DNA from: Planctomycetota bacterium
GTDB taxonomy: Bacteria; Planctomycetota; UBA8108; UBA1146
Assembly: GCA_012960845.1 (NCBI GenBank)
Contig: DUAN01000189.1
Coordinates: forward strand, 2,942 to 66,941
Reading direction: 5' to 3'
Length of the DNA stretch: 64,000 nucleotides
Notes under the pieces: generated by a model
What the model saw: only the letters and a program-made list of their open reading frames with translations
The model's database searches: none
What the model was told of the DNA's origin: nothing
Shown here: positions 1 through 64,000 of the stretch, one piece after another
Layout: every line of letters begins with the position of its first letter
Numbering within the stretch: position 1 is the first letter of the stretch
Position numbers and translations under genes: made by a program

Positions 1-47
1 CAGCGGAGCGACAGAAGATCGAGAGTCTCCCTCCACATGAGCAACGC

Positions 48-611
48 TTGGTGCTGATGGGACGAAGAATCCATCGCTCTCTCTCTCTCTCCAAGCATGG
101 GCATCGTGTCATGTATCTGGCTCGCCACCTCACTCTGGCGCAGATGAATCAGTTCATCGAGACTGGGGATGTGGATGAGAGTCACCCGCAACTGCAAGAA
201 GCCGTCGCGCAGTTGAGTGATGAGATGAAGAAACGAATCCAGAAGCTGTTGCGAAGAGGTCGAGATCGACGCTTCAGGCCGAAGGGTGGCTTTCGGCCAC
301 CAGCGACCGGAGGCCAGGATCAAAGACCTCCTGCTCCTCCGGGAGCCAGGGGGCGCAATCATCCGCCTGGCGCCGCCGACCAGGAGCGAAGACCCCCACC
401 AGGAGCTGGGCCACGCAGGCTACGACCGGGTGGCGCAGATCGACGCCCCCGCCGAGAAATGATGCGAGGAGCCTCTCTCGAAGGAGCGGCTCTACCAGCT
501 CTCAAAGCGCTGATAGAAGTGGACCCCGCACCTCAAAATCGCACACCACAGGCTCTGGAAGGCCTCCACCGCTCCCTGGAAGACCTCGGGGCGCTCGACC
601 ACAATTCCTGA
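48..611 (+). CDS. hypothetical protein, possibly 5'-truncated at window edge; C-terminal Arg/Pro/Gly-rich low-complexity region
   Basis: Open frame from nt 3 with no upstream stop; GC3-rich codon usage; no recognisable domain by eye. Confidence 0.3.
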   Translation: MVLMGRRIHRSLSLSKHGHRVMYLARHLTLAQMNQFIETGDVDESHPQLQEAVAQLSDEMKKRIQKLLRRGRDRRFRPKGGFRPPATGGQDQRPPAPPGARGRNHPPGAADQERRPPPGAGPRRLRPGGADRRPRREMMRGASLEGAALPALKALIEVDPAPQNRTPQALEGLHRSLEDLGALDHNS

Positions 612-707
612 TTCCCCAGGGATCGGAGATGGCGCTCCACACTCACCTGGGGCACTTTCTGACCTCCCCCCGCTCACAGATCCTTGGAATCCACTGCCTC
701 CTCTCCC

Positions 708-735
708 TTGACCCGATTTCTCTGCTTGCTAGGAT
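708..735 (+). promoter_or_regulatory. candidate sigma-70-like promoter (TTGACC-16 nt-TAGGAT) upstream of 768..1229
   Basis: Read directly: TTGACC at ~708-713, 16-nt spacer, TAGGAT at ~730-735, then GAGAGGA Shine-Dalgarno 4 nt before the ATG at 768. Confidence 0.25.
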
Positions 736-767
736 TTTAGATTCCTGAACGAACACGAGAGGATCCG

Positions 768-1229
768 ATGGCCAAGCGCACTAAACCCGCCGCACGAAAA
801 AAGAGACGCGGCGGATCCAGTAAGAAGAACACTCCCAAGTTAGTCCAAGCGGCGCCCACTTCTGGTGGCATTCCGGTGGTCTGTAGCGAGTGCTACTCCG
901 ACTTCCTGTTCATGCCAAACACATCCAGCACATCTGCAAACTGTCCTGTCTGCATGCACAGCGGACAGGTGCCAGACTCTGGAGAGGTCGCGCGCATCTC
1001 GATGGCAAAAGCGACTGAACAGAAGGCGCTCATCGCCGCTTCTGTTCCAGGGGTCTTGTTCGTCTTGATCGGACTCTTCTATCTGATGCAGTTGAACTCC
1101 GCTGGTTCACCCGCAGAACTCGGTCCGGCGCTGAACTACTCGCTTCTGGGCGGAACCATTTTGTTGTTCCTGATCACCATCGTCTTCGCCGCTCGTTATG
1201 AGAAGAGTCGCAGCGAGATCTACTTCTAG
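768..1229 (+). CDS. small membrane protein with N-terminal Lys/Arg-rich tail, CxxC...CxxC zinc-ribbon and two C-terminal TM helices
   Basis: Motifs CSEC(40-43) and CPVC(59-62), hydrophobic segments VPGVLFVLIGLFYLM and GGTILLFLITIVFAA; good RBS. Confidence 0.5.
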   Translation: MAKRTKPAARKKRRGGSSKKNTPKLVQAAPTSGGIPVVCSECYSDFLFMPNTSSTSANCPVCMHSGQVPDSGEVARISMAKATEQKALIAASVPGVLFVLIGLFYLMQLNSAGSPAELGPALNYSLLGGTILLFLITIVFAARYEKSRSEIYF

Positions 1230-1249
1230 ATCATCGCTGCACCACTCCA

Positions 1250-3079
1250 TCAACGCTCGACGAAGGTTCCGTGATTCTCCTCGGCCAATAGTCTCATCAT
1301 CTGGGATGCGGCAGGGTCCAGATGGAATCCAATGGTGTGAATCTTGACCTTGCGCTGCTGGTTGCGAGCACGAATCGCAGCGAGGATCCCTCCCGGCTCG
1401 ACAATTTTCCCCATCGTGGGAGCTCCGTCACTGAGGAAGTAGATGGTGTTGACTTCCGGGTCATCGAGAGCAGAAATCAAGGTGTCATAGACATTGGTCA
1501 TCCCCCGAGGACCTAGCGATCTGACGTAATCCATCGCATCGGAGCGAATCCCATCCTCCATCTCGACGAGACCCGGTCGCCAGGGGGTAAAGGTGCTCTC
1601 GAAGGCGATGATGTTGAACTGGGTGCCGTCGGGGATCCCGTCGAGCACTCTCAACAGTTCGCGGCGTGCGACCTCGATCTTGGCCATCTTCTCTCTCTTA
1701 CCAGTCTTGCCGGATGAGTCTTCATCGACACCGGTTCCACCACGCTGGATCCGACCTCCGGGCAGTTTGACCGTATCGACCTCGTAGGGTTCTTCCATGC
1801 TCCCGGAAATATCGACGATGAAGGTGACGAAGCGGCTGAGTACTCGCAGTCCATAATAGGTACCGGTGGTGCTCTCCGAAGACTCCTCACGGATTCGCTG
1901 GTACTCCTCGCGGGAAATCCCGCGGATCTCTGCATCTTTTCCTTCTCGGTCCCACCACGAGGTCCAGGAGACTTCACTGGGGCCATAGTCCTGGCCCGTC
2001 AACCAGACCAGTGCATCGCAGATATCATCGAGGACTCGACCCTCATGCTTTCCAACCCGCTTGACCAGAGCTTCGGCCACCTCCTTGCCGCCGATCTTCC
2101 GTAGCGCCTGAACCGTCGACACCTGCACCTCGACAAATGCGTCCTTCAGCATCGGGAGCAAGATTTTGATCACTTCAGGGTCGTGAGTATCGCCGAAGAT
2201 ATCGACCGCACAGGCTCGTACGGTCCAGTGTTTACTTTTCAGAGCCCTGTGAAAGGTACGGCTCTGATCATCGGCTTCCAGCTGCTGGAGAGCCTGAAGC
2301 ACAGCCACCTGCAACTTGGCATCGTTGACCCTGAACAACTTGCCCAGTTTCTTCTTGGAAGACTCGACCCGGTGCATGCGGATCAGATCGACGATCAATG
2401 CCTGGTTGTGCGGCGGGATCTTGCGATTCCCGAGAATTTTAGCGGCGGACTCCCCCGCCGCAGAATTGTCGGCGCGCAGTGCGATGGAGAGAAGAATATT
2501 CTGCGACTCGACATCGAGTGCCGGGACCCTGAGGATCCCCTTCTCGGCGATGTAATCTGACTCTCCCTGACTCAGGTCACGGTCCCAACAGTCTCTCACC
2601 ACCCAGTAGGACCGGGTCGGTAGAATCGTCAGGCCCGACTCCACCACCGCCTGCAATCCAACAGAATGGCGATGGAGCGCTACCAGGCGAATTGCGGATT
2701 CGATGATCGATGTCTTTTCACTTCGATCTTCGATGATCGTCGCGAGAAATTCCGAAGCATCCAGAGAATCGATTTCACCGATCTTCTGAATCGCGTCGAT
2801 CCGTTCCAGAACCTCGAGATTTTTTTGCTGCCTGAACTGTTCTTTCCAGTGTTCTAGACCCTGAGCATCCACCTCGGACGAGCAAAAGAGCACGGAGATC
2901 GAGCACCAGAGGAGTCCCTGACAGATCCAGGCACACCGAGAAGCATTGAACATCAATACACCTTTCCGAGGAGTCGGATGCCACTGCTCTCGAATCGGTT
3001 GAGAGGCACCAATACTGTCGGTACCGAGTCTCGCCACTCGATGGAACCGACTCGAACCTGTTATCCTGTCCATCTCCAA
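1250..3079 (-). CDS. secreted HEAT-repeat / von Willebrand factor A (VWA, MIDAS DxSGS) domain protein; likely true start at internal Met near 2956 (signal peptide MFNASRCAWICQGLLWCSISVLF)
   Basis: HEAT-like repeats (HWTVRACAVDIFGDTHDPEVIKILLPMLKD), VWA/MIDAS motif VTFIVDISGSM, characteristic IYFLSDGAPT; paralog of 51861..53456. Confidence 0.75.
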   Translation of the reverse strand: MEMDRITGSSRFHRVARLGTDSIGASQPIREQWHPTPRKGVLMFNASRCAWICQGLLWCSISVLFCSSEVDAQGLEHWKEQFRQQKNLEVLERIDAIQKIGEIDSLDASEFLATIIEDRSEKTSIIESAIRLVALHRHSVGLQAVVESGLTILPTRSYWVVRDCWDRDLSQGESDYIAEKGILRVPALDVESQNILLSIALRADNSAAGESAAKILGNRKIPPHNQALIVDLIRMHRVESSKKKLGKLFRVNDAKLQVAVLQALQQLEADDQSRTFHRALKSKHWTVRACAVDIFGDTHDPEVIKILLPMLKDAFVEVQVSTVQALRKIGGKEVAEALVKRVGKHEGRVLDDICDALVWLTGQDYGPSEVSWTSWWDREGKDAEIRGISREEYQRIREESSESTTGTYYGLRVLSRFVTFIVDISGSMEEPYEVDTVKLPGGRIQRGGTGVDEDSSGKTGKREKMAKIEVARRELLRVLDGIPDGTQFNIIAFESTFTPWRPGLVEMEDGIRSDAMDYVRSLGPRGMTNVYDTLISALDDPEVNTIYFLSDGAPTMGKIVEPGGILAAIRARNQQRKVKIHTIGFHLDPAASQMMRLLAEENHGTFVER

Positions 3080-3165
3080 CGAACAGCGATGATGTGATTC
3101 TGGCCGCAGGAACTGCTCATGTCCATCCCCCGATCGTCACTCCTTCCGAACACACGAGGTGAAAG

Positions 3166-4242
3166 TTGAAATCTGGCCCCCTGCTGTCCCTCGCTCCGAT
3201 CCTGCTGCTGGGATTTCTCTTCAGCTCTCTTCCACAGATGGGCAGTACTGAAACTCGCCAGCGAAGCGACCAAGAAACACACGCCGCGACTGCAGCGCAA
3301 CACTGGCCCAAACCAACAGGAATTACGATTCTCCTGATGGGCGAAGATCCCGCCGAGAGATTCTCCACAAACTTGCGGTGGGCTCAACAAATCGGATTTC
3401 GCTGGATCCAGATCACATTCCCCGCCTACCAGAGTCGATTCGATTCATCTTCTTTACCGGTAGAGGACCACAGGAGTCCATCCTTGAAGCAAATCTCCCG
3501 AGCGATAGACGACGCCAGGAATGCGGGGATGCAGGTAGCCTTGCAACCGCTGCTGTTGCTCCAGGATCCACACGATCCTCACTGGCGCGGACAGTTGAAA
3601 CCGGTTGAGCCCAGGAGGTGGTTCCGTCATTACCAGCAGTGGATCCTGAGTCTTGCCCAGCTGGCTCAACGACATCAGGTCGACCTGTTCTTCGTCGGTA
3701 GCGAGTTGTCCTCACTGGAATACGACAGCGAAAGTTGGCTTCGCATCATCAAGGATGTACGTCAATCCTTTTCCGGCTGGGTCAGTTACTCTGCCAACTG
3801 GGATCATTGGCAACAGATCGGATTTGCCAGCCAACTCGATGCGCTGGGACTCAACGGTTACATCCCTCTGGCCACCACCAACGATGACCGAGATGAGGCT
3901 CTGGTGGCTCGATGGCTACCATTTCGGTCGAGGATTCATCGCTGGACCCGCGACTCCGGCATTCCGGTATTCTTCAGTGAGTTGGGCTTCCCATCGCACT
4001 CCCTGGGATTGCAGGAACCGTGGAATCACACCGTGGTGGCTGCAGCAGACCCGGTCATACAGGCCCGAGGCTATCAGTCCTTCCTCGACACTTTTTCGAC
4101 AGATCCCCTGCTACAGGGGGTTTTCTTCTATGCACTTCACATGGATGGCGGCGAGCATGACCCGAGTTACACTCCAGCAGGGAAACCTGCTGAGGAATTG
4201 CTCCGAGCCCATCTCCAGAGAGGAACCGGCGAACCCAGATGA
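3166..4242 (+). CDS. putative secreted glycoside hydrolase-like TIM-barrel protein (TTG start, signal peptide)
   Basis: N-terminal signal peptide LLSLAPILLLGFLFSS; FFVGSELS-type catalytic-Glu context and aromatic-rich barrel strands; family not assignable by eye. Confidence 0.5.
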   Translation: MKSGPLLSLAPILLLGFLFSSLPQMGSTETRQRSDQETHAATAAQHWPKPTGITILLMGEDPAERFSTNLRWAQQIGFRWIQITFPAYQSRFDSSSLPVEDHRSPSLKQISRAIDDARNAGMQVALQPLLLLQDPHDPHWRGQLKPVEPRRWFRHYQQWILSLAQLAQRHQVDLFFVGSELSSLEYDSESWLRIIKDVRQSFSGWVSYSANWDHWQQIGFASQLDALGLNGYIPLATTNDDRDEALVARWLPFRSRIHRWTRDSGIPVFFSELGFPSHSLGLQEPWNHTVVAAADPVIQARGYQSFLDTFSTDPLLQGVFFYALHMDGGEHDPSYTPAGKPAEELLRAHLQRGTGEPR

Positions 4243-5198
4243 CCAGATTGCTGATCTTCTGCGCCCTGATGGTGACTGCGGTGCTCTTCCAGGCGCTCCA
4301 GGCTCGTCCACCGTTGATCGAGATCAGCGAGAAGATCGCTTCCCCTTCCTCGGTATCTTTGGCCGCAAACTCATCCCTCGATTCCACTCACCCCGTGGAG
4401 AACTCGGACTCGCAGCAACGCTCCCACTGGTCCACTGAACAAAAACGCTCCATCGAGGAACGCCTGTCACGATGGTCCCCCATCGAAATCAGCGAACTCG
4501 AACTAGCGGGACCGTCTCCAGCGGATCAACTGCTGCTCCTCGAGTCGCTCTGTCAGCAGGAGTTGACACGCCTCGGCCAGAAGGACCCTGCAGCCGCTGT
4601 TCCACTGCTGACGATGCGACTGAAGGGCGGATCGACTCTCGCCTATCGATCTCTTCAGATCCGTGCCGCCACGGTAGAAACGGTACTCCCCAGTGGACTA
4701 TCGATCCGCATTCCGACTTCTCGCATCGAAGCGACTCAGGTAACCACGACTGTCCCACCCGCAGCCACGTCTCCTTCGGGCAGTCTCGTCGACACCATTT
4801 CCATCGTAGACAGCATCGGTCGACAGGAACCGATCGATCCGATCCGCTGGCGCTCCTGGCTCGAACACGGTGGGCCCGTGATGCTGGCACGATTGATTCC
4901 TACAGAGCGTTCGAAACCGTTGCATGAGTTGACCCGGAACGCCGGGAAGTCATTGCCTTCAGATCTACCAGAGGTCGCGGGGAAGTCGACGGAACAGTTG
5001 AGTCAATGGATCTCCTCGATCCGAACCCTTTTGCGAGAAGGATTCCCCTCCGAGCAAAGGGTCGAGGTCCTCGAGCAGATCGACCAGTGGCAACAATGGC
5101 TCGACCTTCAAGCCCTTACAGCACAGACTCGATACCAGCAGATGAGTCAACAACTTCGGCTACTGAAGCTGGACATCGTCAAGAGCACAGGTTTTTGA
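4239..5198 (+). CDS. hypothetical secreted protein
   Basis: Signal peptide LLIFCALMVTAVLFQALQA; ATGA overlap with upstream gene; no recognisable domain. Confidence 0.45.
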   Translation: MTRLLIFCALMVTAVLFQALQARPPLIEISEKIASPSSVSLAANSSLDSTHPVENSDSQQRSHWSTEQKRSIEERLSRWSPIEISELELAGPSPADQLLLLESLCQQELTRLGQKDPAAAVPLLTMRLKGGSTLAYRSLQIRAATVETVLPSGLSIRIPTSRIEATQVTTTVPPAATSPSGSLVDTISIVDSIGRQEPIDPIRWRSWLEHGGPVMLARLIPTERSKPLHELTRNAGKSLPSDLPEVAGKSTEQLSQWISSIRTLLREGFPSEQRVEVLEQIDQWQQWLDLQALTAQTRYQQMSQQLRLLKLDIVKSTGF

Positions 5199-5213
5199 TC
5201 GAGGAGATCCCGG

Positions 5214-5876
5214 ATGAAGAAAGAACGAATCGCCGTCGTTGGGCTGGGACAGTTTGGTTCATCCCTGGTTCGCGAACTCGTCCACATGAAGGTCGAAATC
5301 CTCGCCATCGACAAAAATTCGCAGAGGGTGATGGAGATCGCCGAGTCGTGTGACGACGCACTGACTCTCGACATCCTCGATGAGGAGGCGATTCGTGAAC
5401 ACCTGATCGGAGTCAAGACAGTGGTGGTTTGCATCGGAGAGAGTCCGCTGCCCGGGATCCTCCTGACGACCATCGCCAAGGAGTTGAAGATCCCCAGGGT
5501 TCATGTTCGAGCACATGGAGATACTGCTCAGAAGATTCTACTCAAGTTGGGGGCGGACGATGTCTATTCGCCGGAGAAGAAAGCGGCCCGCAGGATGGCG
5601 CTAAAATTGACGGTTCCCAACATCGTGGACTCTCTTCCGATGGGGAAAGATCAGGCGATTGTTGAGATTCCAGTTCCCGATCGCTGGATCGGCAAAACCA
5701 TCGGCGAGCTCGAGATCCGTCAGAATCACGCCATCAATTTAATCTGTATCTGGCGAGCGGATGCCGATGTAGCGGACTTCAGCCCCGCAGTCGATGTTCC
5801 CTTTCAGGAGACCGACAAGGTGTTCCTGCTGGGGTCGAAGGATCGACTGGCAGACCTCAAACCTTCCGACTCCTAG
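5214..5876 (+). CDS. trkA: TrkA/KtrA-type K+ uptake regulatory subunit (RCK_N + RCK_C)
   Basis: Rossmann motif IAVVGLGQFG, RCK_N fold, C-terminal TrkA-C segment; ~220 aa like KtrA. Confidence 0.85.
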   Translation: MKKERIAVVGLGQFGSSLVRELVHMKVEILAIDKNSQRVMEIAESCDDALTLDILDEEAIREHLIGVKTVVVCIGESPLPGILLTTIAKELKIPRVHVRAHGDTAQKILLKLGADDVYSPEKKAARRMALKLTVPNIVDSLPMGKDQAIVEIPVPDRWIGKTIGELEIRQNHAINLICIWRADADVADFSPAVDVPFQETDKVFLLGSKDRLADLKPSDS

Positions 5877-5882
5877 CTGCGG

Positions 5883-7490
5883 CTAGCCGAGCATCACGCG
5901 GCCCGGTGGGCGCTCTCCTCGTGGAGCGGAACTGGAGATGGAAGCCATCGCAAGGACCAGCGCCAGCGGCCCCAGTCGACCGCAGATCATCGCCACCTCG
6001 ATGATGGTGCGCCCGGTTTCGCTCAAGGTCGATGTCACACCGCGACTCAATCCAACGGTGGCCAGTGCGCTGGTCACCTCGAAGGCATAATCGATGAACT
6101 GATACTTCTCTGAAGAACCGTCCACCGCCAGCAGCAATCCCAGCAAGATTCCCCACAGCAACATGCCGATCACCGCCAGCACCGCAGCGGTCCGGATCAC
6201 CGGATCGGGGATCACTCGGTTCCACGCCACCACCTGGCCGCCGCCACGAAGTTCGGACCAGGTCGCGAGAAATAACACCCCGATGGTGGTGGTCTTCAAA
6301 CCACCACCAGTCGATCCGGGAGAGGCTCCGATACTCATCAAAACCATCAGAACCAGAGTGCTGGCCCATGGCAGAACCGAAGTCGTGGAAGTGTTGAAGC
6401 CTGCGGTCCGCGCCGTAATACTCCAGAACCACGAGTCGCTCCCTGTTCCGCTGAAAGAGAGCAACAAGGCCCCCGAGATCAGCAATACGAGACTGACCAG
6501 CAGGGTCAGTCGGGTCTGGAGCGGGAATCGCTGACTGCCATTCGAACCAAACTTCCGCCACAGATCGAGAAGAACAGGGAAACCCAATCCGCCGACGATG
6601 ATCAGCATCGCCATCACCAAACGAGCTGCGGTGGAGTACCCTTCCAGCGATGAGGAGTGGAGGGAGAATCCGGCGTTACAGAAGGCGCTGACGGCATGAA
6701 ATAGCGCATCGAAATACCCACCCTCGCTGTCGGTCGCCCAGATCAGAAACAAGGTACCGATCGACTCCACCAGCAAGGTAGAGATGACGATCACACCGAG
6801 CAATTTCCTCAGTTCCAAGATGCCCACTCCAGCGAGCGAATCTCGCAGCGCTTTGCCCTGACGGATGCCGAGACCATCCCCCAGCACCAGGGCAAAGAAG
6901 GCAAAGAGACTGATCACTCCCAGACCTCCAAGTTGGATCAGACCCAGCAAAACCCACTGTCCTTCGATCGACAGTTGAGAACCAATATCGATGACGGTCA
7001 GTCCGGTGACGGTCACGGCACTGATGGCGGTAAAGAGAGCCTCTGAAAGGATCAAAGGATCCATCGGGCTTTCGATCGATTGACAACGTGGCATCATCAT
7101 GAGGGCGGTTCCGACCACCACTGGTGCCAGGAAGAAGAGGATCACTACCAGCGCTCCACCACGCCGAATTTGTTCCAGCAGAAAGGAAAGTAATCCTAGC
7201 AGGGTGAAGCCCAGGGCGAATAAGGCACCGATGATGACCAGGAATTGTTGATTCCAGCCGCACCCGATCAGGCACAACAGCAGCACCGTCAACCCGGGGA
7301 GGGAGCTGCGGCTCCCCTCGGATCGGAGTTTCAGGATCAGATCGGCGAGGGCGACCAGAGCCAGCAGCAGGGGTACGGTGGTCCACCCCTCGACCGGCAT
7401 GCTACCCGCTGGACTGAGGAACCAGGGCCCCATCACCAGCATCGCAGTGAGCCCCAGCAAAGCACGGATCGAGTGAGAAAAGAGGTCCAT
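5883..7490 (-). CDS. trkH: TrkH/KtrB family cation (K+) transporter
   Basis: Multiple TM helices and selectivity-filter-like GASPGSTGGGLKTTT motif; convergent with trkA. Confidence 0.85.
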   Translation of the reverse strand: MDLFSHSIRALLGLTAMLVMGPWFLSPAGSMPVEGWTTVPLLLALVALADLILKLRSEGSRSSLPGLTVLLLCLIGCGWNQQFLVIIGALFALGFTLLGLLSFLLEQIRRGGALVVILFFLAPVVVGTALMMMPRCQSIESPMDPLILSEALFTAISAVTVTGLTVIDIGSQLSIEGQWVLLGLIQLGGLGVISLFAFFALVLGDGLGIRQGKALRDSLAGVGILELRKLLGVIVISTLLVESIGTLFLIWATDSEGGYFDALFHAVSAFCNAGFSLHSSSLEGYSTAARLVMAMLIIVGGLGFPVLLDLWRKFGSNGSQRFPLQTRLTLLVSLVLLISGALLLSFSGTGSDSWFWSITARTAGFNTSTTSVLPWASTLVLMVLMSIGASPGSTGGGLKTTTIGVLFLATWSELRGGGQVVAWNRVIPDPVIRTAAVLAVIGMLLWGILLGLLLAVDGSSEKYQFIDYAFEVTSALATVGLSRGVTSTLSETGRTIIEVAMICGRLGPLALVLAMASISSSAPRGERPPGRVMLG

Positions 7491-7619
7491 GGCGATTGAT
7501 TGTGCAGGAACTGCGCTGCTGAGGCCAGTGCGTCTGGATTCCGGTCGGCGGATCTGCTAGAAAACGGGTCGCATGCGGGGTCCAGTCCAGTCGAAGGACC
7601 CCTGTTTCCCTGTTACCAG

Positions 7620-7692
7620 GGCCCTGTAGCTCAGTGGATAGAGCACCGGCCTCCGAAGCCGGGTGTCGCACGTTCGAATCGTGCCAGGGTCG
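7620..7692 (+). tRNA. tRNA-Arg (anticodon CCG)
   Basis: Cloverleaf read by hand: acceptor GGCCCTG/CAGGGTC, D-arm GCTC-AGTGGATA-GAGC, anticodon stem CCGGC/GCCGG with loop CTCCGAA (anticodon CCG), T-arm GCACG-TTCGAAT-CGTGC; no encoded CCA. Confidence 0.9.
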
Positions 7693-7701
7693 TTCAAATC
7701 G

Positions 7702-7727
7702 GCGCCGGGAGTCCTTTCTCCCGGCGC
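7702..7727 (+). terminator. perfect 10-bp stem-loop (GCGCCGGGAG-TCCTTT-CTCCCGGCGC) immediately 3' of tRNA-Arg
   Basis: Perfect inverted repeat read in sequence; no obvious T-tract (high-GC genome), so terminator or processing-hairpin function is inferred. Confidence 0.45.
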
Positions 7728-7749
7728 TGGCTTCGTTGCAGGAGGAGAT

Positions 7750-8589
7750 CTGAACTCACTCAATACCGCTCCGGAGCGACCCGACACCTGGGTCATCGGA
7801 GATGTTCACGGCTGTCACGCCACCCTCTCCCAACTGCTCGAATCGTTGCACAAGAGCGATCCAGCGTGCCACTTCGTCTTCGTCGGTGACCTGGTGGGTA
7901 AGGGCCCCTCGAGTCTCGAGGTGCTGAAGACGGTTCATTCTCTCGGAGATCGTGCCGAGGTGATTCTGGGCAATCATGATCTTCATCTACTGGCGATCCA
8001 CGCCCAGGTCACCACAGCACGTGCTGGAGACCACCTGGAAGAGTGCCTACAACACACCGCTCTCACTCAGCCGGAACCGTGGCAATGGCCTCGCTGGCTG
8101 GCGCAGAAGCCGCTGGCGCTGGTCGTGGCCGAATCTTCCGGAATTCCCTGGCTGGTGGTTCACGCCGGGCTTCACCCGCAGTGGAGTGTCGCCGAGGTGA
8201 TGACTCGAGCGATGCACCTCTCTCAGCGGATTCGCAGTGGCGACTGGTCCTGGTATCAAAATCCGAACGATCCGGATGGAGTCACCGCAGCCTACTTGAC
8301 CCGGGTGCGAGGATTGAAGAAAGACCTGTCACTGGCGGATCAGTGGACCGGTGCGCTCGATACCTGTCCGCCGACCGTGACTCCGTGGTTCCAGGTCGAG
8401 GATCGTGCGACCCGCGAGCACGCCACCATCACGGGCCACTGGGCTGCTCTGGGGCTGGTTCGACATCAGAAGCATGTCAGCATCGATACCGGCTGCGTTT
8501 ATGGAGGAGCACTGGTAGCACTCTCGCTGAACAGCGGGGTGACCCGGCGAGTCGAATGCCTGCCAGAGGATCGAATCGTGACCGATTAG
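7750..8589 (+). CDS. apaH: bis(5'-nucleosyl)-tetraphosphatase (symmetrical), ApaH-like metallophosphoesterase; start uncertain (no in-frame ATG/GTG/TTG after the tRNA; CTG at ~7750 preceded by GGAGGAG)
   Basis: Near-identity of motifs to E. coli ApaH: WVIGDVHGC, GDLVxxGPxSLEVL, VILGNHDLHLL, TGHWAALG...IDTGCVYGG. Confidence 0.8.
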   Translation: MNSLNTAPERPDTWVIGDVHGCHATLSQLLESLHKSDPACHFVFVGDLVGKGPSSLEVLKTVHSLGDRAEVILGNHDLHLLAIHAQVTTARAGDHLEECLQHTALTQPEPWQWPRWLAQKPLALVVAESSGIPWLVVHAGLHPQWSVAEVMTRAMHLSQRIRSGDWSWYQNPNDPDGVTAAYLTRVRGLKKDLSLADQWTGALDTCPPTVTPWFQVEDRATREHATITGHWAALGLVRHQKHVSIDTGCVYGGALVALSLNSGVTRRVECLPEDRIVTD

Positions 8590-9377
8590 ACCTCGTCTTC
8601 GAGTAACTCATCGATGATGTAGGTGCCACTTCTCTGGTCCTTGTGGACGCTGATCAACTTGTGTTTCTCGGCATCGACGAGCAACTTGGAGAAGTGTGTG
8701 TAACCGTGATATTCCTCGCTGAAGGTCGGTTGCTTGCGTTTCATCGTTTGCTTGACCATCGAGGCCCAGATCACCTCATAGTTCTCTCGTTGCAGTGCAG
8801 CGATGGAACTGATGAGCAGGGAGAATGCGGCGTCCTGATCCTTGCTCAACTTTCGTGAGACTTTCTTGGTGGTCCTACGGGTTCTCTTCTTGCGAGTTCG
8901 AACCAGGTCTTCATAGAAGATGAACTCATCGCAGTTATCGATGAGCAGGTTACTGGACGAGTGCTTGACACCGAGACCGATGATCTTCTTGTTATTCTCT
9001 CGCAACTGGGAAACCAGTGGAGAGAAATCGCTATCGCCGGAGATCAACACGAAGGTATCGACGTGTGGCTTCGAGTAGGAAAGTTCCAGGGCGTCGACCA
9101 CCATCTTGATATCGGCGCTATTCTTTCCCGACATCTTGCGCTCAGGAATATCGATCAGCTCGATGGCACACTCATGGAAGGGCCGCTTGTACTGGGTCCA
9201 GTTGGACCAGTCGGCGTAGGCCCTCTTGACCGTGATCTTGCCCTTCTCGACCAGACGATCGAGAATCTTGACGATATCCAGTTTGGCGATCTTGGCTTCC
9301 TTGACACCGATGGCGATGTTGTCGAGGTCGACAAATACGGCGATCTGGTGCTCCTGGTCGACGTTGTTATTGTTCAA
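8586..9377 (-). CDS. NYN-domain (PIN-like RNase) protein with C-terminal OST-HTH/LOTUS-like domain
   Basis: IAVFVDLDN...SGDSDFSPLV NYN signature followed by Lys/Arg linker and LOTUS-like helical domain. Confidence 0.65.
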   Translation of the reverse strand: MNNNNVDQEHQIAVFVDLDNIAIGVKEAKIAKLDIVKILDRLVEKGKITVKRAYADWSNWTQYKRPFHECAIELIDIPERKMSGKNSADIKMVVDALELSYSKPHVDTFVLISGDSDFSPLVSQLRENNKKIIGLGVKHSSSNLLIDNCDEFIFYEDLVRTRKKRTRRTTKKVSRKLSKDQDAAFSLLISSIAALQRENYEVIWASMVKQTMKRKQPTFSEEYHGYTHFSKLLVDAEKHKLISVHKDQRSGTYIIDELLEDEV

Positions 9378-9633
9378 TTCAGTCCCCCTTCGATCGGGGT
9401 ACCGGCTCGTCCGCCATTCCTGAAAACAGAAGAGGACGCCAGTTCATCTGGAGAAATCAGTCCCTCAGCGATTCCTCCCCGGGGAATCCACTACTGGACC
9501 TGGGGTCGATCCCCGACCGAGGATCGACGCTCTGCTTCCCCGATGGGAAGCAGACCTGCGCATCATGGCATGTGTGCCCCTGTCGATGCAACCCCGCTCG
9601 GGCTTCGATCTGAGGAAGATCGAGGCAGAGCGC

Positions 9634-10881
9634 TCAGGGGGCGCAGGGGAATCCCTGCGCAGGCGATGGATCGGGGCCGTATTCGGGAAACGGGGCCGCC
9701 GGAGCAGGTCCCGCGGAAAAGACGAAATCGAGGATCCGGATCGGATCGCCCAGCGTCAGGCGGGAGTCATCATCGACATCCAGTGCCTCGAGACAGGGGC
9801 TCGTCTCGACCCCAAACAGCACCAGTAATTCGTGAATCGCATCGGTCAGATCGACCACACCATCTCGGTTGGTATCGCCGCGAATAAAGACCGCCGGAAC
9901 CGAACTGGCATCGAGCGGATTGAATCCGAACTGTGCCTCCTCGAAATTGGAAACCCCGTCGAGATCCTGGTCTCCGAGAGGATCCGCCAGCAACGCTCGC
10001 TGAAGCCCGGTCAGATCTCCATGCCCGTTGGGATTGGTGACCAGTTCGACCGAGACGATCTCGAATTCAGCAGAAATCGTGACCAGCGAAGAGCCATCTC
10101 GACAAACCACCGTGACCGAGCCGTCGCCATTGGCAGCGATACCGAGGGGTCGATCCGCAACGTCGATCACGGATTCCACTCCCTGCTCTCCCACCACCAC
10201 CACTTCGCTGCTGGTTTGGCAGCAAAACCATGCTCGTCCCTGCAAATCGGTGGTCACTGCGATGGGAAAGGTACCCACCGCCGCACTCCACAACACTTCT
10301 CCGGTCGACGACAATCTGGTCAAGCCCTCCTTTTCGGCGACCCAAACCCCTCCAGCAGCAGCGGCACTGATCCCAGTCGGGAAGAAACCGACCGGATAGG
10401 TCGCGAGCCACTGACCGGAGTCATCGAGTCGATAGACCTGATTGGCGTAGGAGCAACTGACCCAGATGTGTCCCTCGGTATCGATGGAGATGCCATAAGG
10501 AACCGAGCCGACCGGATGAGTGGAGACGATTCCGGCACCCGACTCGATCCGGATCACATCATCGAGCCCCGGTCGGGTTCCCCACAGCTGGCCGCTGGCA
10601 GCGATGACCAGCGACTGAACGCCCACCACCGTATCGATGACCTCGATGACGGCACCACTGGAATCGACATGAATCACCTGGTTGTTCTCCTCGATGGCGA
10701 TCCAGCCTCCGCCACTGGCGGTGCGTGCGATGGCTCTCAGGTCGGTGGACAGATTCACGATGGGAGTAGAACCCGACTCTCCATGGACCCACAGAGTCTG
10801 CTGGTCGCCATACCAGGCGCCCTGGCCATGGAGCAACGTCGGCAATGCGATGGCACAGCAGAGCCAAGATAGATGGATCAT
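9634..10881 (-). CDS. secreted beta-propeller (NHL/SMP-30-like) protein with C-terminal dockerin-like module; start set at MIHLSWLCCAIALPTLL signal peptide (ORF could extend to 10986)
   Basis: Signal peptide; repeated blade-like segments; C-terminal D-x-N-x-D-G-x-x-D-L-x-D EF-hand-like dockerin repeats ending ...FVFSAGPAPAAPFPEYG...C. Confidence 0.65.
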   Translation of the reverse strand: MIHLSWLCCAIALPTLLHGQGAWYGDQQTLWVHGESGSTPIVNLSTDLRAIARTASGGGWIAIEENNQVIHVDSSGAVIEVIDTVVGVQSLVIAASGQLWGTRPGLDDVIRIESGAGIVSTHPVGSVPYGISIDTEGHIWVSCSYANQVYRLDDSGQWLATYPVGFFPTGISAAAAGGVWVAEKEGLTRLSSTGEVLWSAAVGTFPIAVTTDLQGRAWFCCQTSSEVVVVGEQGVESVIDVADRPLGIAANGDGSVTVVCRDGSSLVTISAEFEIVSVELVTNPNGHGDLTGLQRALLADPLGDQDLDGVSNFEEAQFGFNPLDASSVPAVFIRGDTNRDGVVDLTDAIHELLVLFGVETSPCLEALDVDDDSRLTLGDPIRILDFVFSAGPAPAAPFPEYGPDPSPAQGFPCAP

Positions 10882-10926
10882 GGTACTGAAGGACAGGTTG
10901 CTGAAGGGCATGTTGCTGAAGGGCAA
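10882..10926 (-). repeat. three tandem 15-nt repeats (minus strand TGCCCTTCAGCAACN) abutting the start codon of the 9634..10881 gene
   Basis: Seen directly: + strand GGTACTGAAGGACAG / GTTGCTGAAGGGCAT / GTTGCTGAAGGGCAA. Confidence 0.6.
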
Positions 10927-10967
10927 GGTGATTCCTTTCTCAAAAGGGGATGGACAGGTCAAGTTTC

Positions 10968-12596
10968 TCATCCGGTGGTCTCGCAATCCAGGTCGTCATC
11001 GCTCAGGTCATCCCCTGCGACGGGGAAAGGGTATAGCGGAGGAGGGCCCTGTGAAAAGAGGAAAGACAAGATTTGGATTCCATCGGAAAGATCCAGCGTT
11101 CCGTCGTCGTTGGTGTCGGCGGAATCGTCGCAATCGATCGAAGTTCCGAGAAACAGATGCTCGAGTAATCGAATCGGATCGGCCAGATCCAGTTGTCCGT
11201 CGAGATTCAGATCGGCACGGATGAAGGCTCCGATGACCCCGTGCACGCTGATCGACTCGATCCCCTGCTGGGTGGTATAAACACGTCCGCCGGAGACGCA
11301 GATCCGGTTGGGAAGATCCCCACCGGTGAGGATCTCTATTCGCTCACCACTGTCGAGCTGGTAACGCGACACGGTACCGGCGAAGTATTCCGCCACGAGA
11401 AAGGTACCCGCGGCCCCCTGGGTCACGGCACTTTGTACGGTGTCCGACGATTCCATCGGGTATTCCATCAGTAGAGTTCTACTGTTGAGATCGATGCGAT
11501 ACACCACTGCACTGCCGCCAAAGATGGTCAGCAAAGCACTCTGGTCATCGAGAACGTGCAGATCACTGGGTGCGGGGAAATCGGAAGTCTCGACGTCGAT
11601 CACCAGTAGGTCGAGCAACTGTCCATCGTTGGGGTCGATCCACTGCAATTGGGGAGCAGCCGTGAAATCATCGCCCGGGAAGCCCACCGGAACCAGCAAC
11701 GATCCATCTTCCAGCGCTGCAACAGTCGAGATGCCACCGGCAACTTCGATCCGCTGAAGGACTTCCCCGGTCAGTGGATCGAGGATCACGATGTTCTCAT
11801 CCGACCCATCAAAACTACCGCCATTGGAAGAAACGATGATCTCCCCGTTCCAGCCGAGGGCCAGTCCCGATGGGTATCCGATGTCGGCTCCCGAACTGTC
11901 GCTGAAGGGTACAGCGGTGACGTTTCCGCTGATCAGGTCGACTCTGAACAGGCTACTGATGGTCGAGCAACAGACCCACAGATCGGAACCGGAGAGCAAC
12001 AGATCTGTCGGATAATATCCGACATCAAAGGTGCGCAGGACCTCGAGAGTCCGAGCATCGAACTCGATCACCTGATTTGCACTGTGATCCTCGACCGCCT
12101 CACCCAAGGGCGCGACATCGCCACAGATGGAGACATAACCATACTGATGGGCGTCATCAATGACGATCGAGTAAGGGTGAGAGTCGACGTTGGAAGTGGG
12201 AATCTCGGTGGAGATCTGGGCGATCGGTTCTCCCGCAAGAGAGAGGACCGGGATCCCGCCGACCAGTATCCATCCGACCAGTAAGGAATCTCTCCAGTGG
12301 CCCCGATAGAATTGATTGAGGAGGAGAGAATAGAACGATTTCAGCAACTGAATGCGGCCTCTCTGCTCGGAGTTCTGGGCCGATTCCACGCACTGTGCGT
12401 GAATCGGAGGGATCCAGCGAAGAAAACGAAGGATGTCAATCTCCGACGATTTCACGGACAGAAGGTCTTCTGGCTTCCGGATCGTCCTCTCCCTGCGCCT
12501 TCCCACGACACTTCGTAGTGGCTTTCCAGACCCACGCCTGGAGTTGCAGGGGTTGTCCCCGGTTACAGCGGCGGCACCGCGGTGGATTCTCACCAC
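10968..12596 (-). CDS. secreted beta-propeller (YVTN/NHL-like) protein with C-terminal dockerin-like module; true start probably downstream of 12596 near the hydrophobic segment SLLVGWILVGGIPVLSLA
   Basis: Blade-like repeats, C-terminal ADLNLDGQLDLADPIRLLEHLF...DTNDDGTLDLSDGIQILSFLFSQGPPPLYPFP...C module shared with two other genes in the window. Confidence 0.65.
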   Translation of the reverse strand: MVRIHRGAAAVTGDNPCNSRRGSGKPLRSVVGRRRERTIRKPEDLLSVKSSEIDILRFLRWIPPIHAQCVESAQNSEQRGRIQLLKSFYSLLLNQFYRGHWRDSLLVGWILVGGIPVLSLAGEPIAQISTEIPTSNVDSHPYSIVIDDAHQYGYVSICGDVAPLGEAVEDHSANQVIEFDARTLEVLRTFDVGYYPTDLLLSGSDLWVCCSTISSLFRVDLISGNVTAVPFSDSSGADIGYPSGLALGWNGEIIVSSNGGSFDGSDENIVILDPLTGEVLQRIEVAGGISTVAALEDGSLLVPVGFPGDDFTAAPQLQWIDPNDGQLLDLLVIDVETSDFPAPSDLHVLDDQSALLTIFGGSAVVYRIDLNSRTLLMEYPMESSDTVQSAVTQGAAGTFLVAEYFAGTVSRYQLDSGERIEILTGGDLPNRICVSGGRVYTTQQGIESISVHGVIGAFIRADLNLDGQLDLADPIRLLEHLFLGTSIDCDDSADTNDDGTLDLSDGIQILSFLFSQGPPPLYPFPVAGDDLSDDDLDCETTG

Positions 12597-12711
12597 ACTT
12601 CCGATCCGGGTTGCCCCGAATCAATCCTGTCACGGCTCTAGATACAGAACCTTTCACGACGGTTCAAGGGCCAACAGTTGAAATCCGTCAGATCCAGGCC
12701 GACAATGTGGC

Positions 12712-13833
12712 ATGGCCAAATCATCATCCAGATCCCGATCTTCCAGCCGCAAGGTGACCGTGGCCACCCTTCCCGCAAGGCTCAAGGAGGGCCCTCCCCC
12801 CATCACCGTGGTGGTCGGGCAGGAGCAACTACTACGCCGTGAAGCGATCGCGATGTTGCTCGATTCTGTGCCGGGCGGCACCCCTGATCCCGACTCGATC
12901 CTGCGCTACCAGGGGACTCGAAGCGCCACCGATGAACAGATTCGTGAGATCTTTGATGAATTGAGGACACCGAGCCTGTTCGGGGGTGGGCCGGTAGTGA
13001 TCGTCCAGGATGCTCAGAACTGGTTCAAATCTGACCCCGATTCCTGGGTCCAGTTCTTCTCATCCGCCCCCACCGGATCACTGCTGATCCTCACCGCCGA
13101 TGCTCTCGATGGACGGAGCAAGGTGGCCAAGGCGATCGGCAAGTTTGGACTCACCATCTCGGCGGATCGGCCCTTTTCCCGTCCACCCCCATGGCAGCCA
13201 GATGCCAACCCCTGGGATCACGAACTGAACTCCTGGGTGATCCATCGCTTTCACCATCATTCGCTGAAGGTGACGGCTCCGGTGGCCCAGTTACTCATCG
13301 AGCGCATCGGGCCCCAGATGGATCAACTCGCCAGCACCATCGAGAAGATCTCCACCATCTGTGACTCCCGTCAGATCGAACAGATCGATGAGAGTATCAT
13401 CGTCGAGAATAGTGCCGCCGGTGGCGACGGAACTGCTTTTGAGCTGGTCGACTCCTGGTTCGAACAGGATCGAGTGCGATCACTCCGAGTGCTCTCCGAT
13501 ATCGTCGAGCGCGGCGCACTCGATGAAAAGAATCAACGAGTGCGAGATCCTCAACGATTGCTGCTACAGTTTGTGGCGCTGTCTCTCAAACGTGCACGGG
13601 AACTGAGAAGCGTTCACCGCATCGTAGCGGAGGGTGGAGGAGAAAAGCAGATTCTCGAGCAGGCAGGGATTGCCCGACCGTTTCTTCCGCGGATTCGCAA
13701 ACAGTATCGAACTTGTGATCTTCCCAGGACCCTGAAAATCATCGAGACCCTGATCGAGATGGACTGGCAACTGAAGAGTGGTGCTGGAGCCTTGCCGGTG
13801 GAGTTGATGGAGCGCGCAGTGGTCAGCGTCTGA
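12712..13833 (+). CDS. holA: DNA polymerase III delta subunit
   Basis: N-terminal PITVVVGQEQLLRREAI clamp-loader-delta motif, DUF-like delta N-domain and C-terminal helical domain, size 373 aa. Confidence 0.7.
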   Translation: MAKSSSRSRSSSRKVTVATLPARLKEGPPPITVVVGQEQLLRREAIAMLLDSVPGGTPDPDSILRYQGTRSATDEQIREIFDELRTPSLFGGGPVVIVQDAQNWFKSDPDSWVQFFSSAPTGSLLILTADALDGRSKVAKAIGKFGLTISADRPFSRPPPWQPDANPWDHELNSWVIHRFHHHSLKVTAPVAQLLIERIGPQMDQLASTIEKISTICDSRQIEQIDESIIVENSAAGGDGTAFELVDSWFEQDRVRSLRVLSDIVERGALDEKNQRVRDPQRLLLQFVALSLKRARELRSVHRIVAEGGGEKQILEQAGIARPFLPRIRKQYRTCDLPRTLKIIETLIEMDWQLKSGAGALPVELMERAVVSV

Positions 13834-13845
13834 GCGGCGACTGCC

Positions 13846-14364
13846 TCAGGGGGACTCCAGTCGAATACTTCGCATCCTGGGAACAATCTGGCGAAAGACT
13901 TCCTCGCTCCCCTGACCCCTGGATATCCACATCACATGGATCTCGACCAGCAACTCATCGATGTAATCATCGCTCGGAATGGTGCGATAATTGACATCTC
14001 TTTCGCCATCGCGATCTTGCCTGACGCTCACGATCAACTTGTCTCGCCCCTGTTGCTTGGAAATGGTGCCGTATCGCACTTCGACAGAAATCCCCGGCCA
14101 GTGAGCGAGCAGCGGGTCCCACGGAGGATTATTGATCAAATCAGTGACCGTTCCGCCGTCGCGGATCGTCCCCTCAAGGGCGGACAGAACCACCTCCGAG
14201 ACCTCGATGGCGCGGATTCGATCGACCGCACGTCGATGAGATGCCGTACCTGCGGCAAACAGAGCGATCGCGGCGCTGATCCCCACCGTGAGGATTCCCA
14301 GAGCCACCACGACCTCGAGCAGGGTGAACCCGGTTTCCTTGCTCTCCATCTTCATCGTTGCCAC
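13846..14364 (-). CDS. GspI-like minor pseudopilin (prepilin-type N-terminal cleavage/methylation domain)
   Basis: Class III signal: KETG|FTLLEVVVALGIL with Glu+5; small 150-170 aa protein; last gene of pseudopilin operon. Confidence 0.7.
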   Translation of the reverse strand: MATMKMESKETGFTLLEVVVALGILTVGISAAIALFAAGTASHRRAVDRIRAIEVSEVVLSALEGTIRDGGTVTDLINNPPWDPLLAHWPGISVEVRYGTISKQQGRDKLIVSVRQDRDGERDVNYRTIPSDDYIDELLVEIHVMWISRGQGSEEVFRQIVPRMRSIRLESP

Positions 14365-15434
14365 CCCGGATCCCTGGCCCCTGGGATCCTCACCGTCTTA
14401 CGGAATTCGGAACCGTGGACGACAAACCGAAGACGGGAGTGCTCCACCGCAGTGGTGCCTCGCATCCCTCTATCACAGTCGAGAAAAGCACCACTGGTGA
14501 GCCGCCCCACTCGAATCCATTCAGAGTCGATACGGATGTAATTGTCGGGACCGATCGGATACTGAGCGGTCGAATCGACGAGGATGTCTCCGCTACTCCC
14601 GTCGATATCCTCACTCAGTCGGGCAAGTGCAGCGGAACGGGCCGGTTTCAGCACCAGCAACACCTCGACAGTATCGGGAAAGACATCATCGAAGGGATCA
14701 TCTCGGCTTGCTGAATCCCAGTAGATTCCCGACTGGCGGTCCATCGGCAAGATGCCCCGCGTCGAATCCCAGAAGGAAAGCGGTGGTTGCACCTTGCCAG
14801 CGACAAAGCGACGACGATCTCCACCCCAGAACGACCATTCGATGTGGAGTACTCCATCTGCGATGGGACGGCTGCGCCGCGGCGTCCCGTCGACATCCGG
14901 CGCCAGGTTGACATCATTGAACAGGGTACCTTCGCCCCCGATAGGACTCTTGAAGCCTCTCCACAACACCTCGGACCCCTCCTCGGGTCCCATCGAGTAA
15001 CTGACCTCGCACAGGCCACCCGGGGCGCGCAGAATTCCCAATCGAGCTTCCATCGAGTCATTATTGTAATCGATATCGGCGAGACCACCGGTGAGAGATC
15101 CAGCAATCCGGGTTATCGGGTTCCTGACCTCCTCGTCGAGCACGCTGACCATCCTCAAACGGGATCGCCCCCGGCCATCTCGGTCACAGAGCAGCAAGAC
15201 TTCGACCAGACCACCACCGGGTCCCGGATCTGGTTGTGAGAAGAGTGATCGCAGGTCGGCGCAGAGAGGCTCGAGGATCGCTTCTGCTCGCTCGATCGAT
15301 TCGCGTCTCGATTCGCCGACTTGCCAGGTGGAGATGCCATCTCTCAGGAACACGACAAGACCGCTACCGAGCATCACGAAGATACCCAGTGCCACCAGAA
15401 TCTCGATGAGGGTCAGTCCCTGTTCTTTGTTCAT
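14352..15434 (-). CDS. GspJ-like minor pseudopilin; start at MNKEQG|LTLIEIL (TGATG overlap with upstream stop)
   Basis: Prepilin-type N-terminus with Glu+5, GspJ-like helix following; stop/start overlap with giant upstream gene. Confidence 0.65.
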   Translation of the reverse strand: MNKEQGLTLIEILVALGIFVMLGSGLVVFLRDGISTWQVGESRRESIERAEAILEPLCADLRSLFSQPDPGPGGGLVEVLLLCDRDGRGRSRLRMVSVLDEEVRNPITRIAGSLTGGLADIDYNNDSMEARLGILRAPGGLCEVSYSMGPEEGSEVLWRGFKSPIGGEGTLFNDVNLAPDVDGTPRRSRPIADGVLHIEWSFWGGDRRRFVAGKVQPPLSFWDSTRGILPMDRQSGIYWDSASRDDPFDDVFPDTVEVLLVLKPARSAALARLSEDIDGSSGDILVDSTAQYPIGPDNYIRIDSEWIRVGRLTSGAFLDCDRGMRGTTAVEHSRLRFVVHGSEFRKTVRIPGARDPGWQR

Positions 15435-18400
15435 CAGTACGGATATTCCTCGTGATGAAGGATTCGCCACTCCTTACGGTGTTCGATTCCAAGGGTCTTC
15501 AAGACGGGAAGATGTTTCCATTCATCATTCCACACCCCCGACTGTCGAGTTTGGCCATGGGCTCCTTTTCGGTGACGGTAGTGGATTCGAATTTCCAAGG
15601 CATCGCCAAACTGTCCCAGACGATTGACATCGGCCGGATCGTCAAACAAATAGAGGCCACCAGGCTGATTGGTCGGAATCGAGTCCCACCCGGGAACGCC
15701 ATCGAATCGAGCGAGAACCCTGACCGATCCTGCGGTGGCTCGATTGCGAGACTGTTCCACTTCCCAGCGGATTCGATCCCACATGGTTCCGGGCATCGTC
15801 CAGGCTCGCTCGAGGTACTGCAGATCCTTCGATTCCACCAGTGGTTGATATCGATCGTGATGTCGAGCGAGCAGTTCGATGACTGGAGTACCGGCGGGTT
15901 GGACCTTGAAATCGGTACCGAAGCGACCACGGAAAATTCCTTTTCCAGTACGATCATCGCGAAACAGCCCGAAGCTGCTGCCCTGCGCACCGGTATGAGC
16001 GATGATCTCGTCTGGAGTCGTAATGATGCCGTCATCCACCAGCAGGTAACCCTCGCCGGAGGGGAAGCCGGCCAACTGACGATTCCCACCTTCGTTTCCG
16101 GGAGGCCCCATCACCTCCAGAGTCAATCCTGATTCTGCGACCTGCCCGGCGAGCCGAGCCACCGGAATACTGGGGAGGGGAACCAGAGGTTCTCGTCCCA
16201 GTTCATTGCTGGTACGTTCGGTGGCGAGCATTCCTCGGGTCATCACATCGATGATGCGGGAGGGAATCAACCGCAACCGATGGGTGTTGGTCACTACCTG
16301 AACAGCGCCTGCAGCATCGGTATATGACCACTGATAAACATAGCCACCCACCGAAGATCCCAACTGACCACGCAACACATTGCGCAGTACACCGTTCGAT
16401 GCTTGTTCGTAGTACAGCACTTCGTTGGTCGGACCACTGATCATTTCGAGGAACCCACCATTGGGTGGAAGGTTGGCCGTGTTATCGACCTGGATCGAGT
16501 TGACCACTTCTACTCTCAGATCACGATTGGGGTCATAGGGAACCACCTCCCCTTCACCCAGGGCGTTCTCGTCAAGGTAGGGATCGCGGGGCAGATCCTG
16601 CTCCAGTTGGATCACCACATCGGGCTCGACCTGGCCGGGATCAAAGGTGTAGTGCATCACCTCATCATCGACCTGGAATAATCCTTCTCGCTTGCCCAGT
16701 CCAAATCCTCGAGGATCACCTTTGGAAAATGTTCGAACACCTCCCGTGGGCAAACTGGCGCCACTTTCCGGACCCTGCGGTTGCGGAGCAGAAGCGGTGA
16801 GTTTCGATCGAGCCAGCAAGTGGATCCTGTCGAGGACACCACCCGGTTGTTCGGAATCCTGTTTCGAATAGCCGCTTTGAATCACCTCGGTACGCACCCC
16901 CGACGGTAAGCCAGGCGACGCCTGGATCGCCATCGTGCGGAATCCACCATTGGAAGCCGCAGGAAATGCATAGGTTTCAACATCACTCGAGTCAAGGCGG
17001 CTGAAACGCACTTCGTCGAGGGTCCCCGGAGCATCGATTCCATCGCCACTGATCATCGATGACCCGAAACGAATCTCCCCGTTGGTCGAGGACGGCAACC
17101 CACCGCTGGGGAATCGACGGATCCGTGGATCCTGTCCCGGACGATAGATCCCTTCCGGAGGCCAGTAGAAACTGACATAGGTTCCACTATCGGTTTCTCT
17201 CACCTTGCGAACTCTCAGCGGCGTATCTTCCCGAAGTCTGTTGGTCGGATCGCCATAGCCATCTCCGAGGATCACCTCGTCGGCAAATCCAGCGGATGCC
17301 CCGACTGCGCGGACCACCTGGGTGATCTCCTGCCCCGCGGCATGACGGACGATGCCATTCATATCCCACAACGGGCGATTTCGACGGAATGGATCACCGG
17401 TGTTGATGTACTTGTCTCCGGTGAAGCCGCGAAATGCATCGACCTGATCGGGATCACAGATGAAGAACTTCCCCTCGGCAATTTGTGTGTATCGAATCCA
17501 CTCTGCATCTTGCAGTAGTCCGATACTCTGGGAACCGGGCATGTAATCGATCTGGATCACGCCGGAAGGCGCGTAGCTTTGATTCAAATCGGTCGCATTC
17601 GATTCAATCGAAACACCCCTGACCTGCAGAGTCGTTGTGGAAGTGGCAGTGATGATCCCGACGGTCGCCGTAGAGTTCAGTAAAGCTCTACCCATGGCGG
17701 TGAATCGATAAAGGCCAGGAACCGGTCCCGGAGTGATGGAGGAATACTTGGCGAATTCAGTTGCGACCAGCCGCCTCGGCTCGGTTCCCTGCTGGGTCCA
17801 TTGTCGAATGTGAAGATATCCCCGAGGTGGGAAACCCAGTTCGAGAGGATGGCTCCCATTGGTCTGCACCAGCAGCGAGAGCGAGTTGGCGGCAAACGGC
17901 TCCAGTTCCAGGGTGCTGGTCACCGGACTGCCGACAGAGAATGGAACCTGTGTCGAGGCTCGGGAAAATGTCGCTGGAGTCAGTTCCACTGCACCGTTAC
18001 TGGTGTTGAAGGCGGAAACTCTCATCGTTGGAGTGACCTCGATCTCCAGCGAAGCTCCCCCCGGACCGATGATGATGTCGTTGGAAGAATCGGTCAGAGC
18101 ACGTCGCGGATCGGAGTTGGCAAGGGGTAAGGAGTAGCCCAGAAGCCTCACGGGAGTACCGGAAGCATGACTCGACCGAACCGTCCCGCGGACACCGCGT
18201 CCGATCGGAGGAGAGCCGTTGGGACCTGGCGGCCGGACGATGAAGGAAGCCCCTTCCCGACCGGAGTAATCGATCGCTTCCGACCCCACCAGCAGAGTCC
18301 CGTTGGGAGGAAATCTTGTGGCCATGTCGCCATCGACGATGGAAACACGGTTACCGGAGAAGGAAAGGGCGCCATTGAGACGAGATAACCAGGACTGACG

Positions 18401-21175
18401 ACCGACCGGACGACGATCGATCAGCAGCACCAGATCTCCCGGCCTGGTCGATCTCCAACCGGCAGAGATGTGGTACCAGGTATCATCGGCGAAGGTGGTA
18501 GTGGTGACCGAGTGTCGCACCTCAGCTGCTGGAAGCACCTTGCTATCCCATGCAACTGCGGAACCGGTCTCATCAAAGACTTGCAGTACCAACTCCTGTG
18601 TATCCCCGGAGAAGAACAATCTCACACGATCGCGATAGCGATCCAGAGTCGGGCCTACCGAGTCAAAAATGATGCGATTGCCACTGCGCGATCCCCAGCG
18701 CGGGCGATACCAGAAATCGACCATTGCAGGAACTGTCGAAAGAGCGTCGTTGTTGGCACCCTGATCCGGCGTCAATTCGATTTGCGGCTCTCGCAATCCC
18801 CGCCCCCTGCGACCACCGCCTTGAGTCGGGTCAGCTTCTTGCTGTAGAAGAATTGAGCGCTTCCACGAACCATCTTCCAGTTCGTATCCTTCGATGGTCT
18901 CGTTGAAATGCTCGACCTCGAGCAAGCCCACCGCTCCGAATCCGTAGTTTCCAGAATCTCGATCGTAGGCGATGGTCTCCCCACGAAGAGTTCCCTCATC
19001 GAGAGAGGGACCGGTGAACTTTCGACGGTTGAGGGGGATCGGCCCACTGACCACAAGGTTCGACGCCCTACCGGGAACGAAAGTCGTATTGAAACGAGAA
19101 AAGCGCCCCCCTCCCGGATCCCGTGTGGCATAGATGGAAGCCCAATCCTGCTGAGTTTCTAGCCTCAATGAGAGCGGATCGGGAGGTGCGACCTCGATCA
19201 CTTCACGATACCGGACTGTCGCTTGCGGAGTACCCACAGGACTCCTGGCAACACCGGTAGACTCCACCGTGTAGATCTCCGATGTCGCATAGCAAAATCC
19301 AGTGGTAGAGATGGAGAGTCGTGGCTGATTTGGATTCAAGGCGTTGATGAGAATCGATTCTGAATCACCCCCATCGAGGACACCACTCAACTGAGCAGCT
19401 TCCACCACCTCACGAAAAGCAGCAAAACCAGAGATCGGCATCGCCTCCAGCAAGAGATCGGTCAACCCGCGAGCCTCTTTGACGGTCACTCCATTGAAGT
19501 TCTGCTCGAATCGATCGGTAGAGAGACCGGTCAATACCGCCTCGATGACTCTACGAGGGGCGGTGTTGATGTTGATGGGGTGCCTCAGTGCGGCACTGAC
19601 CATCGCCTCACGCTCAGCCCACTCGAATTTCAACGGCTCCTTGAGTATCACCCCGCCCTGGAAGATGGCTCCAGTTCCCATACCTCTGAATCCGCCCCGA
19701 GGAGTCGGGAACGCCCCGGCAGCAAGGCCGTACTCCACCTTGGAAGGATCATTGATACTACGAATCCGAACGACCGTCCCCGGATTGAAGAAGTCATATC
19801 GTGGAAGTCGCATCTGTGGCACTCCCAGCAGCGCACTATTGGTGATCTCGCCCTCGACCATCTGTTCCTGCGACCAAGCTCTTGGCTGAGTTGAGCTGGT
19901 AGTGATCAGGTCGCGGATCTGTTCAAACTCGAATGCCGAAAATGTTTCCATACCTGGGATATCGAATATTTCCTGGTAAGCGAGGATGGCACTGGGGAAG
20001 TAGGACTTGCCGCGTTTCTTGATCTTCTTCAGCTCTGGCGCGATGAAAGTCAAATACACACCTTTGAATGCATTCCCCCTGGCCTTGGTCAGACCAAACC
20101 CTTCGACCACCTCGGCCGCTTCGATCACTGCGGCTTTACCGCGAATCGACTCGAGCAGATCGACCACTTCCTTCGGGATATTATTATCGAGGAACAACTT
20201 TCGTGCCTTGCGATACTCTGCCTCGTCTACCTCCTCAGGCTCTTTCTGGAGCAAGGAAGGATCGATTCCAGCGCGCACCAGCATCTCGGTGGTCAGTCCC
20301 CAGTCCGCCATATTTTCAAAACTCAGGCCGACCACAGCAAGGGTCTGGAGGAAGTAAGGCACCACTGACCAATCGGCAATCTGGCGGATTCCAATCGGAG
20401 TACGAAAAGTGGCGATGTCTCCGTCCGAAAGGTTGGCGAGTCGGTGCAAGAATACCTTCAAGCCGCGCAGATCGAAGACCGGCCACCCTTTCTGGTGCTC
20501 CCATGTCCCCGACAAGTACTGCCCCCGGAAGATTCCGGTCAATGCCTTTTCGGTCTTGCCTGTGTAGGAGATCGCCTCGACAGTGAAGAAGAGCGGATTG
20601 AGGATCACGACCACACCATCCACCGTCTCCGGATCATCATCCGCAGGAAAGGACGAGGTGTCGTCGAGTGGCAATTCACCAATATCCGTTTCATAACTGA
20701 TCGCTTCTGAAAGGTGACTCCCGGCCAGCATGTTGCCGATGAGATTGGGCATCGCAGAGTTGATGTTGATCTTACCCTGCTCATCGGTCACCCGAGCATC
20801 GAGGATCACAGCAGAATCACCGCGCATCTGGAAGACCTCCGGCGCTGTGCCGACCACCGGCACGGAGGTGATCGTTGCGGGAAAATCGACCTTCAGTTCG
20901 TCGAGGCCGTCGATCAGATCTGGTGCCTCTGTACCGGGTCTCCACCGGTCTCGTTCACGACTGTGGTGGGTATCAAATAGTTTACTCAGAGCATGGCTCC
21001 TGGCACTTTGCGCTGCGAGACTCGCTCTTTGTTGCGCCAGTGATCGAGCGGCGCCTTTTTCCTGAAGTTTCATCGAGATCACGAATGGAGTGCCGATCGC
21101 GGCCAGGGCGGAAAGCACCAGGATCACCATCAACAGGGCCATTCCCCGCTCACGATACCGTATTAAATTATCCAC
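15434..21175 (-). CDS. giant (1913 aa) GspK-like minor pseudopilin / tip-like protein with large extracellular insertions
   Basis: N-terminus RERG|MALLMVILVLSALAAIG, prepilin-like but lacking Glu+5 as in GspK; two GspK-type helix-hairpin-helix motifs (KININSAMPNLIGNML and HPININTAPRRVIEAVLTGLS); single uninterrupted 5.7-kb ORF. Confidence 0.75.
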   Translation of the reverse strand: MDNLIRYRERGMALLMVILVLSALAAIGTPFVISMKLQEKGAARSLAQQRASLAAQSARSHALSKLFDTHHSRERDRWRPGTEAPDLIDGLDELKVDFPATITSVPVVGTAPEVFQMRGDSAVILDARVTDEQGKININSAMPNLIGNMLAGSHLSEAISYETDIGELPLDDTSSFPADDDPETVDGVVVILNPLFFTVEAISYTGKTEKALTGIFRGQYLSGTWEHQKGWPVFDLRGLKVFLHRLANLSDGDIATFRTPIGIRQIADWSVVPYFLQTLAVVGLSFENMADWGLTTEMLVRAGIDPSLLQKEPEEVDEAEYRKARKLFLDNNIPKEVVDLLESIRGKAAVIEAAEVVEGFGLTKARGNAFKGVYLTFIAPELKKIKKRGKSYFPSAILAYQEIFDIPGMETFSAFEFEQIRDLITTSSTQPRAWSQEQMVEGEITNSALLGVPQMRLPRYDFFNPGTVVRIRSINDPSKVEYGLAAGAFPTPRGGFRGMGTGAIFQGGVILKEPLKFEWAEREAMVSAALRHPININTAPRRVIEAVLTGLSTDRFEQNFNGVTVKEARGLTDLLLEAMPISGFAAFREVVEAAQLSGVLDGGDSESILINALNPNQPRLSISTTGFCYATSEIYTVESTGVARSPVGTPQATVRYREVIEVAPPDPLSLRLETQQDWASIYATRDPGGGRFSRFNTTFVPGRASNLVVSGPIPLNRRKFTGPSLDEGTLRGETIAYDRDSGNYGFGAVGLLEVEHFNETIEGYELEDGSWKRSILLQQEADPTQGGGRRGRGLREPQIELTPDQGANNDALSTVPAMVDFWYRPRWGSRSGNRIIFDSVGPTLDRYRDRVRLFFSGDTQELVLQVFDETGSAVAWDSKVLPAAEVRHSVTTTTFADDTWYHISAGWRSTRPGDLVLLIDRRPVGRQSWLSRLNGALSFSGNRVSIVDGDMATRFPPNGTLLVGSEAIDYSGREGASFIVRPPGPNGSPPIGRGVRGTVRSSHASGTPVRLLGYSLPLANSDPRRALTDSSNDIIIGPGGASLEIEVTPTMRVSAFNTSNGAVELTPATFSRASTQVPFSVGSPVTSTLELEPFAANSLSLLVQTNGSHPLELGFPPRGYLHIRQWTQQGTEPRRLVATEFAKYSSITPGPVPGLYRFTAMGRALLNSTATVGIITATSTTTLQVRGVSIESNATDLNQSYAPSGVIQIDYMPGSQSIGLLQDAEWIRYTQIAEGKFFICDPDQVDAFRGFTGDKYINTGDPFRRNRPLWDMNGIVRHAAGQEITQVVRAVGASAGFADEVILGDGYGDPTNRLREDTPLRVRKVRETDSGTYVSFYWPPEGIYRPGQDPRIRRFPSGGLPSSTNGEIRFGSSMISGDGIDAPGTLDEVRFSRLDSSDVETYAFPAASNGGFRTMAIQASPGLPSGVRTEVIQSGYSKQDSEQPGGVLDRIHLLARSKLTASAPQPQGPESGASLPTGGVRTFSKGDPRGFGLGKREGLFQVDDEVMHYTFDPGQVEPDVVIQLEQDLPRDPYLDENALGEGEVVPYDPNRDLRVEVVNSIQVDNTANLPPNGGFLEMISGPTNEVLYYEQASNGVLRNVLRGQLGSSVGGYVYQWSYTDAAGAVQVVTNTHRLRLIPSRIIDVMTRGMLATERTSNELGREPLVPLPSIPVARLAGQVAESGLTLEVMGPPGNEGGNRQLAGFPSGEGYLLVDDGIITTPDEIIAHTGAQGSSFGLFRDDRTGKGIFRGRFGTDFKVQPAGTPVIELLARHHDRYQPLVESKDLQYLERAWTMPGTMWDRIRWEVEQSRNRATAGSVRVLARFDGVPGWDSIPTNQPGGLYLFDDPADVNRLGQFGDALEIRIHYRHRKGAHGQTRQSGVWNDEWKHLPVLKTLGIEHRKEWRILHHEEYPY

Positions 21176-22562
21176 GGATCGCCCCCGTCATATCGATCAC
21201 GATGTTATGGAGGCGCAGAACCGACGTTCCATCGACATCGCCGATTCCGTAATGCATCCCTGGAGTCGAAGGAACCGGATTCTGCTCCTCTGCTTCCCCT
21301 GTGACAGCTTCAGGATCCACTTCCCAGTCCTCCAGATGTTTCATCAGATCCGAAATTGGATCCCCGAACGCCTGAGCAATCTCTTCATCTCGACTCGTCT
21401 GCTCCTGCCGCTCACGCTCGATACGATCCCTGAACCCTTCGCCGGCGACGGCTGTTCCATCGGCCGCTTCGATTTCGGAGAAATCACCCACTTCCGCCAC
21501 ATGAATCACAACGGGACGATTGTGTTGCAAGGGATCCAGAGCGCCTCGACCATCCAGATGGATCACGGTAGTGGGTCCCAGAATTTCGATGTCGATGGGC
21601 ATCTCCACGACCACCGGAGTGGTCGCCACACGGAGAACCACTTGATCGATGGCTCCCATGAAAAATCGATTGGGATGACTGATCCACAGGTCGGAATCAC
21701 TATGGGGGACAGCAGTGGGCAAAGGAGGCCATTGATCGATCACCACCTTTTCGAATCTCTCGGGCACCCAGGGCTGCTCGACGCCGTCGACTTCGATGAC
21801 CAGTTCAGTTCGGTCGAAGGTCGCTCTCAGGTGAACCCAGCGATCGGGAACCAGCGTAGAACCTTCCGTCTGTGCCCGGATGAACTCCCCTTCGCTGGCC
21901 CTCAGAGGGTCGCCGATCTCCATGTAGACAGCACCGTCCCCGAGGACTCCCATCTCGAAAGAGTTGGGGATTCCCAGAACTGCCATGCGCATTTCTCGTC
22001 GGGGATCGGAGAAGCCACCGTCGGGCTCGATACCAACCTCGGGAAGCCACGGTGGCTGCCAGAAATGAACCCACGCTTCGATGGAGACTCCATCTCGTCC
22101 ATCATAAATGGGAAGCCGCCGAACACGAAATGCAGCCCCATCGTCGAGGAACATCGCCCCTCTTCCGACGGAACCTGCGCAGGCTTCGACCCGTCCCACC
22201 AACTCCGCGGGTTGACGAAATGCCCCCACTGTCTTCGAGCCCGCGGGAAGCGGGATTTTTTCAGGAAGACCGTGAAAATCCTCGAATCCCCATGCTCCTG
22301 CGAGCTGGAATCCAAAGGCGCTCACTTTTCCTCGATCTGGATCGACCAGGATCCGGCTCGGCATCCCGGTAGAAATCGACCAGTTTCGAGCGGCGCGAAC
22401 CGTCGTCGAGATGCTGCTGGATGCGATCTCCAGCGATTGCGCCTCTCCAAATGACTGAAAAACGGAAATCGACAATCCCATCAAAACGGACAGGATCGAA
22501 AGAACCACCAGCAATTCCATCAGGGTCACACCGACCTCAGAATCGACTGCCTTCTTTACCAT
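21168..22562 (-). CDS. GspH-like pseudopilin fused to C-terminal LamG/ConA-like jelly-roll domain
   Basis: SEVG|VTLMELLVVLSILSVLMGLSISVF prepilin N-terminus with Glu+5; C-terminal DGVSIEAWVHF...RWVHLRATFDRTELVIEVDGVE LamG-like signature. Confidence 0.7.
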   Translation of the reverse strand: MVKKAVDSEVGVTLMELLVVLSILSVLMGLSISVFQSFGEAQSLEIASSSISTTVRAARNWSISTGMPSRILVDPDRGKVSAFGFQLAGAWGFEDFHGLPEKIPLPAGSKTVGAFRQPAELVGRVEACAGSVGRGAMFLDDGAAFRVRRLPIYDGRDGVSIEAWVHFWQPPWLPEVGIEPDGGFSDPRREMRMAVLGIPNSFEMGVLGDGAVYMEIGDPLRASEGEFIRAQTEGSTLVPDRWVHLRATFDRTELVIEVDGVEQPWVPERFEKVVIDQWPPLPTAVPHSDSDLWISHPNRFFMGAIDQVVLRVATTPVVVEMPIDIEILGPTTVIHLDGRGALDPLQHNRPVVIHVAEVGDFSEIEAADGTAVAGEGFRDRIERERQEQTSRDEEIAQAFGDPISDLMKHLEDWEVDPEAVTGEAEEQNPVPSTPGMHYGIGDVDGTSVLRLHNIVIDMTGAIRG

Positions 22563-23197
22563 GGCGCCACATCGTCCGAGTCTGCCGCCTCGTCAGAATG
22601 CATCTGGTGAATGCCATCGGGACCTGCAGACCAGATCTGAAATCTTAGCGGTTCGTGAAAGGTCGCAGTCTTCAGAGAAGTCCCCGCCTGGATCTTGACC
22701 GGTCCAGTTTCCTGGGTCACGGAGTATTCGATCCCGTAGTCTCGGTTGTGCATGTAGACGTAGGGAACACCCCAGGGGTCGACATACTCCCGCAACTGAT
22801 CATCTCCGAAGACCCATCGCATCTGCTGATACAGATCCGCGTTTCGCAGATGATCCTGATCGAGGTTTTCGAGAAACTCTTCCTTGAACTCAAAGTAACT
22901 TCGGCCCCTGGATCGACTGGCGAGATGGGCCACCAGACTCTCATTTCCCTCGTCGAGGCCGTTGCCAGAGATCTCGTATTCCTTCTCCATCGAACTGGGA
23001 GGGTAATCTCCAAAATCGAGTTGATAGGTCTCAACGCCCAGCACCAACCTCTGCATCTCCTGCTCGGCCAGTCCGATGGAACTACTCTTGATGGCGAAAC
23101 CGACCATCTTTGAACCGAGTCCAGCCAGAACACCGATGATGGCAATCACCACCAGCAACTCGACCAGGGTGAATCCAGCTCGTGGAGAAGAAGTCAT
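22556..23197 (-). CDS. gspG: GspG-like major pseudopilin (type II secretion / type IV pilin-like)
   Basis: MTSSPRAG|FTLVELLVVIAIIGVLAGLG with Glu+5, followed by GspG-like EQEMQRLVLGVETYQLDFGDYPPS segment. Confidence 0.8.
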   Translation of the reverse strand: MTSSPRAGFTLVELLVVIAIIGVLAGLGSKMVGFAIKSSSIGLAEQEMQRLVLGVETYQLDFGDYPPSSMEKEYEISGNGLDEGNESLVAHLASRSRGRSYFEFKEEFLENLDQDHLRNADLYQQMRWVFGDDQLREYVDPWGVPYVYMHNRDYGIEYSVTQETGPVKIQAGTSLKTATFHEPLRFQIWSAGPDGIHQMHSDEAADSDDVAPW

Positions 23198-25528
23198 CTA
23201 GTACTCCTGTTCCCGAACAGAGACCGCCTTGCGTCGAAAGACCTCGAACTCCTCGACCGCCAGCTTGTATCTCTCACCGAGCGGAGCCTGCCCTGAAAAA
23301 CCCGCCGTCAAACCAGACTTCCGGACAGGCCGATAGGAAATTTTTTGCGCCACAAGGATGCCGTCAAACCACAATTCCGCACCCTTCTTGCCGTCCCTGG
23401 TGAAGATGAACTCCAACTGGTGTGCCCGATCATCGAGATCCCAGGAGGTGGCAATTAATCCATAGTCTTCCGCCTGCTCAACATCGTCACTGCGCACCAT
23501 CTCGATCTCTTTGCCACCGAGAAGTGCGAAACCCAGAACGCCATCTGGATCACGGAAGAAGATCAGCCCTCCGCCCGATTGATCTTCGATGCGAAAAGCG
23601 ACCCTTGTGCCAGCCCCTGCGGACAACAACCGCAGTGTCGAACGAATGCCGGTCAAGCGTGGGGTTAGAACTTCTCGTTTCATAGTTGTCAGACGGTCCG
23701 GTTGGTGCTTCTGAACCCCATCCAGCACGGCCATTCCATCCTGGAGTGAAACGGAAACACCGAAGGCTTCCTCTTCTCGCCAGTTATTTTGCAGCGAGGA
23801 GTCCGCCTCCCTCTCGAAGTCATCGAACCAGTACTCTTCGCCAAGGGTTCGGTTAATTCTACGGAATGCCCGCAACGCCCAGCGCAAGGGAGCCGGAGAG
23901 TCCGGTGTCCAGGATTCGCGCAACTTTTCCGGGAACAGTTCGAGAGATTTCCCCAGAGCACGTCGAGCCCCCTGAAGATCTCCACTGGTGTGCAGAAATT
24001 CAGCGAGAGCATTCCAGCCATCGGGATTCTTTGGCTGTTCGATGGTCACGAGGGTGAGAGATTCTCGGGCCCGCTCGGGATCACCACCGGGCCCCCGTTG
24101 CGCCAGCCCAAGGCGAAGCATCACATCGGAGCCATCGAGCCCACTGGCGATGGCATACTCCAACCACCTTCTTGCTTCAGCCAGTTCCCCCAGGGAGAGT
24201 GCGTGATCCCCCAGTACCAGGGCACATTCAGCGAATGCTGCGGAGGACAATACGTCATGCCGCATCACCTTTTCGATCTCCGGGGTCGGATCCCAACCTG
24301 GCTCCAGTCGCATCCTCGCCTCGATGCTCAGTAACCGTGATTGCCAGGTGGCATCGGCCTGCAGCGCCGCTTCGAGATACAAGTCCACAGCGGCGCGCGA
24401 TTCCCCCCTCGACTCCAGCACATAGGCTTCCACCAGTCGCCAGTCCACCTCGACCTTGCTTCCCGAGGAAGCGGAAGACAGTAGGTCGAGAGCTTTTTCG
24501 AAATAACCCATCCGGGCAAAGGAGAGCGCAAAGGTAGTGGCAGCAATCGCATCGACACTACCTGCCCTGAAAGCCTTCTTGAAGTCGCTTTGCGCCAGGC
24601 TCAACTCATCATCGAGCAATCGTGCAGAACCTCGATAGAGATAACTTTGACCATCGTCACCACCAGCAACGATCAGGTCTTCAAACATCTGCTCGATCGA
24701 TTCCCGCGATTCCAACGACCCTGCGGCATAGTCGAGGACTGCCCAACGGATTTCTCGTTGCAAGACCTCGACGTCACTTCCACCACCGCCTTCACGCAGA
24801 CGGTTTGCTGCCTCTCTCGACTCAGCCGTTCGACCCAGAGAATCGAGAAGGACGACTAGTTTTTTCAGAGCGGCAGCGACGCGCGGGTCTGCCATTTCTC
24901 CTTCGCTGATCTGGGTGAGTAGAATGACTGCCGCTTCATGTTCGCCGATCTGGATCAACTGAGTCACCGCCAGTTCGACCAGACCATCCTGTTCGATCCC
25001 GGCCTGCACCCCACGAAGGAGAGTCTCGACCATCATCACAGCAGCCGCCATTTCCTGATCCCTGGTCTTGAACTGGCGAAGTTGAGTCTGTTGGTAGATC
25101 GGCATCAGCAGTAGATAAGGAGCGGGAGCTGCGGGATCCAGTCGTACCGATTCCTCCAGGTGGCTGACCCCTTGCTCCAATAGCCCCACACCGGGATCAA
25201 GGCACCACTGACCGATTTCAAACTGGGACTCAGAAGATGCAACATCGAAATCCCCCATCCGTCGCGCTTGATAGACCTTTTCCGGAGGATTCCGATACCT
25301 GATACTTTTGACTTCTGACATTTTGAAGGAGACCTTGCCCGCTGAAGTTTCAAACTGAATCAGTTCAGTCAACTCTGCGAGAATCGTGCCTTCGAACTGG
25401 TTGCCGTTGGTCAATTCGATCAGATCGAAAGCACGGATCTCCAGGTCGATGGCACTTTGGGCCTCGACCACGGACCAGGAAAAGAGCAGGAGGCTCAGCA
25501 GGACGATGCGGTTGTACTTGTTCATCAC
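23198..25528 (-). CDS. secreted TPR-repeat protein with C-terminal LamG-like/jelly-roll domain
   Basis: Signal peptide MMNKYNRIVLLSLLLFSWSVVEA; many TPR-like helical repeats; C-terminal HQLEFIFTRDGKKGAELWFDGILV jelly-roll signature. Confidence 0.65.
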   Translation of the reverse strand: MMNKYNRIVLLSLLLFSWSVVEAQSAIDLEIRAFDLIELTNGNQFEGTILAELTELIQFETSAGKVSFKMSEVKSIRYRNPPEKVYQARRMGDFDVASSESQFEIGQWCLDPGVGLLEQGVSHLEESVRLDPAAPAPYLLLMPIYQQTQLRQFKTRDQEMAAAVMMVETLLRGVQAGIEQDGLVELAVTQLIQIGEHEAAVILLTQISEGEMADPRVAAALKKLVVLLDSLGRTAESREAANRLREGGGGSDVEVLQREIRWAVLDYAAGSLESRESIEQMFEDLIVAGGDDGQSYLYRGSARLLDDELSLAQSDFKKAFRAGSVDAIAATTFALSFARMGYFEKALDLLSSASSGSKVEVDWRLVEAYVLESRGESRAAVDLYLEAALQADATWQSRLLSIEARMRLEPGWDPTPEIEKVMRHDVLSSAAFAECALVLGDHALSLGELAEARRWLEYAIASGLDGSDVMLRLGLAQRGPGGDPERARESLTLVTIEQPKNPDGWNALAEFLHTSGDLQGARRALGKSLELFPEKLRESWTPDSPAPLRWALRAFRRINRTLGEEYWFDDFEREADSSLQNNWREEEAFGVSVSLQDGMAVLDGVQKHQPDRLTTMKREVLTPRLTGIRSTLRLLSAGAGTRVAFRIEDQSGGGLIFFRDPDGVLGFALLGGKEIEMVRSDDVEQAEDYGLIATSWDLDDRAHQLEFIFTRDGKKGAELWFDGILVAQKISYRPVRKSGLTAGFSGQAPLGERYKLAVEEFEVFRRKAVSVREQEY

Positions 25529-25911
25529 TGCGACTCCTCATCTTCATCGACTGCCACGGGTATCTTCAGTTCAGCTCGCAAGCGGGTTCTGGGGTCCCCG
25601 GAGACCAGTGCTGGCAGTGGGATTCTGCGCGGCACGGAGCTCACTGGAGGTTCCCCGAGTAAATCCGCCGGAGCAGGTTTCCAATCGCTGACACTGGCGA
25701 ATGGATTTCTGGCCGCCTCGATGGGAGCCGGCTCATACCACTCCAGCCTCACCAGCCCTCCGACAGTTCCTCCATCGCTCGATTCCGGTGTCCGCAGATC
25801 GACAGCCGCAAGTGGATCTTCCAGGATGTAAGTCTTTGCCAGTCCCAGAAGATTCAGCAGCAAAAATCCAAGACAGAGGACGCAGAATCCTTTTTCGATA
25901 TTCCAGCGCAT
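25525..25911 (-). CDS. small membrane-anchored hypothetical protein (PilP-like position)
   Basis: N-terminal hydrophobic helix FCVLCLGFLLLNLLGLA; translationally coupled within operon; no domain recognised. Confidence 0.4.
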   Translation of the reverse strand: MRWNIEKGFCVLCLGFLLLNLLGLAKTYILEDPLAAVDLRTPESSDGGTVGGLVRLEWYEPAPIEAARNPFASVSDWKPAPADLLGEPPVSSVPRRIPLPALVSGDPRTRLRAELKIPVAVDEDEESQ

Positions 25912-26717
25912 CAGAACCCCCTCCTCGAACGGTCAGAACCCCTTCGAGTAGAACTCGACTCCACTCGGGGGTCTTCCATGTCGATCCCGACTACCGTCAA
26001 TTCCACTTCGATCTTGTCTCCACCAGATTTCTCAGGGATCACCCGGATCGGCTCCAGTGACAGGAATCCGCCATTTCTCTGGAAACGAAGCAGCATTTCT
26101 GCCAACTGTTCCGGCAAGCAGAGCATCTTGACCTGGAGGGGATAACGCGCGAGTACCTTGTCTGGATCTTGTAGCGCTTCCTGAATCCTCTTCGCCGGGT
26201 TCACGTCATCGAGACGCGCCACCCCGGTCTGAAGACAAACCCTGGTAAATCGATCGAGCACCTCCAGCAAGCGATATCGATCGGACCACTCCAGTAGAGA
26301 CAGGTCCGATCGCTCATCGAAATTCGGTATCTCAGCCGGCGTCACCATGCCAGCGCGATTGGCTTGGTTTCTGAAGTTGTTCCAGACCAGATCCTTGGCG
26401 CGCTTGAAGTCGGTACTGACAGATGCTTCATCGACCGATGGCTGGTGTACCGCAGAATAGGCAATGCCTAGTTTCTTGAGGAGATCCCGATTGCGCTCCT
26501 CGAGAGCGGTCCGGGATTTCCTCTCCACATCGACCACTCCTTCGAGCCCCTCGAGATCCTGAGCGACCAGTTGAGCATCCTCTTCATGACGAGCCAGGCT
26601 GATCTCATGCTCAGAGCGATAACCCCGGGTCACATTGGATATCACGAGAAAGATCGCCAGTGCGGAGAGAGCCTGGATCAAGACCTTACGATTTTTTTGC
26701 CAGATTTCCTGCATCAT
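25911..26717 (-). CDS. GspM/PilO-like bitopic inner-membrane assembly protein
   Basis: Single N-terminal TM (VLIQALSALAIFLVISNV), coiled-coil, C-terminal ferredoxin-like region; position after GspL-like gene. Confidence 0.5.
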   Translation of the reverse strand: MMQEIWQKNRKVLIQALSALAIFLVISNVTRGYRSEHEISLARHEEDAQLVAQDLEGLEGVVDVERKSRTALEERNRDLLKKLGIAYSAVHQPSVDEASVSTDFKRAKDLVWNNFRNQANRAGMVTPAEIPNFDERSDLSLLEWSDRYRLLEVLDRFTRVCLQTGVARLDDVNPAKRIQEALQDPDKVLARYPLQVKMLCLPEQLAEMLLRFQRNGGFLSLEPIRVIPEKSGGDKIEVELTVVGIDMEDPRVESSSTRRGSDRSRRGF

Positions 26718-28333
26718 CCTCTCCCCCCGAATGGTGACTTGGTTCGTCGCCTGCCTGGTCCACGGCTACTCTTCTCAGGTAATTTCTCATCCGGAGATAC
26801 CAGGATGCTGAAGGGATAGGCTCCTGACTTCTGATCGTCCGGTGTCGAGCGAACCCTCTCAACACCAGATATCCCCTCGAGGTTTCTCTGCAAGGTCTCG
26901 ATCGCTTCGAGCCCATTGCGACGAGAGTTATCGGACTGGCCGATCAACTCGATCTCGATTCCTATTTTCGCATCACCTACCACCCGGCGAAGGCTGATCT
27001 GCTCCAGTGAAATTTCCGAAGGGAGATCCTGGCGAAGACCATCGAGGATTTTCGCATAAAACTTCCCCGTCTCGATCTCCTGGACGATCCTGGTCTCTCT
27101 CTTGCGAAACACGTCGTTTTTGGTTCGAGCGTCTTCCTCGGCATTACGCCAACTGGTGATATTTCCGCGCCATTTGCGAATCGTTTCCGAGGCACCCGAG
27201 GAACGTCCGGCAGATACCGACACGTCCATCACCTGCAATCCGACGGCAAGAATCAGCGCTGCTACACCTACCCATAGAAATCGTGTGTGATCGCGGAACG
27301 TCCTGCGCTCGCATTCGGCGCTGGGTAACAGATCGACGATCTGCTCCTCCGAATCGAGCGCTGCTGCTGCGGTTCCGACTACCAGGGTCCACTGTGGGCC
27401 ATCGGTTCCACTAAAGGAGACTTCCTCGATATCTTTACCGAGCAGATCTCGTAATTCAGCACCGCGACACACCAGTGCCGCTCCGATGCCCGATACCAGA
27501 ATTCGATCTGCCACGACATCGTCAATTTTCAACTGTGCCTGGCAGAAGGTGAGGGAAGAAGTGAGCATCTGTCCCAGTTGGCTGGTCCACCCTCGGTGGC
27601 AGCCAATCATCGCCTCTTCTCCGTCGAGCAGGTCACCCGACGAGAAGGCTTCGACCATCTTGCGCGCTTTCGACTCCGAGACCGAGAGGCGTTCAGAGAC
27701 CAGATCCACCATCCCATTCAGGCCAAATCCAACGGTGCGAGCAAACAACAACCGATTCTCGCGGACCACCAGTACCTGCGTTTCTGCCTCCTGAACGTCG
27801 CACACCAGTACCGTCTGATCGCCACTGTCAGGACCATGGCTGGCGAGGTGCCCATGATAGGCCCCGATTGCAGAAGGCAATGCCAGCTGCACCTGCCCCT
27901 TACTCTCGCGAATCTGATCGATGATGGGCTGGATCACTGCGTCTTTCCCGACCCCTAGCAACAACAATGTGTCCTCGGAAAGGCTTTCAGGGACCAGCAG
28001 TTCGATGTGCCCACCGGAGAGTGCGTCTCCAGTCTTTTCGGCGATCTCCTCGATCTCGTAATGAAGGATCAAATCGAGTCTCCAGGAGGGCACCGGAGGC
28101 ACACTGTGGTAACGCAGAGAAGAACTCTCGCCATCGAGAACCAGCGCGATGTTACCGGTTGGGAATCCCAACTTCGACAGTTCAGCGATCCATGCACCGA
28201 TACTCGACTCATCATCGGGTTTCAACTCGTGGACAGAAGCCACTTCAACGGTGTGACCGACCCCACGTACATGGGCCGCACGCCAGCGATTTTCCTTCAC
28301 CTCGAGTACGGCTACCTGCCCCTTGTAGGACAT
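26714..28333 (-). CDS. GspL-like protein: cytoplasmic actin-like (PilM-type) domain, one TM, periplasmic PilN-like domain
   Basis: N-terminal PilM/GspL-cyto-like region, TM helix FLWVGVAALILAVGLQVMDV, ~150-aa periplasmic tail. Confidence 0.6.
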   Translation of the reverse strand: MSYKGQVAVLEVKENRWRAAHVRGVGHTVEVASVHELKPDDESSIGAWIAELSKLGFPTGNIALVLDGESSSLRYHSVPPVPSWRLDLILHYEIEEIAEKTGDALSGGHIELLVPESLSEDTLLLLGVGKDAVIQPIIDQIRESKGQVQLALPSAIGAYHGHLASHGPDSGDQTVLVCDVQEAETQVLVVRENRLLFARTVGFGLNGMVDLVSERLSVSESKARKMVEAFSSGDLLDGEEAMIGCHRGWTSQLGQMLTSSLTFCQAQLKIDDVVADRILVSGIGAALVCRGAELRDLLGKDIEEVSFSGTDGPQWTLVVGTAAAALDSEEQIVDLLPSAECERRTFRDHTRFLWVGVAALILAVGLQVMDVSVSAGRSSGASETIRKWRGNITSWRNAEEDARTKNDVFRKRETRIVQEIETGKFYAKILDGLRQDLPSEISLEQISLRRVVGDAKIGIEIELIGQSDNSRRNGLEAIETLQRNLEGISGVERVRSTPDDQKSGAYPFSILVSPDEKLPEKSSRGPGRRRTKSPFGGRG

Positions 28334-30894
28334 CAGTTCCCCCTCGCATGGATGAGTTTCAATTCCTGAATCGCAACGGCCGCTCCCGGTGAGCCCGGAT
28401 ACTGATTCAGCAACGATTGAAAGTAGAATCGTGCGATCTCGAATCTGTTTTTACCGAGCGCCTCGTGAGCACGAGCCAGCAACAGTTCCACCTTACCGAC
28501 GGTCAAGAGTTGCTCTGCATTTGTGTTTTCACTCTTGCGCTGATCGATGATTTCCTGCGCCCTCGTGGCCGGATCCAGTCCCCCGAATCTAGCCATCGAT
28601 TCGCGGCAGATCCTTTCGAGATAGGTACCGGTAGGTGACCCTGGAAACTTCGATGAATCCTCAAGGACGGCTGCGATCTGCCCGAGCGCAGCACTGACCT
28701 CGACATCGATGTGGTGCTCGAACTGATCCAGTTTTCGGGCCACGTCGGCTCGCCAGGGGAAATCTGCTCGAGCCTTCTGGATCAATCGAGCCGCATCCCC
28801 CTCGGCCCTGGCATCGATGGCGCGTTCCACCTCGGCGAGAGCCTCCAGCACTCGGGATTGCTCGCGCTCACTACTGGCGGTGAATGAAACATCGAGCGCG
28901 CCTCCGGCGATGATAATTCCTGCGTCCGCCATCCACAGCGTGCCTCGCCCGTCATGGTCAGGGAATACCGAAAACGTCATCGGCTGTTGAAATGTCGCCA
29001 CCATCTGGTCCTTGCCGATTCCGATCGAGATCTCGGTGCCGGAACAGGGCTGCAGATCGGTCCAGCGATCCGCCGAGATGACCAGTTTATTGCCGACAAA
29101 GACCTGCACAGGAGAAGAACCCCTTCGGCGAGGAATCCTCCCGACCAGGATCAATGGAGTGGGGCGTTGCGGAGTCCAACTGGCTGCAATCTTCCAGCCG
29201 ATGGAGCGAGCGAACTGCTGAATCGCCACCTTTCCTTGCCCTAGTTCATCCAGTTCGAAACCGAGTCGAACCGATCCGTCATCCCCGGTGACCACTTGCT
29301 CTCGCCGAACCGGCAGTAACTGCCCCCATGGCATCGCTCTGGGAGGTCCGACCGCCACTCGAAGGTCCGAGATCAATTCCTGCCGTCCCCGCATCAACTT
29401 GCCAACGCCGTAGGCATCGATGGCCAGATCCATCTTCTGTTCATCATCACCTGCGGAAATGACGACCGCTGGATCTCTCCCAGTCTCGACCGCTCTGACC
29501 ACCAACTGGTCGAGCAATAGTTGACCGCTTCCTTGCCCCAGTGCCACCAGCGAGACTCTTGCAGACCCTCCATTTCCCTTCACCGGAGGTGCAAACTCTG
29601 CAGCATGCCCACTCCAGTTCGAGGACGACTTCAAGGAAGAAAACTGTTCGTCAATTATTCGGTCACCTTGATCGCTCGACTCGATCCAACGAACGCAGAA
29701 TCCGATCCGATCGAAACCGACCTTTTGAAGACGAGCACTGAGCCGTAAACCATGACCCTGATCGACCTCGAAGATGGTGTCATACTCGAGGCGGAAAATC
29801 CCCAGTGCATCGGCTTCTCCGCTGCACAAGAGCCACTGCTTCCCCTGTGGAGCCTGGTCGCCTCGTTGAACATCGAGGGTTCCCTCGCCGCTGGCGAGTC
29901 GCCATGGTCCATCGAGTATCGGGCCGATGGGCACCTGTTCGAAATGTCCAGCTCCGGAAAGCCGATCACCCCGGGGGACCACCAGGTCAGGATTACTTGC
30001 GAGATCCTCAATCCACCCGTAGCCAGAGTAGAGCACCACACCCAGTACCAGGATGAAGGAGATGGTGAAGAGCCCCTGAGATCCCTGTGAACCAACATCG
30101 ACCCGGGTACTACGCCCCACTGTCATCTCGGCGGTAGGATTGGCCGCCGACCGGGTCGTCATACGAATGGCTGCTCGCCCATCTCCAGCTGATTTCGACC
30201 GACCGGGAAATCCCATCGCGGTGAACTTCGTCATGCCGATGCGGAATTGAACCCCATCTCTCAGTTCCAGTTTCTTGACCTTCTGTTGCCCCACCACGAT
30301 TCCATTTCCGGAGCCGAGGTCGGACATGTACCACTCACCATCTTGCTCGAGCAGGACGGCGTGCTTGGAAGATATTCTATTGTCCTCGATGGTCACGTCG
30401 GCCTCTTCGGCGCGCCCGATAACCACTCGCCCAACCGCTGGGATCCAGTGATCGATACCGCCATGCTGATAGGCCAGGCAAGGACCGGTGGGTGCAGTTG
30501 TGACAGAAGTTGCTGTGGAAGATGTGGCCGGTGCAGAAGCAGGTGCTGCGATCGGCGTTCGATCGGTATCATCCTCGAGTAGAGCCCCGTCTGTCAATTC
30601 TAGCAGCAACTCCGCATCCCCGATGCAGATGCAATCGCCATGAGAGAGGGTCACCTGGTCGACCTTTTGCCCGTGCAGGAGACTTCCATTGGAGGAAGAG
30701 AGATCCTGATAGATGAAAGCATCCCCCTCCCAGCGAAAAACTCCATGCTTTCTAGAAGCGGCTCGATCCTCGATCACGATGCGAGACCCGGGGTCCCTGC
30801 CGATTGTGATCGGTTCCTGAGAGATGTTGACGATGGTCTTGCGACCGATGTCCTTCACGCGAATCCTGCCACTCATGCTAGTGCTCCCCATCAT
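28333..30894 (-). CDS. membrane protein with two N-terminal cytoplasmic FHA domains, one TM helix, large periplasmic domain and C-terminal TPR-like helical region
   Basis: FHA1 ITIGRDPGSRIVIEDRAASRKHGVF...SSNGSLLHGQKV, FHA2 VVIGRAEEADVTIEDNRISSKHAVL...GSGNGIVVGQQKV, TM LFTISFILVLGVVLYSGYGWI; no P-loop. Confidence 0.75.
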   Translation of the reverse strand: MMGSTSMSGRIRVKDIGRKTIVNISQEPITIGRDPGSRIVIEDRAASRKHGVFRWEGDAFIYQDLSSSNGSLLHGQKVDQVTLSHGDCICIGDAELLLELTDGALLEDDTDRTPIAAPASAPATSSTATSVTTAPTGPCLAYQHGGIDHWIPAVGRVVIGRAEEADVTIEDNRISSKHAVLLEQDGEWYMSDLGSGNGIVVGQQKVKKLELRDGVQFRIGMTKFTAMGFPGRSKSAGDGRAAIRMTTRSAANPTAEMTVGRSTRVDVGSQGSQGLFTISFILVLGVVLYSGYGWIEDLASNPDLVVPRGDRLSGAGHFEQVPIGPILDGPWRLASGEGTLDVQRGDQAPQGKQWLLCSGEADALGIFRLEYDTIFEVDQGHGLRLSARLQKVGFDRIGFCVRWIESSDQGDRIIDEQFSSLKSSSNWSGHAAEFAPPVKGNGGSARVSLVALGQGSGQLLLDQLVVRAVETGRDPAVVISAGDDEQKMDLAIDAYGVGKLMRGRQELISDLRVAVGPPRAMPWGQLLPVRREQVVTGDDGSVRLGFELDELGQGKVAIQQFARSIGWKIAASWTPQRPTPLILVGRIPRRRGSSPVQVFVGNKLVISADRWTDLQPCSGTEISIGIGKDQMVATFQQPMTFSVFPDHDGRGTLWMADAGIIIAGGALDVSFTASSEREQSRVLEALAEVERAIDARAEGDAARLIQKARADFPWRADVARKLDQFEHHIDVEVSAALGQIAAVLEDSSKFPGSPTGTYLERICRESMARFGGLDPATRAQEIIDQRKSENTNAEQLLTVGKVELLLARAHEALGKNRFEIARFYFQSLLNQYPGSPGAAVAIQELKLIHARGN

Positions 30895-32971
30895 TCCCTG
30901 AATTACGCTTCAAACGATACTTCTCGATCTTCTGATCCAGTGTCGGTCTTGAGACTCCCAGTTGTCGGGCGGTCTTGCTCTTGTTCCAGGAGTTCTCCTC
31001 GAGGATGGCAGCGATCACCTGACGCTCCAGGCCCTCGGTCGCTTCTGCCACCAGTTCCCGCAGGGTGCCGCGCATCGGTTCACGATTTTCAGATCCCGCC
31101 TTGGGACCATGCGACAGCACCGATGGGGAGATCGTCTCGGGGACGATGACGTCTTCGGAGAGCGCCACCAGGCGCTCGATCTCATTCTCCAGCTGACGAA
31201 CATTGCCAGGCCAGGGACTGTGATAGAGTGCATATAGAGTTCTCGGATCCATCTTGGGTCGATCTCGATCATGGCGGGAACAGACCTCATCGATGAAGTG
31301 GTCCACCAGCAGTGGAATGTCCTCTCGTCGTTCTCGAAGAGCGGGCAACTGGACCGTCAGAACATTCAATCGATAGTAAAGGTCTTCGCGAAAATTACCG
31401 TTTCGAACCATCTCTTCGAGCTTTTGATTGGTGGCGGATAGGATCCGAACTTCCACGCGAATCGTATCCCGAGATCCGACCGGTCGAATTTCACCATCTT
31501 CGAGAACCCGCAGTAATTTCGCCTGTAGTTCCTTACTCATGTCGCCGATCTCATCGAGGAACAGGGTGCCTCCATCGGCCAGTTCGAAGAGCCCCTTCTT
31601 GTCGCGATGGGCGCCAGTGAAGGCACCCTTCACATGACCGAAGAACTCACTCTCCAGCAAATTCTCAGGAATCGCTGCGCAGTTCTGCGAGACGAAGGGC
31701 TGGTCCTTGCGGTTCGATCCAACGTGAACCGCCTGTGCCACCAGTTCCTTGCCGGTTCCGCTCTCTCCGAGGATCAGCACCGGCATGTCGGTATTGATCA
31801 CGCGATCGAGCAGTTCGAAGACTCGAATCATGATCGGCGAGCGGGTCACGATTCGATCAAAGGAGTGCTTCAGATCGGGTCTGGCCCCTCGTTTGAGTAA
31901 CTCCCGAACATCCTCGGGTTCTACATCTCGAGCAATCAGCATCGCCTGAAATTCTCGGTTCAGCGCCTCGACCTGGTCCTTGGAAGACTGGATCGCTTCC
32001 TGTTTGCGATGCAGTTCCTCGAACAAACGGGCATTCTCGATGTAGATCGCTGCCTGATCCGCGAGGAACTGGACGAAACGGAGAGTCCCCTTATGGAATG
32101 AGTGCTTTTCAAATCGATTATCGACATAGGCGGCACCCAGTATCTTGCCACGCAATCGAAGGGGCACACACAGGACCGACTCCAGCCGCAAGTTTGCGAT
32201 GGAGGCCGATTCATGGAAGCGAGGATCACTTCGTGCATCTCCGGTCAATACCGGCTCACCCGAATCGATGACTCTCCGAGTGAGTGACTGGCTGACCTGT
32301 AGGTGAGCCCTTCGAACCACATCTCGGTCGATGTTTCGGGATGAAGCCACCCGCAGTTCCCCATCCTCCTCGATGATCAAGAATCCCCGCTCCGCTCCAG
32401 AAATCTCGATGATATTCTGAAGGATCACCTCGAACAGTTCTTCCGTCACGAGGATGGCACCGAGGTCCCTGGTCAACTGGAGCAAGCGGAGAAAGATCTC
32501 TCTTTCCTTCTGGAAGCGAATCGGATCCTCGGTGGTGGCCTCTTCTGCGATCGGTTCAAGAAAGTACTCGGTACTGAGAACCAGGGTTTCGCCGGCAGGA
32601 GCATTTTCACGATGCATTTCAGGAATCTCGCCGAAGAAGATCTGAGTCTTGCCGATCTCGATCAGATCCCCGACCATCAAGGGCTGACGCCGAATCAGGA
32701 TCCCGTTGACGAGAGTGCCATTGCGACTTCGCAGGTCCTCGATGTGCCAGCGCCCCTGGATCCTGTTCAACTGACAATGCTCACGGGATGACGAGATGTC
32801 GCCGACCTCGACATCGTTCTCTCGTGAGCGACCGATGGCGATCGATTCTGCATCCAACCGGACACGGCGCTCCCCCGCCATATCACGAATGATCAGCTCA
32901 GCAGGGCTCGCCGCGTGGTTCGGCTGCCCTCCATGTCGTGCTCGTTCAGGCACGTCCAATGTGGTCTCCAT
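30878..32971 (-). CDS. sigma-54-dependent transcriptional activator with N-terminal FHA and GAF domains (FHA-GAF-AAA+-HTH)
   Basis: FHA IAIGRSRENDVEVGDISSSREHCQL...SRNGTLVNG; GAF; sigma-54 activator motifs VLILGESGTGKELVAQAVH, ESEFFGHVKGAFTGA; C-terminal Fis-type HTH. Confidence 0.85.
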   Translation of the reverse strand: METTLDVPERARHGGQPNHAASPAELIIRDMAGERRVRLDAESIAIGRSRENDVEVGDISSSREHCQLNRIQGRWHIEDLRSRNGTLVNGILIRRQPLMVGDLIEIGKTQIFFGEIPEMHRENAPAGETLVLSTEYFLEPIAEEATTEDPIRFQKEREIFLRLLQLTRDLGAILVTEELFEVILQNIIEISGAERGFLIIEEDGELRVASSRNIDRDVVRRAHLQVSQSLTRRVIDSGEPVLTGDARSDPRFHESASIANLRLESVLCVPLRLRGKILGAAYVDNRFEKHSFHKGTLRFVQFLADQAAIYIENARLFEELHRKQEAIQSSKDQVEALNREFQAMLIARDVEPEDVRELLKRGARPDLKHSFDRIVTRSPIMIRVFELLDRVINTDMPVLILGESGTGKELVAQAVHVGSNRKDQPFVSQNCAAIPENLLESEFFGHVKGAFTGAHRDKKGLFELADGGTLFLDEIGDMSKELQAKLLRVLEDGEIRPVGSRDTIRVEVRILSATNQKLEEMVRNGNFREDLYYRLNVLTVQLPALRERREDIPLLVDHFIDEVCSRHDRDRPKMDPRTLYALYHSPWPGNVRQLENEIERLVALSEDVIVPETISPSVLSHGPKAGSENREPMRGTLRELVAEATEGLERQVIAAILEENSWNKSKTARQLGVSRPTLDQKIEKYRLKRNSGNDGEH

Positions 32972-33057
32972 CTTTGGGCTAGGAGTGGCTTCCTGGGACT
33001 CCTGGATGGTCTCACGCAGGAGCCAGATGTAAAGAAGATTTTACAGGGGGGTGTCGG

Positions 33058-34530
33058 TTATTTAGAGGGGGCCAAAGTGCCCCCCATGGCCTTTTGAAGC
33101 AGGAGTAGCGATCGGTCCTGCCAATCGCGAGCACGAGACGTATAGCCATTTCGACCCTGGTAGATCAAGCAGAAGGGGCTCGAAACTCCCTTCCACTCGA
33201 CCACCCCCGCCAACGAACTGACCCCCCGGATGGTGCCGGTCTTGGCTCGCACCTTGCCCGACAGTGGCGAAGATCGAAAGCGTCGAGCGAGGGTTCCATC
33301 GACTGCACCGACCGACAATCCATCGAGCAATACGGCGCCCCAGCGGCTCACCAATACTCTTTCCAGCAGTTTTCTCAGCACTCTAGCATCGAGCAGATTC
33401 CGACGGGATAGCCCCGAACCATCTCGGATCACCACACCCTCCTGGGCGGAACAGTTCTTCACCAGCCAGGACTTCAATACGGGAGACATCGACGCAAATG
33501 AACCATCTCCACCACTCTCTCGTCCGAGCACTCGCGCCAGCGCATCTGCGTAGAGATTCTGACTTTGCTTGAGCATCACCGGCAGCCGGGATGAAAGTGT
33601 GTGCTGGATCGTGGCCACCGACGTGGCCTTCGCCGCCGGAGTCAGTTTCTTACCCGAGACCTCAATTCCTGAATCCTCGATCATCTTCAAGAGAACGCTG
33701 ACAAATCCATCGGCAGGATCTGGAACCGTGATCCACTCGGTCCGCTCACCGGAAGTGGCTAGAAATTTTCCTGAAACTGTCACCTCCCAGCCTCTTTGCG
33801 AGCGAGCAATGTGATAGAGATGATCTTTCTTCTTGCTGGTCGAAACCAACCGGTTGCGCAGCGAAAGAAGTGGATGCTCAGGTTTGAGTTGAACCGAGAC
33901 CTGGCCCTCGACCACCGGACCGATCACAACATCGATGCAGTTATCATTGAGGTTCAAGGCCCCCGAAGGAGCGCAATACCATCGGGTCAACTGATCGACG
34001 GGCCAATCCGGATGAACTCCTGATCCGCTGAGGTAACGAACATCGGCGAGCACCCGCCCCTCGATTCGTTCGATGCCCAGCCCCTTCAACTGGGTGATCC
34101 ACGGACGCAGTTCCCACAACAAGTCGTCCTTATTTTCGCGACCACAGATGGCGGGATCCCCACCTCCGATCACCAGTAGATCGCCCTTTAGCAGCCCATC
34201 CTCGATCTCCCCGAGACGCAGCAATTCGGTCTTCAAGGAGTGATCAGGGCCGAGTTGAGCCAGTGCCGCCGCCGCCACCACCAGTTTCATACAGGACGCC
34301 GGAGCACGCAGTTGGCTGCCACGGTGCTCGATCACCTCTCCCGTCGGGAGTCGTATCGAGAAGGAGATTTCAGATTCCTTCAGACCCAGTTTCTTGGCCT
34401 GCGCCACGATAGAATCGCCCAGCCCAGACACCGCCAGCAATGGTGGTGTGATCCACAACAGCAGCAGGCAGAGCAACAGAGAAGGCACGGCTCGATACGA
34501 GTGGACAGTTAGTTTTTTTGATCTTTGCAT
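33058..34530 (-). CDS. dacB: D-alanyl-D-alanine carboxypeptidase/endopeptidase, PBP4 family (peptidase S13); start at MQRSKK signal peptide
   Basis: SxxK active-site motif ASCMK, PBP4-like three-domain pattern, signal peptide AVPSLLLCLLLLWITPPLLA. Confidence 0.75.
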   Translation of the reverse strand: MQRSKKLTVHSYRAVPSLLLCLLLLWITPPLLAVSGLGDSIVAQAKKLGLKESEISFSIRLPTGEVIEHRGSQLRAPASCMKLVVAAAALAQLGPDHSLKTELLRLGEIEDGLLKGDLLVIGGGDPAICGRENKDDLLWELRPWITQLKGLGIERIEGRVLADVRYLSGSGVHPDWPVDQLTRWYCAPSGALNLNDNCIDVVIGPVVEGQVSVQLKPEHPLLSLRNRLVSTSKKKDHLYHIARSQRGWEVTVSGKFLATSGERTEWITVPDPADGFVSVLLKMIEDSGIEVSGKKLTPAAKATSVATIQHTLSSRLPVMLKQSQNLYADALARVLGRESGGDGSFASMSPVLKSWLVKNCSAQEGVVIRDGSGLSRRNLLDARVLRKLLERVLVSRWGAVLLDGLSVGAVDGTLARRFRSSPLSGKVRAKTGTIRGVSSLAGVVEWKGVSSPFCLIYQGRNGYTSRARDWQDRSLLLLQKAMGGTLAPSK

Positions 34531-34630
34531 CCAGAATCCTCCTGGCCTCCGCAAGCCTAGACCCGGAAGCTCGAAATCACAAGGCTGACTGGACGCATAT
34601 CTACGACTAGGATCGAGCAGGAGAATCATC

Positions 34631-35857
34631 ATGACGCAACAAGGTCCTCGCAAGAAGCCCAGATCCCGCGCCGCAGAATCGATTCATCGAAGGATTCGAG
34701 GCGTGGTGAAGTCGCTCCTCAGTAATAATGATGGAGAATCACTCACTGGCCTTCCAGACCACATCGAATTAAAGATCAGGATCCCCATCCATCTGCGGGA
34801 GAATGATCATCGAGATTCGGTTCTGTTCGCAGACTCGCTCCTTGCGCAGATCGAAACTCTACGAATCCAGGGAGAAACTGAATCTCTCGGCCATCGCTCA
34901 GGCCATGCGCCATGCTACTGGTGTCAAGCTCCGGTCTGCCAGCATTCACACCCTCCCGATTCTCGATCCGTGCTGGCCGGTTGGTCCGCCACTGGGATTC
35001 CGATCTGGCGAGAACTGGCTTCCCTCTTCATCGAGAGCGGGGATCCCCAGATTGACCTGCTCTATGGAGAGCATCCGGGTCCGGCAGTCTGCTGGAGAGG
35101 AGAGGGAGAGTTACTCGATGAAATCCTTCCGGAATATCTAGACGACTCGCTGTTTGCTCGACCGGTGGGTGCGTTACTGGCAGGTGGTTTTTCGATAAAG
35201 GATCTCCCTGGCGATACTCTCAGCATCACGGCATTGATCCTGGAATCGCGAGCCGGAAGAGTAGTACCGAGGTACTCCCTCAATCTGCTCTGTGAAGTTC
35301 CGGCACCGCATCACATCGCCACCATCACTGCGGATTACTCGCGATCCTTACTGGCGGGTTGGATTGGAGCCTTGCGCTCCTCCCTGCACCAATTTCAGGA
35401 GCAACTGATCATCGAAGCATCCCGCGGCAAACGTTCCTCACTGAAGAGTACTCGCGAAAAAGTCGTCGACCTGCTGATCGAATCCAGATCCCAGTTGGAA
35501 ACGTTGCGACGGCGCGATGATCGAAGAACACAGCATGCCCAGAAACGCTCGGAGGACCCCCATCGCCCTACATCGGCAGCACTGGGAGATCTTCTCGCCA
35601 GCGACGGATCGGACCTGTTCGAGGATCGCAAGGAATCGACCGTGGTGCTTCGTGGTCCGCAAGGAAGAATCCATATCTTCACCTTCACGGGAAGACACAT
35701 CACCAGCGCGATCTACAGTACCGATTCGATTCAATCAAGAATCGCTCGTACACGCTGGGTTCCGATGAATAAAGAGAGAGCTCGTGCCTTGGTCGAGCGG
35801 GTACGACGATCGATCGAACCGGGAAACCCCGGGCTTTCACAGGGGGGCGCATCATGA
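34631..35857 (+). CDS. hypothetical protein
   Basis: 408-aa ORF with GGAG RBS, coding-like composition; no recognisable domain. Confidence 0.4.
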   Translation: MTQQGPRKKPRSRAAESIHRRIRGVVKSLLSNNDGESLTGLPDHIELKIRIPIHLRENDHRDSVLFADSLLAQIETLRIQGETESLGHRSGHAPCYWCQAPVCQHSHPPDSRSVLAGWSATGIPIWRELASLFIESGDPQIDLLYGEHPGPAVCWRGEGELLDEILPEYLDDSLFARPVGALLAGGFSIKDLPGDTLSITALILESRAGRVVPRYSLNLLCEVPAPHHIATITADYSRSLLAGWIGALRSSLHQFQEQLIIEASRGKRSSLKSTREKVVDLLIESRSQLETLRRRDDRRTQHAQKRSEDPHRPTSAALGDLLASDGSDLFEDRKESTVVLRGPQGRIHIFTFTGRHITSAIYSTDSIQSRIARTRWVPMNKERARALVERVRRSIEPGNPGLSQGGAS

Positions 35858-35863
35858 GTATCT

Positions 35864-36793
35864 TCAGCGACTCCAGGATTCCCACCAACGGATGAAGCCA
35901 TCCCCCAGCACCTTATCGACAGCACTCCGAGGTATTCCACCTTGGTGGAGTCTATCGGCCAGAGAGTCCAGATCACGATGATCGCGAAAGCCCTGCGGCG
36001 TTTGATCGATCCCATCCAGGTCGGTTCCGAGACCCACCTGGTCTTCGCCGAGAATCTCGAGTAGATGCAGCACGTGTCGTGTCACGGTTTCCAGAGTGAT
36101 GGTCTGATCCTTCGGTCCGAGAAAAGGAGGATACAGGTTGACCCCAACCATCCCTCCACGACTCCCGATCATCTCGATCAAATCGTCCGTCAGGTTTCGA
36201 GGATGATCATGAATTTCTCGGACATTGGAATGAGTCGCGATGACGGTCGCTCCAGAAGCACAAACATCGATGACTCCCTCTCGATTCAGATGCGAAACAT
36301 CGACGGCCCACCCCAGTTCTGTCGCCAGTCCGATCGCTTCCGTACCGAAAGGAGTCAACCCTCCGTGATCATCTTGCATGACACCTTGGCCCAATAAATT
36401 AGCACCATTCCAGGTCACCCCAAGAATCCTCACCCCTCTTCGGTGGAGATCCTCGATCCTGGTCAGATCCTCCTCGAGACAGGAAGCATTCTCGATGGTC
36501 GCCAGCAATCCCGTGACTCCTTCAGGCAAGGCGGCCAGTTCGACAGGGTCAGTGACCATCTGGAACGGCTCTTCACCACTCTCGTGCAAGCGATCACGGA
36601 CATCGAGCAGGCGATTACAATGCCCCCAAGGATCAGGATTCAGATCTTCAGTGAATACTGCAGTGCAGAGCAATCGAACCGCACCCGCACGACATCGTGG
36701 AGCATCTACTTGCAACTCATCTCGTCGAGGATAAAGGCCACCGCCCTTCTCCTCGAGTCGCCACAGTGTATCCACATGCAAATCAGCTCTCAT
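35864..36793 (-). CDS. membrane dipeptidase (peptidase M19, renal dipeptidase family)
   Basis: HVDT...THSN...GLGTDLDG metal-binding motifs typical of M19. Confidence 0.8.
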   Translation of the reverse strand: MRADLHVDTLWRLEEKGGGLYPRRDELQVDAPRCRAGAVRLLCTAVFTEDLNPDPWGHCNRLLDVRDRLHESGEEPFQMVTDPVELAALPEGVTGLLATIENASCLEEDLTRIEDLHRRGVRILGVTWNGANLLGQGVMQDDHGGLTPFGTEAIGLATELGWAVDVSHLNREGVIDVCASGATVIATHSNVREIHDHPRNLTDDLIEMIGSRGGMVGVNLYPPFLGPKDQTITLETVTRHVLHLLEILGEDQVGLGTDLDGIDQTPQGFRDHRDLDSLADRLHQGGIPRSAVDKVLGDGFIRWWESWSR

Positions 36794-38310
36794 CGGTCCT
36801 CCCGATTACTGAGGCGCCACTCTCCCATGCTCAACACATCGACCAACTGGGCATCCGCAAGGCAACGTACTCTGGAAGGATCTTCTGCGCCGATCACCTG
36901 GAGATCGGCGACGCTTCCCGGATCGAGTGTACCCCACCCCGAAGGAAGCATGTTTGCAAATGCGGCAGAGGAAGTCCTCCAGCGAAACGCCTTCTCGAAA
37001 GACACTCTTTGCTGAGGATAGAAAGCTACGCCTTCACCGTTGCGATCGAGGCGGGTGACCGCCGCAGCAATATCCAACCAGGGGTCCGCACTTTCGATGG
37101 GTGCGTCCGAGCCCATGACGATGGGGATACCAGCCTCATCGATGGACTTCAGTGCCAGTGCGTGAGCGGCACGGGAGCCCCATCGGCTACGGAGAATCTG
37201 TCGATCCTCAAAAAGATGACACGGTTGCATCGATGCGATGGTTCCTGTTCTTCGAATGGAGGCCAGATCTTCAGGATCAAAACACTGAAAGTGTTCGATA
37301 CGATCAGGCAAGTCGGTTCCGCGCAGGTCACGAGTGAACTGGATCCAGCGGTTCGCTTCCGCCACCGCCGCATCACCGATGGCATGGATCGCCAGTGCCC
37401 ATCCATGCTTTGCAGCGAGCCGTGCAGTACGCTCGAGGCTCGCGGCAGACCTTCGCTCGACACCCAGGTTGCCCGGATCGTCGTCGTATCCAGATTTCAT
37501 CCAGGCGGTCCTCGAACCGAGGGTCCCGTCGAGGAATATCTTGATCCAGGGAATGGCGAAGGAACTGTCTTCCTTCCCCTCCGGCAGACAACTCCCACCT
37601 CCATCGAGTACCTCTAGAAATTGAGCTTCAGGCATACCATGGCGAATACGAACGCCGAGTTGATCGGCAGCATTCTCACGACGAAGCAGATCGATGGAAT
37701 CGCCACGATCAAATGTCGTGGCTGCGGTGATCCCTCGGTGCAGCAGCCACCGCGATGCTGCATGTGCATCCTCCAGTGGAGGCTGGCCGATGGCCGCCCA
37801 GACCAGTTCAGCATCCTGTTCCGTCACGACACCGGAGTGTTGGGAAGGGTCGATCCCCGCCGCCTGCAACGCAGCGGAAGACGCCAGCGCTCTGTGATGA
37901 TCAGAGTTCCACAGGAATACCGTCCAGTCGGGAAGGACTGCGTCGAGAAAACGACGGGGGTCCGGTAGTAGTTGCTCGCTGAGCGGATCTTTCCAGCCAT
38001 GCCCGACCACCCGGCTCTCACCGACACTATCCTGAGCATGATTGGCCAGGAGAGCACGGACCGATTCCGCAGGCAGTTGGGAGAGGTCGAGTTGGCGAGC
38101 ATGCTCAAGGGAATACAACAAGTGCAGATGACTATCGACAAATGCCGGAAGCACCCAGAGACCATCGAGATCTCTTACCTGTGCATTCGTAGCATCTCCC
38201 GAACCGGCATTGCTCCAGCGAGTAATCACTCCGTCATCGATGCGAAGATCGTATCGAGTGTCGGGATCACCCGGAAACCTCTTCACGCCTTGTAGTAACC
38301 AGGCGCCCAC
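36790..38310 (-). CDS. amidohydrolase family (Amidohydro_3-like metal-dependent hydrolase)
   Basis: VDSHLHLL metal-binding HxH, AIHAIGD, GSDAPI motifs; ATGA overlap with downstream dipeptidase. Confidence 0.75.
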   Translation of the reverse strand: MGAWLLQGVKRFPGDPDTRYDLRIDDGVITRWSNAGSGDATNAQVRDLDGLWVLPAFVDSHLHLLYSLEHARQLDLSQLPAESVRALLANHAQDSVGESRVVGHGWKDPLSEQLLPDPRRFLDAVLPDWTVFLWNSDHHRALASSAALQAAGIDPSQHSGVVTEQDAELVWAAIGQPPLEDAHAASRWLLHRGITAATTFDRGDSIDLLRRENAADQLGVRIRHGMPEAQFLEVLDGGGSCLPEGKEDSSFAIPWIKIFLDGTLGSRTAWMKSGYDDDPGNLGVERRSAASLERTARLAAKHGWALAIHAIGDAAVAEANRWIQFTRDLRGTDLPDRIEHFQCFDPEDLASIRRTGTIASMQPCHLFEDRQILRSRWGSRAAHALALKSIDEAGIPIVMGSDAPIESADPWLDIAAAVTRLDRNGEGVAFYPQQRVSFEKAFRWRTSSAAFANMLPSGWGTLDPGSVADLQVIGAEDPSRVRCLADAQLVDVLSMGEWRLSNREDR

Positions 38311-38378
38311 TCACACCTCCAGCATGAAAAAAGGGGGACGATCCTGACTGGACCGTCCCCCTTGAAATGCGTTGCTGA

Positions 38379-40604
38379 TCAGCGACGACCTCCGCGGTCG
38401 CCTCCGCGATCACGGCCTCCGCGGTCACGGCCTCCGCCACCACCACGATCGGGTCGTCCACGCTGGCCAGAATCTCCTGAAGCCACGGTGGCATCCAGTT
38501 TGCCTTCGTCGATGAGAACGGCCTTGTGGGAGAGTCGAAGTCGACCCTGTGGATCACTCTCGAGGACCTTGACCCTGAGAGAATCGCCACGCTTCACCAC
38601 CGAGGAAACGTCATCGACGAAGTCACCGGAAAGCTCCGAAACATGGACCAGGCCTTCCTGGCCCGGCAATACCTCGACGAAGCAGCCGAAGTCCTTGATC
38701 GAAACCACCTTGCCATCGTAGGTACGTCCCACTTCGACATCCTGAGTGATCATCTCGATCTGCTCACGAGCTTCGTTGGCACTGTCGTAATCTTTACCCC
38801 AGATGGTGATGACCCCGGAATCGACGATCTCGATGGTCGCACCGGTCGCTTCCTGGATTCCCTTGATCACCTTGCCACCAGGGCCGATCACCAGACCGAT
38901 CTTTTCGGGATCGATGTTGATACGCATGATCTTGGGCGCCAGCGGAGATACTTCATCCCGTGGACGATCCAACTTCTTGAGCATCTCACGAAGAATGTGC
39001 AATCGTCCCTCACGGGCCTGCTCGAGGGCACGTCCCATCAGTTCGCGACTGAGTCCAGAAATTTTCACATCCATCTGGAGAGCAGTGATTCCCTTCTGGG
39101 AACCCGCCACTTTGAAGTCCATGTCTCCGTTGTGGTCCTCACTGCCGAGGATGTCGGAGAGGATGTAATGATCACTTCCATCTTCGATCAATCCCATGGC
39201 GATTCCGGCGACCGGACGCTTGAGTGGTACTCCAGCGTCCATCAGTGCCAGCGTTCCACCACAGACACTCGCCATCGACGAGGATCCATTGGATTCCGTG
39301 ATGTCACTGACGATACGAATGGTGTAAGGGAAATCGTCGTGATCGGGAAGGATGTGACGGATGGATCTTTCTGCCAGGGCTCCATGGCCGATCTCTCGGC
39401 GCTTGGGGCCACGATTGGGCCATGATTCTCCGACACAGTATCCAGGGAAGTTGTAGTGCAGCATGAAGTGTTCTTTTTTCTCGTCGATCAGTCCATCAAC
39501 TCTCTGCTCGTCAAAGGATGTACCGAGAGTTGCAGTGACGATCGCCTGAGTCTCACCTCGGGTGAACAATGCCGAACCATGGGTTCTCGGTAGCAGTTGT
39601 AAATCCGTATCGATGTTGCGAATGTCGGTAAATGAACGGCCATCACTTCGCTTTTTGTCCTCGATGATGATGTCGCGCTCAACCTTTTTCTTGACCGATG
39701 AGAGAAACTTCTTGACCGCCTTCGGGTCGTTCTCGCAGGTTTCCGCTTCTAACTGGTCCTTCGGGCAGAGTTGCTCGAAGACATCATCGCAGACAGCAGA
39801 CATCGCATTGGATCGGGCGAACTTTCCATCGGTGTGAATCACCGCGCGGACACCGTCATAGGCCATCGAAAAGACCTTGGACTTCAACTCCTCGTCCACC
39901 TCTGGAGCCACGAACTCGATCTTCGGCTTACCAGCAAGTTTGGCAAACTCGGACACCATCGAAACCACCTCGATGGAGACCGCGTGGGCTTTTTCCAAAG
40001 CATCGATCATCTCGGCTTCAGCCACTTCCTTGGCTCCAGCTTCGACCATCACGATTGCGTCTTCAGTTCCTGCAACCACCAGATCGATATCACCCTGATC
40101 ACGCTGTTGATGGGTCGGGTTGATGACCAGTTCTCCATCCACTCGCCCGATTCGGACCGCTCCGATGGGGCCCTGGAAGGGCAACTCCGAGATGGAGAGT
40201 GCCGAGGAGGCGGCGATCATCGCCAGGATATCTGGATCGTTCTCACGATCTGCGGAAAGAACCGCCACCGTCACCATCACGTCCTTCATGTATCCATCCG
40301 GGAACAGAGGACGCACCGGGCGGTCGATCAGCCTGGAAGTCAGCACTTCCTTGGTCGTCGGACGACCTTCACGCTTGAAGAATCCACCTGGGATTTTTCC
40401 TGCAGCGTAGTTATTCTCTCGATAATCGACCGTCAAGGGGAAGAAGTCTCCGCCCCAGCGGGGTTCGCCCCAGGTCACTGCGCAGAAAACCGCGCAATCG
40501 CCGCAGCGAACGATGGTCGAACCTGCCGCTTGCTTCGCAATTTCTCCGGTTTCGATACTGATGGTACGACCACCAATCTCCCGGCTAACAATATGTTTCA
40601 TCAA
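38379..40604 (-). CDS. pnp: polynucleotide phosphorylase (PNPase) with RG-rich C-terminal tail
   Basis: Two RNase PH domains, KH and S1 domains in canonical order; rpsO immediately upstream. Confidence 0.95.
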   Translation of the reverse strand: MMKHIVSREIGGRTISIETGEIAKQAAGSTIVRCGDCAVFCAVTWGEPRWGGDFFPLTVDYRENNYAAGKIPGGFFKREGRPTTKEVLTSRLIDRPVRPLFPDGYMKDVMVTVAVLSADRENDPDILAMIAASSALSISELPFQGPIGAVRIGRVDGELVINPTHQQRDQGDIDLVVAGTEDAIVMVEAGAKEVAEAEMIDALEKAHAVSIEVVSMVSEFAKLAGKPKIEFVAPEVDEELKSKVFSMAYDGVRAVIHTDGKFARSNAMSAVCDDVFEQLCPKDQLEAETCENDPKAVKKFLSSVKKKVERDIIIEDKKRSDGRSFTDIRNIDTDLQLLPRTHGSALFTRGETQAIVTATLGTSFDEQRVDGLIDEKKEHFMLHYNFPGYCVGESWPNRGPKRREIGHGALAERSIRHILPDHDDFPYTIRIVSDITESNGSSSMASVCGGTLALMDAGVPLKRPVAGIAMGLIEDGSDHYILSDILGSEDHNGDMDFKVAGSQKGITALQMDVKISGLSRELMGRALEQAREGRLHILREMLKKLDRPRDEVSPLAPKIMRINIDPEKIGLVIGPGGKVIKGIQEATGATIEIVDSGVITIWGKDYDSANEAREQIEMITQDVEVGRTYDGKVVSIKDFGCFVEVLPGQEGLVHVSELSGDFVDDVSSVVKRGDSLRVKVLESDPQGRLRLSHKAVLIDEGKLDATVASGDSGQRGRPDRGGGGGRDRGGRDRGGDRGGRR

Positions 40605-40805
40605 TCCTCCTGGCAGACACTGCTGCCTAGACGCCCCTGCGTCTTCTTCTAACTTTTCTAACTTTATTCAATTACTTCTGATTTGAAATCGTGCTGGAAA
40701 GGAGGACTCCGATCACCACATCCATCCGTGGCAAGTTGGCCACGAGACGCTTTGCAGGAAGGTCATCGACTCGATCTTTGAGTCCACACGCTGGGAGAGG
40801 TCGGG
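40605..40805 (-). promoter_or_regulatory. structured rpsO-pnp intercistronic leader (three 5-bp hairpins, AAGTTAGAA direct repeat, AGGAGG SD)
   Basis: Minus-strand hairpins GTGGC-CAACTT-GCCAC, GACGC-AGGG-GCGTC, GGCAG-CAGTGT-CTGCC read directly; AT-rich island atypical for this genome. Confidence 0.45.
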
Positions 40806-41075
40806 CTAACGACGCAATCCGAGGGCTTCGATCAAACTCCGGTATCCAGGGCGATTTTTGCGCATCAAGTACTGGAGGAGACGCTTACGCTTTCCCACCA
40901 AGATGAGCAGGCCGCGCTGACTCGCATAGTCCTTCTTCCGAGAACGAAGATGCTCCGTGATATTACGGATTCTCTCCGTCAAGATCGCAACCTGGACCTG
41001 GACCGATCCCTTGTCGTTTTCCGAAGTACGGTACTCTTCAATCAATGCGGTCTTACGTTCTGCTGTAATGCTCAT
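40806..41075 (-). CDS. rpsO: 30S ribosomal protein S15
   Basis: [16 protein letters not shown]...[16 protein letters not shown], 89 aa, upstream of pnp. Confidence 0.9.
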
Positions 41076-41259
41076 TTGTCGATGCAACCCTGTCTGTATC
41101 TGACCCATCTGTCGATGAACTAAAAATCCTGTGACCGCACTCCACCCGCGGCTCGCCGCGACGGCTCGATCCAACCAGACCAGTCGTGGATGCTACAGGG
41201 AGGCCCCGGAAGGGCAAGACAATGTAGGCCTCTGGAGGCTAAAAGTGACGGAAACGGCT

Positions 41260-41691
41260 CTATTTTGGCCGATCCGCCGCCTCAATCAGTCCCGGAGGAT
41301 CGGGGTGCAAGGGCATACCCGCATCGAGGTAGCACTGGAGCAAGATCGCAGCCGCCTTCTCGTCGACTCCCAAAGAGGTTCCGACCTTCTCCGCCTGGGA
41401 TGAAGTGAGGCGCTCATCCCATAACTGAATCGGCAGATCGAGTTGTTCTCGTAACCACCTCACCAGTTGCAACGATCGAATCGCCATCGGCCCGAAGGAG
41501 CCGTCCATGTTGCGCGGCATTCCGATCAGGACTCCCTCCACGCCAAATTCCTGGTCCGCAACCTTGATCCATTGGACCAGTTCCACTCGAGTGGCGACCA
41601 CCCCTCTGGGAGTGGCCAGCACTCCGAGCGGATCTCCCCGGGAAATCCCGATTCTTTTCTCACCGGGGTCGACTCCGATCCAGACGCTCAT
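41260..41691 (-). CDS. ruvX: Holliday junction resolvase-like protein RuvX/YqgF
   Basis: IGVDPGEKRIGISRGD motif; ATGA overlap with upstream gene supports start at 41691. Confidence 0.8.
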   Translation of the reverse strand: MSVWIGVDPGEKRIGISRGDPLGVLATPRGVVATRVELVQWIKVADQEFGVEGVLIGMPRNMDGSFGPMAIRSLQLVRWLREQLDLPIQLWDERLTSSQAEKVGTSLGVDEKAAAILLQCYLDAGMPLHPDPPGLIEAADRPK

Positions 41692-42884
41692 CGGCTTTCT
41701 CCCTCGAGTGATCCCGGTACCTGCAACACATCTCGCCATCGTGCCGACCCGATCTCATCCTCGGTCGCCACCAGCACCAGGTCAGGAGACACCGCCACCA
41801 GTCCCCCTCTTGCCGAGATCACCTGAAGCAAGATATCCCCCTCCACCAGGCAAATCAGTTGCTGGCAATCGACCAAGGCATCGGAAAACTCGATCGAGCC
41901 GTCGCCATCTTCTCGCATATCCACGATGACACGATTACCACTCGAAACCAGTTTCAATGCCCCGGTTCCGACCAGTACCAGTCGACGCAAGCCATCGCTT
42001 TCCAGTGTGGAGGCCTCAGCACGGACGCAGATGGGCGAACCCGAGGGGATGGGTTCGGTCGCCGATGTTTCGATGTGAAATCTGAGGTTCTCCTGCTCGT
42101 CGACAGGATGCCAGCGTCGAAGTGCTGGCCAGGAGCCCAGATCGTGCCACATCGGATCCATCCGGGCGACCATCAGATGGGGTTGGATCTGTTCCCGCGA
42201 TAAGAGCAAGTGATCGAGGGAAAGCGCAGGGATCTGCTCCTTCCCCGAAAATCGAGAATCCCCTGGCTGCTGCAGTATCTTGGCCACCAGTTCGAGCAAG
42301 AATTGAGCTCGAAAGAGCAACACACCACAGTTCCTCAAGGCTCCAGCCTCGTCGAGCCGTGCCTGATCGATGGCCGCTGGCTTCTCTATAAACTCGAGCA
42401 CCTTAGAAACCGATTCGAGGCAAGCCGGGACGATCGAACCGAAACCACTATCCGATGGACCCTCTGAACCAAACAACCATACCCGATCCCCTGCAGAATC
42501 CGCTTCATCGATGGTTTCCTTCATGACCTGTAAATATCGATCGGGATCTTCCACATGATGGTCTGCCGGAAACACCAGGATCATCGCTTCTGGATCTCGT
42601 TCTGCAATCGATGTCACTGCCGCCACGATGGCAGGTGCAGTATTACGCCCCACCGGCTCCTCGATGAACTGGCACGGTCCAGCCCAATCGATCAGGCCTG
42701 GTCCAGCGACCAGATGAATCTTCTCCATGGATGTCAATTGCGAGGCTCGGTGGATGGTCTGTTCGAGCAGGGAACTGTCATTCAACAGTGGCAGGCAAGG
42801 CTTCGGACGATCCTTGCGACTCCAGGGCCAGAGACGTTGCCCACTTCCACCCGCCAGGATGACCACATGTAATGCATCACTCAT
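41688..42884 (-). CDS. mannose-1-phosphate guanylyltransferase-like nucleotidyltransferase
   Basis: VILAGGSGQRLWP N-terminal NTP-transferase signature. Confidence 0.7.
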   Translation of the reverse strand: MSDALHVVILAGGSGQRLWPWSRKDRPKPCLPLLNDSSLLEQTIHRASQLTSMEKIHLVAGPGLIDWAGPCQFIEEPVGRNTAPAIVAAVTSIAERDPEAMILVFPADHHVEDPDRYLQVMKETIDEADSAGDRVWLFGSEGPSDSGFGSIVPACLESVSKVLEFIEKPAAIDQARLDEAGALRNCGVLLFRAQFLLELVAKILQQPGDSRFSGKEQIPALSLDHLLLSREQIQPHLMVARMDPMWHDLGSWPALRRWHPVDEQENLRFHIETSATEPIPSGSPICVRAEASTLESDGLRRLVLVGTGALKLVSSGNRVIVDMREDGDGSIEFSDALVDCQQLICLVEGDILLQVISARGGLVAVSPDLVLVATEDEIGSARWRDVLQVPGSLEGESR

Positions 42885-43686
42885 CGTCCAGGTACCCCTG
42901 CAGTGCGGATTTCAATCGATCGACACCCTTGGCTCGAGGCTGAAGTCTCATGAACTCCTTGAAGTGCTTGGACGCCTCCACCTTCATCTCCATCTCGAGG
43001 TAGCAACTGGCTCTTTTCTTGGCGACTTCCGCATGACCGGCCCGATCGAGTCCAAGGACCTCTGCTCGACGCAGATATTCCAGACCGACTCGGGGATCGA
43101 GCCGTCCCGTCGTGCGCTTTAACAGCAACTTCTTGGCTCGTTCCAGGGCTTCTGAGTAACAGGGACGTTTGACATTCCGGGTCTGCTCGACTCGAATCAA
43201 TTCCTCGAACCACTCCAGTGCACCATTCCAGTTCTTGCGTCCTTCATCGATCTCCCCCAGCAAGAAGCATGCATCGACGAACTCACCGGAATCGAGGTGA
43301 TTCCTGAGCAATAAGCGACTTCCAGGCTCCAGTTCCGCCAGCCGCTCGAGGGCCTCTTCGTTGCGCTGTTCCAGCAACAGGTAGAAAACAGATCTCACGC
43401 GCGCCGCCGGCCTGCCACTTTCTGTGACATGAGGAATGGAGGAGAGCTTCGGATCCTTTCCGGCGACGATCTTCCACATGTTGTCGTAAGAATCGCGGCG
43501 ATCATTATCGGAGAGAACTTCGAACGCCAGTAGTAGCGATCGCATCTCATCCGGATCCTTCGGATGTTCAGTCTTGTCGGGGTGGATCTCCAGCAAGCGT
43601 TTACGAAAAGCTAAACGGATCTCTTCTTCCCTGCAATCGGGATCGACACCGAGTATCAGGTAATGATCTGTGAATCCGTCCCTCAA
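42877..43686 (-). CDS. J-domain (DnaJ-like) protein with TPR-like C-terminal region
   Basis: HYLILGVDPDCREEEIRLAFRKRLLEIHPDK with HPD tripeptide. Confidence 0.7.
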   Translation of the reverse strand: MRDGFTDHYLILGVDPDCREEEIRLAFRKRLLEIHPDKTEHPKDPDEMRSLLLAFEVLSDNDRRDSYDNMWKIVAGKDPKLSSIPHVTESGRPAARVRSVFYLLLEQRNEEALERLAELEPGSRLLLRNHLDSGEFVDACFLLGEIDEGRKNWNGALEWFEELIRVEQTRNVKRPCYSEALERAKKLLLKRTTGRLDPRVGLEYLRRAEVLGLDRAGHAEVAKKRASCYLEMEMKVEASKHFKEFMRLQPRAKGVDRLKSALQGYLDDE

Positions 43687-44135
43687 TTGACTGCCTCACG
43701 TTCGATCCAGAAGGTGACCGGCCCATCGTTGACCAGGTGCACTTTCATGTCGGCTCCGAAGCGTCCCGTGTCCACACGGGAAATCCCCAGTTGAAGTAAG
43801 TTCTCGACAAATTTCTCGAACAACGGTTCCGCCTGTCCAGGTTCCAGAGCGTCGATGAAGGAGGGGCGACGCCCCTTTCGACAATCTCCATACAAGGTGA
43901 ATTGACTCACTGCCAGGATGCCCCCCTCGACCTGGGTTAGATCGAGATTCATCTGCCCTTCGGCATCGGAAAAGATCCGAAGCCCGGCGACCTTGCGGGC
44001 CATCCAATCGATCTCCATCGGACCATCCCCTGCACCGAGGCCAACCAGCAGTAATAGCCCGGTATCGACGGAACCGACCGTTTGCCCATCCACCTCGACC
44101 CGTGCTTCCAGAACTCGCTGTACCAGTACGCGCAC
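43683..44135 (-). CDS. dtd: D-aminoacyl-tRNA deacylase
   Basis: MRVLVQRV...SQFTL...motifs, 150 aa. Confidence 0.9.
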   Translation of the reverse strand: MRVLVQRVLEARVEVDGQTVGSVDTGLLLLVGLGAGDGPMEIDWMARKVAGLRIFSDAEGQMNLDLTQVEGGILAVSQFTLYGDCRKGRRPSFIDALEPGQAEPLFEKFVENLLQLGISRVDTGRFGADMKVHLVNDGPVTFWIEREAVN

Positions 44136-44197
44136 ATCACCTCCAAGTTCATCCAGCGATGATATCAGGAATCGAGATGGCCAGGAGGAGAACCTGG

Positions 44198-45058
44198 CTA
44201 GGTGGTCAAATCGGGCCCCTCAACGACATCGTGGCAGAAGGAGCCATCCGACGTTTCGGCAATATCGACGCTGCGGAAAGATGTCGGTCTTCCCGAGGAG
44301 GGGTCGACCGTGAGCAACACGCCACAGAGGTGAGCATTCTTTTCGGCAACCGTGAAGGGAGCATGCATCGAAGTGAGAAACTTGTGAAGTACCGGCTTCG
44401 CGTCGCGCCCGATGACTCCATCGTAGGGCCCGGTCATTCCCATATCGGTAAGATAACCGGTTCCTCCCGGGAGGATTCTCGCATCGGCAGTCAGCACATG
44501 AGTGTGAGTGCCGACCACTGCTGTGACACGGCCATCGAAGTGCCATCCGGCAGCCTGCTTCTCGCTGGTCGCCTCTGCGTGGAACTCGACGATACGGATC
44601 TTCACCTCTTCGGGGATTTCCTTCAGAACTGCATCGACGGTGCGGAATGGACAAGAGACCAAGTCCATGAAGACTCGTCCCAGAACGATGACGTGAGCCA
44701 CCGGCACTCCAGCGGCGGTCTCCACCACTGACCATCCCGTGCCCAGAGCCTCGTCAGGGTAATTGTGAGGGCGCAGGCAGAGTGGTTCTTTCTCCAGCAC
44801 TTCGAGGTTATCCCTGCGTTTCCACGCATGATCCCCGAGCGTCATCAGGTCGATCCCAGCTGTTCGAAGATCGGCAAAGATCTTGGGAGTAATCCCTGAT
44901 CCCGCTGCAGAATTCTCGGCATTGGCGATGACCAGATCGAGATCGAGTGACTCCCGCAGGCCTGGCAGCATTCCTTGCACAATATTCCTGCCTGGCTTGC
45001 CGACGATATCACCGATCAGCAAGATTCGAATGTCGGAACCATCAGCGGGCATACTCAA
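44198..45058 (-). CDS. ymdB: YmdB-like metallophosphoesterase (2',3'-cyclic-nucleotide phosphodiesterase family, TIGR00282-like)
   Basis: ILLIGDIVGKPGR...NAENSAAG...GDH motifs; classic position downstream of rny. Confidence 0.85.
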   Translation of the reverse strand: MSMPADGSDIRILLIGDIVGKPGRNIVQGMLPGLRESLDLDLVIANAENSAAGSGITPKIFADLRTAGIDLMTLGDHAWKRRDNLEVLEKEPLCLRPHNYPDEALGTGWSVVETAAGVPVAHVIVLGRVFMDLVSCPFRTVDAVLKEIPEEVKIRIVEFHAEATSEKQAAGWHFDGRVTAVVGTHTHVLTADARILPGGTGYLTDMGMTGPYDGVIGRDAKPVLHKFLTSMHAPFTVAEKNAHLCGVLLTVDPSSGRPTSFRSVDIAETSDGSFCHDVVEGPDLTT

Positions 45059-46634
45059 CCACTCTGGTTTCCCGAATCAGTGTAATCTTGATCTCCCCGG
45101 GGTAGGTCAACTGGTCTTCAATCTGCTTGGCCACCTCGTGAGCCAATCGAACCGCCTTCTTGTCGTTGACCTTGTGCGCATTGACGAACACTCGCACCTC
45201 GCGGCCCGCTTGAATCGCCTGGGCGTTGGAGACACCCGCAAAGGAATTGACCAGTCCCTCCAGCTTCTCAAGGCGTTCAACATATCGATCGAGGGATTCC
45301 CCTCTCGCACCTGGACGGCTACCGCTGACCGAATCCGCAGCCTGGACCAGTACTGCATAGAGGCTCTCTTGCGGGACATCGTTATGGTGACTGGCGGCAG
45401 AGTTGACGACCTCCTTCGGCTCGTCGAACCTCTTGAGAATGGTCGCTCCGATTTCAGGATGCCCACCCTCGTACTGGTGGTCGACCGCCTTGCCGATGTC
45501 GTGAAATAGCCCACAGCGCTTTGCCAGATCCTGGTCGAGGCCGAACTCGGCAGCAATCATCCCGCAGATCTGAGCACACTCCACAGAATGGGAGAGCATG
45601 TTCTGGCCGTAGGACGTCCGGTACTTGAGTCGCCCCAGCATCGTCACCAGTTTGGGATGCACACCGGGAAGATCGAGGTCATAGGAGACCTGAACACCGG
45701 TCTTCTGGATCTCTTCGTTGAGTGACTTCTTCGCTTCCGCCACCACCTCTTCGATACGACTGGGATGGATCCGACCATCCGCCAGGAGTTTGTTGAGTGA
45801 ACGCCCCCCCATCTCACGCCGTATCGGATCGAAACAGGAGAGAGTGATCACTCCTGGACTATCATCGACGATCACATCGACTCCGGTGGCCTTTTCGAAT
45901 GCACGAATGTTGCGACCCTCACGGCCGATGATCCGACCTTTCATGTCGTCGGACGCAATCTCGACACTGGTGACGGTGGACTCCTGACAGTATGAGGATG
46001 AGATTCGCTGAAGGGTGGAGGCTAGAATATCTCTCGCCTTGGAGTCCGCTGTTTCCTTGACCCGTTCCACCATCCTCTGGATGAGGATATCTCCTTCATG
46101 TTCGACTTCTCGTTCCATCTTCTCGACCAGAGAGATGCGAGCTTCCTCTCGAGTCATGTCAGCAATCCGCTCGAGGCTCTCACGTTCCTGATCGAGGACC
46201 TCCTCCAGTTCTTCTTCTTTGGTGCGGATCTGCTGCTGTCTGTTGGTGAGAATGGTTTCCTCGGATTGGAGGCTGGATTCCTTCTTGGTCAGGAGAGCCA
46301 TCCGGCGCTCCAGACCATCCTCGCGCTTGCCCAGCTGGTTTTCGGACTCCTTGGTCTCATCCCGCAGATCACGTTGCTGCTGGAGGACATCGCTACGCTG
46401 GTGCTTGACCCAATCCTGGGTCTCCTCGCGGGTGTCCTTGCGGATCCTGTCCGCCTCCGCACGGGCTTCATCGAGCAAGACGCGGCGCTCTTCGCGTATT
46501 CGAGCTTGAGATCGTTGGGTCATGATGGCAATCACCACCAATGCAACCACGATCAGCCCCGCAGAGATGAACATCGCATTCTTGGTGGCATCGACCTGCA
46601 ACAGGACCGGAGCCAGTGAAAGTAAATTATACAA
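45042..46634 (-). CDS. rny: ribonuclease Y (N-terminal TM, KH and HD domains); TTG start with GGGAGGAA SD
   Basis: TM AMFISAGLIVVALVVIAIM, KH GREGRNIRAFE, HD HSVECAQICGMIAAEFG...FHDIGK. Confidence 0.9.
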   Translation of the reverse strand: MYNLLSLAPVLLQVDATKNAMFISAGLIVVALVVIAIMTQRSQARIREERRVLLDEARAEADRIRKDTREETQDWVKHQRSDVLQQQRDLRDETKESENQLGKREDGLERRMALLTKKESSLQSEETILTNRQQQIRTKEEELEEVLDQERESLERIADMTREEARISLVEKMEREVEHEGDILIQRMVERVKETADSKARDILASTLQRISSSYCQESTVTSVEIASDDMKGRIIGREGRNIRAFEKATGVDVIVDDSPGVITLSCFDPIRREMGGRSLNKLLADGRIHPSRIEEVVAEAKKSLNEEIQKTGVQVSYDLDLPGVHPKLVTMLGRLKYRTSYGQNMLSHSVECAQICGMIAAEFGLDQDLAKRCGLFHDIGKAVDHQYEGGHPEIGATILKRFDEPKEVVNSAASHHNDVPQESLYAVLVQAADSVSGSRPGARGESLDRYVERLEKLEGLVNSFAGVSNAQAIQAGREVRVFVNAHKVNDKKAVRLAHEVAKQIEDQLTYPGEIKITLIRETRVVEYAR

Positions 46635-46694
46635 CTCATTCCTCCCGCAGAAGGCGCTGCAGGGGAAAGACCAGAGGAAGGCGGCCCCGAGGGG

Positions 46695-47954
46695 CTACTG
46701 CGACAAAACCTCGATACTACGGATTCGGATGAGCCGGGCTCCTGTACTGGGATCCTGTTCTTCAACAGTCCCGACGATACCAACTCTTTTATTCACGTAT
46801 GGATCAAGTTTCAATTTGCCGCCATCAAGGTAGAAGAGGAGTTGATTCCCCTTCATCAACTTGTGTGTCGCCTCGACGTCCCGGTGTTTCCCGAGGGGCA
46901 CGACCCAGCCTACCGCCTGATATTTAACTCCAGGGTTTGTGCTGCGATGTCCCGTCCTTCGCAAAATTTCGTTCTCTTTGGCCTTGGCAAGCTCTCGCTC
47001 GGTCTTGGCCTTTTCCTGTTGCCGCTGGATATCCACCAGACGGCGATGTAATGGCATGAAGTGTTCCTGAATGGTCCTCGAGAGATCTCGGACCACCTCG
47101 ACCTCTCCGATATCTTCACTGGAGTTTTCGATGATTTTCATCTGATCCAGTAACGAACGGAAATTCCAATCAACGGGGTTCTTTTGCGTTTCTGTGCGAA
47201 ACTCTTCGAACAATTTCTTTAGTTTCGTCGACTCGAACGCAGGAATCTTGACCGTGTTTGGATCCAGTACATCCTCGGGTGCTGCTTGGCCTACACCCTG
47301 TCCTGGATCTCCTCCGGCAATCGGTTCAGCATCGGGTTGGTTCCCGACAGGTTTGACCGATCCACTGCTTACGCTGTTTCCGATACTTCGAAGTTGCTGA
47401 TGCTGCCTCGATAGGTGCAGCGCTTGAACCTCTGTCTGATTACGACGGATATAGTCTCCGTGAATCCAAGCATGCGCATTGAGAGGCGCAAATACTTCGA
47501 CCCAGTCTCCGTTTGCATCGGTTTTACCAGTGGGCTTCAATCTTTGCCCCGGCTCGGTCAGACCGAGCGGCGCATGTTTTGTGCCGGCAGAAGCACGAAG
47601 TCTCACACGACTGCCCGTGACACGGAGCGAATCCCCATCCGACGCCAAATAATCACCATGTACCCAGACCGGCCGATCGGCCGGCACCGCTACCTCGACC
47701 CAATCTCCTTGACCACCCAGTGCGATGAGGGGAATCCCTCCGCGCAACTGGAAGAAGGCAAGATGATTGGTAGAAGGACCGGTTCTGATATTGACCACAC
47801 TCCCCGTCACTTCACCCATCCAGGGTTGAAGAGTCGGTTGTCCCCGCACCGGATCGTCCTGAGCGTGGATCGAAGTTCCGATCAGCAGCAGCAGGGAAAC
47901 GACTCCGACGGAGCATCTGACCATCGATCCGAAATTTGAAAAGGAGGACTTCAT
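46695..47954 (-). CDS. secreted protein with tandem bacterial SH3 (SH3b) domains; start set at MKSSFSNFGSMVRCSVGVVSLLLLIGTSIHA
   Basis: Repeated G..V.VR.GPST......L..G..V...G..GDWVEV....DR.GWIHGDYL SH3b-like units. Confidence 0.6.
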   Translation of the reverse strand: MKSSFSNFGSMVRCSVGVVSLLLLIGTSIHAQDDPVRGQPTLQPWMGEVTGSVVNIRTGPSTNHLAFFQLRGGIPLIALGGQGDWVEVAVPADRPVWVHGDYLASDGDSLRVTGSRVRLRASAGTKHAPLGLTEPGQRLKPTGKTDANGDWVEVFAPLNAHAWIHGDYIRRNQTEVQALHLSRQHQQLRSIGNSVSSGSVKPVGNQPDAEPIAGGDPGQGVGQAAPEDVLDPNTVKIPAFESTKLKKLFEEFRTETQKNPVDWNFRSLLDQMKIIENSSEDIGEVEVVRDLSRTIQEHFMPLHRRLVDIQRQQEKAKTERELAKAKENEILRRTGHRSTNPGVKYQAVGWVVPLGKHRDVEATHKLMKGNQLLFYLDGGKLKLDPYVNKRVGIVGTVEEQDPSTGARLIRIRSIEVLSQ

Positions 47955-48042
47955 CGCCTTGGTATCGATACTGTTCGAGTTATCTCTCGAGTCCAGTGCA
48001 ACAGATGTTGAGATATCCGTAGTCGATGAGTCTTTCATTCGT

Positions 48043-48112
48043 GCGGCATTCATAGATGCGGAATTCATTGATGCGAAATTCAACTGTCCTGCGTATTCGA
48101 CTGCGTATTGGA
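48043..48112. repeat. direct repeats in 430-bp AT-richer intergenic region (15-nt unit GCGGCATTCATAGAT x ~3; 12-nt unit CTGCGTATTCGA x2)
   Basis: Read directly from sequence. Confidence 0.5.
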
Positions 48113-48383
48113 TGGTGATCCTCCTTCCCCTTTTCTTGCGGGTGTACTTCGACACCCACTCGGTCCAAAACTCCCGATCCATCGGTCGATGGTTGGTAGC
48201 GTTTCAGACCCGAAGATTTCTGGGCCCAAAAATATCAATCAGGCCACCAAGAGAGGTTTGATCCTATGTGGAGAGGCGCTGCCTGTCAACGCAGCCCACC
48301 CATCTCGGAGCACGAATCCTCTGACAGGTGCAAGTGATGTCCCAGATGAGGTCGAGGGGCATGCATTGGTGGATTCCACCGAG

Positions 48384-49274
48384 TCAGTCGGAGCGGATCA
48401 GAAGCAATTCGCCGATCCGGCAACTCTGAGCCGCTGCGGTGACAGGGCACTTGGCCCTGATCAGGAAAAAGACCGGCAATCCGCTGGAAGCCAGGGTCTG
48501 GTGATGGGAAGACCCCTTGGCGATGATCAAATCGGCCTGATCCATCCGTTTTCGTAGCGGTTCAGTCACTTCGTCCGAAAGCAAACCCAGACTTTCTCCA
48601 GGCGAGGTAAAGAGCTCATCCGCACCTTGTTCTCCGACCAGACCGACTCGATCCGCGTCTTCCTGACACGCTTTCAGCAGCATCGGAGATTCACAGAGGA
48701 CGCTGGTGACCTGCAGCCCGGTGCGAGCCTTTTTTAACTGTTCCAGCAGGACCAGATCTGCCGGCAATTCAGGCGCAGTATCATGGATGAACAACAGCCT
48801 GGAGGCCCCGGAGACGATCCGATCGAGCGAATTCCGCTCATCGTGGACAAATTCGGTATCTGCCACGTCGCCCGCTCGCATCCCCAATTTCCTCAGATCT
48901 TCGCGGATCGCCTTCGACTGGAGGATCTCATTGGCGAATACATTACAGCGCGCAGAGAGCAGAAGTGCCCGCCCCAGCGGATCTGGCGACTCCGCTACCT
49001 GCTGGCGCATCCCGGGCAACGCCTCCAGCATCTCGGCAGACCAGCGTTCCCGCAGTTCTCTCCACGGGTCGCCCGACCCCAGCACCGAATGGACCCTTTT
49101 GAGCAGGCCCCCGACCATCTCGGCAGGAGACTGGCTCGTTTCCGATTCGTGGAGGATTCTCATCGATTCATCGACCACTTTCTGCTGCAGCCAATCATCA
49201 TCACTGATGCGTTCTGCAGTACAGAGTGCTCTTCGAAGAGCGCAGGGGTAGCACTGTGGTACGAAGCGAGACAA
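48384..49274 (-). CDS. DUF89/ARMT1-like (damage-control phosphatase) family protein, tentative
   Basis: N-terminal CYPCALR motif and overall ~290-aa architecture reminiscent of DUF89; not confirmed. Confidence 0.45.
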   Translation of the reverse strand: MSRFVPQCYPCALRRALCTAERISDDDWLQQKVVDESMRILHESETSQSPAEMVGGLLKRVHSVLGSGDPWRELRERWSAEMLEALPGMRQQVAESPDPLGRALLLSARCNVFANEILQSKAIREDLRKLGMRAGDVADTEFVHDERNSLDRIVSGASRLLFIHDTAPELPADLVLLEQLKKARTGLQVTSVLCESPMLLKACQEDADRVGLVGEQGADELFTSPGESLGLLSDEVTEPLRKRMDQADLIIAKGSSHHQTLASSGLPVFFLIRAKCPVTAAAQSCRIGELLLIRSD

Positions 49275-49277
49275 GGG

Positions 49278-50192
49278 TCAGTAACCCGTCTGGAATTTCT
49301 GGAGTTCATCCGAGGTGAACACCATCTTGGTCGGGAAAGCATCGCGGAATCGAACACCCTGGTGTGGTCGAAGTACCTGGATTTCTCGCAGCGCAGATCG
49401 AGCGGCGTCGAGATTTTCGAAAGGCCCGACGAAGACGCTGAAGAATCGTTTCCCGGCGCCCGATTCGCTGATACGAACTCGTGCTCTCGCCGTGGTCAAT
49501 CCGGAGTCGACATACTGAACCAGTTTGTCGATCACCGCAGGGTCCTTGCTGAGGTGCTGTCCAATCCACACCGCATAAAGACTTTGCTGCGGCGGAACCA
49601 TCACCACATCCGCAATCGAAGCCACTGCAGGGACCACGTTCGCATCGGCTGCAGGGTCGGTGGCACTGGGAGCGACCGCCTGCTGGAGGATGTTTCGGAT
49701 GGCAGGACGACCTCCCGGTTCCGGATCGAGCAACGGCCAGCTGGAACCATCGCTCAGGGGCGTCCGGTCCATCTCAGCGATTCCTGCGGGTTCTTGCACC
49801 GGAGCAGTGCTGTTACCGGACATGTAAGCGAGCGTCATCAATAACAGAGCGGCGATCCCGAAAACTAGCAGGGTGGCACGACGGATTTCGACGGTTTCTG
49901 TCCAAAAGGTGTCTCTTGTCGGGGGCAAGCGGTCAATTTCTCCGGAGGAATTCGCCGCCGGGATCTCTGGCAATTGGCGAGTTTGGGGAATCTGCTTGGC
50001 CCGATCATCGAAATCGACCCGTCGGCGAGAACCAGAGCCAAGGGGGGCTACTGGATCCGGAGATGTCGATGAGGGTTGGGAAGTGTCCGAGGCGGATTCC
50101 GTCTGTATTGAACCGGTGGGCTCCCGCGATGGGGGCAAATTTCTCTGATCACGGAGCATTTCAAACATGCTCGATTCATCTCTACGTCCCAA
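49278..50192 (-). CDS. membrane protein with C-terminal SPOR (peptidoglycan-binding) domain
   Basis: TM ATLLVFGIAALLLMTLAYM; C-terminal FSVFVGPFENLDAARSALREI SPOR-like motif. Confidence 0.55.
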   Translation of the reverse strand: MGRRDESSMFEMLRDQRNLPPSREPTGSIQTESASDTSQPSSTSPDPVAPLGSGSRRRVDFDDRAKQIPQTRQLPEIPAANSSGEIDRLPPTRDTFWTETVEIRRATLLVFGIAALLLMTLAYMSGNSTAPVQEPAGIAEMDRTPLSDGSSWPLLDPEPGGRPAIRNILQQAVAPSATDPAADANVVPAVASIADVVMVPPQQSLYAVWIGQHLSKDPAVIDKLVQYVDSGLTTARARVRISESGAGKRFFSVFVGPFENLDAARSALREIQVLRPHQGVRFRDAFPTKMVFTSDELQKFQTGY

Positions 50193-50350
50193 GGTTCCCC
50201 CCTTATGATCTCACGGCATGTACCTCAGGGAGAATAGGTGAGCAAAGCGGGTCGGTCAAGAAGCGTGCGTTGCGTTGTCGCGAATCGGACTTCATCATGG
50301 AGGCCATGGTCCCACCTTTGAGTTCCACGACATCCTCGGGAAGGGAGTCG

Positions 50351-51733
50351 ATGAAAATCGTAGCCAGATCGAATTGGGCCACAGCCAGGAAATTGGTGCT
50401 GGCACTTGGCCTGATCCTCCCCCATTCCGGGATCCACGGATCCGTGGAATCCTCTCCTTATTCGGAACCCCTCCATCTGAAATCCCTCCAACTGAAATCA
50501 AGTGGTACGGAGCCACGCAGTATAACTGCCCATCGATCCAATTCGCTGCCACCGGATGCCGGTGGGAGCGAGGTCGGTGGGATCGCTGGCGGTGGGATCG
50601 ACGTGGTGATCGAAACGGTCCTGGGCGAGATCAAAGCTCCTCATCCGACCTTCAGTGGCGATCTGACGGGCATAGAAGTGGCCGGAAGTACGGTGGAGAT
50701 GCGCGACATCCTGTCGATTCGATTCCCCTCTCACCAGTTCCAACGGCAACCCAGGGAGCAGATCCTGCTGCGCAATGGAACCCTCTGGAGGGGAGATCTG
50801 AAGCGAGACGGCGATCCGGGTGGAGAAACGATCCAGTGGAAAAGCCCCTCGCTGCCGGCACCGATGATGATCTCCCTGGAAGATCTGGCGGAATACCGGA
50901 CCCATCAATCCCCTGCGACTCCCTTCCCCGATCCGATCGCCGATTCTGACCAGTTGCTGACCAGTGACGGGGCGCTGCTGACCGGGATTCTCGAGTCGCT
51001 GCGGGTCGAAGGGGTGCTCTTTGATGATCCTTCGCTGGGGCCCCTGACAATTCCCTGGTCCAAATTGTTCGCCTTCCGCCTGATCGAGATTCCGACAGAT
51101 CGGCCCCCACCGACCGACCATCAGTTGCCGGTGCGAGTACAGACGGTCGCAGGAAGCGAGATTTACGGCGCACTGCTCCAACTGGATCCGACTTCTCTGA
51201 GACTGCGACAGTCCGATCGGCAGGAACTCGCCATCCCCATCTCTCAGGTGGTGCAGATCCATTTTGAACTGGAGCGGATCATCCCCCTGACCCAGCGGCC
51301 ACCGCTGAAAGTCGATGAAGGTCTTCCCCAATCGGACTGGTTCCCCTGGACCTGGAGGAAAGATCTCAATGTGCTGGGACAGCCGCTCAAGATCGGGGCC
51401 CGACAATTTGCTTCAGGAATCGGCGTCCATTCCCGTAGCCACCTGACCTTTTCGGTCGAAGAGGGAGATCGAACCCTGGTCGGAATCGCCGGGATCGACG
51501 CCAGCAGTCGTCCGCCCGATGAGGAGCCGGGGATCGGCTGTGCCGACTTCTCCATCCTGGTCGATGGAGAGATGAAGTTCGATGGCGGCACCCTGTCCTG
51601 GAAGGATCCTGGCGTCGATTTCAGGATCGACCTGACGGGTGCGAAGAAGTTCACCCTGAGGGTCGACCTCGGTCCAGGACATCACATCCTCGACCGCGCC
51701 AACTGGGCGATGATCCGCATCATCCGCGACTAG
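50351..51733 (+). CDS. secreted protein with C-terminal NPCBM/discoidin-like carbohydrate-binding-like domain; start at MKIVARSNWATARKLVLALGL
   Basis: Signal peptide; C-terminal LKIGARQFASGIGVHSRSHLTF...ADFSILVDGEMKFDGG...ANWAMIRI pattern; upstream 49916..50350 extension overlaps opposite-strand SPOR gene. Confidence 0.55.
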   Translation: MKIVARSNWATARKLVLALGLILPHSGIHGSVESSPYSEPLHLKSLQLKSSGTEPRSITAHRSNSLPPDAGGSEVGGIAGGGIDVVIETVLGEIKAPHPTFSGDLTGIEVAGSTVEMRDILSIRFPSHQFQRQPREQILLRNGTLWRGDLKRDGDPGGETIQWKSPSLPAPMMISLEDLAEYRTHQSPATPFPDPIADSDQLLTSDGALLTGILESLRVEGVLFDDPSLGPLTIPWSKLFAFRLIEIPTDRPPPTDHQLPVRVQTVAGSEIYGALLQLDPTSLRLRQSDRQELAIPISQVVQIHFELERIIPLTQRPPLKVDEGLPQSDWFPWTWRKDLNVLGQPLKIGARQFASGIGVHSRSHLTFSVEEGDRTLVGIAGIDASSRPPDEEPGIGCADFSILVDGEMKFDGGTLSWKDPGVDFRIDLTGAKKFTLRVDLGPGHHILDRANWAMIRIIRD

Positions 51734-51860
51734 CAAGGCACCTGCAGTATCGTGCGGCTCGTACCGTGCTACTCGTACCGTGCGAGACGGCCACGAAAAA
51801 GCCCCTGCTACCGATTCCAGGTAGCAGAGGCTTGTCGATGGGTGAGACGCTGAAGAAGGA

Positions 51861-53456
51861 TCAGTCTCCCGGATTATCGGGATTCAACTTGTTATCCACC
51901 TTCATGTCGGTGTAGGTGCCGCCAGTCTCCTCGGCGAGCCTTTTCAACCAGCTGTTGGCCTGGGCCAAGCCCGGCATCTGTTGCCCCCCCTGAGTGAAGG
52001 GGTGAAAGCCAAAACAATGGATCTTGATCTTGCGGAACCGGTTCAACTCGAAAACCTTGTCGAGAATCGGACTGGTCGGGTCCTTTACCTTGCCATCCTT
52101 TGATGGAAGTCCATCAGAGAGGAAGAAGATGGTGTTGGTTCGTGGATCCTGCATGAACGCCTCGACCAGTGCGTCCAGGGTGTTGGTATTGCCGTTGTGC
52201 TTGATTCCATCGACCCACTTCAAAGCCGACCTCTTGTTGCCGGTGCTGGCGGGAGTCGCCTTCTTCTTGAACTTGCTGACGGTGGTGTCGAAGCGGACGC
52301 AATTGAAGGCTGCATCCTTCGACATCTTCTTCAGCACCTTGCGCAATTCTCGCTTGGCCATCTCCATCCGGCTCCAGAACTTGGCGAGACGGATCTGTTC
52401 CTGGGTCATCTGACCACCACCGGAGGATCCTCCCCCGTCGGAGCCGTCTCCTCGACCGAGCCCAGGAATATCATCCTTGTGGACATACCGCATCGATCCG
52501 GAGGTATCGATGACGAAGACGATGTTCTTTGACTCGACCGGAACGCCCCAGAATTCGGGGTCATTACCACGGCGCTTGCGCTTGACTCCGGTCTTTCCGT
52601 CGTGGGTCTCCTCCATCGGGTCAAAGGTGTCCTGACGCGGCTCCCACCACGAGTGCCACTCCTCGATCAGATCGAAGTCCTGTCCGGTCAACTCCCACAG
52701 TGAATCTCGCACCTGGTGGTAGAGCACGTCCTTGCGTTTCTTGACCAGCTTCTCCAGCAGTTTGATCATCGGTTCGACGCCGATGGCACTCTGGCTCTTG
52801 CGAAAACCCTCCACCGCAGCTCCCTGGACAAAGGCGGACTTGTCCTCGAGAAAGGAGCACAGCAGTTTCAAGGCGTCGTCATTGTCGATCCCTCGCAGCC
52901 GCTGCAATTGCTTTTTCAGTGCCTCTTGCTGCTGCTTCAACCGATCGGGAATCCCTGGATCGGCACCGGGAGGCAATCCATCATCTTCGATCTCCTGGAG
53001 CCTCTTGCCCAGTTTCATGATCTCGTCATTGATCTTCCCGCGCTTGTTTGTGGGGAAGGAGAGGATGTCGGTCAGATAGACGCGCTCGCGGAAATCGCTT
53101 TTGCTGCGCAGTTTTTTGTAACGTTCGGTGATGAAATCGACGCAACCATCCATACGAGACAGTTCCTCACAGATGGTGCTGTAGACCGTTGGATTCCGTC
53201 CATCCTTGAAGCCCAGATCGTACAGCGTATCGACCGAATCCTCGGTACCGTAGGCAGCGATCTGCCGGACGATATCGATGGCGTTATCGGTGTTCTCGCC
53301 CTGGAGCGCCCTGCGAAAGCTCTTGGCCAGTTTCTTGATCTCTTTCGAATCGGCAGCACTGGACGCTTCCAGCACGGCGAAGGAAAAGATTCCGCACACC
53401 ATTGTGATCCACAGAAGAGCCAGTGAACCTCTGGTTGTACGATTTTGGTAGATCAT
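51861..53456 (-). CDS. secreted HEAT-repeat / VWA (MIDAS) domain protein, paralog of 1250..3079; start at MIYQNRTTRGSLALLWITMVCGIF with GGAGGA SD
   Basis: HEAT-like repeats, WHSWWEP motif, VWA NIVFVIDTSGSM, TIFFLSDGLPS. Confidence 0.75.
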   Translation of the reverse strand: MIYQNRTTRGSLALLWITMVCGIFSFAVLEASSAADSKEIKKLAKSFRRALQGENTDNAIDIVRQIAAYGTEDSVDTLYDLGFKDGRNPTVYSTICEELSRMDGCVDFITERYKKLRSKSDFRERVYLTDILSFPTNKRGKINDEIMKLGKRLQEIEDDGLPPGADPGIPDRLKQQQEALKKQLQRLRGIDNDDALKLLCSFLEDKSAFVQGAAVEGFRKSQSAIGVEPMIKLLEKLVKKRKDVLYHQVRDSLWELTGQDFDLIEEWHSWWEPRQDTFDPMEETHDGKTGVKRKRRGNDPEFWGVPVESKNIVFVIDTSGSMRYVHKDDIPGLGRGDGSDGGGSSGGGQMTQEQIRLAKFWSRMEMAKRELRKVLKKMSKDAAFNCVRFDTTVSKFKKKATPASTGNKRSALKWVDGIKHNGNTNTLDALVEAFMQDPRTNTIFFLSDGLPSKDGKVKDPTSPILDKVFELNRFRKIKIHCFGFHPFTQGGQQMPGLAQANSWLKRLAEETGGTYTDMKVDNKLNPDNPGD

Positions 53457-53684
53457 GATTCCTCCATCGGCACCCTTGGCGGGGTGCTCTCTTGACGAAT
53501 GAGACTCGCGATCGGGACTGGATCGGAGTACGGGCCCAGGAAGCCACCTTCCGGGCACTCTCAAGGTATCATGCCTCCTTCTTCAGTTCCATCGTCTAGG
53601 ATCTGGAGGAATATGGGCTTATGGGTGACGAATTGGCTCGATTTGCTTATCTTGGACCAACACCAACATGCCCTGGAGGAACAG

Positions 53685-54449
53685 ATGTCCCAGCACCAAG
53701 ACGACACCGATCGCCAGTACCATATCGGTCTCTCCCGGGGAGATGCCGCAGCAAAGATCTTGCTCGCCGGAGATCCCGAACGAGTGCGACGCAGCGCCGC
53801 TCGACTCGATAGTATCGAGGGCGAATGGAGCTGTCGCGAATATCTGACCATCACCGGAGAATGGCGTGGTGAGCGGGTGACCCTGATGGCCACCGGCATC
53901 GGCGCCAGCAACATCGAGATCGCGATGGTCGAACTGGCCGCCATCGTCGACGATCCGGTACTGATCCGAGCAGGCTCCTGTGGCGGTATAGACCCGAAGA
54001 TTCAGCTGGGTGATCTGGTGGTCAGCTGGGGGGCGGTACGGATGGAGAATACCTCCACCACCTTCGTTCCCGAGGGTTACCCCAGCGTCTCTCATCCGGA
54101 TGTGATCCAGGCACTACTGCAGCAAGCGCGCCAGAAGGAGTACCCGGTCCACCTCGGGATCACCGCCACCGCACCCGGTTTCTACGGCGCCCAGGGGCGA
54201 AATGTGAATGGATTCCCTCCACGCCACCCCGACGTGATCGAGGAGCTGGCCCGCATCGGTGTCGCCAACATGGAGATGGAGGCTTCGGCGCTCTTCACAC
54301 TGGCCTCGGTGAAGGGATGGAGAGCGGGGTGCGTTTGCACCGTCTTTGGCCGTCGACATCACGATGAATTTGTCCCGGTCGCCGAAAAACCGGCACTGGA
54401 AGATCGCTGCGTCGAGGTGGCACTCGACGCACTGCTGAGCATCGACTGA
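53685..54449 (+). CDS. udp: uridine phosphorylase
   Basis: Strong similarity to E. coli Udp: YHIGLSRGD...ILLAGDPERV...TGIGASNIEIAMVELAA...RAGSCGGI...NMEMEASALFTLA; GGAGGA SD 7 nt upstream of chosen ATG. Confidence 0.85.
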   Translation: MSQHQDDTDRQYHIGLSRGDAAAKILLAGDPERVRRSAARLDSIEGEWSCREYLTITGEWRGERVTLMATGIGASNIEIAMVELAAIVDDPVLIRAGSCGGIDPKIQLGDLVVSWGAVRMENTSTTFVPEGYPSVSHPDVIQALLQQARQKEYPVHLGITATAPGFYGAQGRNVNGFPPRHPDVIEELARIGVANMEMEASALFTLASVKGWRAGCVCTVFGRRHHDEFVPVAEKPALEDRCVEVALDALLSID

Positions 54450-54458
54450 GACGAGGGA

Positions 54459-55361
54459 TTACCCGGGTTTGACCTGCGGCGGATCGGGGTCCAGCGTAGA
54501 GATGGCCGCATCCACGATCCGCAGCAATCGTCCGCGCGATCTGCGCCCCGTCTCCATCACCTCTTCATGACTCAGCGGCTGCCCCGACATCCCCGCCGCC
54601 AGGTTGGTCACCAGCGAAAATCCTTGTACACGAAGGCGGCAATCCACCGCCACCATCGCTTCCTGGATGGTCGACATGCCGACCAGGTCTGCGCCGAGTT
54701 TGCGCAGCATCCGCACCTCCGCAGGGGTCTCGTAGGTGGGTCCTGGCAGACCTGCGTAATTTCCACGGGGGAAGCCATCGCTCGCTCCAGCATCGGAATC
54801 GTTGCGATAGCACAACTCGGTTCGATCGATCCAGTGCTGGTCGAAGAGACTGGCCTGCTGGCGGATCCGCGAGGCGGCCTCGATTCCCATCCTCGGTGTC
54901 ACCCCCTGCAGGTTGATATGATCCTCGATGGCGACCACTTCTCCGGGACTCCAGCCCTCACGGATGCCACCGGCGGCATTGGTCAGGATCAATCCTCGGG
55001 CACCGAGGGCTGCGAGTACGCGGATTCCCCGCACCACCTCTTCCACATCGTATCCCTCATACAGATGAACCCGGCCACCGAGCAGAAGTATCGTCGATCC
55101 TCCGACCTCGCCGAGGATCCACTCACCCCCATGCCCGGCCACCGAGGGAGCTGGCATCCCGGGAATGTCGCGAACTGCAATGCGGCAATATTCAGTCCAG
55201 CCATCGGCGGGAAACTGGATCCCGGAACCGAGCACGATCCCCACATCGGGACCGACTTCCGACCAGTCCTGCTCGCCATCGTGCGTCAGTTCGTGCGCCA
55301 ACTCGCACCACTGATCGCGAATCCATCGACAAGCCGCCTCGACATCGAATCGTTCCGTCAT
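54459..55361 (-). CDS. punA: purine nucleoside phosphorylase (PunA/PNP-I family)
   Basis: HLYEGY, LILTNAAGG, EDHINL, GLPGPTYETPAE, GADLVGMSTIQEAMVA, FSLVTN motifs. Confidence 0.8.
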   Translation of the reverse strand: MTERFDVEAACRWIRDQWCELAHELTHDGEQDWSEVGPDVGIVLGSGIQFPADGWTEYCRIAVRDIPGMPAPSVAGHGGEWILGEVGGSTILLLGGRVHLYEGYDVEEVVRGIRVLAALGARGLILTNAAGGIREGWSPGEVVAIEDHINLQGVTPRMGIEAASRIRQQASLFDQHWIDRTELCYRNDSDAGASDGFPRGNYAGLPGPTYETPAEVRMLRKLGADLVGMSTIQEAMVAVDCRLRVQGFSLVTNLAAGMSGQPLSHEEVMETGRRSRGRLLRIVDAAISTLDPDPPQVKPG

Positions 55362-58168
55362 TGCATGACGATTCCGGCAACGCAACCTGTCATCAGCGCC
55401 GCGACGGTGCCCCCGACCAGTGCTCTCAATCCCAAGGAGGAGAGTCGCGGTCGCAAGGAAGGCTCGAGCGACGAGATTCCACCGATCTGGATCGCCACAC
55501 TGGCAAAATTGGCGAAGCCACAGAGGGCATAGGTGGTGATGGCGCGAGAGCGATCACTGAGAGTGTCGACCCCGGAGAGTTCGATAAAGGCCACGAACTC
55601 GTTGAGCACCGTCTTCATTCCGATCAGCGAAGCGACCGCTGGCACATCCTTGAAGTCGACCCCCAGCAACCAGGCAAATGGATAGAAGATCCAACCGAAG
55701 ACATCTTGCAGGTTGAAGTAGGGTGATTCCGCCAGCACGGCGTGATCTCCCTGGCTCACCATATTTACCAAGGAGAGTGCCCAGTAGGAGATGTGCTGGG
55801 TCAACCAGGCGAGCGACGCATTGGCCAGTGCCACGATGGCCACGAATGCGATCAACATCGCGATGACATTGAGTGCCAGGATCAACCCTTCACTGGTTCC
55901 TCGACAGGCAGCATCGAGCAGATTGGAGTCGGAACGGTGGATCTCCAGTTTGGCTGCAGTGGGGTCACCTAGTTCCTTCTTCTCGGGGACCATCAACTTG
56001 GCCGCCACCAAGGCCGCAGGCGCCGACATGAAACTGGCCGCCAGCAGGTGACCGGCGTCAATTCCAAGACTGACATAGGCGGCAAAGACACTCCCCGCCA
56101 CGGTCGCCATACCTCCTGTCATCAATGCCATCACCTCGGAGTTGGTCATCTTTTTCAGGTAGGGACGGATCACCAGTGGCGCCTCGGTCTGTCCGGCGAA
56201 GATGTTGGCCGCAGCGGCGAGAGATTCAGGACCACTGGTCTTCATCGTCATCTGCATCAAACGAGCGATCAGCCACACGACGATCTGCAGCAATCCGATG
56301 TGATAGAAGATCGCCATCAATGCCGAGACGAAGATGATGGTCCCGAGCAAGACGATCCACAGCTGGAATCCAACACCGGTCGCCGACGACAAGGTGCCGA
56401 AGACCATGGCGGTCCCGACCTGGGAGAAGTCGAGGATCCCCTGAAAGATCTCCTTGGCAGCAGAGGTGAAGGAAGTGCCCCAATCGGTTCGCAGGATCAC
56501 CAACGCCAGCAGCAGTTGCAGCCCCACCCCCCAGTACACCGTACGCCAGCGAACTTCATTACGACGGGTCGAAATCGCCCAGCAGAGTGTGACCAGAACC
56601 AGCAGGCCCAGCAGACTGCGGGCACGATCGAGCCAGTGGGCCCCCCCTGCTCCATCGGCCGATGATGAGAGGTAAACCTCCTCCTGGATGGAGGCATAGA
56701 TCCGATCGGCGGAGTCCGCCTTCTCCAGCGCCCGCTCGGTCGCTTCCAGCACCGACAATCCACCATCCTCCCTGGGAGCGGCCGCTAGCAGATCCCAGCC
56801 ATCCCCGCCGCTGGCAAGGTAATCGTTGGTGGCGATGCGAAATTGCTGTTGATCGGTAATCGGGGCGCCCTGGAGAAGGATCTGTTCGACTTCGACCGGA
56901 CCTCCGTCCGCCTCCGCCACCTGCACCCGAATGCCGTGGAAGTCGACTCCTCTTCCCTCGGTGGTGAGCGACTGGACGACCAGTTGCTTCAACTGCTTGC
57001 CGGTCAAGGTCACCACGGTCACGCGATTGCCAAAGGGCGAGATCTCGAAGAGATCGCGGTACAGCACCTCTCCAGAAGGCAAGTCGTCACGGATTCCACC
57101 ATGATTGTGGAAGGATGCGGAGACACCTGCCGCTTCCGCCATCGAATCACAGATCCAGCGACCCAGTGGCGAGGAGAACGCTCCACTCTCCTTGTGCCCC
57201 CCACTGTGTAAAGCCTCCGGGGATTCTCCCACCTTGCGATTCATCTTCTCGCCGACCGTGGCATTCACCGCAGCGAGCAGAGATTTCAATTTCGGATCGG
57301 TCGCAACGGAGAGGGCTTCGACAGCCACCACCGACGTGGAAACGGTGACGGACTTGCCCTTGCGTGAGAATTCGATGCGCCCGAGATGGCGAGTCTTGGC
57401 TCCGACCTGGGCTACCACCGTGCCATGCACTGGTTCCACCCATGGTGGATCGACCAGGGTATGGGAGTGCCCGCCGACGATGAGGTCGATACCCTCGACT
57501 TCTCCGGCGAGCGGTCTTTCCAGCTTCACTCCGCTATGAGAGAGCACCACCAGCAGATCGGCGCCCTGTTGCCGGAGGCGATCTCTCGCCTTTCTCACCG
57601 CGTCGGCCAGCGGCGCCACCTGTAACTTTTTGCCCACCGCAGGAGCGATGATGTTGGGCGCATCCGGTGTCAAGATTCCGATCAACCCGACCCGAAAGCC
57701 ACCGCGCTCGATGATGTGGTCGCGCAGTAGCACCTGTTGAAGGCGTCCCGAAGACTCGGTCACATTCGATGCGATCACCGGAATGGACGTGGCATTGATC
57801 AGATTCAGCAAATTGTCGATGCCATAATCGAAATCGTGGTTGCCCAGGGTCGTGGCATCGAACTGGAGGCACTCCATCGCTCGGATCATCTGAAGGCCGC
57901 CGTCGCTGGCGCCTTCTGGAGTACCCTGGAACCAGTCGCCAGCGTCGAGCAGCAATACATTCTCGCTACCCACCTCATCGCGTACCGACGAGACCAGTTG
58001 GCTCAACCCGGCCATTCCACCACTGAGATTCTCGCCACTTTTTCGAGGGAGCAACTGTCCATGCATGTCGTTGACGTGCAGTACCACCAGATGATCATCG
58101 GCCTGAACAAATACAGCGCACCAGAGACTGATCAGCACCAGCCAGCCTTGAATCGATCGCAAGATCAT
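55358..58168 (-). CDS. fusion protein: secreted 5'-nucleotidase/UshA-like metallophosphatase (N-terminal ~510 aa) + NupC/concentrative nucleoside transporter (C-terminal ~420 aa)
   Basis: Signal peptide; VLHVNDMHG, GGHSHT, 5'-nucleotidase C-domain NHGGIRDDL; then CNT motifs (FYPFAWLLGV, SNEFVAF, CGFANFASVAIQIGGISSLEP) with multiple TM helices in one ORF. Confidence 0.8.
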   Translation of the reverse strand: MILRSIQGWLVLISLWCAVFVQADDHLVVLHVNDMHGQLLPRKSGENLSGGMAGLSQLVSSVRDEVGSENVLLLDAGDWFQGTPEGASDGGLQMIRAMECLQFDATTLGNHDFDYGIDNLLNLINATSIPVIASNVTESSGRLQQVLLRDHIIERGGFRVGLIGILTPDAPNIIAPAVGKKLQVAPLADAVRKARDRLRQQGADLLVVLSHSGVKLERPLAGEVEGIDLIVGGHSHTLVDPPWVEPVHGTVVAQVGAKTRHLGRIEFSRKGKSVTVSTSVVAVEALSVATDPKLKSLLAAVNATVGEKMNRKVGESPEALHSGGHKESGAFSSPLGRWICDSMAEAAGVSASFHNHGGIRDDLPSGEVLYRDLFEISPFGNRVTVVTLTGKQLKQLVVQSLTTEGRGVDFHGIRVQVAEADGGPVEVEQILLQGAPITDQQQFRIATNDYLASGGDGWDLLAAAPREDGGLSVLEATERALEKADSADRIYASIQEEVYLSSSADGAGGAHWLDRARSLLGLLVLVTLCWAISTRRNEVRWRTVYWGVGLQLLLALVILRTDWGTSFTSAAKEIFQGILDFSQVGTAMVFGTLSSATGVGFQLWIVLLGTIIFVSALMAIFYHIGLLQIVVWLIARLMQMTMKTSGPESLAAAANIFAGQTEAPLVIRPYLKKMTNSEVMALMTGGMATVAGSVFAAYVSLGIDAGHLLAASFMSAPAALVAAKLMVPEKKELGDPTAAKLEIHRSDSNLLDAACRGTSEGLILALNVIAMLIAFVAIVALANASLAWLTQHISYWALSLVNMVSQGDHAVLAESPYFNLQDVFGWIFYPFAWLLGVDFKDVPAVASLIGMKTVLNEFVAFIELSGVDTLSDRSRAITTYALCGFANFASVAIQIGGISSLEPSLRPRLSSLGLRALVGGTVAALMTGCVAGIVMQ

Positions 58169-58291
58169 GCCACCTCTATTTCCACCTGGAGAATTGCTGG
58201 AGAGGATAGCGGAACAATCCTCGTCTGGACAGCGGGAGCCCTTGCAACCGACCCCTGCTTTCCTTCATGATCTGAGCAAAGGAGAGTCATC

Positions 58292-59695
58292 ATGGACCCA
58301 GTGGAACTTCCCGAGCGAATCTTCAGAACCTATGACATCCGTGGCATCGTTGGAGAAGACCTGACCGAGGAGATCGTCGAACGGATCGGACTCGGTCTGG
58401 GCCAATTACTCTCCTCCGAGGGGAGCCGCTCTGTCGCCGTCGGCCACGATATCCGCGATTCCAGTGCGCCCTTTGCCGCGCGAGTCCGAGATGGCCTGCT
58501 GAAAGCTGGACTCGATGTCATCGAGGTGGGAGAGGTTCCGACTCCCTTGCTCTACTGGGCGGTCCAGCACCTGGGTGCCGATGGTGGAGTGATGATCACC
58601 GGCAGCCACAATCCGGTCGAGTACAACGGACTGAAGATCACCCGCGGTGTGATGCCGATCTGGGGGGATGAACTGCAGACTCTTCGCAACATCGCCAACG
58701 CTGCTCGTGCGGTCGAGACTCCAGGCCAGGCGACTTCCGCCGAGGTGATCCAGCCTTACATCGCCAACCGGACCGAGCGCTTCCAGTTCCCCGACGGATT
58801 CAAGGTCGCCATCGATTGCGGCAATGGCACGGCAGGACCGGTCGCCATTCCACTCTTTGAAGCACTCGGGATCGAGGTGGACGCCCTTTACCCCGAGCCG
58901 GATGGTACCTTTCCCAATCACCTTCCCGACCCGGAAGTTCCTCGCTACATGAAGAACCTATGTGACAAGGTTGCGGCTGGAGATTTCCAGTGTGGCTTCG
59001 GCTTCGACGGTGACTCCGATCGAGTCGGAGTGATCGATGAGAAGGGCAGGAAAAGATCCGCTGACCATCTGCTGGTCGCCTTCGCTCGACACCTGCTCGC
59101 CCAGGTCCCCGGTGGCAAGATCATCTACGATGTCAAATGCTCCGACTACTTGCCCGAGCTGATCGAAAAAGCCGGAGGAGTACCGATACTCAGCAAAACG
59201 GGCCACTCCATCATCAAGGAAAAGATGAAGGAGACGGGAGCGATTCTCGCAGGCGAACTGTCGGGGCACATCTGTGTGAAACACGGTGGAGATGGCTTCG
59301 ATGACGCCTTCTTTGCCGCCTTACTGACACTCGAGATCATCGCTTCTCAGGGCGGCCAATGTTCCGACCTGTTCGACGGGATCCCCGAGATGGAGGCGAC
59401 CCCGGAGGTCAAGATTCCAGTCTCGGAAGCACACAAGTTCCAGGTGATCGCTGCGCTGGTTGAGCAATTCCGGGATGATTCCTGCGGCGGTACCCTGATC
59501 GATCTCGATGGAGTCCGGCTCTCCTTCGACGATGGTTGGATGTTGATCCGTGCATCCAATACGACGGCCAATTTGACGGTTCGAGTCGAAGGAGTCGACA
59601 ACGACGCACTGCAACGAATCGGGTCGATCGTCCGCCAGGCGCTCGAGTCGCACCCGGTCGATCTCGACCAGTTGACCGAGGCGCTCGAATCCTGA
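58292..59695 (+). CDS. phosphomannomutase/phosphoglucomutase (alpha-D-phosphohexomutase superfamily)
   Basis: Active-site TGSHNP motif, four-domain length; AAAGGAGAG RBS. Confidence 0.85.
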   Translation: MDPVELPERIFRTYDIRGIVGEDLTEEIVERIGLGLGQLLSSEGSRSVAVGHDIRDSSAPFAARVRDGLLKAGLDVIEVGEVPTPLLYWAVQHLGADGGVMITGSHNPVEYNGLKITRGVMPIWGDELQTLRNIANAARAVETPGQATSAEVIQPYIANRTERFQFPDGFKVAIDCGNGTAGPVAIPLFEALGIEVDALYPEPDGTFPNHLPDPEVPRYMKNLCDKVAAGDFQCGFGFDGDSDRVGVIDEKGRKRSADHLLVAFARHLLAQVPGGKIIYDVKCSDYLPELIEKAGGVPILSKTGHSIIKEKMKETGAILAGELSGHICVKHGGDGFDDAFFAALLTLEIIASQGGQCSDLFDGIPEMEATPEVKIPVSEAHKFQVIAALVEQFRDDSCGGTLIDLDGVRLSFDDGWMLIRASNTTANLTVRVEGVDNDALQRIGSIVRQALESHPVDLDQLTEALES

Positions 59696-59705
59696 CCCCA
59701 CCCCA

Positions 59706-59760
59706 GGGAATAGCGGGCCCCGCTCCAGTTCAGCGCTGGCCCGAGGTTTTTTGCTTTCGA
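59706..59760 (+). terminator. putative bidirectional intrinsic terminator (GC-rich stem CGGGCC...GGCCCG followed by TTTTTTGCTTT)
   Basis: Inverted repeats and T-run read directly after the PMM stop codon; overlaps end of convergent gene. Confidence 0.35.
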
Positions 59761-60662
59761 GCCACTCGCCACTTCTGGAAGCACTCCCGCTGGTCGAAGA
59801 AGAGCCAGTCCCCCTGCCGGGTTCGCGCCCGGGCAGCGGATGCTTCTCGTTCGACTTGCTGACCACAGATCGGGCAATGGACGAAAGCACTCTCTTCCAG
59901 TTTCTCGCATCCAGCGGGGACATCGAACAAGGAAGCAGGCACCGATCGTCGATCCCATTGGGTGACCTTGAAGGTGAGTGGATGCGACAATGTCGCAGTC
60001 ACCACATGTATGACGCCCTCCAGAGGAAGCCCTTCGATCTTCTCCAGTGCGCCCTGGACCTCGGCTCCGAAAGCACCACTGGCGCGGTGAAACTTGGCCA
60101 GAGGAAAGGGCACCTCGAGGTCCGCCACCAGTAAATCAGTGATCAATCGATCATTTTCGTAGATCCGAACCGACCGAACCGGAAGGCCCAATCGCTGTTC
60201 AGTGGTTTCTGACTGCTCGACGCGAATTTCCCGGATCAGTTCGCCACTCTTCGACAGTCGCAGGTGGCTCGCCTTCAATAGTTGCTCTCGCTCGGCCGTG
60301 GGAAGAACTCTACTGCGCTGCTCCAGCTGTTTCTCCTGGATCCATCGATCCTTCTGGATCCGCCCGAGATCGGAGCTTTCCCGATAGACGGAACGGTCCG
60401 CGGAAATCTCTCTCAACAGCGGCTGATCCCCATCGAGACGCAAGATGGTGAGCAGGCCACGCTGCCGGTCTTCCAGCAGTACACGATCGGAAGCCAGCAC
60501 CATCTGCTGCATCTCTGTTTGCTGATCGGGACGACCGGGTCGTCCGGAGATTTCCTGCAAGATGATCATCGCCTCCAGGCGAGACGGGGTGGTCTCCGTT
60601 TCCTGAGGAACAGGATCCTGCGACAGGATCGACATCCATAGCGAAAGGGCTAGCAGATTCAT
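59730..60662 (-). CDS. hypothetical secreted protein with C-terminal CPICG zinc-finger-like motif
   Basis: N-terminal hydrophobic signal LLALSLWMSIL; no recognisable domain. Confidence 0.45.
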   Translation of the reverse strand: MNLLALSLWMSILSQDPVPQETETTPSRLEAMIILQEISGRPGRPDQQTEMQQMVLASDRVLLEDRQRGLLTILRLDGDQPLLREISADRSVYRESSDLGRIQKDRWIQEKQLEQRSRVLPTAEREQLLKASHLRLSKSGELIREIRVEQSETTEQRLGLPVRSVRIYENDRLITDLLVADLEVPFPLAKFHRASGAFGAEVQGALEKIEGLPLEGVIHVVTATLSHPLTFKVTQWDRRSVPASLFDVPAGCEKLEESAFVHCPICGQQVEREASAARARTRQGDWLFFDQRECFQKWRVARKQKTSGQR

Positions 60663-61792
60663 GTGCCATTCTCCTCGGCCAGTATTTTCCAGGACAGCGC
60701 CGGAAACGCATCGTTGCCAGGTGACAAATCGACACCGTGACCTGATCTCTGTTCATCCAGGGTAACGGATCCTCCATCGAATTCGATCCCACCGACAAAA
60801 GGATGCTCCCGGATGAACAGCGGTGTGTCGAGATCGATCCAGCGCACCCCACCGAGTCCCCGGGCCAGGTGTGCTGAGAAAGACATCGAGAGCAGTGACT
60901 CGACCATCCCGCCCATCATCAGCGAGATCCCTGCGGCGGTGGCGATCTGGTGGATTCGAATCGCTTCCAGCACGCCGCACTTCTGCGTCTTGATATTGAT
61001 GACATTGGCCAGTCGGTGCTGAACGATTCGCATCGCATCGGCAGCACTCTTGCACGATTCATCGGCACAGATCGCCACCTGACCGAGGGCGGTCAATCGA
61101 GCCATTCCCGCCTCGTCCTCCTGTGGCACCGGTTGTTCCAGCATATCGATCGGGATTCGCTCGGCGAGAGCCTTCTCGATCAGTTGCTGCGCCTCGGCCG
61201 CCTCGTAGCCACCGTTGGCATCGAGTACCAGTCCACAGTCGGGTGCCGCACGAGAGATCATCTCGAGTCGCTGCAGATCGTGATCGAGACCGTCGCGCCC
61301 CACCTTGATCTTGAGTGTCTTGAATCCAGCGGCGCTCGCTTCGCTGGCGGATCGAGACGCGTGGTCGAGATCTCCGGCGACGATGGTCAGATCGGTGACG
61401 AGAGAAGCGTTGGCTGAGCCAACAAAGCGATGGAGCGGACACTGCTGCTGACGAGTGAATCCATCGAGCGCCGCCATCTCGAGGGCACAAAGGGCGCTCG
61501 AGGAACCCGGAGCCGCCTCGATGGTGGTCTGTTGAATTTGATGAGAAAGGAGAGGGTCCAGTCCGATCAGAGCAGGTGCGGCTGTCGCCAATGCCTCCAG
61601 CGCTGCAGTCCGTGTCTGGCCATCGTAGGCGGGGAAGGGGGCCGCCTCACCAAGCCCCACCGTCCCATCCGACAGTTCCATTCGCACCAGGGTCAGATCG
61701 ACTCGACTCGATTCGCCACCAGAGATGGCGAATGGCTCCTTCAGTTGAAGATCGAGGGGAGCAGCCTCGATCTTGACGATGCGCCGGCTCAT
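60659..61792 (-). CDS. enolase-superfamily enzyme (mandelate racemase/muconate lactonizing enzyme subgroup; dipeptide epimerase/OSBS-like)
   Basis: KIKVG, LVLDANGG, EQP, ADESC, IDLD metal-ligand motif series. Confidence 0.75.
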   Translation of the reverse strand: MSRRIVKIEAAPLDLQLKEPFAISGGESSRVDLTLVRMELSDGTVGLGEAAPFPAYDGQTRTAALEALATAAPALIGLDPLLSHQIQQTTIEAAPGSSSALCALEMAALDGFTRQQQCPLHRFVGSANASLVTDLTIVAGDLDHASRSASEASAAGFKTLKIKVGRDGLDHDLQRLEMISRAAPDCGLVLDANGGYEAAEAQQLIEKALAERIPIDMLEQPVPQEDEAGMARLTALGQVAICADESCKSAADAMRIVQHRLANVINIKTQKCGVLEAIRIHQIATAAGISLMMGGMVESLLSMSFSAHLARGLGGVRWIDLDTPLFIREHPFVGGIEFDGGSVTLDEQRSGHGVDLSPGNDAFPALSWKILAEENGT

Positions 61793-63030
61793 TGCGATAC
61801 CCAGGCCCCGTTCACCAGCAATGGCACCTCGTCGCCGGAAGTGGTGACAGCGGTCACATTTACCTCCTCGTTACTGATCATCATGTCGGTATGAGCGGTC
61901 GAAGAATTCCAACCGATCGCCTCCAACTGCTCGGGAGTCATCTCCACTCCACCTTCGAGACAGGTCTTGTAGGCATTGCCTACCGCAACATGACAGGCAG
62001 CATTCTCATCGAGCAGGATTTCGCGGAATACATGGCCGCTCTGAAATACCGGTGAATCGATACCCACCAGCGCCACCTCGCCCAGTCGCCTCGCCCCGGG
62101 ATCGCTGTCGATGTAGGAGCGGAAGGTCTCGCCACCATTCTGTGCGCTGAAGTCGCTCAGAACTCCATCTTTGAACTCGATGGTGAGCCCCTCCACCAGG
62201 GTCCCGTTGACCAGAAACGGTCTCGTCACCTGTGCGGTGCCCTCGGTCATGCGGTAATCGGGAGTGGTGAATACCTCTTCCGTGGGAAGATTGGGAATGA
62301 ACTCTTGACCTCTTTGACTGATGGCACCACCGCCTTCGAAGCGAGCGGCCTGCGAAAGCCCAACGGTCAGATCAGTTCCCGGCCCGTTGAACCGCAACCG
62401 TTCAATCTTCAGTTCATTGAGTGCTTTTCCACGACTCTTGAGCTGGCGATTGTGCTCTTCCCACGCGCCAAGACAATCTTCCCGATCAGCCCGTACGATG
62501 GTCAGGAGTTGTTTCCAGAGTTCGTCCCTGGCGGCAACTCCATCGAGATGATCGAAGATCGATTCCGCCCAGCCGATGGTCGCCGCAGAGGCGACACACC
62601 ATTGCACTGCAGATCTTCCAATTCCATCATCATAAAAGCGTGTAGCGGCCTTGTGCCCGGCGATACGACAGCGATTGATTCGATCCGCATCGAGACCAGA
62701 AAGAGCTTCAGGATCGGAAGTACCGACCAGCCGCAACATCGCTCCCTGCTCCTCCACCGCCTCATCAAAGCGGACCGGTAAACTGCGGGGAATATGGTCG
62801 AGGAACTCTTCCTGTTGCGAATGCAAGATGCGGGAGCGTTGGATCCGATCGTCTCCCAGGTCGACATGAACAAATCGTGCCCCCGCCTGGTAAGCCGCCT
62901 CCACCACCTTGATGGCAAAATCTCTCGATTCAGCGTCCGCACCCAGATAAAGCGATTGCCCCGGCTGGATGTTGCAGCCTTTTCGGATGATCAACTCGGC
63001 GTAACGTTCCAGGGCCACTTCATGGTTCAT
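61789..63030 (-). CDS. aminopeptidase, peptidase M29 (AmpS/PepS family); start at MNHEVALERYAELIIRKG with GGAGG SD (longer ORF would run through tRNA-Pro)
   Basis: N-terminal YAELIIRKGCNIQPGQSL motif typical of M29; length ~410 aa. Confidence 0.8.
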   Translation of the reverse strand: MNHEVALERYAELIIRKGCNIQPGQSLYLGADAESRDFAIKVVEAAYQAGARFVHVDLGDDRIQRSRILHSQQEEFLDHIPRSLPVRFDEAVEEQGAMLRLVGTSDPEALSGLDADRINRCRIAGHKAATRFYDDGIGRSAVQWCVASAATIGWAESIFDHLDGVAARDELWKQLLTIVRADREDCLGAWEEHNRQLKSRGKALNELKIERLRFNGPGTDLTVGLSQAARFEGGGAISQRGQEFIPNLPTEEVFTTPDYRMTEGTAQVTRPFLVNGTLVEGLTIEFKDGVLSDFSAQNGGETFRSYIDSDPGARRLGEVALVGIDSPVFQSGHVFREILLDENAACHVAVGNAYKTCLEGGVEMTPEQLEAIGWNSSTAHTDMMISNEEVNVTAVTTSGDEVPLLVNGAWVSQ

Positions 63031-63122
63031 TCGAAGACCTCCACTTTCCGGATTCAAAAAAGGTAACCGATGGTCTGCCCCAGCGGGAGGCTGCAAAAGA
63101 TAATGGACCAGGAGGTGAAGCA

Positions 63123-63145
63123 GCCGTGCAGCCTTGCTGCACGGC
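63123..63145 (-). terminator. 9-bp stem-loop (GCCGTGCAG-CCTTG-CTGCACGGC) just 3' of tRNA-Pro
   Basis: Perfect inverted repeat read directly. Confidence 0.4.
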
Positions 63146-63155
63146 CGAAGATTAT

Positions 63156-63232
63156 TGGTCGGGGTGAGAGGATTTGAACCTCCGGCCTCCACGTCCCGAA
63201 CGTGGCGCTCTACCAAACTGAGCCACACCCCG
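63156..63232 (-). tRNA. tRNA-Pro (anticodon CGG), CCA encoded
   Basis: Minus-strand cloverleaf: acceptor CGGGGTG/CACCCCG, D-arm GCTC-AGTTTGGTA-GAGC, anticodon stem CCACG/CGTGG loop TTCGGGA, T-arm GGAGG-TTCAAAT-CCTCT, ACCA 3' end. Confidence 0.9.
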
Positions 63233-63444
63233 ATTATTTCATCGCTGATCGTCTTGCAACGCTGGTGCCCACCGCAGTCGAAACAGGGCTGGCCAGGAAG
63301 GATACAGGGTGGTCACAGAAGGGTCAATCTGACCGTCAGCCTTGTTCAGGACAGGGCACCAACGGCTCGCGACGAGGCTTCACCGGCGATTCGCCGGGGC
63401 CACCTCGAAGGTTGCGAAGGGTTTTGGTGAGGATCGGCTGACGA

Positions 63445-64000
63445 TCAGGGGTTGCAGCCGTAGCCGTTCGCCTGGTCCGGATCGAGACCCGCTTCCGGGA
63501 AGGGGGCCAGCGGCATCGGGCCACTGCGGAACAGATACGTGACGATGTAGATCGGATCTGCCAGATCGATCAGGGCGTCGCCATTGACCTCGCCCGCCTC
63601 CAGGCAGGCGGGAGCATCTCCGCCAGAAAAGAGGTAATAGGCCAGATACATCGCATCCCCGATGTCGAGTTGACTATCGCCATTGACCACTCCACGGATA
63701 AATCCGTAGGTAAAGGCTCCCGGCAATGTCGCCTCTCCCAGTGAATTGGCGACTCGAACATCGACCGCGCCGATGCCACTGATCGATGGCGGCAACAGAC
63801 CGGTCACGGTGTTGTCGTCGACCACGACCAGATCCAGCAGAACCACGCCGTCGATGGTGACCTCGGTATCGGACGCCGCGAGGAATCCAGATCCCGTCAC
63901 CTGTATGGCGATTCCACCCAGGTAGTGCCCGACCGTCGGAGAGACCCCCTCGGCGGTGACCGGGATGATCGAGGTGGTACAGATGGCGCTGACCACTTCA
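63445..64000 (-). CDS. 5'-partial secreted protein: IPT/TIG domain followed by the C-terminal dockerin-like module (N-terminus beyond window end)
   Basis: TEVTIDGVVLLDLVVVDDNTVTGLLPP IPT-like strand pattern; C-terminal VNGDSQLDIGDAMYLAYYLF...NGDALIDLADPIYIVTYLFRSGPMPLAPFPEAG...C. Confidence 0.6.
   Translation of the reverse strand, partial: EVVSAICTTSIIPVTAEGVSPTVGHYLGGIAIQVTGSGFLAASDTEVTIDGVVLLDLVVVDDNTVTGLLPPSISGIGAVDVRVANSLGEATLPGAFTYGFIRGVVNGDSQLDIGDAMYLAYYLFSGGDAPACLEAGEVNGDALIDLADPIYIVTYLFRSGPMPLAPFPEAGLDPDQANGYGCNP

Follow-up and report, generated by a model that had tools for sequence, protein, structure and literature searches.

A predicted extended dockerin module in three putatively exported planctomycete proteins, one with a cohesin-like domain

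Three genes with a common 3'-terminal module

The window, by which we mean the whole 64,000-nucleotide stretch of DNA analysed here, contains three minus-strand genes (A, B and C) that share an alignable module of approximately 88 residues at their 3' ends. Gene A (9634..10971) encodes a predicted exported NHL/Vgb-lyase-like beta-propeller with a TSP3-like Ca loop and a C-terminal extended dockerin, the latter comprising the last 88 residues and the stop codon (9634..9900). Its longest open reading frame covers 9634-10986 and its start is ambiguous between 10971, 10911 and 10881, all downstream of the longest-frame start; the candidate at 10971 forms an ATGA overlap with the stop of B and is also the start of a 445-aa public gene call (LWDU01, Logan). 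When compared with Pfam, A matched Vgb_lyase at 54.6 bits (cut-off 50) and NHL at 26.1 bits (cut-off 20), and among PDB sequences it matched designed Pizza propellers (E=1e-12) and the Vgb lyases 2qc5 (E=8e-12) and 2z2n (8.5e-11). Judged from these matches, the body of A is clearly an NHL/Vgb-lyase-type beta-propeller (PF01436, PF24684), an assignment that does not imply Vgb-lyase enzymatic activity. Together with a signal-peptide-like N-terminus, they bear out the secreted beta-propeller that an earlier note on this DNA had proposed for A.

Gene B (10968..12347, minus strand) encodes a predicted exported protein in which a divergent NHL-like beta-propeller is followed by an extended dockerin, formed by the last 89 residues plus stop (10968..11237). 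The longest open reading frame is 10968-12596; based on ortholog alignment and an inventory of start codons, the start is most likely the TTG at 12347, giving a protein of 459 aa, as in the NCBI calls HIK82010.1 and MEO2149924.1. The NHL score of B (19.8 bits) lies just below the cut-off of 20, four of the eight aligned B sequences (the window copy and seven orthologs) have NHL matches and two have Vgb_lyase matches, weak NHL, ScyE and Vgb matches recur in B and its orthologs, and a search of PDB sequences returned no match for B. These profile results make a divergent beta-propeller probable but borderline, such that of the secreted beta-propeller previously proposed for B the signal-peptide-like N-terminus holds and the propeller is only probable.

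Gene C enters the window with its 3' part alone (63445..64000, minus strand; open reading frame 63445-63999, running off the window end), which encodes an IPT/TIG domain and an extended dockerin in the last 90 residues plus stop (63445..63717). The full gene encodes 436 aa (L001:7038-8348) in the order signal peptide, cohesin-like domain, FN3-like domain, IPT/TIG domain and dockerin, with the first three beyond position 64000. Protein C is not a propeller, and a reading of all three proteins as propeller-type cargo is wrong for it. In the public record the three proteins are named streptogramin lyase, YncE-like or IPT/TIG.

The A, B and C modules share 44% pairwise identity and 25 invariant columns. 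A three-module HMM run against the six-frame translation of the window recovered A, B and C only (E=1e-43 to 1e-46; next match E=2.1), a regular-expression search for GPxPxxPFP returned the same three, and a broader family profile likewise found no fourth module in the 64-kb window. BLASTP aligned A with B over 86 residues (43% identity, E=1e-15), all within the module, and the resemblance goes well beyond chance. Collectively, these searches confirm the earlier observation that A, B and the protein at 63445-64000 share a C-terminal dockerin-like module. We rejected recent tandem duplication of A and B, as outside the dockerin the two show only faint, blade-level similarity. Signal-peptide-like N-termini are present in A, B and C at a position conserved among orthologs. 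A scan for promoters and terminators around the genes found no excess over shuffled expectation.

Dockerin core, proline-rich tail and cysteine pair

Module A comprises the Ca loops DTNRDGVVDLTD and DVDDDSRLTLGD, a linker Cys, a GPAPAAPFPEYGPDP tail and a C-terminal Cys. The same elements are found in module B, with loops DLNLDGQLDLAD and DTNDDGTLDLSD and a GPPPLYPFPVAGDD tail, and in module C, with loops VVNGDSQLDIGD and EVNGDALIDLAD and a GPMPLAPFPEAGLDP tail; position 1 of the first loop of C is Val rather than Asp, as it is in all close orthologs. With this one exception in loop 1 of C, each sequence reads as two tandem loop-helix (F-hand) repeats of about 22 residues with Asp or Asn at loop positions 1, 3, 5, 9 and 12. 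This ligand pattern is kept in both repeats across 427 family modules, and D21 and D54 are 100% conserved.

A profile built from 17 module sequences matched solved dockerins over profile positions 7-62, with 2y3n_B at E=4.2e-5 followed by 1daq (4.9e-4), 2mte (5.7e-4) and 4uyp_B (8.8e-4). The AlphaFold model of module A (mean pLDDT 94.4, pTM 0.83) has the three-helix dockerin fold, and a Foldseek search of this model against the PDB placed dockerins, mostly from cohesin-dockerin complexes, at all of ranks 1-33, with target-normalised TM mostly 0.6-0.83 and rmsd 1.4-3.0 Å over approximately 54-84 columns (typically about 60). The isolated module is thus predicted to be folded, which is not what would be expected of the unstructured linker that had been considered earlier. 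The profile search, predicted fold and Ca-ligand pattern agree with the two EF-hand-like segments and dockerin-like core first noticed in these proteins, and together they identify the roughly 60-residue module core, at the level of sequence and model, as a divergent, type-I-like dockerin.

Domain libraries register this relationship weakly. The Pfam Dockerin_1 scan proposed in the earlier note left the window copies below the cut-off of 22.9 (13.1 and 14.9 bits, E=0.03 and 0.11; no match for B) but did detect 40 of 61 diverse sibling modules at E<=0.01, and nine of the ten top family proteins passed the cut-off. Dockerin_1 was the only domain-specific weak match that Pfam gave for the window modules. 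NCBIfam, run on full proteins and isolated modules, returned no dockerin model, its one match being a faint one to the dockerin-bearing end of CelK. Pfam EF-hand families scored 11-19 bits on the window modules, below their cut-offs of 25-30, and we rejected a canonical EF-hand pair (PF13499 and related) on these sub-threshold scores and the TM of about 0.2 to EF-hand proteins.

The tail, LFxGGPxPxxPFPxxGxDPxxDxLxC, forms the last 25-30 residues or so, and one Cys of the pair lies in the inter-repeat linker while the other lies 2-4 residues before the C-terminus. Among the 427 family modules, conservation reaches 98% for C38, 94% for C88, 98% for P72, 96% for G77 and 93% for D79; both Cys are invariant in the A and B alignments (8/8 each, the window copy plus seven orthologs) and in 24/24 C orthologs. 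The tail and the Cys pair, as read from these alignments, are genuine family features and define an extended dockerin subtype. What had been described as an invariant F-x-x-GPxPxxPFP tail is accordingly a conserved family feature and not noise, and of the terminal Cys pair described alongside it the conservation holds but the terminal placement of both residues does not. In the module A model, DSSP assigned isolated beta-bridges at exactly F5, C36, G75 and C86, which fits a tail packed onto the core; this packed-tail picture is not robust, however, as the last 17 tail residues have pLDDT <50 in the full-length model of a C ortholog. The tail probably folds back onto the core, where we infer that a disulfide between the linker Cys and the C-terminal Cys would clasp it.

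Protein C and the wider family

To look beyond the dockerin of C we relied on the AlphaFold model of the ortholog P0174 (96% identical), which has a pLDDT of 83 overall and of 87-95 across residues 21-170. Its best PDB fold match was the cohesin+FN3 construct 2w1n (E=1.9e-11), followed by about 25 single cohesins at TM 0.72-0.84 and rmsd 2.3-3.3 Å, including 2vn5_A (TM 0.84, rmsd 2.3 Å), 1g1k, 1ohz_A and 2xdh. As modelled, the N-terminal domain of C adopts the nine-stranded flattened beta-sandwich jelly-roll of cohesins. Pfam Cohesin (PF00963) gave nothing for this domain at E<=10, and single-sequence and profile searches of PDB sequences with it returned no cohesin. Given a fold match without a match to the family's sequence profile, we term C cohesin-like rather than a member of Pfam Cohesin. 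A profile of this domain detected cohesin-like domains in many multi-dockerin proteins, among them P0039, whose Pfam Cohesin match sits elsewhere in the protein and so links the domain to the family only indirectly; it found no other cohesin-like domain in the 64-kb window. A search for cohesin-like partners, as proposed earlier, yielded by fold one candidate, C, and no further domain in the window. As it carries the cohesin-like domain, C is a candidate docking partner or adaptor, and the previously mentioned alternative of cohesin-binding surface proteins gains support from this model.

An exhaustive profile search, from which the cluster counts are taken, retrieved 41,854 clusters at 50% identity with E<=1e-3 and 24,815 with E<=1e-10; the extended dockerin subtype thus comprises at least 24,815 sequence clusters. 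A word-indexed search with the three-module profile had yielded only 23 short fragments. Ortholog modules are conserved down to approximately 40-55% identity, with several copies per genome, and so the possibility that the motif might have no other carriers or be unconserved in orthologs gave way to the opposite finding. Of the best 80 genome loci in a search with a three-sequence alignment, 71 were labelled Planctomycetota, and in the retrieved sample the subtype is essentially restricted to planctomycetes, almost entirely Planctomycetota MAGs.

Of 119 copies in the genome-locus sample, 102 are C-terminal, at most 15 residues from the stop, and 16 are not. In relatives, full-length modules, tail included, also lie at N-termini, just behind signal peptides and in the interior of proteins, and a protein can have 2-13 of them; many family proteins have 2-7 full copies, some of them N-terminal, and one, P0024, has seven dockerins and no cohesin. 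Pfam Cohesin co-occurs with the module in P0029 and P0039, two of the ten family proteins scanned. Because of the N-terminal, internal and multi-copy occurrences, the module is not a C-terminal sorting tag, so that the lineage-specific anchoring or sorting tag once envisaged survives in its planctomycete restriction and fails as a sorting tag.

A docking model, its alternatives and known systems

Given that the three proteins share extended dockerins and that C carries a cohesin-like domain, a non-cellulosomal cohesin-dockerin system is the most likely reading. Weighing sequence and models, we consider it reasonably probable that A, B and C take part in Ca2+-dependent docking of dockerins on cohesin-like modules, with C as the adaptor, in a non-cellulosomal surface assembly. 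Under this model, A, B and C would leave the cytoplasm via Sec signal peptides, and their Ca2+-loaded dockerins would attach them non-covalently to cohesin-like modules of other exported proteins; we infer this binding from the folds. Protein C has the putative architecture of an adaptor scaffoldin (cohesin-like, FN3-like, IPT/TIG, dockerin) and would be a candidate receptor that binds the dockerins of A and B or, in trans, the dockerin of another copy of C, pairings that are conjectural. Such docking would give a 'planctosome'-like assembly of non-cellulosomal type, presumably at the cell surface, that displays beta-propeller proteins. Points against the model are that the cohesin-like domain of C is recognised by predicted structure alone, that the window copies score below the Dockerin_1 cut-off, that the first Ca loop of C begins with Val, that the end of the tail is modelled at low confidence in the C ortholog and that the window has no further cohesin-like domain; in addition, many dockerins outside cellulosomes are not known to have a partner. 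We entertain only tentatively, and with more doubt than the docking itself, that Planctomycetota possess a phylum-wide, largely unannotated extracellular assembly built of disulfide-clasped extended dockerins (tens of thousands of sequence clusters), cohesin-like modules too divergent for sequence models and C-type adaptors or self-polymerising units, which would present non-CAZyme cargo such as the A and B propellers at the cell surface and in which the tail would be an extra element of binding or specificity that cellulosomal dockerins lack.

Nothing in cohesin-binding dockerins corresponds to the invariant tail, as PDB alignments end near profile position 62, and the family is enormous at 41,854 clusters; most members in the less biased genome sample have just one module, at the C-terminus, and are otherwise unrelated, sequence-recognisable cohesins are rare (Pfam Cohesin in the two of ten proteins above), and P0024 combines its seven dockerins with no cohesin. 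These observations would suit an alternative that we regard as unlikely but of real weight, namely that the module descends from dockerins and binds Ca2+ but has lost cohesin binding or never had it, and that it might stabilise the exported protein or attach it to a non-protein ligand such as envelope polysaccharide, peptidoglycan or holdfast-like material, the Pro-rich, disulfide-clasped tail being a ligand-binding or stability element. However, C and other proteins of this set do have cohesin-like folds, many of which Pfam misses. The modules also retain their internal two-fold symmetry and the helix surfaces with which dockerins bind cohesin, and we know of no carbohydrate-binding dockerin. 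The weak, sub-threshold EF-hand matches might also be taken to mean that the resemblance is generic EF-hand or Asp/Pro-rich low-complexity similarity without common ancestry or function, but this is effectively refuted by 25 columns shared without variation by three proteins that are otherwise unrelated, HMM matches at E 1e-43 or better against a background of 2.1, both Cys being invariant in 24 C orthologs and all aligned A and B sequences, and fold matches specific to dockerins, with EF-hand proteins at TM of only about 0.2.

The predominance of C-terminal copies (102/119), the presence 1.2 kb away of a pseudopilin-type cluster (13846-23197) with three N_methyl proteins and a T2SSG-like match, and the fact that T2SS substrates are folded periplasmic proteins would be expected if the module were a C-terminal sorting or secretion signal for a pseudopilin/T2SS-like or exosortase-like machine, with A and B as its cargo. 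We consider this highly improbable: full modules with tail follow signal peptides, lie internally and occur 2-13 times per protein; the proteins stop 2-4 residues past the last Cys, with no hydrophobic or basic segment beyond it; the module is a dockerin homologue predicted to be well folded and to bind Ca; and no NCBIfam sorting domain matched. In addition, a divergently transcribed holA-like gene on the opposite strand stands between the B/A genes and the pseudopilin cluster, the order holA / B-A-NYN / metallophosphatase is conserved synteny with housekeeping flanks, and the scanned ORFs of the window included no gene of GspD/E/F type. The intervening gene and the housekeeping synteny speak against the earlier suggestion that the neighbouring fibre system has these proteins as its cargo or partners, and a link of the dockerin proteins to the pseudopilin cluster is unsupported.

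If the docking model is correct, three 'hypothetical' proteins would belong together in a single system of surface assembly, in a planctomycete lineage that is abundant in the deep sea and uncultured, and domain libraries would under-report both halves of it, as Pfam misses about one third of the sampled extended dockerins as well as the cohesin-like domain of C. The planctosome idea would then become testable with defined pairs, the cohesin of C against the dockerins of A, B and C. A dedicated extended-dockerin profile that includes the tail and Cys pair would improve the annotation of many thousands of proteins.

PEP-CTERM/exosortase and T9SS CTD systems offer a superficial likeness, as they too involve short conserved C-terminal modules on many unrelated secreted proteins of one lineage; the module described here instead is helical, Ca-binding and multi-copy, has no transmembrane helix or basic tail and is not bound to the C-terminus. 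We rejected this class of C-terminal sorting signals on the non-obligatory position, the lack of an anchor segment and the lack of an NCBIfam match. With type I dockerins (PF00404; Clostridium thermocellum Cel48S/Xyn10B 1daq, 1ohz and 2ccl; P. cellulosolvens 2y3n_B) the module shares a common fold over about 56 homologous residues, duplicated 22-residue F-hand repeats with near two-fold symmetry and a usually C-terminal position on secreted proteins. Compared to the dockerins of clostridial and ruminococcal cellulosomes, it has in addition a Pro-rich extension of 25-30 residues, a Cys pair and an F-x-R-G-D lead-in, none of which align to solved dockerins, and it is carried, in a diderm planctomycete, by beta-propeller and TIG proteins that are not CAZymes.

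Non-cellulosomal cohesin and dockerin modules have been described (Peer et al. 2009, as cited in PMC6461901). Among such modules, the Archaeoglobus fulgidus cohesin 2xdh and the Clostridium perfringens GH84C cohesin-FN3 2w1n function, like the proteins proposed here, outside cellulose degradation. In the models the N-terminal half of C is closest to the cohesin+FN3 tandem of 2w1n, and 2xdh also matches; whereas partners in those systems are known by sequence and some by experiment, the cohesin here is recognisable by predicted fold alone. A precedent within the phylum is the hypothesis of a 'planctosome' in freshwater Planctomycetes (Andrei et al. 2019, ISME J, PMC6461901), in which proteins with signal peptides, dockerins and cohesins are proposed to form a surface complex via Ca2+-dependent contacts and an 'adaptor' bears both dockerin and cohesin, as protein C appears to do. 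The two differ in lineage (Nemodlikiaceae there, marine UBA1146-type MAGs here) and in cargo (peptidases there, beta-propellers here), and the passages of PMC6461901 consulted contain no description of an extended tail or disulfide; the planctosome proposal and the docking model are both purely computational. Cohesin-dockerin docking was already suspected in this phylum, and the biology described here is an extension of a known principle rather than a new one.

A shared dockerin homologue on three exported proteins

Given that two adjacent genes, A and B, and the distant gene C appeared to encode a common C-terminal module, we aligned the last ~88 residues of each and observed an unambiguous match, with 44% pairwise identity and 25 invariant columns (F-I-R, N, D, D, D, L-F, C, D, L-D-I-I, F, G-P-P, P-F-P, G-D and C). 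A hidden Markov model of the three modules, run against the six-frame window translation, recovered them at E=1e-43 to 1e-46 over a background of E>=2.1. Neither this model nor a broader family profile detected copies in the window beyond A, B and C, and the GPxPxxPFP motif occurred nowhere in the window outside the three modules. The agreement of alignment, model, motif and family-profile scans on the same three copies confirms that the module is shared far beyond chance, as the earlier note had proposed.

Its description as dockerin-like was also correct and can be sharpened. The window modules fall below threshold for Pfam Dockerin_1 (E=0.03 and 0.11), with EF-hand families weaker, and NCBIfam likewise stayed below threshold on them, showing no more than a faint resemblance to the dockerin portion of CelK. 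A 17-sequence profile nevertheless matched solved type I dockerins (E=4e-5 to 9e-4, profile positions 7-62), 40 of 61 diverse sibling modules matched Dockerin_1 at E<=0.01, and its cut-off was passed by nine of the ten top family proteins. The AlphaFold model of module A has a mean pLDDT of 94, and all 33 best Foldseek matches in the PDB were dockerins, most from cohesin-dockerin complexes (target-normalised TM mostly 0.6-0.83, rmsd 1.4-3.0 Å). In A and B, each of the two repeats has Asp or Asn at loop positions 1, 3, 5, 9 and 12; C departs from this with a Val at position 1 of loop 1. Collectively, the profile match, model fold, calcium-loop pattern and sibling Dockerin_1 matches place the module core in the dockerin superfamily, as one of its divergent members. 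These findings demonstrate that a set of exported proteins shares a dockerin homologue competent for calcium ligation, and they identify as dockerins window copies that Pfam misses.

The longest open reading frames of A (9634-10986, -) and B (10968-12596, -) lie head to tail, and that of C (-) enters at the right window edge and ends at 63445, so that it is partial in the window. B probably starts at TTG 12347, the sole start codon near its conserved hydrophobic segment, which aligns with ortholog Met starts and matches the 459-aa NCBI calls. Candidate starts of A lie at 10971, 10911 and 10881; the two shorter forms are possible, and the ATG of the 445-aa form overlaps the TGA stop of B as ATGA (10968-10971), suggesting co-transcription of B and A and perhaps translational coupling. 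All three proteins have signal-peptide-like N-termini conserved in position among orthologs (for example MKFNYVLALFCLAMAMATSIGAQ/E in C, and ...LILAQG/TWYGDQ in A orthologs). Public records name them hypothetical, 'streptogramin lyase', 'YncE beta-propeller' or 'IPT/TIG domain-containing', and neither dockerin nor cohesin features in any of these names.

The claim of two adjacent beta-propellers held clearly for A and less firmly for B. The body of A scores as a bona fide NHL/Vgb-lyase-type propeller (Pfam Vgb_lyase 54.6 bits, cut-off 50; NHL 26.1 bits), and its PDB matches include designed 'Pizza' propellers and Vgb lyases (E=1e-12 to 1e-10). B appears to be a more divergent propeller, with a borderline NHL score and no match among PDB sequences; across its window copy and seven aligned orthologs, NHL matched four of eight and Vgb_lyase two of eight. 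Strong similarity between A and B is confined to the module. Between the propeller and dockerin of A, at about 9900-10010 (-), lies a thrombospondin-type-3 (TSP3)-like Asp-rich loop, DPLGDQDLDGVSNFEEAQFGFNPLD, several positions of which are invariant among A orthologs, so that it could serve as another Ca2+ site or as a linker.

The proline-rich extension and the size of the family

Across 427 full-length family modules, conservation extends through the lead-in and first repeat (F6 95%, R8 100%, G9-D10, N12, D14, D21 100%), the linker and second repeat (C38 98%, D43, N45, D47, D54 100%) and the tail (P72 98%, G77 96%, D79 93%, C88 94%). Since the alignment of solved dockerins to the family profile stops at position ~62, the ~25-30-residue Pro-rich extension and Cys pair, which are additions of the planctomycete-type module relative to those dockerins, define a distinct extended subtype; our literature search found no description of either. 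The linker that follows repeat 1 (LFxGGxxPxC) is echoed at the start of the tail (LFxGGPxPxxP), and the duplicated unit is therefore ~33 residues long. The cysteines are not a terminal pair as first described, one lying in the inter-repeat linker and the other 2-4 residues before the C-terminus. The isolated-module model predicts the tail with confidence (pLDDT 84-95), and DSSP places beta-bridges exactly at F5, C36, G75 and C86, which fits a tail folded back on the core and clasped by a C36-C86 disulfide; we infer this clasp with caution, as a full-length C-ortholog model gives the final 17 residues a pLDDT of less than 50. About 23% of family modules carry an additional Cys pair, at profile position 76 and after the C-terminal Cys, that is absent from the three window modules and suggests a second-disulfide subfamily of extended dockerins.

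An exhaustive profile search returned 41,854 clusters (50% identity) with E<=1e-3, of which 24,815 reach E<=1e-10, and many proteins contain 2-7 full copies, some up to 13. Genome distribution was assessed in species-representative genomes with a narrow pattern scan, which even so found several copies per genome; among the best 80 of its 331 confirmed relatives, 71 bear the label Planctomycetota or Planctomycetia. Three loci of 'Bacillota bacterium MAG 7' (QNYK01; L009, L018, L025) share planctomycete B-A-NYN synteny, with module A 74% identical to the window, so this phylum label is probably wrong. The source lineage comprises marine MAGs around 'Planctomycetes bacterium UBA1146' (L005-L007, 97-99% identical), and orthologs of the three proteins keep the module with both cysteines even where overall identity has dropped to ~40-55%. 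None of the grounds on which the earlier note would have given up its reading, namely absence from other proteins, lack of conservation in orthologs or an unstructured linker, applies. The module thus belongs to a very large, mostly planctomycete dockerin subtype.

Gene neighbourhood and rival readings of the module

A divergent holA-like gene (12712-13833, +) lies between B and a pseudopilin-type cluster (13846-23197, -) of three N-terminal methylation motif proteins (13846-14364, 14352-15470 and 22556-23197, -), a 1913-aa ORF with no Pfam match (15434-21175, -) and a LamG-like protein (21168-22562, -). Past this cluster, within 13846-32971 (-), are a TPR protein, two ORFs without matches, a double-FHA protein (28333-30894, -) and an FHA+GAF+sigma-54 activator (30878-32971, -). 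The order of holA-like gene (divergent), B, A, NYN-domain protein and ApaH-like metallophosphatase (convergent) in the window (7663-13833) recurs at loci L005-L017, in 13 species-level MAGs whose holA identity is as low as ~40%, which marks the two dockerin-propeller genes as long-standing members of a housekeeping gene neighbourhood.

Elsewhere in the window, tRNA-Arg(CCG) (7620-7692, +) and the longest metallophosphatase ORF overlap. The longest M29 aminopeptidase ORF (61789-63228, -) is over-extended, since its 5' end contains tRNA-Pro(CGG) (63156-63232, -); public gene calls give 413 aa. Two paralogous HEAT-repeat + VWA proteins at opposite window ends and an NPCBM-domain protein (together 1250-3079, -; 51861-53564, -; 49916-51733, +), with a GH113 glycoside hydrolase (3166-4242), may serve other envelope or glycan-related functions.

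The earlier note read the module as a possible anchoring or sorting tag and its proteins as plausible cargo or partners of the neighbouring fibre system, here the pseudopilin cluster, and we consider a sorting or secretion signal, or such cargo, very improbable. Although 102 of 119 copies in genome loci are C-terminal, 16 are not, and multi-copy proteins place 124 copies after the signal peptide and 192 internally, against 128 at the C-terminus. Only 2-4 residues follow the last Cys of A, B and C, and they form no hydrophobic or basic anchor. The intervening holA-like gene and the synteny conserved elsewhere leave a link to the pseudopilin system unsupported, and no GspD/E/F-type genes (secretin, ATPase, platform) turned up in those window ORFs that were scanned; folded proteins might still be exported by a general T2SS-type route. 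A generic EF-hand or low-complexity resemblance is negligible as an explanation, EF-hand proteins reaching only TM ~0.2 on the module A model. A cohesin-independent module for calcium binding, stability or envelope binding deserves more consideration, though we regard it as unlikely.

Protein C and a candidate surface assembly

Our preferred reading, cohesin-dockerin docking, draws on protein C, whose complete gene on identical public contigs encodes 436 aa. Pfam detects only IPT/TIG in the full protein, and Pfam and PDB sequence searches with its N-terminal domain identified no cohesin. The AlphaFold model of a 96%-identical ortholog (alignment of 24 orthologs; mean pLDDT 83) predicts a signal helix followed by a beta-sandwich (residues 23-173), another beta domain (181-261), IPT/TIG (265-349) and the dockerin. 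Its best PDB fold match was the C. perfringens GH84C cohesin+FN3 tandem (2w1n, E=1.9e-11), followed by ~25 single cohesins (TM 0.72-0.84, rmsd 2.3-3.3 Å), including 2vn5, 1g1k, 1ohz_A and the non-cellulosomal archaeal 2xdh. With these cohesin fold matches and the FN3-like, TIG and dockerin domains in one protein, the predicted architecture is that of an adaptor scaffoldin, and the analysis adds a cohesin-like domain invisible to Pfam. A search with the profile of this domain also picked up cohesin-like domains in numerous multi-dockerin proteins, and some of these have a Pfam Cohesin match in another part of the sequence. A cohesin-like fold is thus encoded 50 kb from A and B in the same genome and is abundant across the family protein network, where proteins such as P0024, P0077, P0083, P0097 and P0039 include a recurrent ~550-aa architecture (signal peptide, dockerin, two cohesin-like domains, dockerin) and poly-dockerin proteins with seven copies and no cohesin; these could self-assemble into networks.

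Under this mechanism, Sec export would be followed by oxidative folding that forms the disulfide clasp, and the Ca2+-loaded dockerins of A and B would dock onto cohesin-like modules, for example the one in C, while the dockerin of C itself may attach that protein to a further cohesin or another C molecule. Specialists already expect non-cellulosomal dockerins in Planctomycetota, and dockerin enrichment in planctomycete genomes was noted by CAZy-type surveys (PMC5264255, PMC6995999). A defined candidate cohesin-dockerin pair makes the planctosome idea testable. The end product would be a non-cellulosomal, 'planctosome'-like assembly of the kind that PMC6461901 puts forward, on computational grounds, for freshwater Planctomycetes.

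Follow-up and report, generated by a model that had tools for sequence, protein, structure and literature searches.

The locus raises the question of what kind of envelope machine, if any, is encoded by eleven contiguous genes in a 64,000-nucleotide stretch of DNA from a Planctomycetota bacterium, which we call the window. We think, with little better than even confidence, that they encode a Planctomycetota-specific, T2SS-flavoured sub-assembly of a type IV filament with a giant, probably ligand-binding tip and phosphothreonine control. All 11 open reading frames (ORFs), named A, B, C, D, E, F, G, H, K, J and I in order, were confirmed on the minus strand between positions 13846 and 32971, and neighbours abut or overlap as the first-pass annotation had described. 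A and B overlap by 17 nt; the B/C and D/E junctions are both TGATG (a 1-nt overlap), C and D share the 4 nt of ATGA, and the E/F junction reads GTGATG; the F and G ORFs abut without overlap, and the G/H, H/K and J/I overlaps measure 7, 8 and 13 nt. The K/J overlap is 37 nt if the longest J ORF is taken; an in-frame ATG 12 codons into J yields both a TGATG junction with K and a 6-residue prepilin leader (MNKEQG/LTLIE, the slash marking the start of the mature protein), and because of this the true start of J is probably at 15434. Ribosome-binding sites resembling GGAGG or GGGGG precede most of the starts. We take this single, tightly packed operon, with the translational coupling predicted from its junctions, to be real.

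The arrangement is not a product of chance, because the same gene order recurs in related genomes (20 GTDB species-level genomes), in 4 metagenome contigs covering K-J-I, and in distant relatives (loci L021, L023-25, L037 and L039-41). The order is kept in more than 25 loci, with protein identity as low as 21-30%, and a core module consisting of a B-like protein, C, D, the TPR protein, G, H, K, J and I is widespread, occurring in roughly 100 clusters at least when these are drawn at 50% identity. The operon is conserved in many uncultured Planctomycetota. Its proteins bear the database names 'hypothetical', 'PilM' and 'LamG domain-containing', and neither these names nor literature searches led to a description of the operon or to an already described canonical T2SS at this locus; it appears to be previously undescribed.

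The assignment of A (30878-32971, 697 aa) as an FHA-GAF sigma-54 activator is well supported by its FHA-GAF-AAA+-HTH_8 architecture. Pfam profiles confirmed the expected domains (Sigma54_activat 243 bits, AAA_lid_14 75, GAF 64, FHA 60, HTH_8 47), its translation has GESGTGKE as Walker A motif, GAFTGA, and GR..SxxH..NG as FHA residues, and A bears every hallmark of an active sigma-54 enhancer-binding protein (bEBP); its identity across the window clade is 71-98%. The start codon of A is preceded, at a distance of 56 nt, by an 18-bp palindrome, TGTAAAATCTTCTTTACA (33028-33045), which may serve the operon as an operator or promoter element. The 64-kb window has a single copy, and exactly one copy is present in every related locus that includes the DNA ahead of the activator gene (19/19), in each case directly before the gene; the variant TGTTAAAAT-N4-TTTACA is kept even where A identity is only 44-49%; related loci without the activator gene lack the palindrome. 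The activator is present in only part of the family, being absent from L039 and L040, and is therefore not a constant of the family. No convincing sigma-54 promoter was found inside or ahead of the operon; candidate -24/-12 sites within F and H fall on conserved Gly and Ala codons.

B (28333-30894, 853 aa) is a well supported double-FHA bitopic membrane protein. Pfam and hydropathy analyses predict two cytoplasmic FHA domains (109 bits in total), one transmembrane segment (residues 274-292) and a periplasmic part of about 560 aa with TPR-like helices at its end. The phosphothreonine-binding residues are kept in all three FHA domains of A and B, and residues G160, R161, S175, H178, N197 and G198 of the second FHA domain of B are invariant in 9 homologs with identity down to 21%. 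B shares its FHA-TM-periplasmic layout with YscD of the T3SS and the gliding protein GltG, and matches Yop-YscD_cpl at 90 bits, but its periplasmic part is unrelated to theirs in sequence and matches no Pfam or NCBIfam family; the L039 homolog carries CBM_4_9 in this part. The neighbourhood of the locus showed neither a kinase gene nor a phosphatase gene.

The next four genes encode a putative membrane scaffold and an exported protein. C (26714-28333, 539 aa) is well supported as a PilM-like domain fused to a transmembrane helix (residues 355-373 in the hydropathy scan) and a periplasmic domain, with the actin-fold part predicted to be cytoplasmic, a topology that recalls GspL, or PilM and PilN combined. 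Its family profile matches the PilM structures 5eou, 3jc8 and 2ych at E 2e-4, NCBIfam gives weak matches to pilM and the Amuc_1101 PilM-like family, and its homologs have precomputed PF11104 PilM_2 annotation; the earlier label GspL-like describes its topology, whereas its sequence matches PilM models rather than GspL. D (25911-26717, 268 aa), with an N-terminal transmembrane helix (residues 12-30) and a periplasmic remainder, is kept at the same position in every related locus. Its position and topology hint at a PilO/GspM-like protein; the proposed GspM likeness found no support in Pfam, NCBIfam or a PDB profile search, each with zero matches, nor did hhalign detect similarity between D and C. 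E (25525-25911, 128 aa) has an N-terminal hydrophobic anchor, detected by hydropathy scan, and a proline-rich tail, and matches no Pfam or NCBIfam family; its identity within the window clade is 52-98%, and in distant loci it measures 122-164 aa, or 556 aa in L021, and is missing from L040. F (23198-25528, 776 aa, probably starting with the ATG at 25525) is predicted to be a Sec-exported TPR protein with a beta-rich C-terminal domain of about 200 aa: its N-terminus resembles a signal peptide ending in ...VEA/QS, and TPR_16, TPR_19 and TPR_14 exceed the Pfam cut-offs, TPR families being the sole matches among 9 F homologs. An NCBIfam match to the T4P protein PilW is weak.

Class III signals occur in five proteins (G, H, K, J and I) rather than in the four counted initially. 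G (22556-23197, 213 aa, leader MTSSPRAG/FTLVE) is well supported as a GspG-type major pseudopilin, because T2SSG lies above its Pfam cut-off (24.1 bits vs 21), the motifs DPWGxPYVY and WSxGPDG...GDD(V/I)xxW are conserved, and the translation contains no cysteine. N_methyl scores 33.5 bits, the G family profile matches GspG 5wda at E 1.8e-10, and TIGR01710 gspG reaches 42 bits, under the family cut-off. K (15434-21175, 1,913 aa, leader MDNLIRYRERG/MALLM) is a giant GspK-type cap pseudopilin that lacks Glu+5, as had been noticed at first reading. Pfam returns just a weak T2SSK motif; the GspK assignment survives testing, as does that of G, with residues ~10-665 forming a GspK core into which a large helical segment is inserted, followed by a LamG domain (~815-1010) and all-beta sandwich domains (~1150-1913) that resemble CBM, discoidin and tail-fibre domains. 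K is conserved over its full length, with 63% identity where B has 35% and C 48%, a pattern easier to reconcile with a conserved ligand than with an adhesin that diversifies.

The remaining minor pseudopilins are H (21168-22562, 464 aa, leader ...EVG/VTLME), J (14352-15470, 360 aa from the probable start at 15434) and I (13846-14364, 172 aa, leader ...KETG/FTLLE). H has a weak N_methyl match and a LamG-like globular part, for which Laminin_G_3 scores 23 bits, under the cut-off of 27.6; the homologs in L040 and L041 have unmarked Laminin_G_3 matches. Its NCBIfam matches to GspH, XpsH and Verru_Chthon D are confined to the N-terminus, as are those of J (N_methyl 24.4 bits), which is GspJ/PilW-like by position and size and is kept after K in L033-L036 and L037. 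I (N_methyl 26 bits) is GspI/PilV-like: its N-terminus matches PilV at 24.5 bits and gspI at 22 bits, both under cut-off, and the L037 homolog reaches 34 and 28 bits. Position, topology and N-terminal signals thus suggest tentative labels for H, J and I, and the earlier names GspH-like and GspJ-like are positional. At the sequence level, no family assignment is supported for D, E, H, J, I or the periplasmic part of B.

A secretin, an ATPase, a platform protein and a prepilin peptidase are all missing from the 64-kb window and from within 10 kb of the related loci, and because of these absences the operon is a sub-assembly, incomplete as an apparatus. The earlier proposal of a co-transcribed-looking type IV filament (T2SS/T4P-like) module with an FHA/sigma-54 front end is supported, whereas a distinct, self-sufficient apparatus was an overstatement. 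The operon could be the gspG-M half of an ordinary T2SS split over loci, a periplasmic piston driving folded exoproteins through a secretin encoded at another site, with cargo recognised by the LamG domains and the giant K; we find this doubtful, though deserving of serious weight. As in the ETEC Gsp and P. aeruginosa Xcp systems, one GspG-type major and four minor pseudopilins with class III signals adjoin L/M-like proteins in a tight operon, which is the T2SS complement; a bitopic protein whose cytoplasmic domain is actin-like precedes a second bitopic protein, the cap has a GspK fold without Glu+5, and both G and K are of T2SS type, not T4aP type. The T2SS tip complex touches both cargo and secretin, and Planctomycetota do have secretin genes, which adjoin a PilM-like gene; these secretin-linked PilM-like genes form a paralogous group separate from C. 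However, the sequence of the L-like protein is of PilM type and the M-like one has no detectable similarity, GspC is missing, gspD/E/F/O are absent within 10 kb at all of the more than 25 loci, and the order G-H-K-J-I, after the L/M-like genes, differs. The exported TPR protein, the double-FHA protein, the FHA-GAF sigma-54 activator, the LamG domain of H and a cap about six times normal size (1,913 vs about 330 aa, with LamG and beta-sandwich additions) are foreign to T2SS, and the lectin-, CBM- or tail-fibre-like domains that make up most of K fit the binding of an external ligand better than the pushing of cargo. We regard as unlikely a retractile, T4aP-like surface pilus for adhesion, twitching or DNA uptake, with pilMNOP-like and fimU-pilVWXY1E-like genes and K as a fused PilX-PilY1 equivalent. 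The P. aeruginosa and M. xanthus loci (pilMNOPQ and fimU-pilVWXY1E) do share a PilM-like scaffold, a TPR accessory protein (F is weakly reminiscent of PilF, PilW and Tgl), a four-minor-pilin priming set and a very large tip-associated protein, and I matches PilV as well as GspI. T4aP genes are also normally scattered, with ATPases and secretin at other loci, and PilR provides a known case of pilin genes under sigma-54 control. Yet the major subunit here is GspG-type, without a disulfide-bonded D-region, the role of large tip protein falls to a GspK-fold pilin rather than to a separate PilY1 beta-propeller, PilT, PilB, PilC and the secretin PilQ are not encoded nearby, and the regulator is FHA-GAF instead of a PilS/PilR pair.

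That no filament forms at all, the prepilin-like proteins being membrane-anchored periplasmic or surface proteins of a sensing or enzyme complex that merely borrows the prepilin peptidase pathway, a use proposed for many planctomycetal DUF1559 proteins, seems to us very improbable. Planctomycetota have large families of prepilin-like proteins that do not assemble, the locus encodes neither motor nor pore, and most globular parts match no Pfam or NCBIfam family; nevertheless, no SBP_bac_10 match was found at E<=0.1, so the pseudopilins are not DUF1559 proteins, the set is exactly one major and four minor pilins with a Glu5-less GspK-fold cap, G carries GspG polymerisation-type motifs, and the pilin genes are constantly linked to a PilM-like scaffold gene across related loci. 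Prepilin-type proteins are also grouped with a very large protein in the PVC 'Verru_Chthon cassette' A-D (TIGR02596-02600) and with a long PilM-like protein in the Akkermansia Amuc_1098-1102 PilM-like/secretin cluster (NF045709), and G, H, J and I give weak N-terminal matches to Verru_Chthon cassette B, C and D, as does C to Amuc_1101; but all of these fall far under the family cut-offs, and K has no match to cassette protein A. The coupling of FHA domains to a type IV filament, found here, has a precedent in the Kil contact-killing apparatus of Myxococcus xanthus, a Tad-like machine in whose gene clusters FHA-domain proteins are unusually frequent, which suggests control by Ser/Thr phosphorylation (PMC8460266). 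Kil is Tad-type, however, with a CpaF-like ATPase fused to FHA, a CpaG/H platform, a short secretin and Flp-type pilins (PMC8460266), none of which the operon has.

We therefore return to the T2SS-flavoured filament sub-assembly. Its inner-membrane scaffold would comprise C, D, E and F. On the C/D part, if the tip complexes of T2SS and T4aP are a guide, K, J and I may form a priming complex in which H acts as adaptor; G would polymerise below it, completing the pilin set of one major, three minor (H, J and I) and one cap protein, so that K caps the fibre. A Ser/Thr kinase signal would be read twice by the phosphothreonine-reading control layer, by A to switch transcription and by B to position assembly or to gate it. 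A parallel is the P. aeruginosa H1-T6SS (PpkA/PppA/Fha1), where FHA reading of a phosphothreonine signal by Fha1 triggers assembly of an envelope machine; that machine is of a different type, and the operon has no kinase or phosphatase gene close by. An ATPase, a platform protein and a prepilin peptidase, probably together with a secretin, would be supplied from elsewhere in the genome to drive and release the fibre. At the fibre tip, the LamG and beta-sandwich domains of K may bind a conserved ligand, most likely a glycan or particle surface, and if the fibre is external, the 200-kDa K cap would need to cross the outer membrane.

Eleven ORFs, all on the minus strand, fill window 13846-32971, and every junction between them is overlapping or abutting, much as the first-pass annotation had described. 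In transcription order they encode A (697 aa), an FHA-GAF sigma-54 activator; B (853 aa), a double-FHA membrane protein; C (539 aa), a PilM-like protein with GspL topology; D (268 aa); E (128 aa); F (776 aa), a TPR protein; G (213 aa), the major pseudopilin; H (464 aa), a minor pseudopilin; K (1,913 aa), a giant GspK-type cap; and two further minor pseudopilins, J (372 aa in its longest ORF) and I (172 aa). The B/C and D/E junctions read TGATG, the C/D junction ATGA and the E/F junction GTGATG; F and G abut, and the A/B, G/H, H/K and J/I overlaps span 7-17 nt. At K/J, an in-frame ATG gives another TGATG junction together with a short prepilin leader for J, and for this reason we place the start of J, probably, at 15434. 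Most of the start codons have a purine-rich ribosome-binding site ahead of them. The flanks are unrelated, with a convergent holA-like gene downstream and, directly upstream, a Peptidase_S13 gene (window 33058-34653, minus strand) for a PBP4-type D-Ala-D-Ala carboxypeptidase/endopeptidase. The S13 gene takes this place both in the window clade and in L021, a distant locus, but not in L023-L025; it may act with the operon in peptidoglycan remodelling, or stand next to it by coincidence.

The pilin set resembles that of a type II secretion system (T2SS). G scores 24.1 bits against Pfam T2SSG (cut-off 21) and 42 bits against the NCBIfam equivalog TIGR01710, under its cut-off of 88.85, its family profile matches the GspG structure 5wda, and it carries the conserved motifs DPWGxPYVY and WSxGPDG...GDD and zero cysteines; on these T2SS features it classes as a GspG-type major pseudopilin. 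H, J and I have class III signals with Glu+5. Their matches, to GspH/XpsH for H, to PilV/GspI for I and to no specific family for J, are confined to the N-terminus and fall below cut-off. The LamG-like domain of H is likewise below cut-off in the window protein, and is unmarked in the homologs. K has a conserved leader of 11 residues ending in Gly (RERG|MALLM), with Met and not Glu at +5, as in its homologs. Its residues 9-141 match the NCBIfam GspK model NF037980 (E 3.9e-9; 36.5 bits, far under the equivalog cut-off of 130), and the Pfam T2SSK helix-hairpin-helix motif and Laminin_G_3 recur in K and its homologs; Foldseek and PDB sequence-profile searches with K were negative. Judged by T2SS features, a prepilin leader without Glu+5 and a pilin fold into which a helical domain is inserted, K classes as a GspK-type cap pseudopilin. 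It is conserved over its entire length, and more strongly than the scaffold proteins, with 63% identity against 48% for C and 35% for B. The suggestion that the pseudopilins might instead belong to the DUF1559 prepilin-like family came out negative, since none of G, H, K, J and I matches PF07596 (DUF1559/SBP_bac_10) at E<=0.1.

Two observations concern relatives of these proteins. A relative of K, P0243 (1,396 aa, L038:10001-14191), has the T2SSK helix-hairpin-helix motif and LamG and lies outside any pilin operon, with a separate FHA protein encoded 2 kb downstream. In L033:6020-6451 and L034:11107-11538, I lacks a 28-residue internal segment found in the window protein while J is 97% identical, indicating that the globular part of I tolerates large indels.

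The cytoplasmic domain of C matches the PilM structures 5eou/3jc8 in the PDB (family profile, E 2e-4), and C gives 19 bits against TIGR01175 and a further match to the Amuc_1101 family; its homologs bear PF11104. A transmembrane helix at 355-373 is followed by a periplasmic domain. The matches are to PilM families and not to T2SSL, and point weakly but consistently to PilM ancestry, while the topology is that of GspL. D, with one N-terminal transmembrane helix, is GspM-like in topology only, and searches of Pfam, NCBIfam and the PDB detected no homolog of it; a relationship to the periplasmic part of C as a PilN/PilO-type paralog was rejected (hhalign probability 0.3%). E also has a single N-terminal transmembrane helix and no Pfam or NCBIfam match, and PilN, PilO and PilP models match neither the C-terminal part of C nor D nor E. 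F, the TPR protein, is predicted to be Sec-exported. Among the ORFs of the 64-kb window scanned with Pfam, none encodes GspD, GspE, GspF, GspC or GspO; a secretin, an ATPase of GspE/PilB type, a GspF/PilC platform and a prepilin peptidase are all absent from the ORFs tested. The gene tables of related loci likewise show none of these Gsp components within +/-10 kb. Motor, platform, peptidase and pore would have to be encoded elsewhere, so the module is a sub-assembly and not an autonomous apparatus; the earlier proposal of a distinct and complete apparatus went too far.

A word-indexed search with C returned only 20 close relatives, all from marine Planctomycetota metagenome-assembled genomes (MAGs), and a second one, started from 40 aligned relatives of C, added nothing new. 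The wider family was found by an unindexed profile (HMM) search, which returned 761 cluster representatives at 50% identity, 92 of them at E<=1e-30 and mostly 530-580 aa long; all named representatives are Planctomycetota MAGs carrying the annotation 'PilM'. The operon order is identical in 20 GTDB species genomes, the upstream S13 peptidase gene included, and four metagenome contigs hold F-G-H-K-J-I followed by a convergent holA. JAAZXB01, PAIH01 and DCAA01 are among the MAGs with the operon. Among distant relatives, L021 and L023-25 have the operon in full, A and B among its genes, and their giant proteins measure 1,960-1,969 aa; L037 runs from B through I, with a K of 2,002 aa; L039 has the core and the double-FHA B without the activator; L040 has the core without the activator and no FHA match on record for the protein in the B position; and L041, whose contig begins at C, has the core from C on. 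The first-pass annotation is largely right in its description, but its view of the FHA/sigma-54 front end as defining the system is too strong, since L039 and L040 lack the activator.

When the top 150 C-family representatives were sorted by BLAST against seeds of known context, 98 were of the giant-K type, 15 of the secretin type and 37 ambiguous, and the one ambiguous representative checked was of the giant-K type. The homologs of K fall into 35 clusters. In 31 of these, lengths are 1,533-2,048 aa and identity to K is 30-100%; the other four, the most distant, are shorter (1,182-1,419 aa). Overall, the module is conserved in about 100 or more clusters at 50% identity, and the samples behind them are marine, engineered and soil. 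One C-family member, P0041, which aligns full-length with the L021 protein at 37.5% identity, is encoded on a 9,179,496-bp NCBI/ENA record, a closed genome that may represent a cultivable carrier of the module. The whole operon is also present, at 57-86% protein identity to the window, in L018 (QNYK01000100.1), labelled 'Bacillota bacterium MAG 7' and almost certainly a mis-binned Planctomycetota contig.

The longer and more distant C-family matches (651-1,027 aa) are a paralogous group in another context, beside a secretin, two unknowns and UbiA. In L026:7856-13570, L027:6461-15588 and L028:7856-14309, the order is Secretin, such a long PilM-like protein, two to three proteins without annotation, and a gene of the UbiA family; this cluster may be a secretin-bearing machine that cooperates with the window module.

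A matches Pfam Sigma54_activat with 243 bits, AAA_lid_14 with 75, GAF with 64, FHA with 60 and HTH_8 with 47, the FHA and GAF domains lying at the N-terminus, and GAFTGA and the Walker A GESGTGKE are intact in the translation; by these NtrC-family features it classes as a complete sigma-54 enhancer-binding protein. B has two FHA domains (109 bits together), a transmembrane helix at 274-292 and a periplasmic part of ~560 aa with no family match. The GR, SxxH and NG residues of the phosphothreonine pocket are present in all three FHA domains (one in A, two in B), and those of the second FHA domain of B are invariant in 9 homologs, down to 21% identity, a pattern from which phosphopeptide binding is predicted for both proteins.

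The short intergenic region before A contains an 18-bp palindrome, TGTAAAATCTTCTTTACA, at window 33028-33045. It has a single copy in the window and exactly one in each related locus whose sequence extends upstream of the activator gene, is kept even where A is only 44-49% identical (variant TGTAAAAT-N4-TTTACA), and is missing from loci without the activator. This conservation and co-occurrence argue for a functional cis-element tied to A, a candidate operator or upstream activating sequence (UAS). It could be the binding site of A itself, because its TGT-N12-ACA form recalls the TGT-N10-ACA sites of NifA, a GAF-containing activator; alternatively, it could combine an extended -10 promoter and an operator that overlap. 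Scans for TGGCAC-N5-TTGCW (up to two mismatches in the window; GG and GC fixed in all loci) gave no intergenic GG-N10-GC site and no convincing sigma-54 promoter, and consensus promoter and terminator scans of both operon ends gave nothing. Recurrent GG-N10-GC sites in F (window 23597-23612) and towards the end of H were rejected as sigma-54 promoters because they lie on conserved codons (G-T-R-[VI]-A at the F site) and vary at synonymous positions. Most plausibly, the FHA layer would link a Ser/Thr kinase signal to transcription via A and to assembly via B. The Fha1/PpkA pathway of the Pseudomonas type VI secretion system offers a parallel. A published one is the FHA-rich Kil machine of Myxococcus (PMC8460266).

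Three other features of the window may be recorded here. A cobalamin riboswitch (Rfam RF00174, 70.8 bits; 12465-12602, minus strand) lies ahead of two NHL/beta-propeller-type ORFs (10968-12596 and 9634-10986, with Vgb_lyase, NHL and SGL matches), an unusual cargo for a B12 riboswitch. A single ORF of 936 aa (55358-58168, minus strand) fuses a 5'-nucleotidase (Metallophos and 5_nucleotid_C) to a concentrative nucleoside transporter, complete in Nucleos_tra2_N, Gate and Nucleos_tra2_C, and would couple nucleotide dephosphorylation to nucleoside uptake. Two paralogs in which a VWA_3 domain comes after HEAT_2 repeats are encoded 50 kb from each other (1250-3079 and 51861-53564, both minus strand).

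The module holds an alignment scaffold like PilM/N/O (or GspL/M), a TPR accessory protein, a major subunit and, as a complete priming set, the minor subunits, its pilins are of the T2SS type, and its cap is a 200-kDa, lectin-rich protein. Most likely, it forms a fibre that presents K at the tip for ligand binding, with motor, platform, peptidase and pore supplied from elsewhere. The main rival is a classical secretion piston, with which the module shares the GspG and GspK subunit types; however, C, of GspL topology, is of PilM type in sequence, D has no match beyond its GspM-like topology, and GspD/E/F/C/O were found neither among the window ORFs scanned nor within +/-10 kb in its relatives. 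A retractile pilus like the type IVa pilus (T4aP), the second rival, would fit the weak but consistent PilM similarity of C. Against it, the window scans gave no ATPase, platform or secretin in the place of PilB, PilT, PilC or PilQ, and a T4a system has a major pilin with a disulfide-bonded D-region and a PilY1 propeller as tip protein, whereas G is cysteine-free and GspG-like. Proteins of the Verru_Chthon cassette (TIGR02596/02598/02599/02600) match at the N-terminus only, with 12-29 bits against cut-offs of 51-256, and neither K nor its homologs match Verru_Chthon protein A.

As a tip-presenting fibre, the module might be connected to the crateriform structures of Planctomycetota, from which pili-like fibres emerge that bind dextran and, by one proposal, deliver intact polysaccharides to the periplasm (PMC5394234). 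According to a 2025 review, the genes, players and mechanism of these fibres are still unknown (PMC12673574). That the module builds these glycan-binding fibres is a speculative but attractive link, and we regard it as improbable. Under it, the lectin-like K and the LamG-bearing H would capture polymers, and FHA phosphothreonine signalling would couple capture to assembly, retraction and expression.

All parts of the module are of known kinds, namely type IV filament proteins, FHA domains and bacterial enhancer-binding proteins. Their combination is undescribed in the libraries and papers searched: the GspK cap is giant, H bears LamG, the L protein is of PilM type, the scaffold has a double-FHA member, an FHA-GAF activator comes with its palindrome, and motor and pore are absent. 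In other bacteria, scaffold, accessory and pilin genes lie in separate loci, whereas here they form one module, and the filament tip, elsewhere served by a separate protein such as PilY1, would here be served by a six-fold enlarged GspK cap. Our literature searches found no prior description of the module.

Few envelope nanomachines have been studied as thoroughly as the type IV filament machines; to our knowledge, almost nothing is known of the latter in Planctomycetota. The module represents a large unnamed family, kept across its many clusters, and what would be a new route to a functionalised filament tip, in which the GspK cap has grown to 200 kDa while remaining conserved throughout and rich in lectin-like domains. 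It would also be a second case, after Myxococcus Kil, of FHA/phosphothreonine control on type IV filament machines, here joined to a sigma-54 activator and to a palindrome that is conserved and resembles an operator. A genetic test may be within reach, since one family member is encoded on a closed genome of 9.18 Mb. Should the fibre bind polysaccharide, the operon would provide a genetic handle on macromolecule capture in Planctomycetota.

Follow-up and report, generated by a model that had tools for sequence, protein, structure and literature searches.

How a minor pilin can be extended to 1,913 amino acids, and what such a protein would do for its cell, is the question raised by an open reading frame in a 64,000-nucleotide stretch of planctomycetal DNA (hereafter, the window). 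Tip complexes determine the binding targets of a type IV filament and whether it can be assembled at all. The GspK–GspI–GspJ and PilX–PilW–PilV complexes form the filament tip and prime polymerization. Two solutions are known. In one, a small GspK completes its sheet unaided; in the other, a small PilK receives a strand from a giant adhesin, PilY1 or MshQ, which is a separate protein. Work published in 2026 found that a terminal strand closes the PilK-type sheet, and strand addition in tip complexes may occur in cis or in trans (PMC13533445). We find that the giant is very probably a GspK-fold minor pilin. On balance, we favour placing it, as a modular minor pilin, in the GspK/PilX (PilK) class, with the role of capping a type IV filament by means of a binding head; both the tip location and the ligand are inferred. 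If so, the family would represent a third solution, in which a single chain of 1,300–2,300 amino acids unites the priming pilin and the head, and it would offer a natural test case for the cis/trans strand-addition model.

The gene, which we denote K, occupies positions 15434–21175 of the window on the minus strand, as do all the features described below. The initial annotation had claimed a single uninterrupted ORF of 1,913 amino acids here without naming the strand, and our reading agrees, giving 1,913 codons from a GTG. This GTG and the stop codon of the upstream gene, H, overlap (GTGGATAA), and the stop codon of K overlaps the ATG of the downstream J gene (TGATG); because start and stop codons overlap at both junctions, H, K and J look translationally coupled. 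A public annotation (GCA_029935935.1, contig JAPOGP010000649.1) starts the protein at the ATG of codon 12, which yields 1,902 amino acids. The GTG appears better supported as the start, because the leader and its Gly(−1) persist in relatives in which position +1 is Ile, Val or Ala.

The N terminus carries a class III (prepilin) signal, with a short basic leader, Gly at −1 and a hydrophobic α1N segment. The leader (residues 1–11; 21143–21175), recognized by its motif and by conservation in the family, ends in Gly(−1), and the sequence RERG/MALLMVILVLSALAAIG is found at residues 8–28. The hydrophobic α1 helix of the pilin fold (residues 12–68; 20972–21142) has Met rather than Glu at +5. Among 148 family members sharing less than 80% identity, position −1 is Gly in 126 and Ala in 6 more, and position +5 is Met, Leu, Ile, Ala or Val and never Glu, in line with the lack of Glu+5 pointed out in the initial annotation. 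The conservation of Gly(−1) implies processing.

Residues 1–665 show a GspK-like fold whose α-domain is split by a 375-residue insertion. In the AlphaFold2 model of residues 1–700 (pLDDT 81, pTM 0.79), which, like our other structures, rests on prediction from a 32-sequence alignment, the α1 helix spans residues 8–68 and is followed by the first pilin β strands and the first helix-hairpin-helix (HhH) motif, DEQGKININSA (residues 95–155; 20711–20893). The insertion (residues 156–530; 19586–20710) comprises small barrel A (residues 156–240), a helical bundle (residues 241–430) and barrel B (residues 431–530). The second HhH motif (HPININTAPRRV...) and the remainder of the α-domain follow (residues 531–625; 19301–19585), and two long β strands (residues 626–665; 19181–19300) complete the module. 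Strands 634–661 rejoin the sheet in the model, and the pilin sheet thus appears to be closed in cis, as in GspK. Both GspK-type HhH motifs named in the initial annotation are present, as KININSAMPNLIGNML at residues 135–150 and HPININTAPRRVIEAVLTGLS at residues 532–552, and their consensus forms, DEQGK[IV]N[LIV]N[ST]A and HP[VI]N[IVL]NTA, hardly vary in the 148 members (N535 in 144, N537 in 145). Mean-field DCA (mfDCA; 148 sequences, 492 columns) places residue 637 with 660, 124 with 644, 59 with 639, and 138, 142 and 145 with 625–629; these are the contacts expected for a GspK-like fold, and they bear on the first HhH region (124–644) and on the closing strands (637–660 and 59–639).

Profile searches agree on the kinship and limit its rank. 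The NCBIfam model T2SS_GspK (NF037980) matches residues 9–141 with an E-value of 3.9e-9 and 36.5 bits, over profile positions 1–106 only and against a curated cut-off of 130 bits; distant relatives of the giant score up to 57.6 bits. Pfam T2SSK (PF03934; GA 24.2) matches residues 534–556, within the second HhH region, at 24.5 bits, only when residues 501–670 are scanned alone. The full-length protein has no Pfam match, and because of this signature-based surveys miss such proteins; a search against PHROGs likewise returned nothing. Run against PDB sequences, a whole-family profile and one of the N-terminal module returned nothing or the pilin helix alone; the N-terminal helix is missing from the GspK structures that have been solved. 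As its scores lie far below the curated GspK cut-offs, we rank the giant, as far as sequence can tell, as a relative with the GspK fold rather than an equivalog. The structural resemblance of the N-terminal module to GspK, which the initial annotation had singled out for checking, is nevertheless borne out by the model. The estimate in that annotation of about 1,600 residues in excess of a 350-residue GspK was right about the extra sequence and wrong about the layout: the module itself spans about 665 residues, and the excess is divided between about 375 residues separating the HhH motifs and about 1,250 residues after the module, rather than forming one appended block.

The AlphaFold2 model of residues 714–1913, also built from a 32-sequence alignment, has a pLDDT of 83.7 and a pTM of 0.82, and this pTM indicates that the C-terminal body of about 1,250 residues is predicted to be one compact all-β unit and not a string of independent repeats. 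A LamG/ConA-like β sandwich (residues 811–1020; 18116–18745) bears the second copy of a small barrel (about residues 940–1012). The all-β middle (residues 1021–1640; 16256–18115), delimited by models and alignments, contains small barrels at about residues 1195–1290 and 1565–1612 and is variable, being shortened or missing in relatives of 1,270–1,560 amino acids. A C-terminal domain found in every family member (residues 1641–1913; 15437–16255) holds another small barrel at about residues 1690–1768. Shorter relatives retain a core made up of the GspK-like module, the LamG region and roughly 270 residues at the C-terminal end. Profile–profile self-comparison finds the small barrel about five times, the first copy at about residues 150–240 and the others as just listed, with the motif E-x-I-x-Y ... 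R-G-x-x-G-T ... H-x-x-G-x-x-V. This barrel resembles a phage tail-fibre domain, and it recurs at the C terminus of J (hhalign probability 96–97.5%, E-values 6.5e-9 to 6.7e-12).

Domain parsing of the remaining sequence, as proposed in the initial annotation, adds up in part, in that a LamG/ConA-like domain and small barrels were found there; PF13385 (LamG/ConA-like) is detected on homologues of the giant. The extracellular placement and the adhesin or substrate-capturing tip suggested in the initial annotation may hold, and the LamG-like domain is consistent with them. Foldseek comparison of the C-terminal model with the PDB gave no architecture-level match (TM normalized to the query at most 0.09), and a homologue search with the C-terminal 274 residues returned two fragments only. 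We considered a PilY1-like propeller and rejected it, as structure comparisons revealed no PilY1-type β-propeller (IPR008707). The lectin-like head would bind a ligand, most plausibly a glycan; a LamG fold alone is no proof of glycan binding.

The extreme C terminus, WRILHHEEYPY, is conserved: the tail is kept in about 190 family members, with W1886, K1887, Y1899, V/I1905 and E1909 as conserved positions, and it is of low confidence in the C-terminal-only model, from which the N-terminal module is absent. By MI-APC, tail windows (the last 10–14 residues, 1899–1912) rank 1–2 of 672 for covariation with strands 626–665, in a scan with overlapping windows and shared phylogeny, which also shows a second hotspot at residues 1728–1748; such covariation would suit a head packed against the pilin sheet. 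The mfDCA of 148 sequences and 492 columns returned no individually significant tail contact, and tail pairs scored near noise. A fold-back of the extreme C terminus onto this sheet, of the kind described for CpaL, is suggestive only.

Similar giants are widespread in Planctomycetota. Among 5.8 billion proteins searched, 35 were relatives, and all the named sources were uncultured Planctomycetota; close orthologues measure 1,790–2,050 amino acids. A scan of one genome per species gave 75 loci, nearly all from Planctomycetota or from metagenome-assembled genomes labelled 'uncultured bacterium'. The labels include UBA1146, TMED53, Brocadiia and Phycisphaeraceae, and one locus is on a Ca. Uabimicrobium chromosome. 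Two loci are labelled Bacillota and Proteobacteria, and we suspect that these are mis-binned. The 75 loci contain 56 complete copies of 1,271–2,268 amino acids, and size is to this extent conserved among orthologues. Matches extending over 8 kb at three loci (L059, L061 and L065) were considered as split genes and rejected, each proving to be two tandem full-length paralogues.

A profile of the N-terminal 700 residues, searched against 1.84 billion representatives at 50% identity, retrieved 2,021 proteins at E ≤ 1e-3, of which 342 reached E ≤ 1e-30. The family, conserved together with its partners across a whole phylum, thus amounts to at least 342 clusters at 50% identity. The best 150 matches are mostly 1,300–2,190 amino acids long, and ten cluster representatives that we looked up are all named only 'hypothetical protein'. 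Searching the literature on planctomycete pseudopilins and giant GspK proteins, we found no description of this giant family.

The giant lies within a co-oriented series of genes. Followed along the minus strand towards lower coordinates, the series comprises, in order, an FHA–GAF–σ54 activator, a two-FHA protein, a PilM-like protein, genes of 268 and 128 amino acids, a TPR protein, G, H, the giant, J and I. The activator and the 853-amino-acid protein with two FHA domains lie upstream (28333–32971), and the FHA proteins are syntenic in closer relatives. The PilM-like protein of 539 amino acids, itself a weak match, and the 268- and 128-amino-acid genes (25525–28333) are candidate assembly-platform genes. 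The TPR protein (776 amino acids; 23198–25528) has an N-terminal hydrophobic segment, possibly a signal peptide, and in the distant loci examined a TPR protein likewise directly precedes G. G (213 amino acids; 22556–23197) encodes a GspG-like putative major (pseudo)pilin (TIGR01710, E-value 6.6e-11), and H (464 amino acids; 21168–22562) a GspH-like prepilin-type protein with a LamG-like domain. Downstream of the giant, J (360 amino acids; 14352–15434) has the leader MNKEQG/LTLIE with Glu+5, and I (about 169–172 amino acids; 13846–14364) has G/FTLLEV, also with Glu+5. Both Gly(−1) and Glu+5 are present in G, H, J and I, which leaves the giant as the only one of five prepilin-type genes without Glu+5, the pattern of the five type II secretion system (T2SS) pseudopilins.

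This arrangement is retained over long distances. Some 60 loci share the order PilM-like..TPR–G–H–K–J–I, at identities as low as about 24%, and J and I are syntenic downstream of K in about 45. In three distant loci annotated with Pfam (L049, L056 and L062), the flanks hold unrelated housekeeping genes and the PilM-like..TPR–G–H–K–J–I core is kept. By sequence, J and I are at most putative counterparts of GspJ and GspI, as their profiles match solved pilins in the PDB only at the N-terminal helix, and the scores of G, H and K are all below the curated T2SS cut-offs.

The giant shares its fold and signal with GspK/XcpX (PDB 3CI0 chain K and 5VTM chain X; NF037980; PF03934) and yet differs from them in several respects. 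In contrast to these proteins of about 300–330 amino acids (a GspK typically measures about 300–350 and has a contiguous α-domain), its α-domain is split by 375 residues and followed by the 1,250-residue tail body. The operon reads G–H–K–J–I instead of G–H–I–J–K, and no T2SS core gene (GspC, D, E, F, L, M or O) is near it. It is not GspK proper, since it falls short of the curated thresholds and departs from GspK in size and in gene set.

Type IV pili offer functional parallels. In PilX/PilK with PilY1/PilC and in MshP with MshQ (PMC13533445), a minor pilin is paired with a tip-located binding protein of about 1,000–1,500 amino acids, to which the proposed head role and the conserved C terminus of the giant are parallel; the giant, however, has both parts in one polypeptide and no PilY1-type propeller, and covariation does no more than suggest strand addition. 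The large pilin-like tip protein CpaL/TadG of Tad pili (PMC13533445) likewise has a middle functional module between an N-terminal pilin-like domain and an essential C terminus, although CpaL is about 600 amino acids long and belongs to another filament class, whereas the giant, three times larger, clearly has the fold of GspK. Modular pilins such as PilB (vWA) and PilC (ConA-like lectin) of Streptococcus sanguinis, ComZ and CofB are, like the giant, pilins with grafted ligand-binding modules, among the commonest of which is the LamG/ConA-like module (PF13385), and the largest multi-domain example named in the survey has 860 residues (PMC8179133). The giant combines a pilin module with a LamG/ConA-like domain and phage tail-fibre-like barrels, as expected of a modular pilin. 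With 1,913 residues, at least seven added domains and no detected InterPro-type signature, it widens the size range of this class more than two-fold, and the criterion of that survey would not have brought it to light. A further PVC giant encoded in a prepilin-type cassette, the Verru_Chthon cassette protein A of Verrucomicrobia and Chthoniobacter (TIGR02600, an NCBIfam model of 1,296 positions), was considered and rejected: the giant gives no match, and distant relatives score 14–19 bits against a cut-off of 332 bits, matching only positions 1–58, 1–61 or 1–73, that is, the N-terminal helix.

From these comparisons we propose the following mechanism. A prepilin peptidase encoded elsewhere would cleave K after Gly11, and the α1 helix would keep the giant in the inner membrane. 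There, K would join the products of J and I, and perhaps that of H, in a tip or initiation complex resembling GspK–GspI–GspJ, which would prime polymerization of the 213-amino-acid GspG-like subunit beneath it. The giant would end as the filament cap, presenting its rigid, β-rich, lectin-like head, so that one chain would combine the roles of PilX/PilK and PilY1 in type IVa pili, or of MshP and MshQ in MSHA pili. On exposed pili, LamG modules carried by pilins are linked to ligand binding (PMC8179133). The filament machine is assumed rather than seen, because the 64-kb window and the surroundings of the operon in the other loci examined contain no gene for a secretin, ATPase, platform protein or prepilin peptidase. 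A head of about 140 kDa on a module of about 70 kDa is also large for secretin passage; to our knowledge, proteins of the PilY1 class are the only precedent for so large a head passing through a secretin.

The same observations can be read in other ways. The giant might be the tip of a true T2SS pseudopilus operating in the large planctomycetal periplasm, with the head as a cargo-recognition or piston surface that selects secreted proteins or pushes them out, rather than a surface adhesin. Its closest relatives in sequence and structure (GspK/XcpX and the GspG-like and GspH-like partners) are indeed T2SS proteins, and the sheet is apparently closed in cis like that of GspK; yet GspD, C, E and F genes are absent from the neighbourhood of the operon in every locus, the scores of G, H and K argue against it, and we know of no secretin whose periplasmic vestibule a 210-kDa tip would fit. 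The tie between LamG modules on pilins and exposed pili (PMC8179133) also runs counter to a periplasmic tip, and we consider this reading unlikely. Less probable still is that the giant belongs to no filament and uses its GspK-like N terminus merely as a membrane anchor and scaffold for a large periplasmic or envelope-spanning protein, perhaps in an envelope structure peculiar to planctomycetes, with its pilin-like neighbours in a static complex instead of a polymer, an idea with which the missing motor and secretin genes, the unusual partners (the large TPR protein and the two-FHA protein) and a C-terminal body that is compact rather than a beads-on-a-string stalk would all be in keeping. What such an anchor would leave unexplained is the joint conservation of five prepilin-type genes, K alone among them lacking Glu+5, with a GspG-like major subunit; this five-gene arrangement is what filament priming requires, and the conserved Gly(−1) speaks for processing.

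The remaining alternatives concern the head and the ORF itself. A tip-delivered enzyme, such as a ConA-like/GH16-type glycoside hydrolase or lyase, in place of a passive lectin is a very doubtful proposition, given that GH16-type matches score below non-catalytic LG and CBM domains. That the giant is an artefact of annotation or assembly (a pseudogene arising by fusion or frameshift, or a chimeric ORF) can practically be dismissed: nothing but the unusual length speaks for it, the same architecture is encoded as a single ORF in all 56 complete copies from independent assemblies, none of the orthologous loci splits the ORF, the sequence is conserved along its whole length and both halves model confidently. 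The initial annotation had likewise argued against a frameshifted pseudogene, and had named a split ORF in orthologous loci as grounds against its reading.

Beyond the preferred reading of the giant as a filament-capping modular minor pilin lies a more speculative extension. Dextran-binding fibres emerge from crateriform structures on planctomycetes (PMC5394234). The giant-capped filament could be specific to Planctomycetota and identical with these polysaccharide-binding fibres, acting as retractable harpoons that catch macromolecules to be taken up into the enlarged periplasm, although we regard this as a long shot. The gene set described here can be tested against both the polysaccharide-binding fibres and the macromolecule uptake of Planctomycetota. 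The occurrence of a relative in Ca. Uabimicrobium, an engulfing bacterium (locus L068), would accord with the capture of prey or particles, as in the harpoon idea.

The giant, a 1,913-residue GspK-class minor pilin, contains a small β-barrel domain in about five copies (residues about 150–240, 940–1012, 1195–1290, 1565–1612 and 1690–1768), and the same domain forms the C-terminus (residues about 282–351) of J, the pilin encoded directly downstream (window 14352–15434, minus strand). The barrel carries the motif E-x-I-x-Y ... RG-x-x-GT ... H-x-x-G-x-x-V and resembles a phage GP4 tail-fibre protein (8jov_1, 116 residues). Contact between the giant and J, the presumed partners at the tip, may be mediated by this domain present in both.

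A second fold may recur within the operon. The GspH-like minor pilin H (464 residues; window 21168–22562, minus strand) is modular, and its residues 199–308 match Pfam LamG-like at an E value of 9.7e-5, below the gathering threshold (GA). Together with the LamG/ConA-like domain of the giant (residues 811–1020), this region would place ConA-like sandwiches on both H and the giant. The GspG-like gene (window 22556–23197, minus strand) encodes 213 residues from an ATG that gives the prepilin signal MTSSPRAG/FTLVELLVV. In the public record of the same genome it is only 144 residues long and loses the pilin helix, probably because the deposited annotation has the wrong start site.

Among relatives of the giant, three planctomycetotal loci (L059, 3928–12069; L061, 10001–18142; L065, 10001–18064) each encode two full-length paralogues in tandem. 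These proteins are about 1,270–1,500 residues apiece, and in each of them the pilin N-terminus, the LamG region and the C-terminal domain are all present, an arrangement that suggests alternative tips for one filament. A further relative of 1,332 residues, also with a LamG match, is encoded on the chromosome of Ca. Uabimicrobium sp. HlEnr_7 (L068, 8230–13987), a bacterium known to engulf prey. Its context is unlike the conserved operon: it is preceded by a TPR and Peptidase_MA protein, lies amid Ser/Thr kinases and has no homologues of G, H, J or I detected by tblastn (E ≤ 1e-5). The family of the giant therefore also occurs outside the conserved operon.

Immediately upstream of the pilin operon, in the same orientation, lie genes for an FHA–GAF–sigma54 enhancer-binding protein and an 853-residue protein with two FHA domains (window 28333–32971, minus strand). 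The activator is syntenic in closer relatives, and the 853-residue protein is found in many distant loci as well. Together these hint that control of the operon is phospho-threonine-dependent and sigma54-driven.

Elsewhere in the window, in a 936-residue open reading frame (55358–58168, minus strand), a 5′-nucleotidase (Metallophos and 5_nucleotid_C) is fused with an entire concentrative nucleoside transporter (Nucleos_tra2_N, Gate and Nucleos_tra2_C); the predicted protein would couple extracellular nucleotide hydrolysis and nucleoside uptake within a single chain. Two paralogues combining HEAT repeats with a von Willebrand A domain (609 and 567 residues; 1250–3079 and 51861–53564, both minus strand) are separated by about 50 kb.

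Follow-up and report, generated by a model that had tools for sequence, protein, structure and literature searches.

A predicted modular minor pseudopilin with a LamG-like jelly roll in a type IV filament gene cluster of Planctomycetota

Modular pilins have been defined as proteins that combine the IPR012902 motif with a domain that is not specific to type IV filaments (Raynaud et al. 2021; PMC8179133), and the pairing of IPR012902 with PF13385 is the commonest architecture among them, with 229 proteins (PMC8179133, Dataset S1). The pilin moiety of S. sanguinis PilC is unusually short and bears a ConA-like module, and the protein belongs to a glycan-binding complex of minor pilins (PMC9934059), while XcpH has been described as a low-abundance adapter that binds J and links the I-J-K tip with the G filament (bioRxiv 10.1101/2020.12.11.420943). 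Here we describe a 464-aa protein, encoded in a 64-kb stretch of planctomycete DNA (the window), that has both elements of the modular pilin definition. The original prediction presented its architecture as unusual, but it is in fact the most frequent one on record, and as one more member of what is the largest class of modular pilins known, the protein changes little alone. Its value is contextual, in that it marks an uncharacterised type IV filament cluster with wide conservation among uncultured marine Planctomycetota. We favour, at a probability of roughly 55%, the reading that it is a modular minor pseudopilin acting as the H-role adapter of a T2SS-like Planctomycetota type IV filament, with the jelly roll as its binding module (Table 1).

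Table 1. Coordinates of the candidate modular minor pseudopilin, its predicted parts and the neighbouring genes in the window.
Feature	Position	Strand	Basis
Modular minor pseudopilin gene, tentatively H-type by context	21168..22562	-	464 aa, ATG start, stop codon 21168-21170
Leader peptide MVKKAVDSEVG, residues 1-11	22530..22562	-	Gly11 precedes predicted prepilin-peptidase cut
Pilin helix α1, residues 12-65	22368..22529	-	Hydrophobic α1N with E16 (mature position 5), amphipathic α1C
Short β-hairpin, residues 66-84	22311..22367	-	AF2 strands 69-74, 79-83
ConA/LamG-like jelly roll, residues ~85-313	21624..22310	-	Pfam PF13385, AF2, Foldseek, covariation
Conserved post-LamG β region, residues 314-358	21489..21623	-	AF2 strands 317-358, pLDDT 83-88
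Acidic linker, residues 359-433	21264..21488	-	Low confidence, pLDDT 39-68; Asp or Glu at 22/75 residues
C-terminal β-hairpin, residues 434-464 (...VLRLHNIVIDMTGAIRG)	21171..21263	-	AF2 strands 435-438, 446-456, pLDDT 70-89
GspG-like major pseudopilin, 213 aa	22556..23197	-	Pfam N_methyl 33.5 bits, T2SSG 24.1 bits; NCBIfam GspG E 6.6e-11
Giant GspK-like minor pseudopilin, 1913 aa	15434..21175	-	RERG|MALLM, without Glu at mature position 5
J-like minor pseudopilin, 372 aa	14352..15470	-	Pfam N_methyl; weak GspJ and Verru_Chthon-C N-terminal matches
I-like minor pseudopilin, 172 aa	13846..14364	-	Pfam N_methyl; PilV E 3.2e-5, GspI E 1.6e-4, both sub-threshold
Upstream part of the same tightly packed gene string	23198..32971	-	Pfam and NCBIfam matches

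The ORF list and its translation place the reading frame on the minus strand, at exactly the span given by the original prediction, which did not state the strand, and all the strings quoted there were found in the translation (SEVG|VTLMELLVVLSILSVLMG at residues 8-29, DGVSIEAWVHF at 157-167 and RWVHLRATFDRTELVIEVDGVE at 241-262). On the plus strand, a 454-aa ORF (21090-22454) was rejected as an antisense shadow, as homologues, domains and the codon-position GC pattern fit the minus-strand frame. We found 28 full-length homologues with 25-95% identity, all from Planctomycetota MAGs, and the family is widespread across uncultured Planctomycetota (631 clusters at 50% identity, E≤1e-10), including short-form relatives of 316-342 aa. 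With 464 aa, the protein is indeed far larger than a canonical pseudopilin.

The predicted prepilin N-terminus proved to be real. The class III signal, MVKKAVDSEVG|VTLMELLVVLSILSVLMG, has the G11|V12 junction and Glu at +5, from which we infer a prepilin-peptidase cut after Gly11; the protein passes the cutoff of the NCBIfam model of the prepilin N-terminal domain, TIGR02532 (16.8 bits, cutoff 16.3), and a profile of the family matches solved type IV pilin N-terminal helices in the PDB (E 4e-6). Mature position +4 is Met in place of the usual Ile, Leu or Val, and Pfam N_methyl gave no match to the 464-aa protein itself at E≤0.01. Both observations could be taken to mean that the protein is no filament subunit at all but bitopic in the inner membrane, where a pilin-like signal anchor would hold a periplasmic LamG domain, a reading which we regard as very improbable, given that G11, T13 and E16 (positions -1, +2 and +5) are invariant family-wide together with R59, that N_methyl matches 25 of the 27 family members, and that the gene is translationally coupled and embedded between two pilin genes, the G-like and the K-like. 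A filament subunit is also suggested by the pilin-type architecture, namely an α1 of about 50 residues with β-structure packed on its C-terminal half, which was recovered by AF2 (helices 14-41 and 43-65), by covariation and by the PDB profile matches. The conserved R-A-A-R-N motif lies in α1C (residues 56-60), which covaries with the following hairpin (pairs 61-84, 58-82 and 62-69).

According to the AF2 model (pLDDT 80.2, pTM 0.65), the pilin part consists of α1 and one hairpin, a short stub spanning residues 12-84, and this hairpin is the sole pilin-head element ahead of the jelly roll. The jelly roll already includes residues ~85-140, as seen from AF2 strands and the covariation pairs 92-307, 94-158, 123-301 and 125-295, and a pseudopilin of about 150 aa followed by a fused domain, as first proposed, is thus not what the model contains. 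The jelly-roll fold itself was correctly predicted and is recovered by AF2 and Foldseek alike, but its span of ~85-313 differs from the ~150-464 originally given and never reaches residue 464. In the predicted structure, a short stub bearing a jelly roll of ~230 residues, with a conserved C-terminal β region behind it, appears to stand in for the usual globular head of an H protein.

The core of the domain that Pfam can detect, Laminin_G_3 (PF13385), covers residues ~142-312 with E 9.7e-5 and 23 bits against a gathering score of 27.6. The same family was detected at E≤0.01 in 25/27 orthologues, and in the four short-form relatives tested it scored 47.7-63.8 bits, over the gathering score. AF2 predicts a two-sheet jelly-roll β-sandwich with confidence (pLDDT mostly 83-95 in the β-strands across residues ~100-360); a clade-conserved loop is inserted at residues 168-191 (GIEPDGGFSDPRREMR). 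Foldseek returned 165 PDB matches to the model at E≤1e-3, with ConA-like jelly rolls at E about 1e-6 to 2e-6, a probability of 1.00 and target-normalised TM ≤0.65; the top matches were BoNT/B Hc-N, AbnA domain 4 (5hon, TM 0.65), a trans-sialidase lectin domain and CBM40, and the nearest structural neighbours are mostly jelly rolls associated with carbohydrates or gangliosides. PL7 alginate lyases were also among the Foldseek matches, and pilins bearing a peptidase exist (PMC8179133), so that the jelly roll could be imagined as an enzyme on a pilin, namely a ConA-like glucanase or lyase of the PL7 or GH16 kind. We rejected the PL7-like reading on account of its poor superpositions (rmsd 9-15 Å, TM 0.20-0.36), and an enzyme of any such kind is barely conceivable, since neither Pfam nor NCBIfam matched an enzyme family and the sequence signature, Laminin_G_3, is that of a non-catalytic family. 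If the jelly roll is a binding module, the parallel with S. sanguinis PilC makes a glycan or polysaccharide the most probable ligand. Among the conserved columns of the wide-family alignments, no residues that would bind sugar or Ca could be made out; the invariant columns are structural LamG positions and a G-x-L-D-x3-H motif behind the LamG domain.

This motif belongs to the post-LamG region, where G340, L342 and H347 are invariant, and is present in 153 of 159 relatives. The acidic linker that follows is an insertion specific to the long-form clade and is missing from the relatives of 316-342 aa, but the C-terminal hairpin behind it is conserved in long and short forms. For 186 relatives (Meff ~170), mean-field DCA yielded credible contacts inside the LamG sandwich. 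The C-terminal hairpin covaries weakly with the N-terminal hairpin (83-462) and with the post-LamG region (325-454), and these hints, together with 80-327 and 47-321, are by a rough estimate not enriched over chance. A single sheet formed by the N-terminal hairpin, residues 317-328 and the C-terminal hairpin is suggested by DCA hints only, which are not statistically enriched, and domain packing and module orientation were deduced solely from secondary structure, pLDDT and covariation. Some of the top DCA pairs involving α1N are implausible.

The 464-aa gene is flanked by a G-like and a giant K-like gene, its start overlapping the stop of the former and its stop the start of the latter, and overlapping or abutting frames run through the G-H-K-J-I genes as a tightly packed operon. 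The 213-aa G-like protein contains DPWGVPY and SAGPDG, which we take to be GspG-type motifs. The 1913-aa protein has a sub-threshold match to NCBIfam T2SS_GspK at its N-terminus (E 3.9e-9) and a weak match to Pfam T2SSK at 534-555, and K-like orthologues of 1518-1917 aa hold the same position in relatives. A LamG-like stretch at ~760-1000 of this protein did not match the family profile significantly (probability 0.9%), and one K-like orthologue has only a faint precomputed match to Laminin_G_3. The J-like orthologue in one relative (L031) faintly matches T2SSJ. Upstream, the string encodes a sigma-54 activator (FHA-GAF-AAA-HTH), a double-FHA protein (853 aa), a PilM-like protein (539 aa), two unknowns (268 and 128 aa) and a TPR protein (776 aa), and this upstream order is also seen in distant relatives. 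The FHA-domain sigma-54 activator and the double-FHA protein precede the cluster in the window and in three of the four relatives examined, while a scan of the cluster for the sigma-54 promoter consensus gave no convincing site. The synteny PilM-x-TPR-G-H(LamG)-K(giant)-J-I persists at identities as low as ~27% and also holds for the short-form relatives examined. Within the 64-kb window, no GspD, GspE, GspF or prepilin peptidase (peptidase A24) is encoded.

It is mainly this context, with a G-like gene upstream and K-, J- and I-like genes downstream, that suggests an H-type minor pseudopilin, because the HMM matches are sub-threshold and hhalign is non-discriminating. The GspH, XpsH, Verru_Chthon-D and PpdA-type HMMs are the best pilin models in 23-25 of the 27 members, and all of them are sub-threshold; for the 464-aa protein, TIGR01708 (GspH) gives 24.6 bits against a cutoff of 80 and XpsH 25.7 against 160, over residues 11-81 only, and none of the curated GspH/FimU cutoffs (TIGR01708, NF047827, PF12019) is reached. 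In one relative (P0094), the segment equivalent to residues 51-74 (α1C/β1) matches Pfam GspH PF12019. When the family profile was compared with E. coli GspH and GspG by hhalign, only the hydrophobic N-terminus was aligned, with GspG scoring slightly higher, and neither the PDB sequence-profile matches nor the top 50 fold matches include GspH, EpsH or FimU. Thus, the label GspH-like holds as regards the top-scoring pilin models and the gene context, but not as regards HMM cutoffs or profile comparison, and the H-type assignment may be made tentatively at best.

In the favoured reading, prepilin peptidase would cut after Gly11 and the hydrophobic α1, with Glu at mature position 5, would enter the filament core. 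The protein would then take the H (GspH/FimU) role of a low-copy adapter between the I-J-K initiation complex, capped by the 1913-aa K-like protein, and the polymer formed by the neighbouring GspG-like major subunit, and the jelly roll might project sideways just under the filament tip as a binding module that cooperates with the giant K cap. Display of the domain along the fibre, as the original prediction had it, is unlikely, because H-type subunits are low-abundance adapters placed directly under the I-J-K tip (10.1101/2020.12.11.420943). The same place in the filament would also suit a LamG domain that is a protein-protein module, either to dock or buttress the giant K-like cap or to recognise secreted cargo in a periplasmic T2SS-type endopilus. 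ConA-like domains mediate protein-protein contacts as well. The LamG-bearing H and the giant K (1500-1900 aa) co-occur constantly in the relatives examined, the major subunit is of the GspG type and hence T2SS-like rather than T4P-like, no ligand-binding loop residues are conserved across the wide family, and the most conserved extras, the G-x-L-D-x3-H motif and the C-terminal strand, resemble interface elements; moreover, tip complexes are known to use β-strand addition in their assembly (PMC13533445). We nevertheless consider a protein-protein module rather unlikely, as most of the closest folds are associated with carbohydrates or gangliosides, the pilin precedent that has been characterised, PilC, is part of a glycan-binding complex, and an H-K contact is without direct evidence.

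If the tip complex does bind polysaccharide as the favoured reading supposes, it would become a candidate for the capture of polymeric substrates by planctomycetes, in whose crateriform structures dextran has been reported to bind to pili-like fibres (PMC5394234). Here we speculate that the PilM-x-TPR-G-H(LamG)-K-J-I cluster might encode these polysaccharide-binding fibres; a filament working by retraction or like a piston, tipped with a glycan "harpoon" of H and the giant K, would then deliver polymers to be taken up into the enlarged periplasm. This idea is improbable as it stands, but if true it would give a molecular handle on the long-debated uptake of macromolecules by planctomycetes. 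Literature searches for LamG with a pseudopilin or minor pilin, and for planctomycete minor pilins, returned nothing specific.

Compared with known systems, the protein resembles GspH, XcpH and FimU in its prepilin N-terminus with E5, in its α1C/β1 segment (RAARN...SRILV), which gives the best although sub-threshold HMM matches, in the position of its gene next to a G-like gene within an I/J/K-like set, and in its presumed role as adapter under the tip. Canonical H proteins, however, have ~145-196 aa and a two-sheet globular head, whereas at 464 aa this protein has a jelly roll in that place and no detectable head, and the gene order is G-H-K-J-I instead of the canonical G-H-I-J-K. A second likeness is to the Verru_Chthon cassette of the PVC superphylum (TIGR02600, TIGR02598, TIGR02599 and TIGR02596; Verrucomicrobia/Chthoniobacter), which likewise consists of three prepilin-type proteins and one very large protein, and on which the searchable literature held nothing. 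Verru_Chthon-D (TIGR02596), a model of 196 positions, is the single best NCBIfam match to the 464-aa protein (E 1.2e-6), and the C and B models match the J-like and I-like neighbours faintly, far below cutoff. Membership as cassette protein D was rejected, as the score is 28.8 bits against a cutoff of 70 and no TIGR02600 (Verru_Chthon A) match is listed for the 1913-aa protein. FimT, CofB, TcpB and ComZ follow the same principle of a minor pilin near the tip that gives binding specificity, with FimT binding DNA and CofB and ComZ carrying extra β-domains, but they have other folds, belong to other systems and none has a LamG module.

The closest parallel is with S. sanguinis PilC, although its structure was absent among the top 50 fold matches found by Foldseek. 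PilC belongs to the T4P of a monoderm, its lectin module is preceded by an Ig-like module, and its partner is the I-like pilin PilA. Unlike PilC, the 464-aa protein comes from a diderm planctomycete with a GspG-type major subunit, has a conserved β region and a C-terminal hairpin after its module, and is accompanied by a full set of I, J and giant K. Both are thought to be minor, low-abundance subunits that form part of a tip complex, and both combine a class III signal peptide, α1 and an unusually short pilin moiety with a grafted ConA-like β-sandwich.

In silico, the predicted 464-aa minor pseudopilin H(LamG) combines a prepilin-type N-terminus with a LamG fold and a place in a conserved pseudopilin operon. 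Its 464-codon, ATG-initiated open reading frame was delimited from the ORF list and translation, and the three strings quoted in the original prediction were all recovered from this minus-strand protein, at residues 8-29, 157-167 and 241-262; translating the plus strand here gives a protein other than the one described there. A 454-aa plus-strand ORF without supporting homology was rejected as an antisense shadow of the pseudopilin gene, because homologues and domains all lie in the minus frame, whose GC pattern by codon position (0.67/0.44/0.60) is like that of the adjacent minus-strand genes. The gene is translationally coupled to both neighbours: its start codon shares bases with the stop codon of the 213-aa gene upstream, and its own stop codon with the start of the 1913-aa gene downstream.

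Features of the pseudopilin, its gene cluster and other parts of the window
Feature	Residues	Window position	Strand	Basis or remarks
H(LamG) pseudopilin gene	1-464	21168-22562	-	ORF list, translation
Leader peptide	1-11			sequence, family alignment
Helix alpha1	12-65			AF2
One beta-hairpin	66-84			AF2
Jelly roll	~85-313			AF2, Pfam in relatives, covariation
Conserved beta region	314-358			AF2, alignments
G340-x-L342-D-x3-H347	340-347	21522-21545	-	within the conserved beta region
Acidic, low-confidence segment	359-433	21264-21488	-	AF2, composition
Conserved terminal hairpin (...RLHNIVIDMTGAIRG)	434-464			AF2, alignments
Rejected 454-aa ORF		21090-22454	+	antisense shadow
Giant K-like protein, 1913 aa		15434-21175	-	GspK-like prepilin-type N-terminus, weak T2SSK match
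PilM-like protein, 539 aa		26714-28333	-	weak PilM and Amuc_1101-family similarity (Akkermansia PilM-like pilus protein)
Sigma-54 enhancer-binding protein (N-terminal FHA and GAF), then 853-aa two-FHA protein		28333-32971	-	cluster head
5'-nucleotidase joined to nucleoside transporter, 936 aa		55358-58168	-	Metallophos and 5_nucleotid_C; Nucleos_tra2_N/Gate/C (concentrative type)
HEAT-repeat and VWA-domain protein, 609 aa		1250-3079	-	paralogue of the next
HEAT-repeat and VWA-domain protein, 567 aa		51861-53564	-	paralogue of the former

As far as sequence can show, the protein is a prepilin, as originally proposed. Its N-terminus, MVKKAVDSEVG/VTLMELLVVLSILSVLMG, shows the class III signal-peptide residues Gly(-1), Thr(+2) and Glu(+5), and all 27 aligned family members share G11, T13 and E16. 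NCBIfam TIGR02532 scores above its cutoff (16.8 vs 16.3 bits), the family profile matches type IV pilins of known structure in their N-terminal helices (E 4e-6 to 1e-3), and the AF2 model has residues 14-65 in one unbroken helix. Pfam N_methyl matches 25/27 family members and gave no match to the 464-aa protein at E<=0.01. In addition, the family lacks a conserved cysteine pair, which suits pseudopilins better than classical T4a pilins.

The more specific label of a GspH-like protein is weakly supported: GspH/XpsH-type models rank among the best and the gene context fits H, but the scores all lie far under the curated cutoffs. The best NCBIfam pilin models were Verru_Chthon cassette D (E 1.2e-6), XpsH (8e-6) and GspH (2e-5), with alignments that cover residues 11-81, past the generic hydrophobic segment; family-wide, GspH matches 25 of the 27 members (best E 6e-9), XpsH and a PpdA-type model 23 each, and GspG just 7. 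Pfam GspH touches one relative, at the equivalent of residues 51-74. Comparison by hhalign with one E. coli sequence each of GspH and GspG could not tell the two apart. The stronger argument for the H role is the gene context. The upstream neighbour is a GspG-type major pseudopilin (T2SSG and GspG HMM matches, sequences DPWGVPY and SAGPDG), and beyond the 1913-aa K-like gene, which lies next downstream, come genes for a J-like (372 aa) and an I/PilV-like (172 aa) prepilin. With the G, K, J and I roles thus filled, the 464-aa protein would, by elimination, be the H-type subunit of a G-H-K-J-I set.

The jelly roll was found by Pfam in relatives, in the AF2 model and by Foldseek. Laminin_G_3 stays below threshold on the protein itself (23 vs 27.6 bits, E 9.7e-5), is found in 25/27 orthologues and scores well over threshold in four shorter members of the family (47.7-63.8 bits). 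The AF2 model, built from a 27-sequence alignment, has a mean pLDDT of 80.2 (mostly 83-95 across the beta-rich residues ~100-360) and gave 165 Foldseek matches in the PDB at E<=1e-3, the best of which are all ConA-like sandwiches. Top matches include AbnA domain 4 (5hon; TM 0.65 normalised to target), CBM40 (TM 0.59), the BoNT/B Hc-N lectin-like domain and the T. cruzi trans-sialidase lectin domain; PL7 lyases also appear, with poor superposition. The outcome that would have refuted the original prediction, absence of a jelly roll, was therefore not obtained.

The anatomy departs from the proposed GspH portion of ~150 residues with a jelly roll up to residue 464. Residues ~85-140 (LAGAWGFED...) are already beta-strands in the model and covary with the jelly-roll core (pairs 92-307, 94-158, 119-145, 123-301 and 125-295); as modelled they are not a GspH head, and the pilin moiety is thus a stub of ~70 residues, like the short pilin stub described for S. 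sanguinis PilC (PMC9934059). The jelly roll, with its Pfam-detectable core at ~142-312 (position transferred from relatives), ends at ~313 and is followed by the beta region, acidic segment and terminal hairpin. Within the beta region, the G-x-L-D-x3-H motif is invariant or near-invariant (kept in 153/159 relatives, long and short forms) and conserved above every LamG loop; it might represent a metal site or a J/K interface. The acidic segment (22/75 residues Asp or Glu; pLDDT 39-68) holds a conserved AFGDPIxDLMxxLExW helix. Since the short-form relatives aligned (316-342 aa) miss this segment only and retain the terminal strand, the acidic stretch is a clade-specific insertion and the terminal hairpin part of the core design. 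A few, statistically insecure covariation pairs (80-327, 83-462, 325-454 and 47-321) suggest that hairpin 66-84, strands ~317-328 and the terminal hairpin form one pilin-head sheet, with LamG nested inside.

Close homologues (n=28) are of the long form (440-512 aa) and nearly all labelled Planctomycetota MAGs, and the gene occurs in 27 GTDB species-representative genomes, almost all labelled Planctomycetota or uncultured. One carrier of this gene, elsewhere confined to Planctomycetota, is labelled Bacillota bacterium (QNYK01000100.1) and one Proteobacteria bacterium (JAFMMO010000098.1), probably through MAG mislabelling or mis-binning. When 1.84 billion cluster representatives were scanned exhaustively with HMMER, 631 proteins reached E<=1e-10 (111 of them E<=1e-30), mostly of 316-500 aa and matched as one stretch over profile positions ~5-360; the names given at source go no further than 'prepilin-type N-terminal cleavage/methylation domain-containing protein' or 'LamG-like jellyroll fold domain-containing protein [Planctomycetota bacterium]'.

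Gene order is the same in four relatives (27-41% identity or short form): PilM-like, small unknown(s), large TPR, G, H(LamG), K, J, I, with the K orthologues (1518-1917 aa) always directly after the LamG pseudopilin. In the giant K, the GspK-like N-terminus is without Glu5, the T2SSK match covers residues 534-555 (ININTA), and no other Pfam or PDB relatives were found. It has the look of a K protein fused to a tip adhesin, and could be called more unusual than the LamG pseudopilin itself. The FHA-containing sigma-54 activator and the double-FHA protein adjoin the cluster in the window and in three of the four relatives (L001, L003 and L032), both being absent from the stretch read in the fourth (L031), and suggest that the filament is controlled through phospho-threonine; no promoter with a sigma-54 consensus turned up. 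After the PilM-like gene come two genes for small proteins of unknown type (268 and 128 aa) and one for a TPR protein of 776 aa, the products all possibly alignment or platform components. No ATPase (GspE), platform protein (GspF), secretin (GspD) or prepilin peptidase is encoded within the 64-kb window, and no GspD, GspE, GspF or prepilin peptidase was apparent among called genes in the +/-10 kb flanks of the four relatives. Elsewhere in the window, the 936-aa protein apparently unites enzyme and transporter in one chain for nucleotide scavenging.

The I, J and K subunits of type IV filaments make up the initiating tip complex. H is known as a low-abundance adapter between this complex and the G polymer (10.1101/2020.12.11.420943), which argues against the proposed display of LamG along the fibre; instead, the module would project laterally, in about one copy, just beneath the very large K cap. 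K-type subunits hold large adhesins at the tip, either in trans (PilC/PilY1) or in cis (PMC13533445). Given the analogy with PilC (PMC9934059) and the structural neighbours of the jelly roll, ligand binding would be the most likely job of LamG, with a glycan as the probable ligand. Yet no conserved sugar-binding residues are identifiable in the family and the most conserved extras resemble interface elements, so that a protein-protein role, in which the module docks the giant K or recognises the cargo of a T2SS-like endopilus, competes seriously with glycan binding. That the cluster builds polysaccharide-binding planctomycete fibres, with H-LamG and the giant K as a glycan-capturing tip, strikes us as quite improbable: dextran-binding fibres are described in planctomycetes (PMC5394234), and in those species the family was not demonstrable, nor was any link found between the cluster genes and such fibres.

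Together, the observation behind the original prediction is confirmed; in its interpretation, the prepilin and the jelly roll are supported, whereas the 150-aa head, the domain extent and the display along the fibre are not supported. Our literature search found no paper on a LamG-bearing H-type pseudopilin or on the planctomycetal cluster, and some family members carry the NCBI label LamG-like jelly-roll protein. Variant features perhaps worth noting are the possible nesting of LamG in the pilin head, the conserved G-x-L-D-x3-H, the clade-specific acidic insertion and the constant co-occurrence with a giant K. The concept of modular pilins is established, IPR012902-PF13385 being their most frequent architecture (229 proteins) in the InterPro-based survey by Raynaud et al. 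2021 (PMC8179133), and S. sanguinis PilC is a ConA-like modular pilin characterised in structure and function (PMC9934059); as such, the 464-aa protein adds to an established class.
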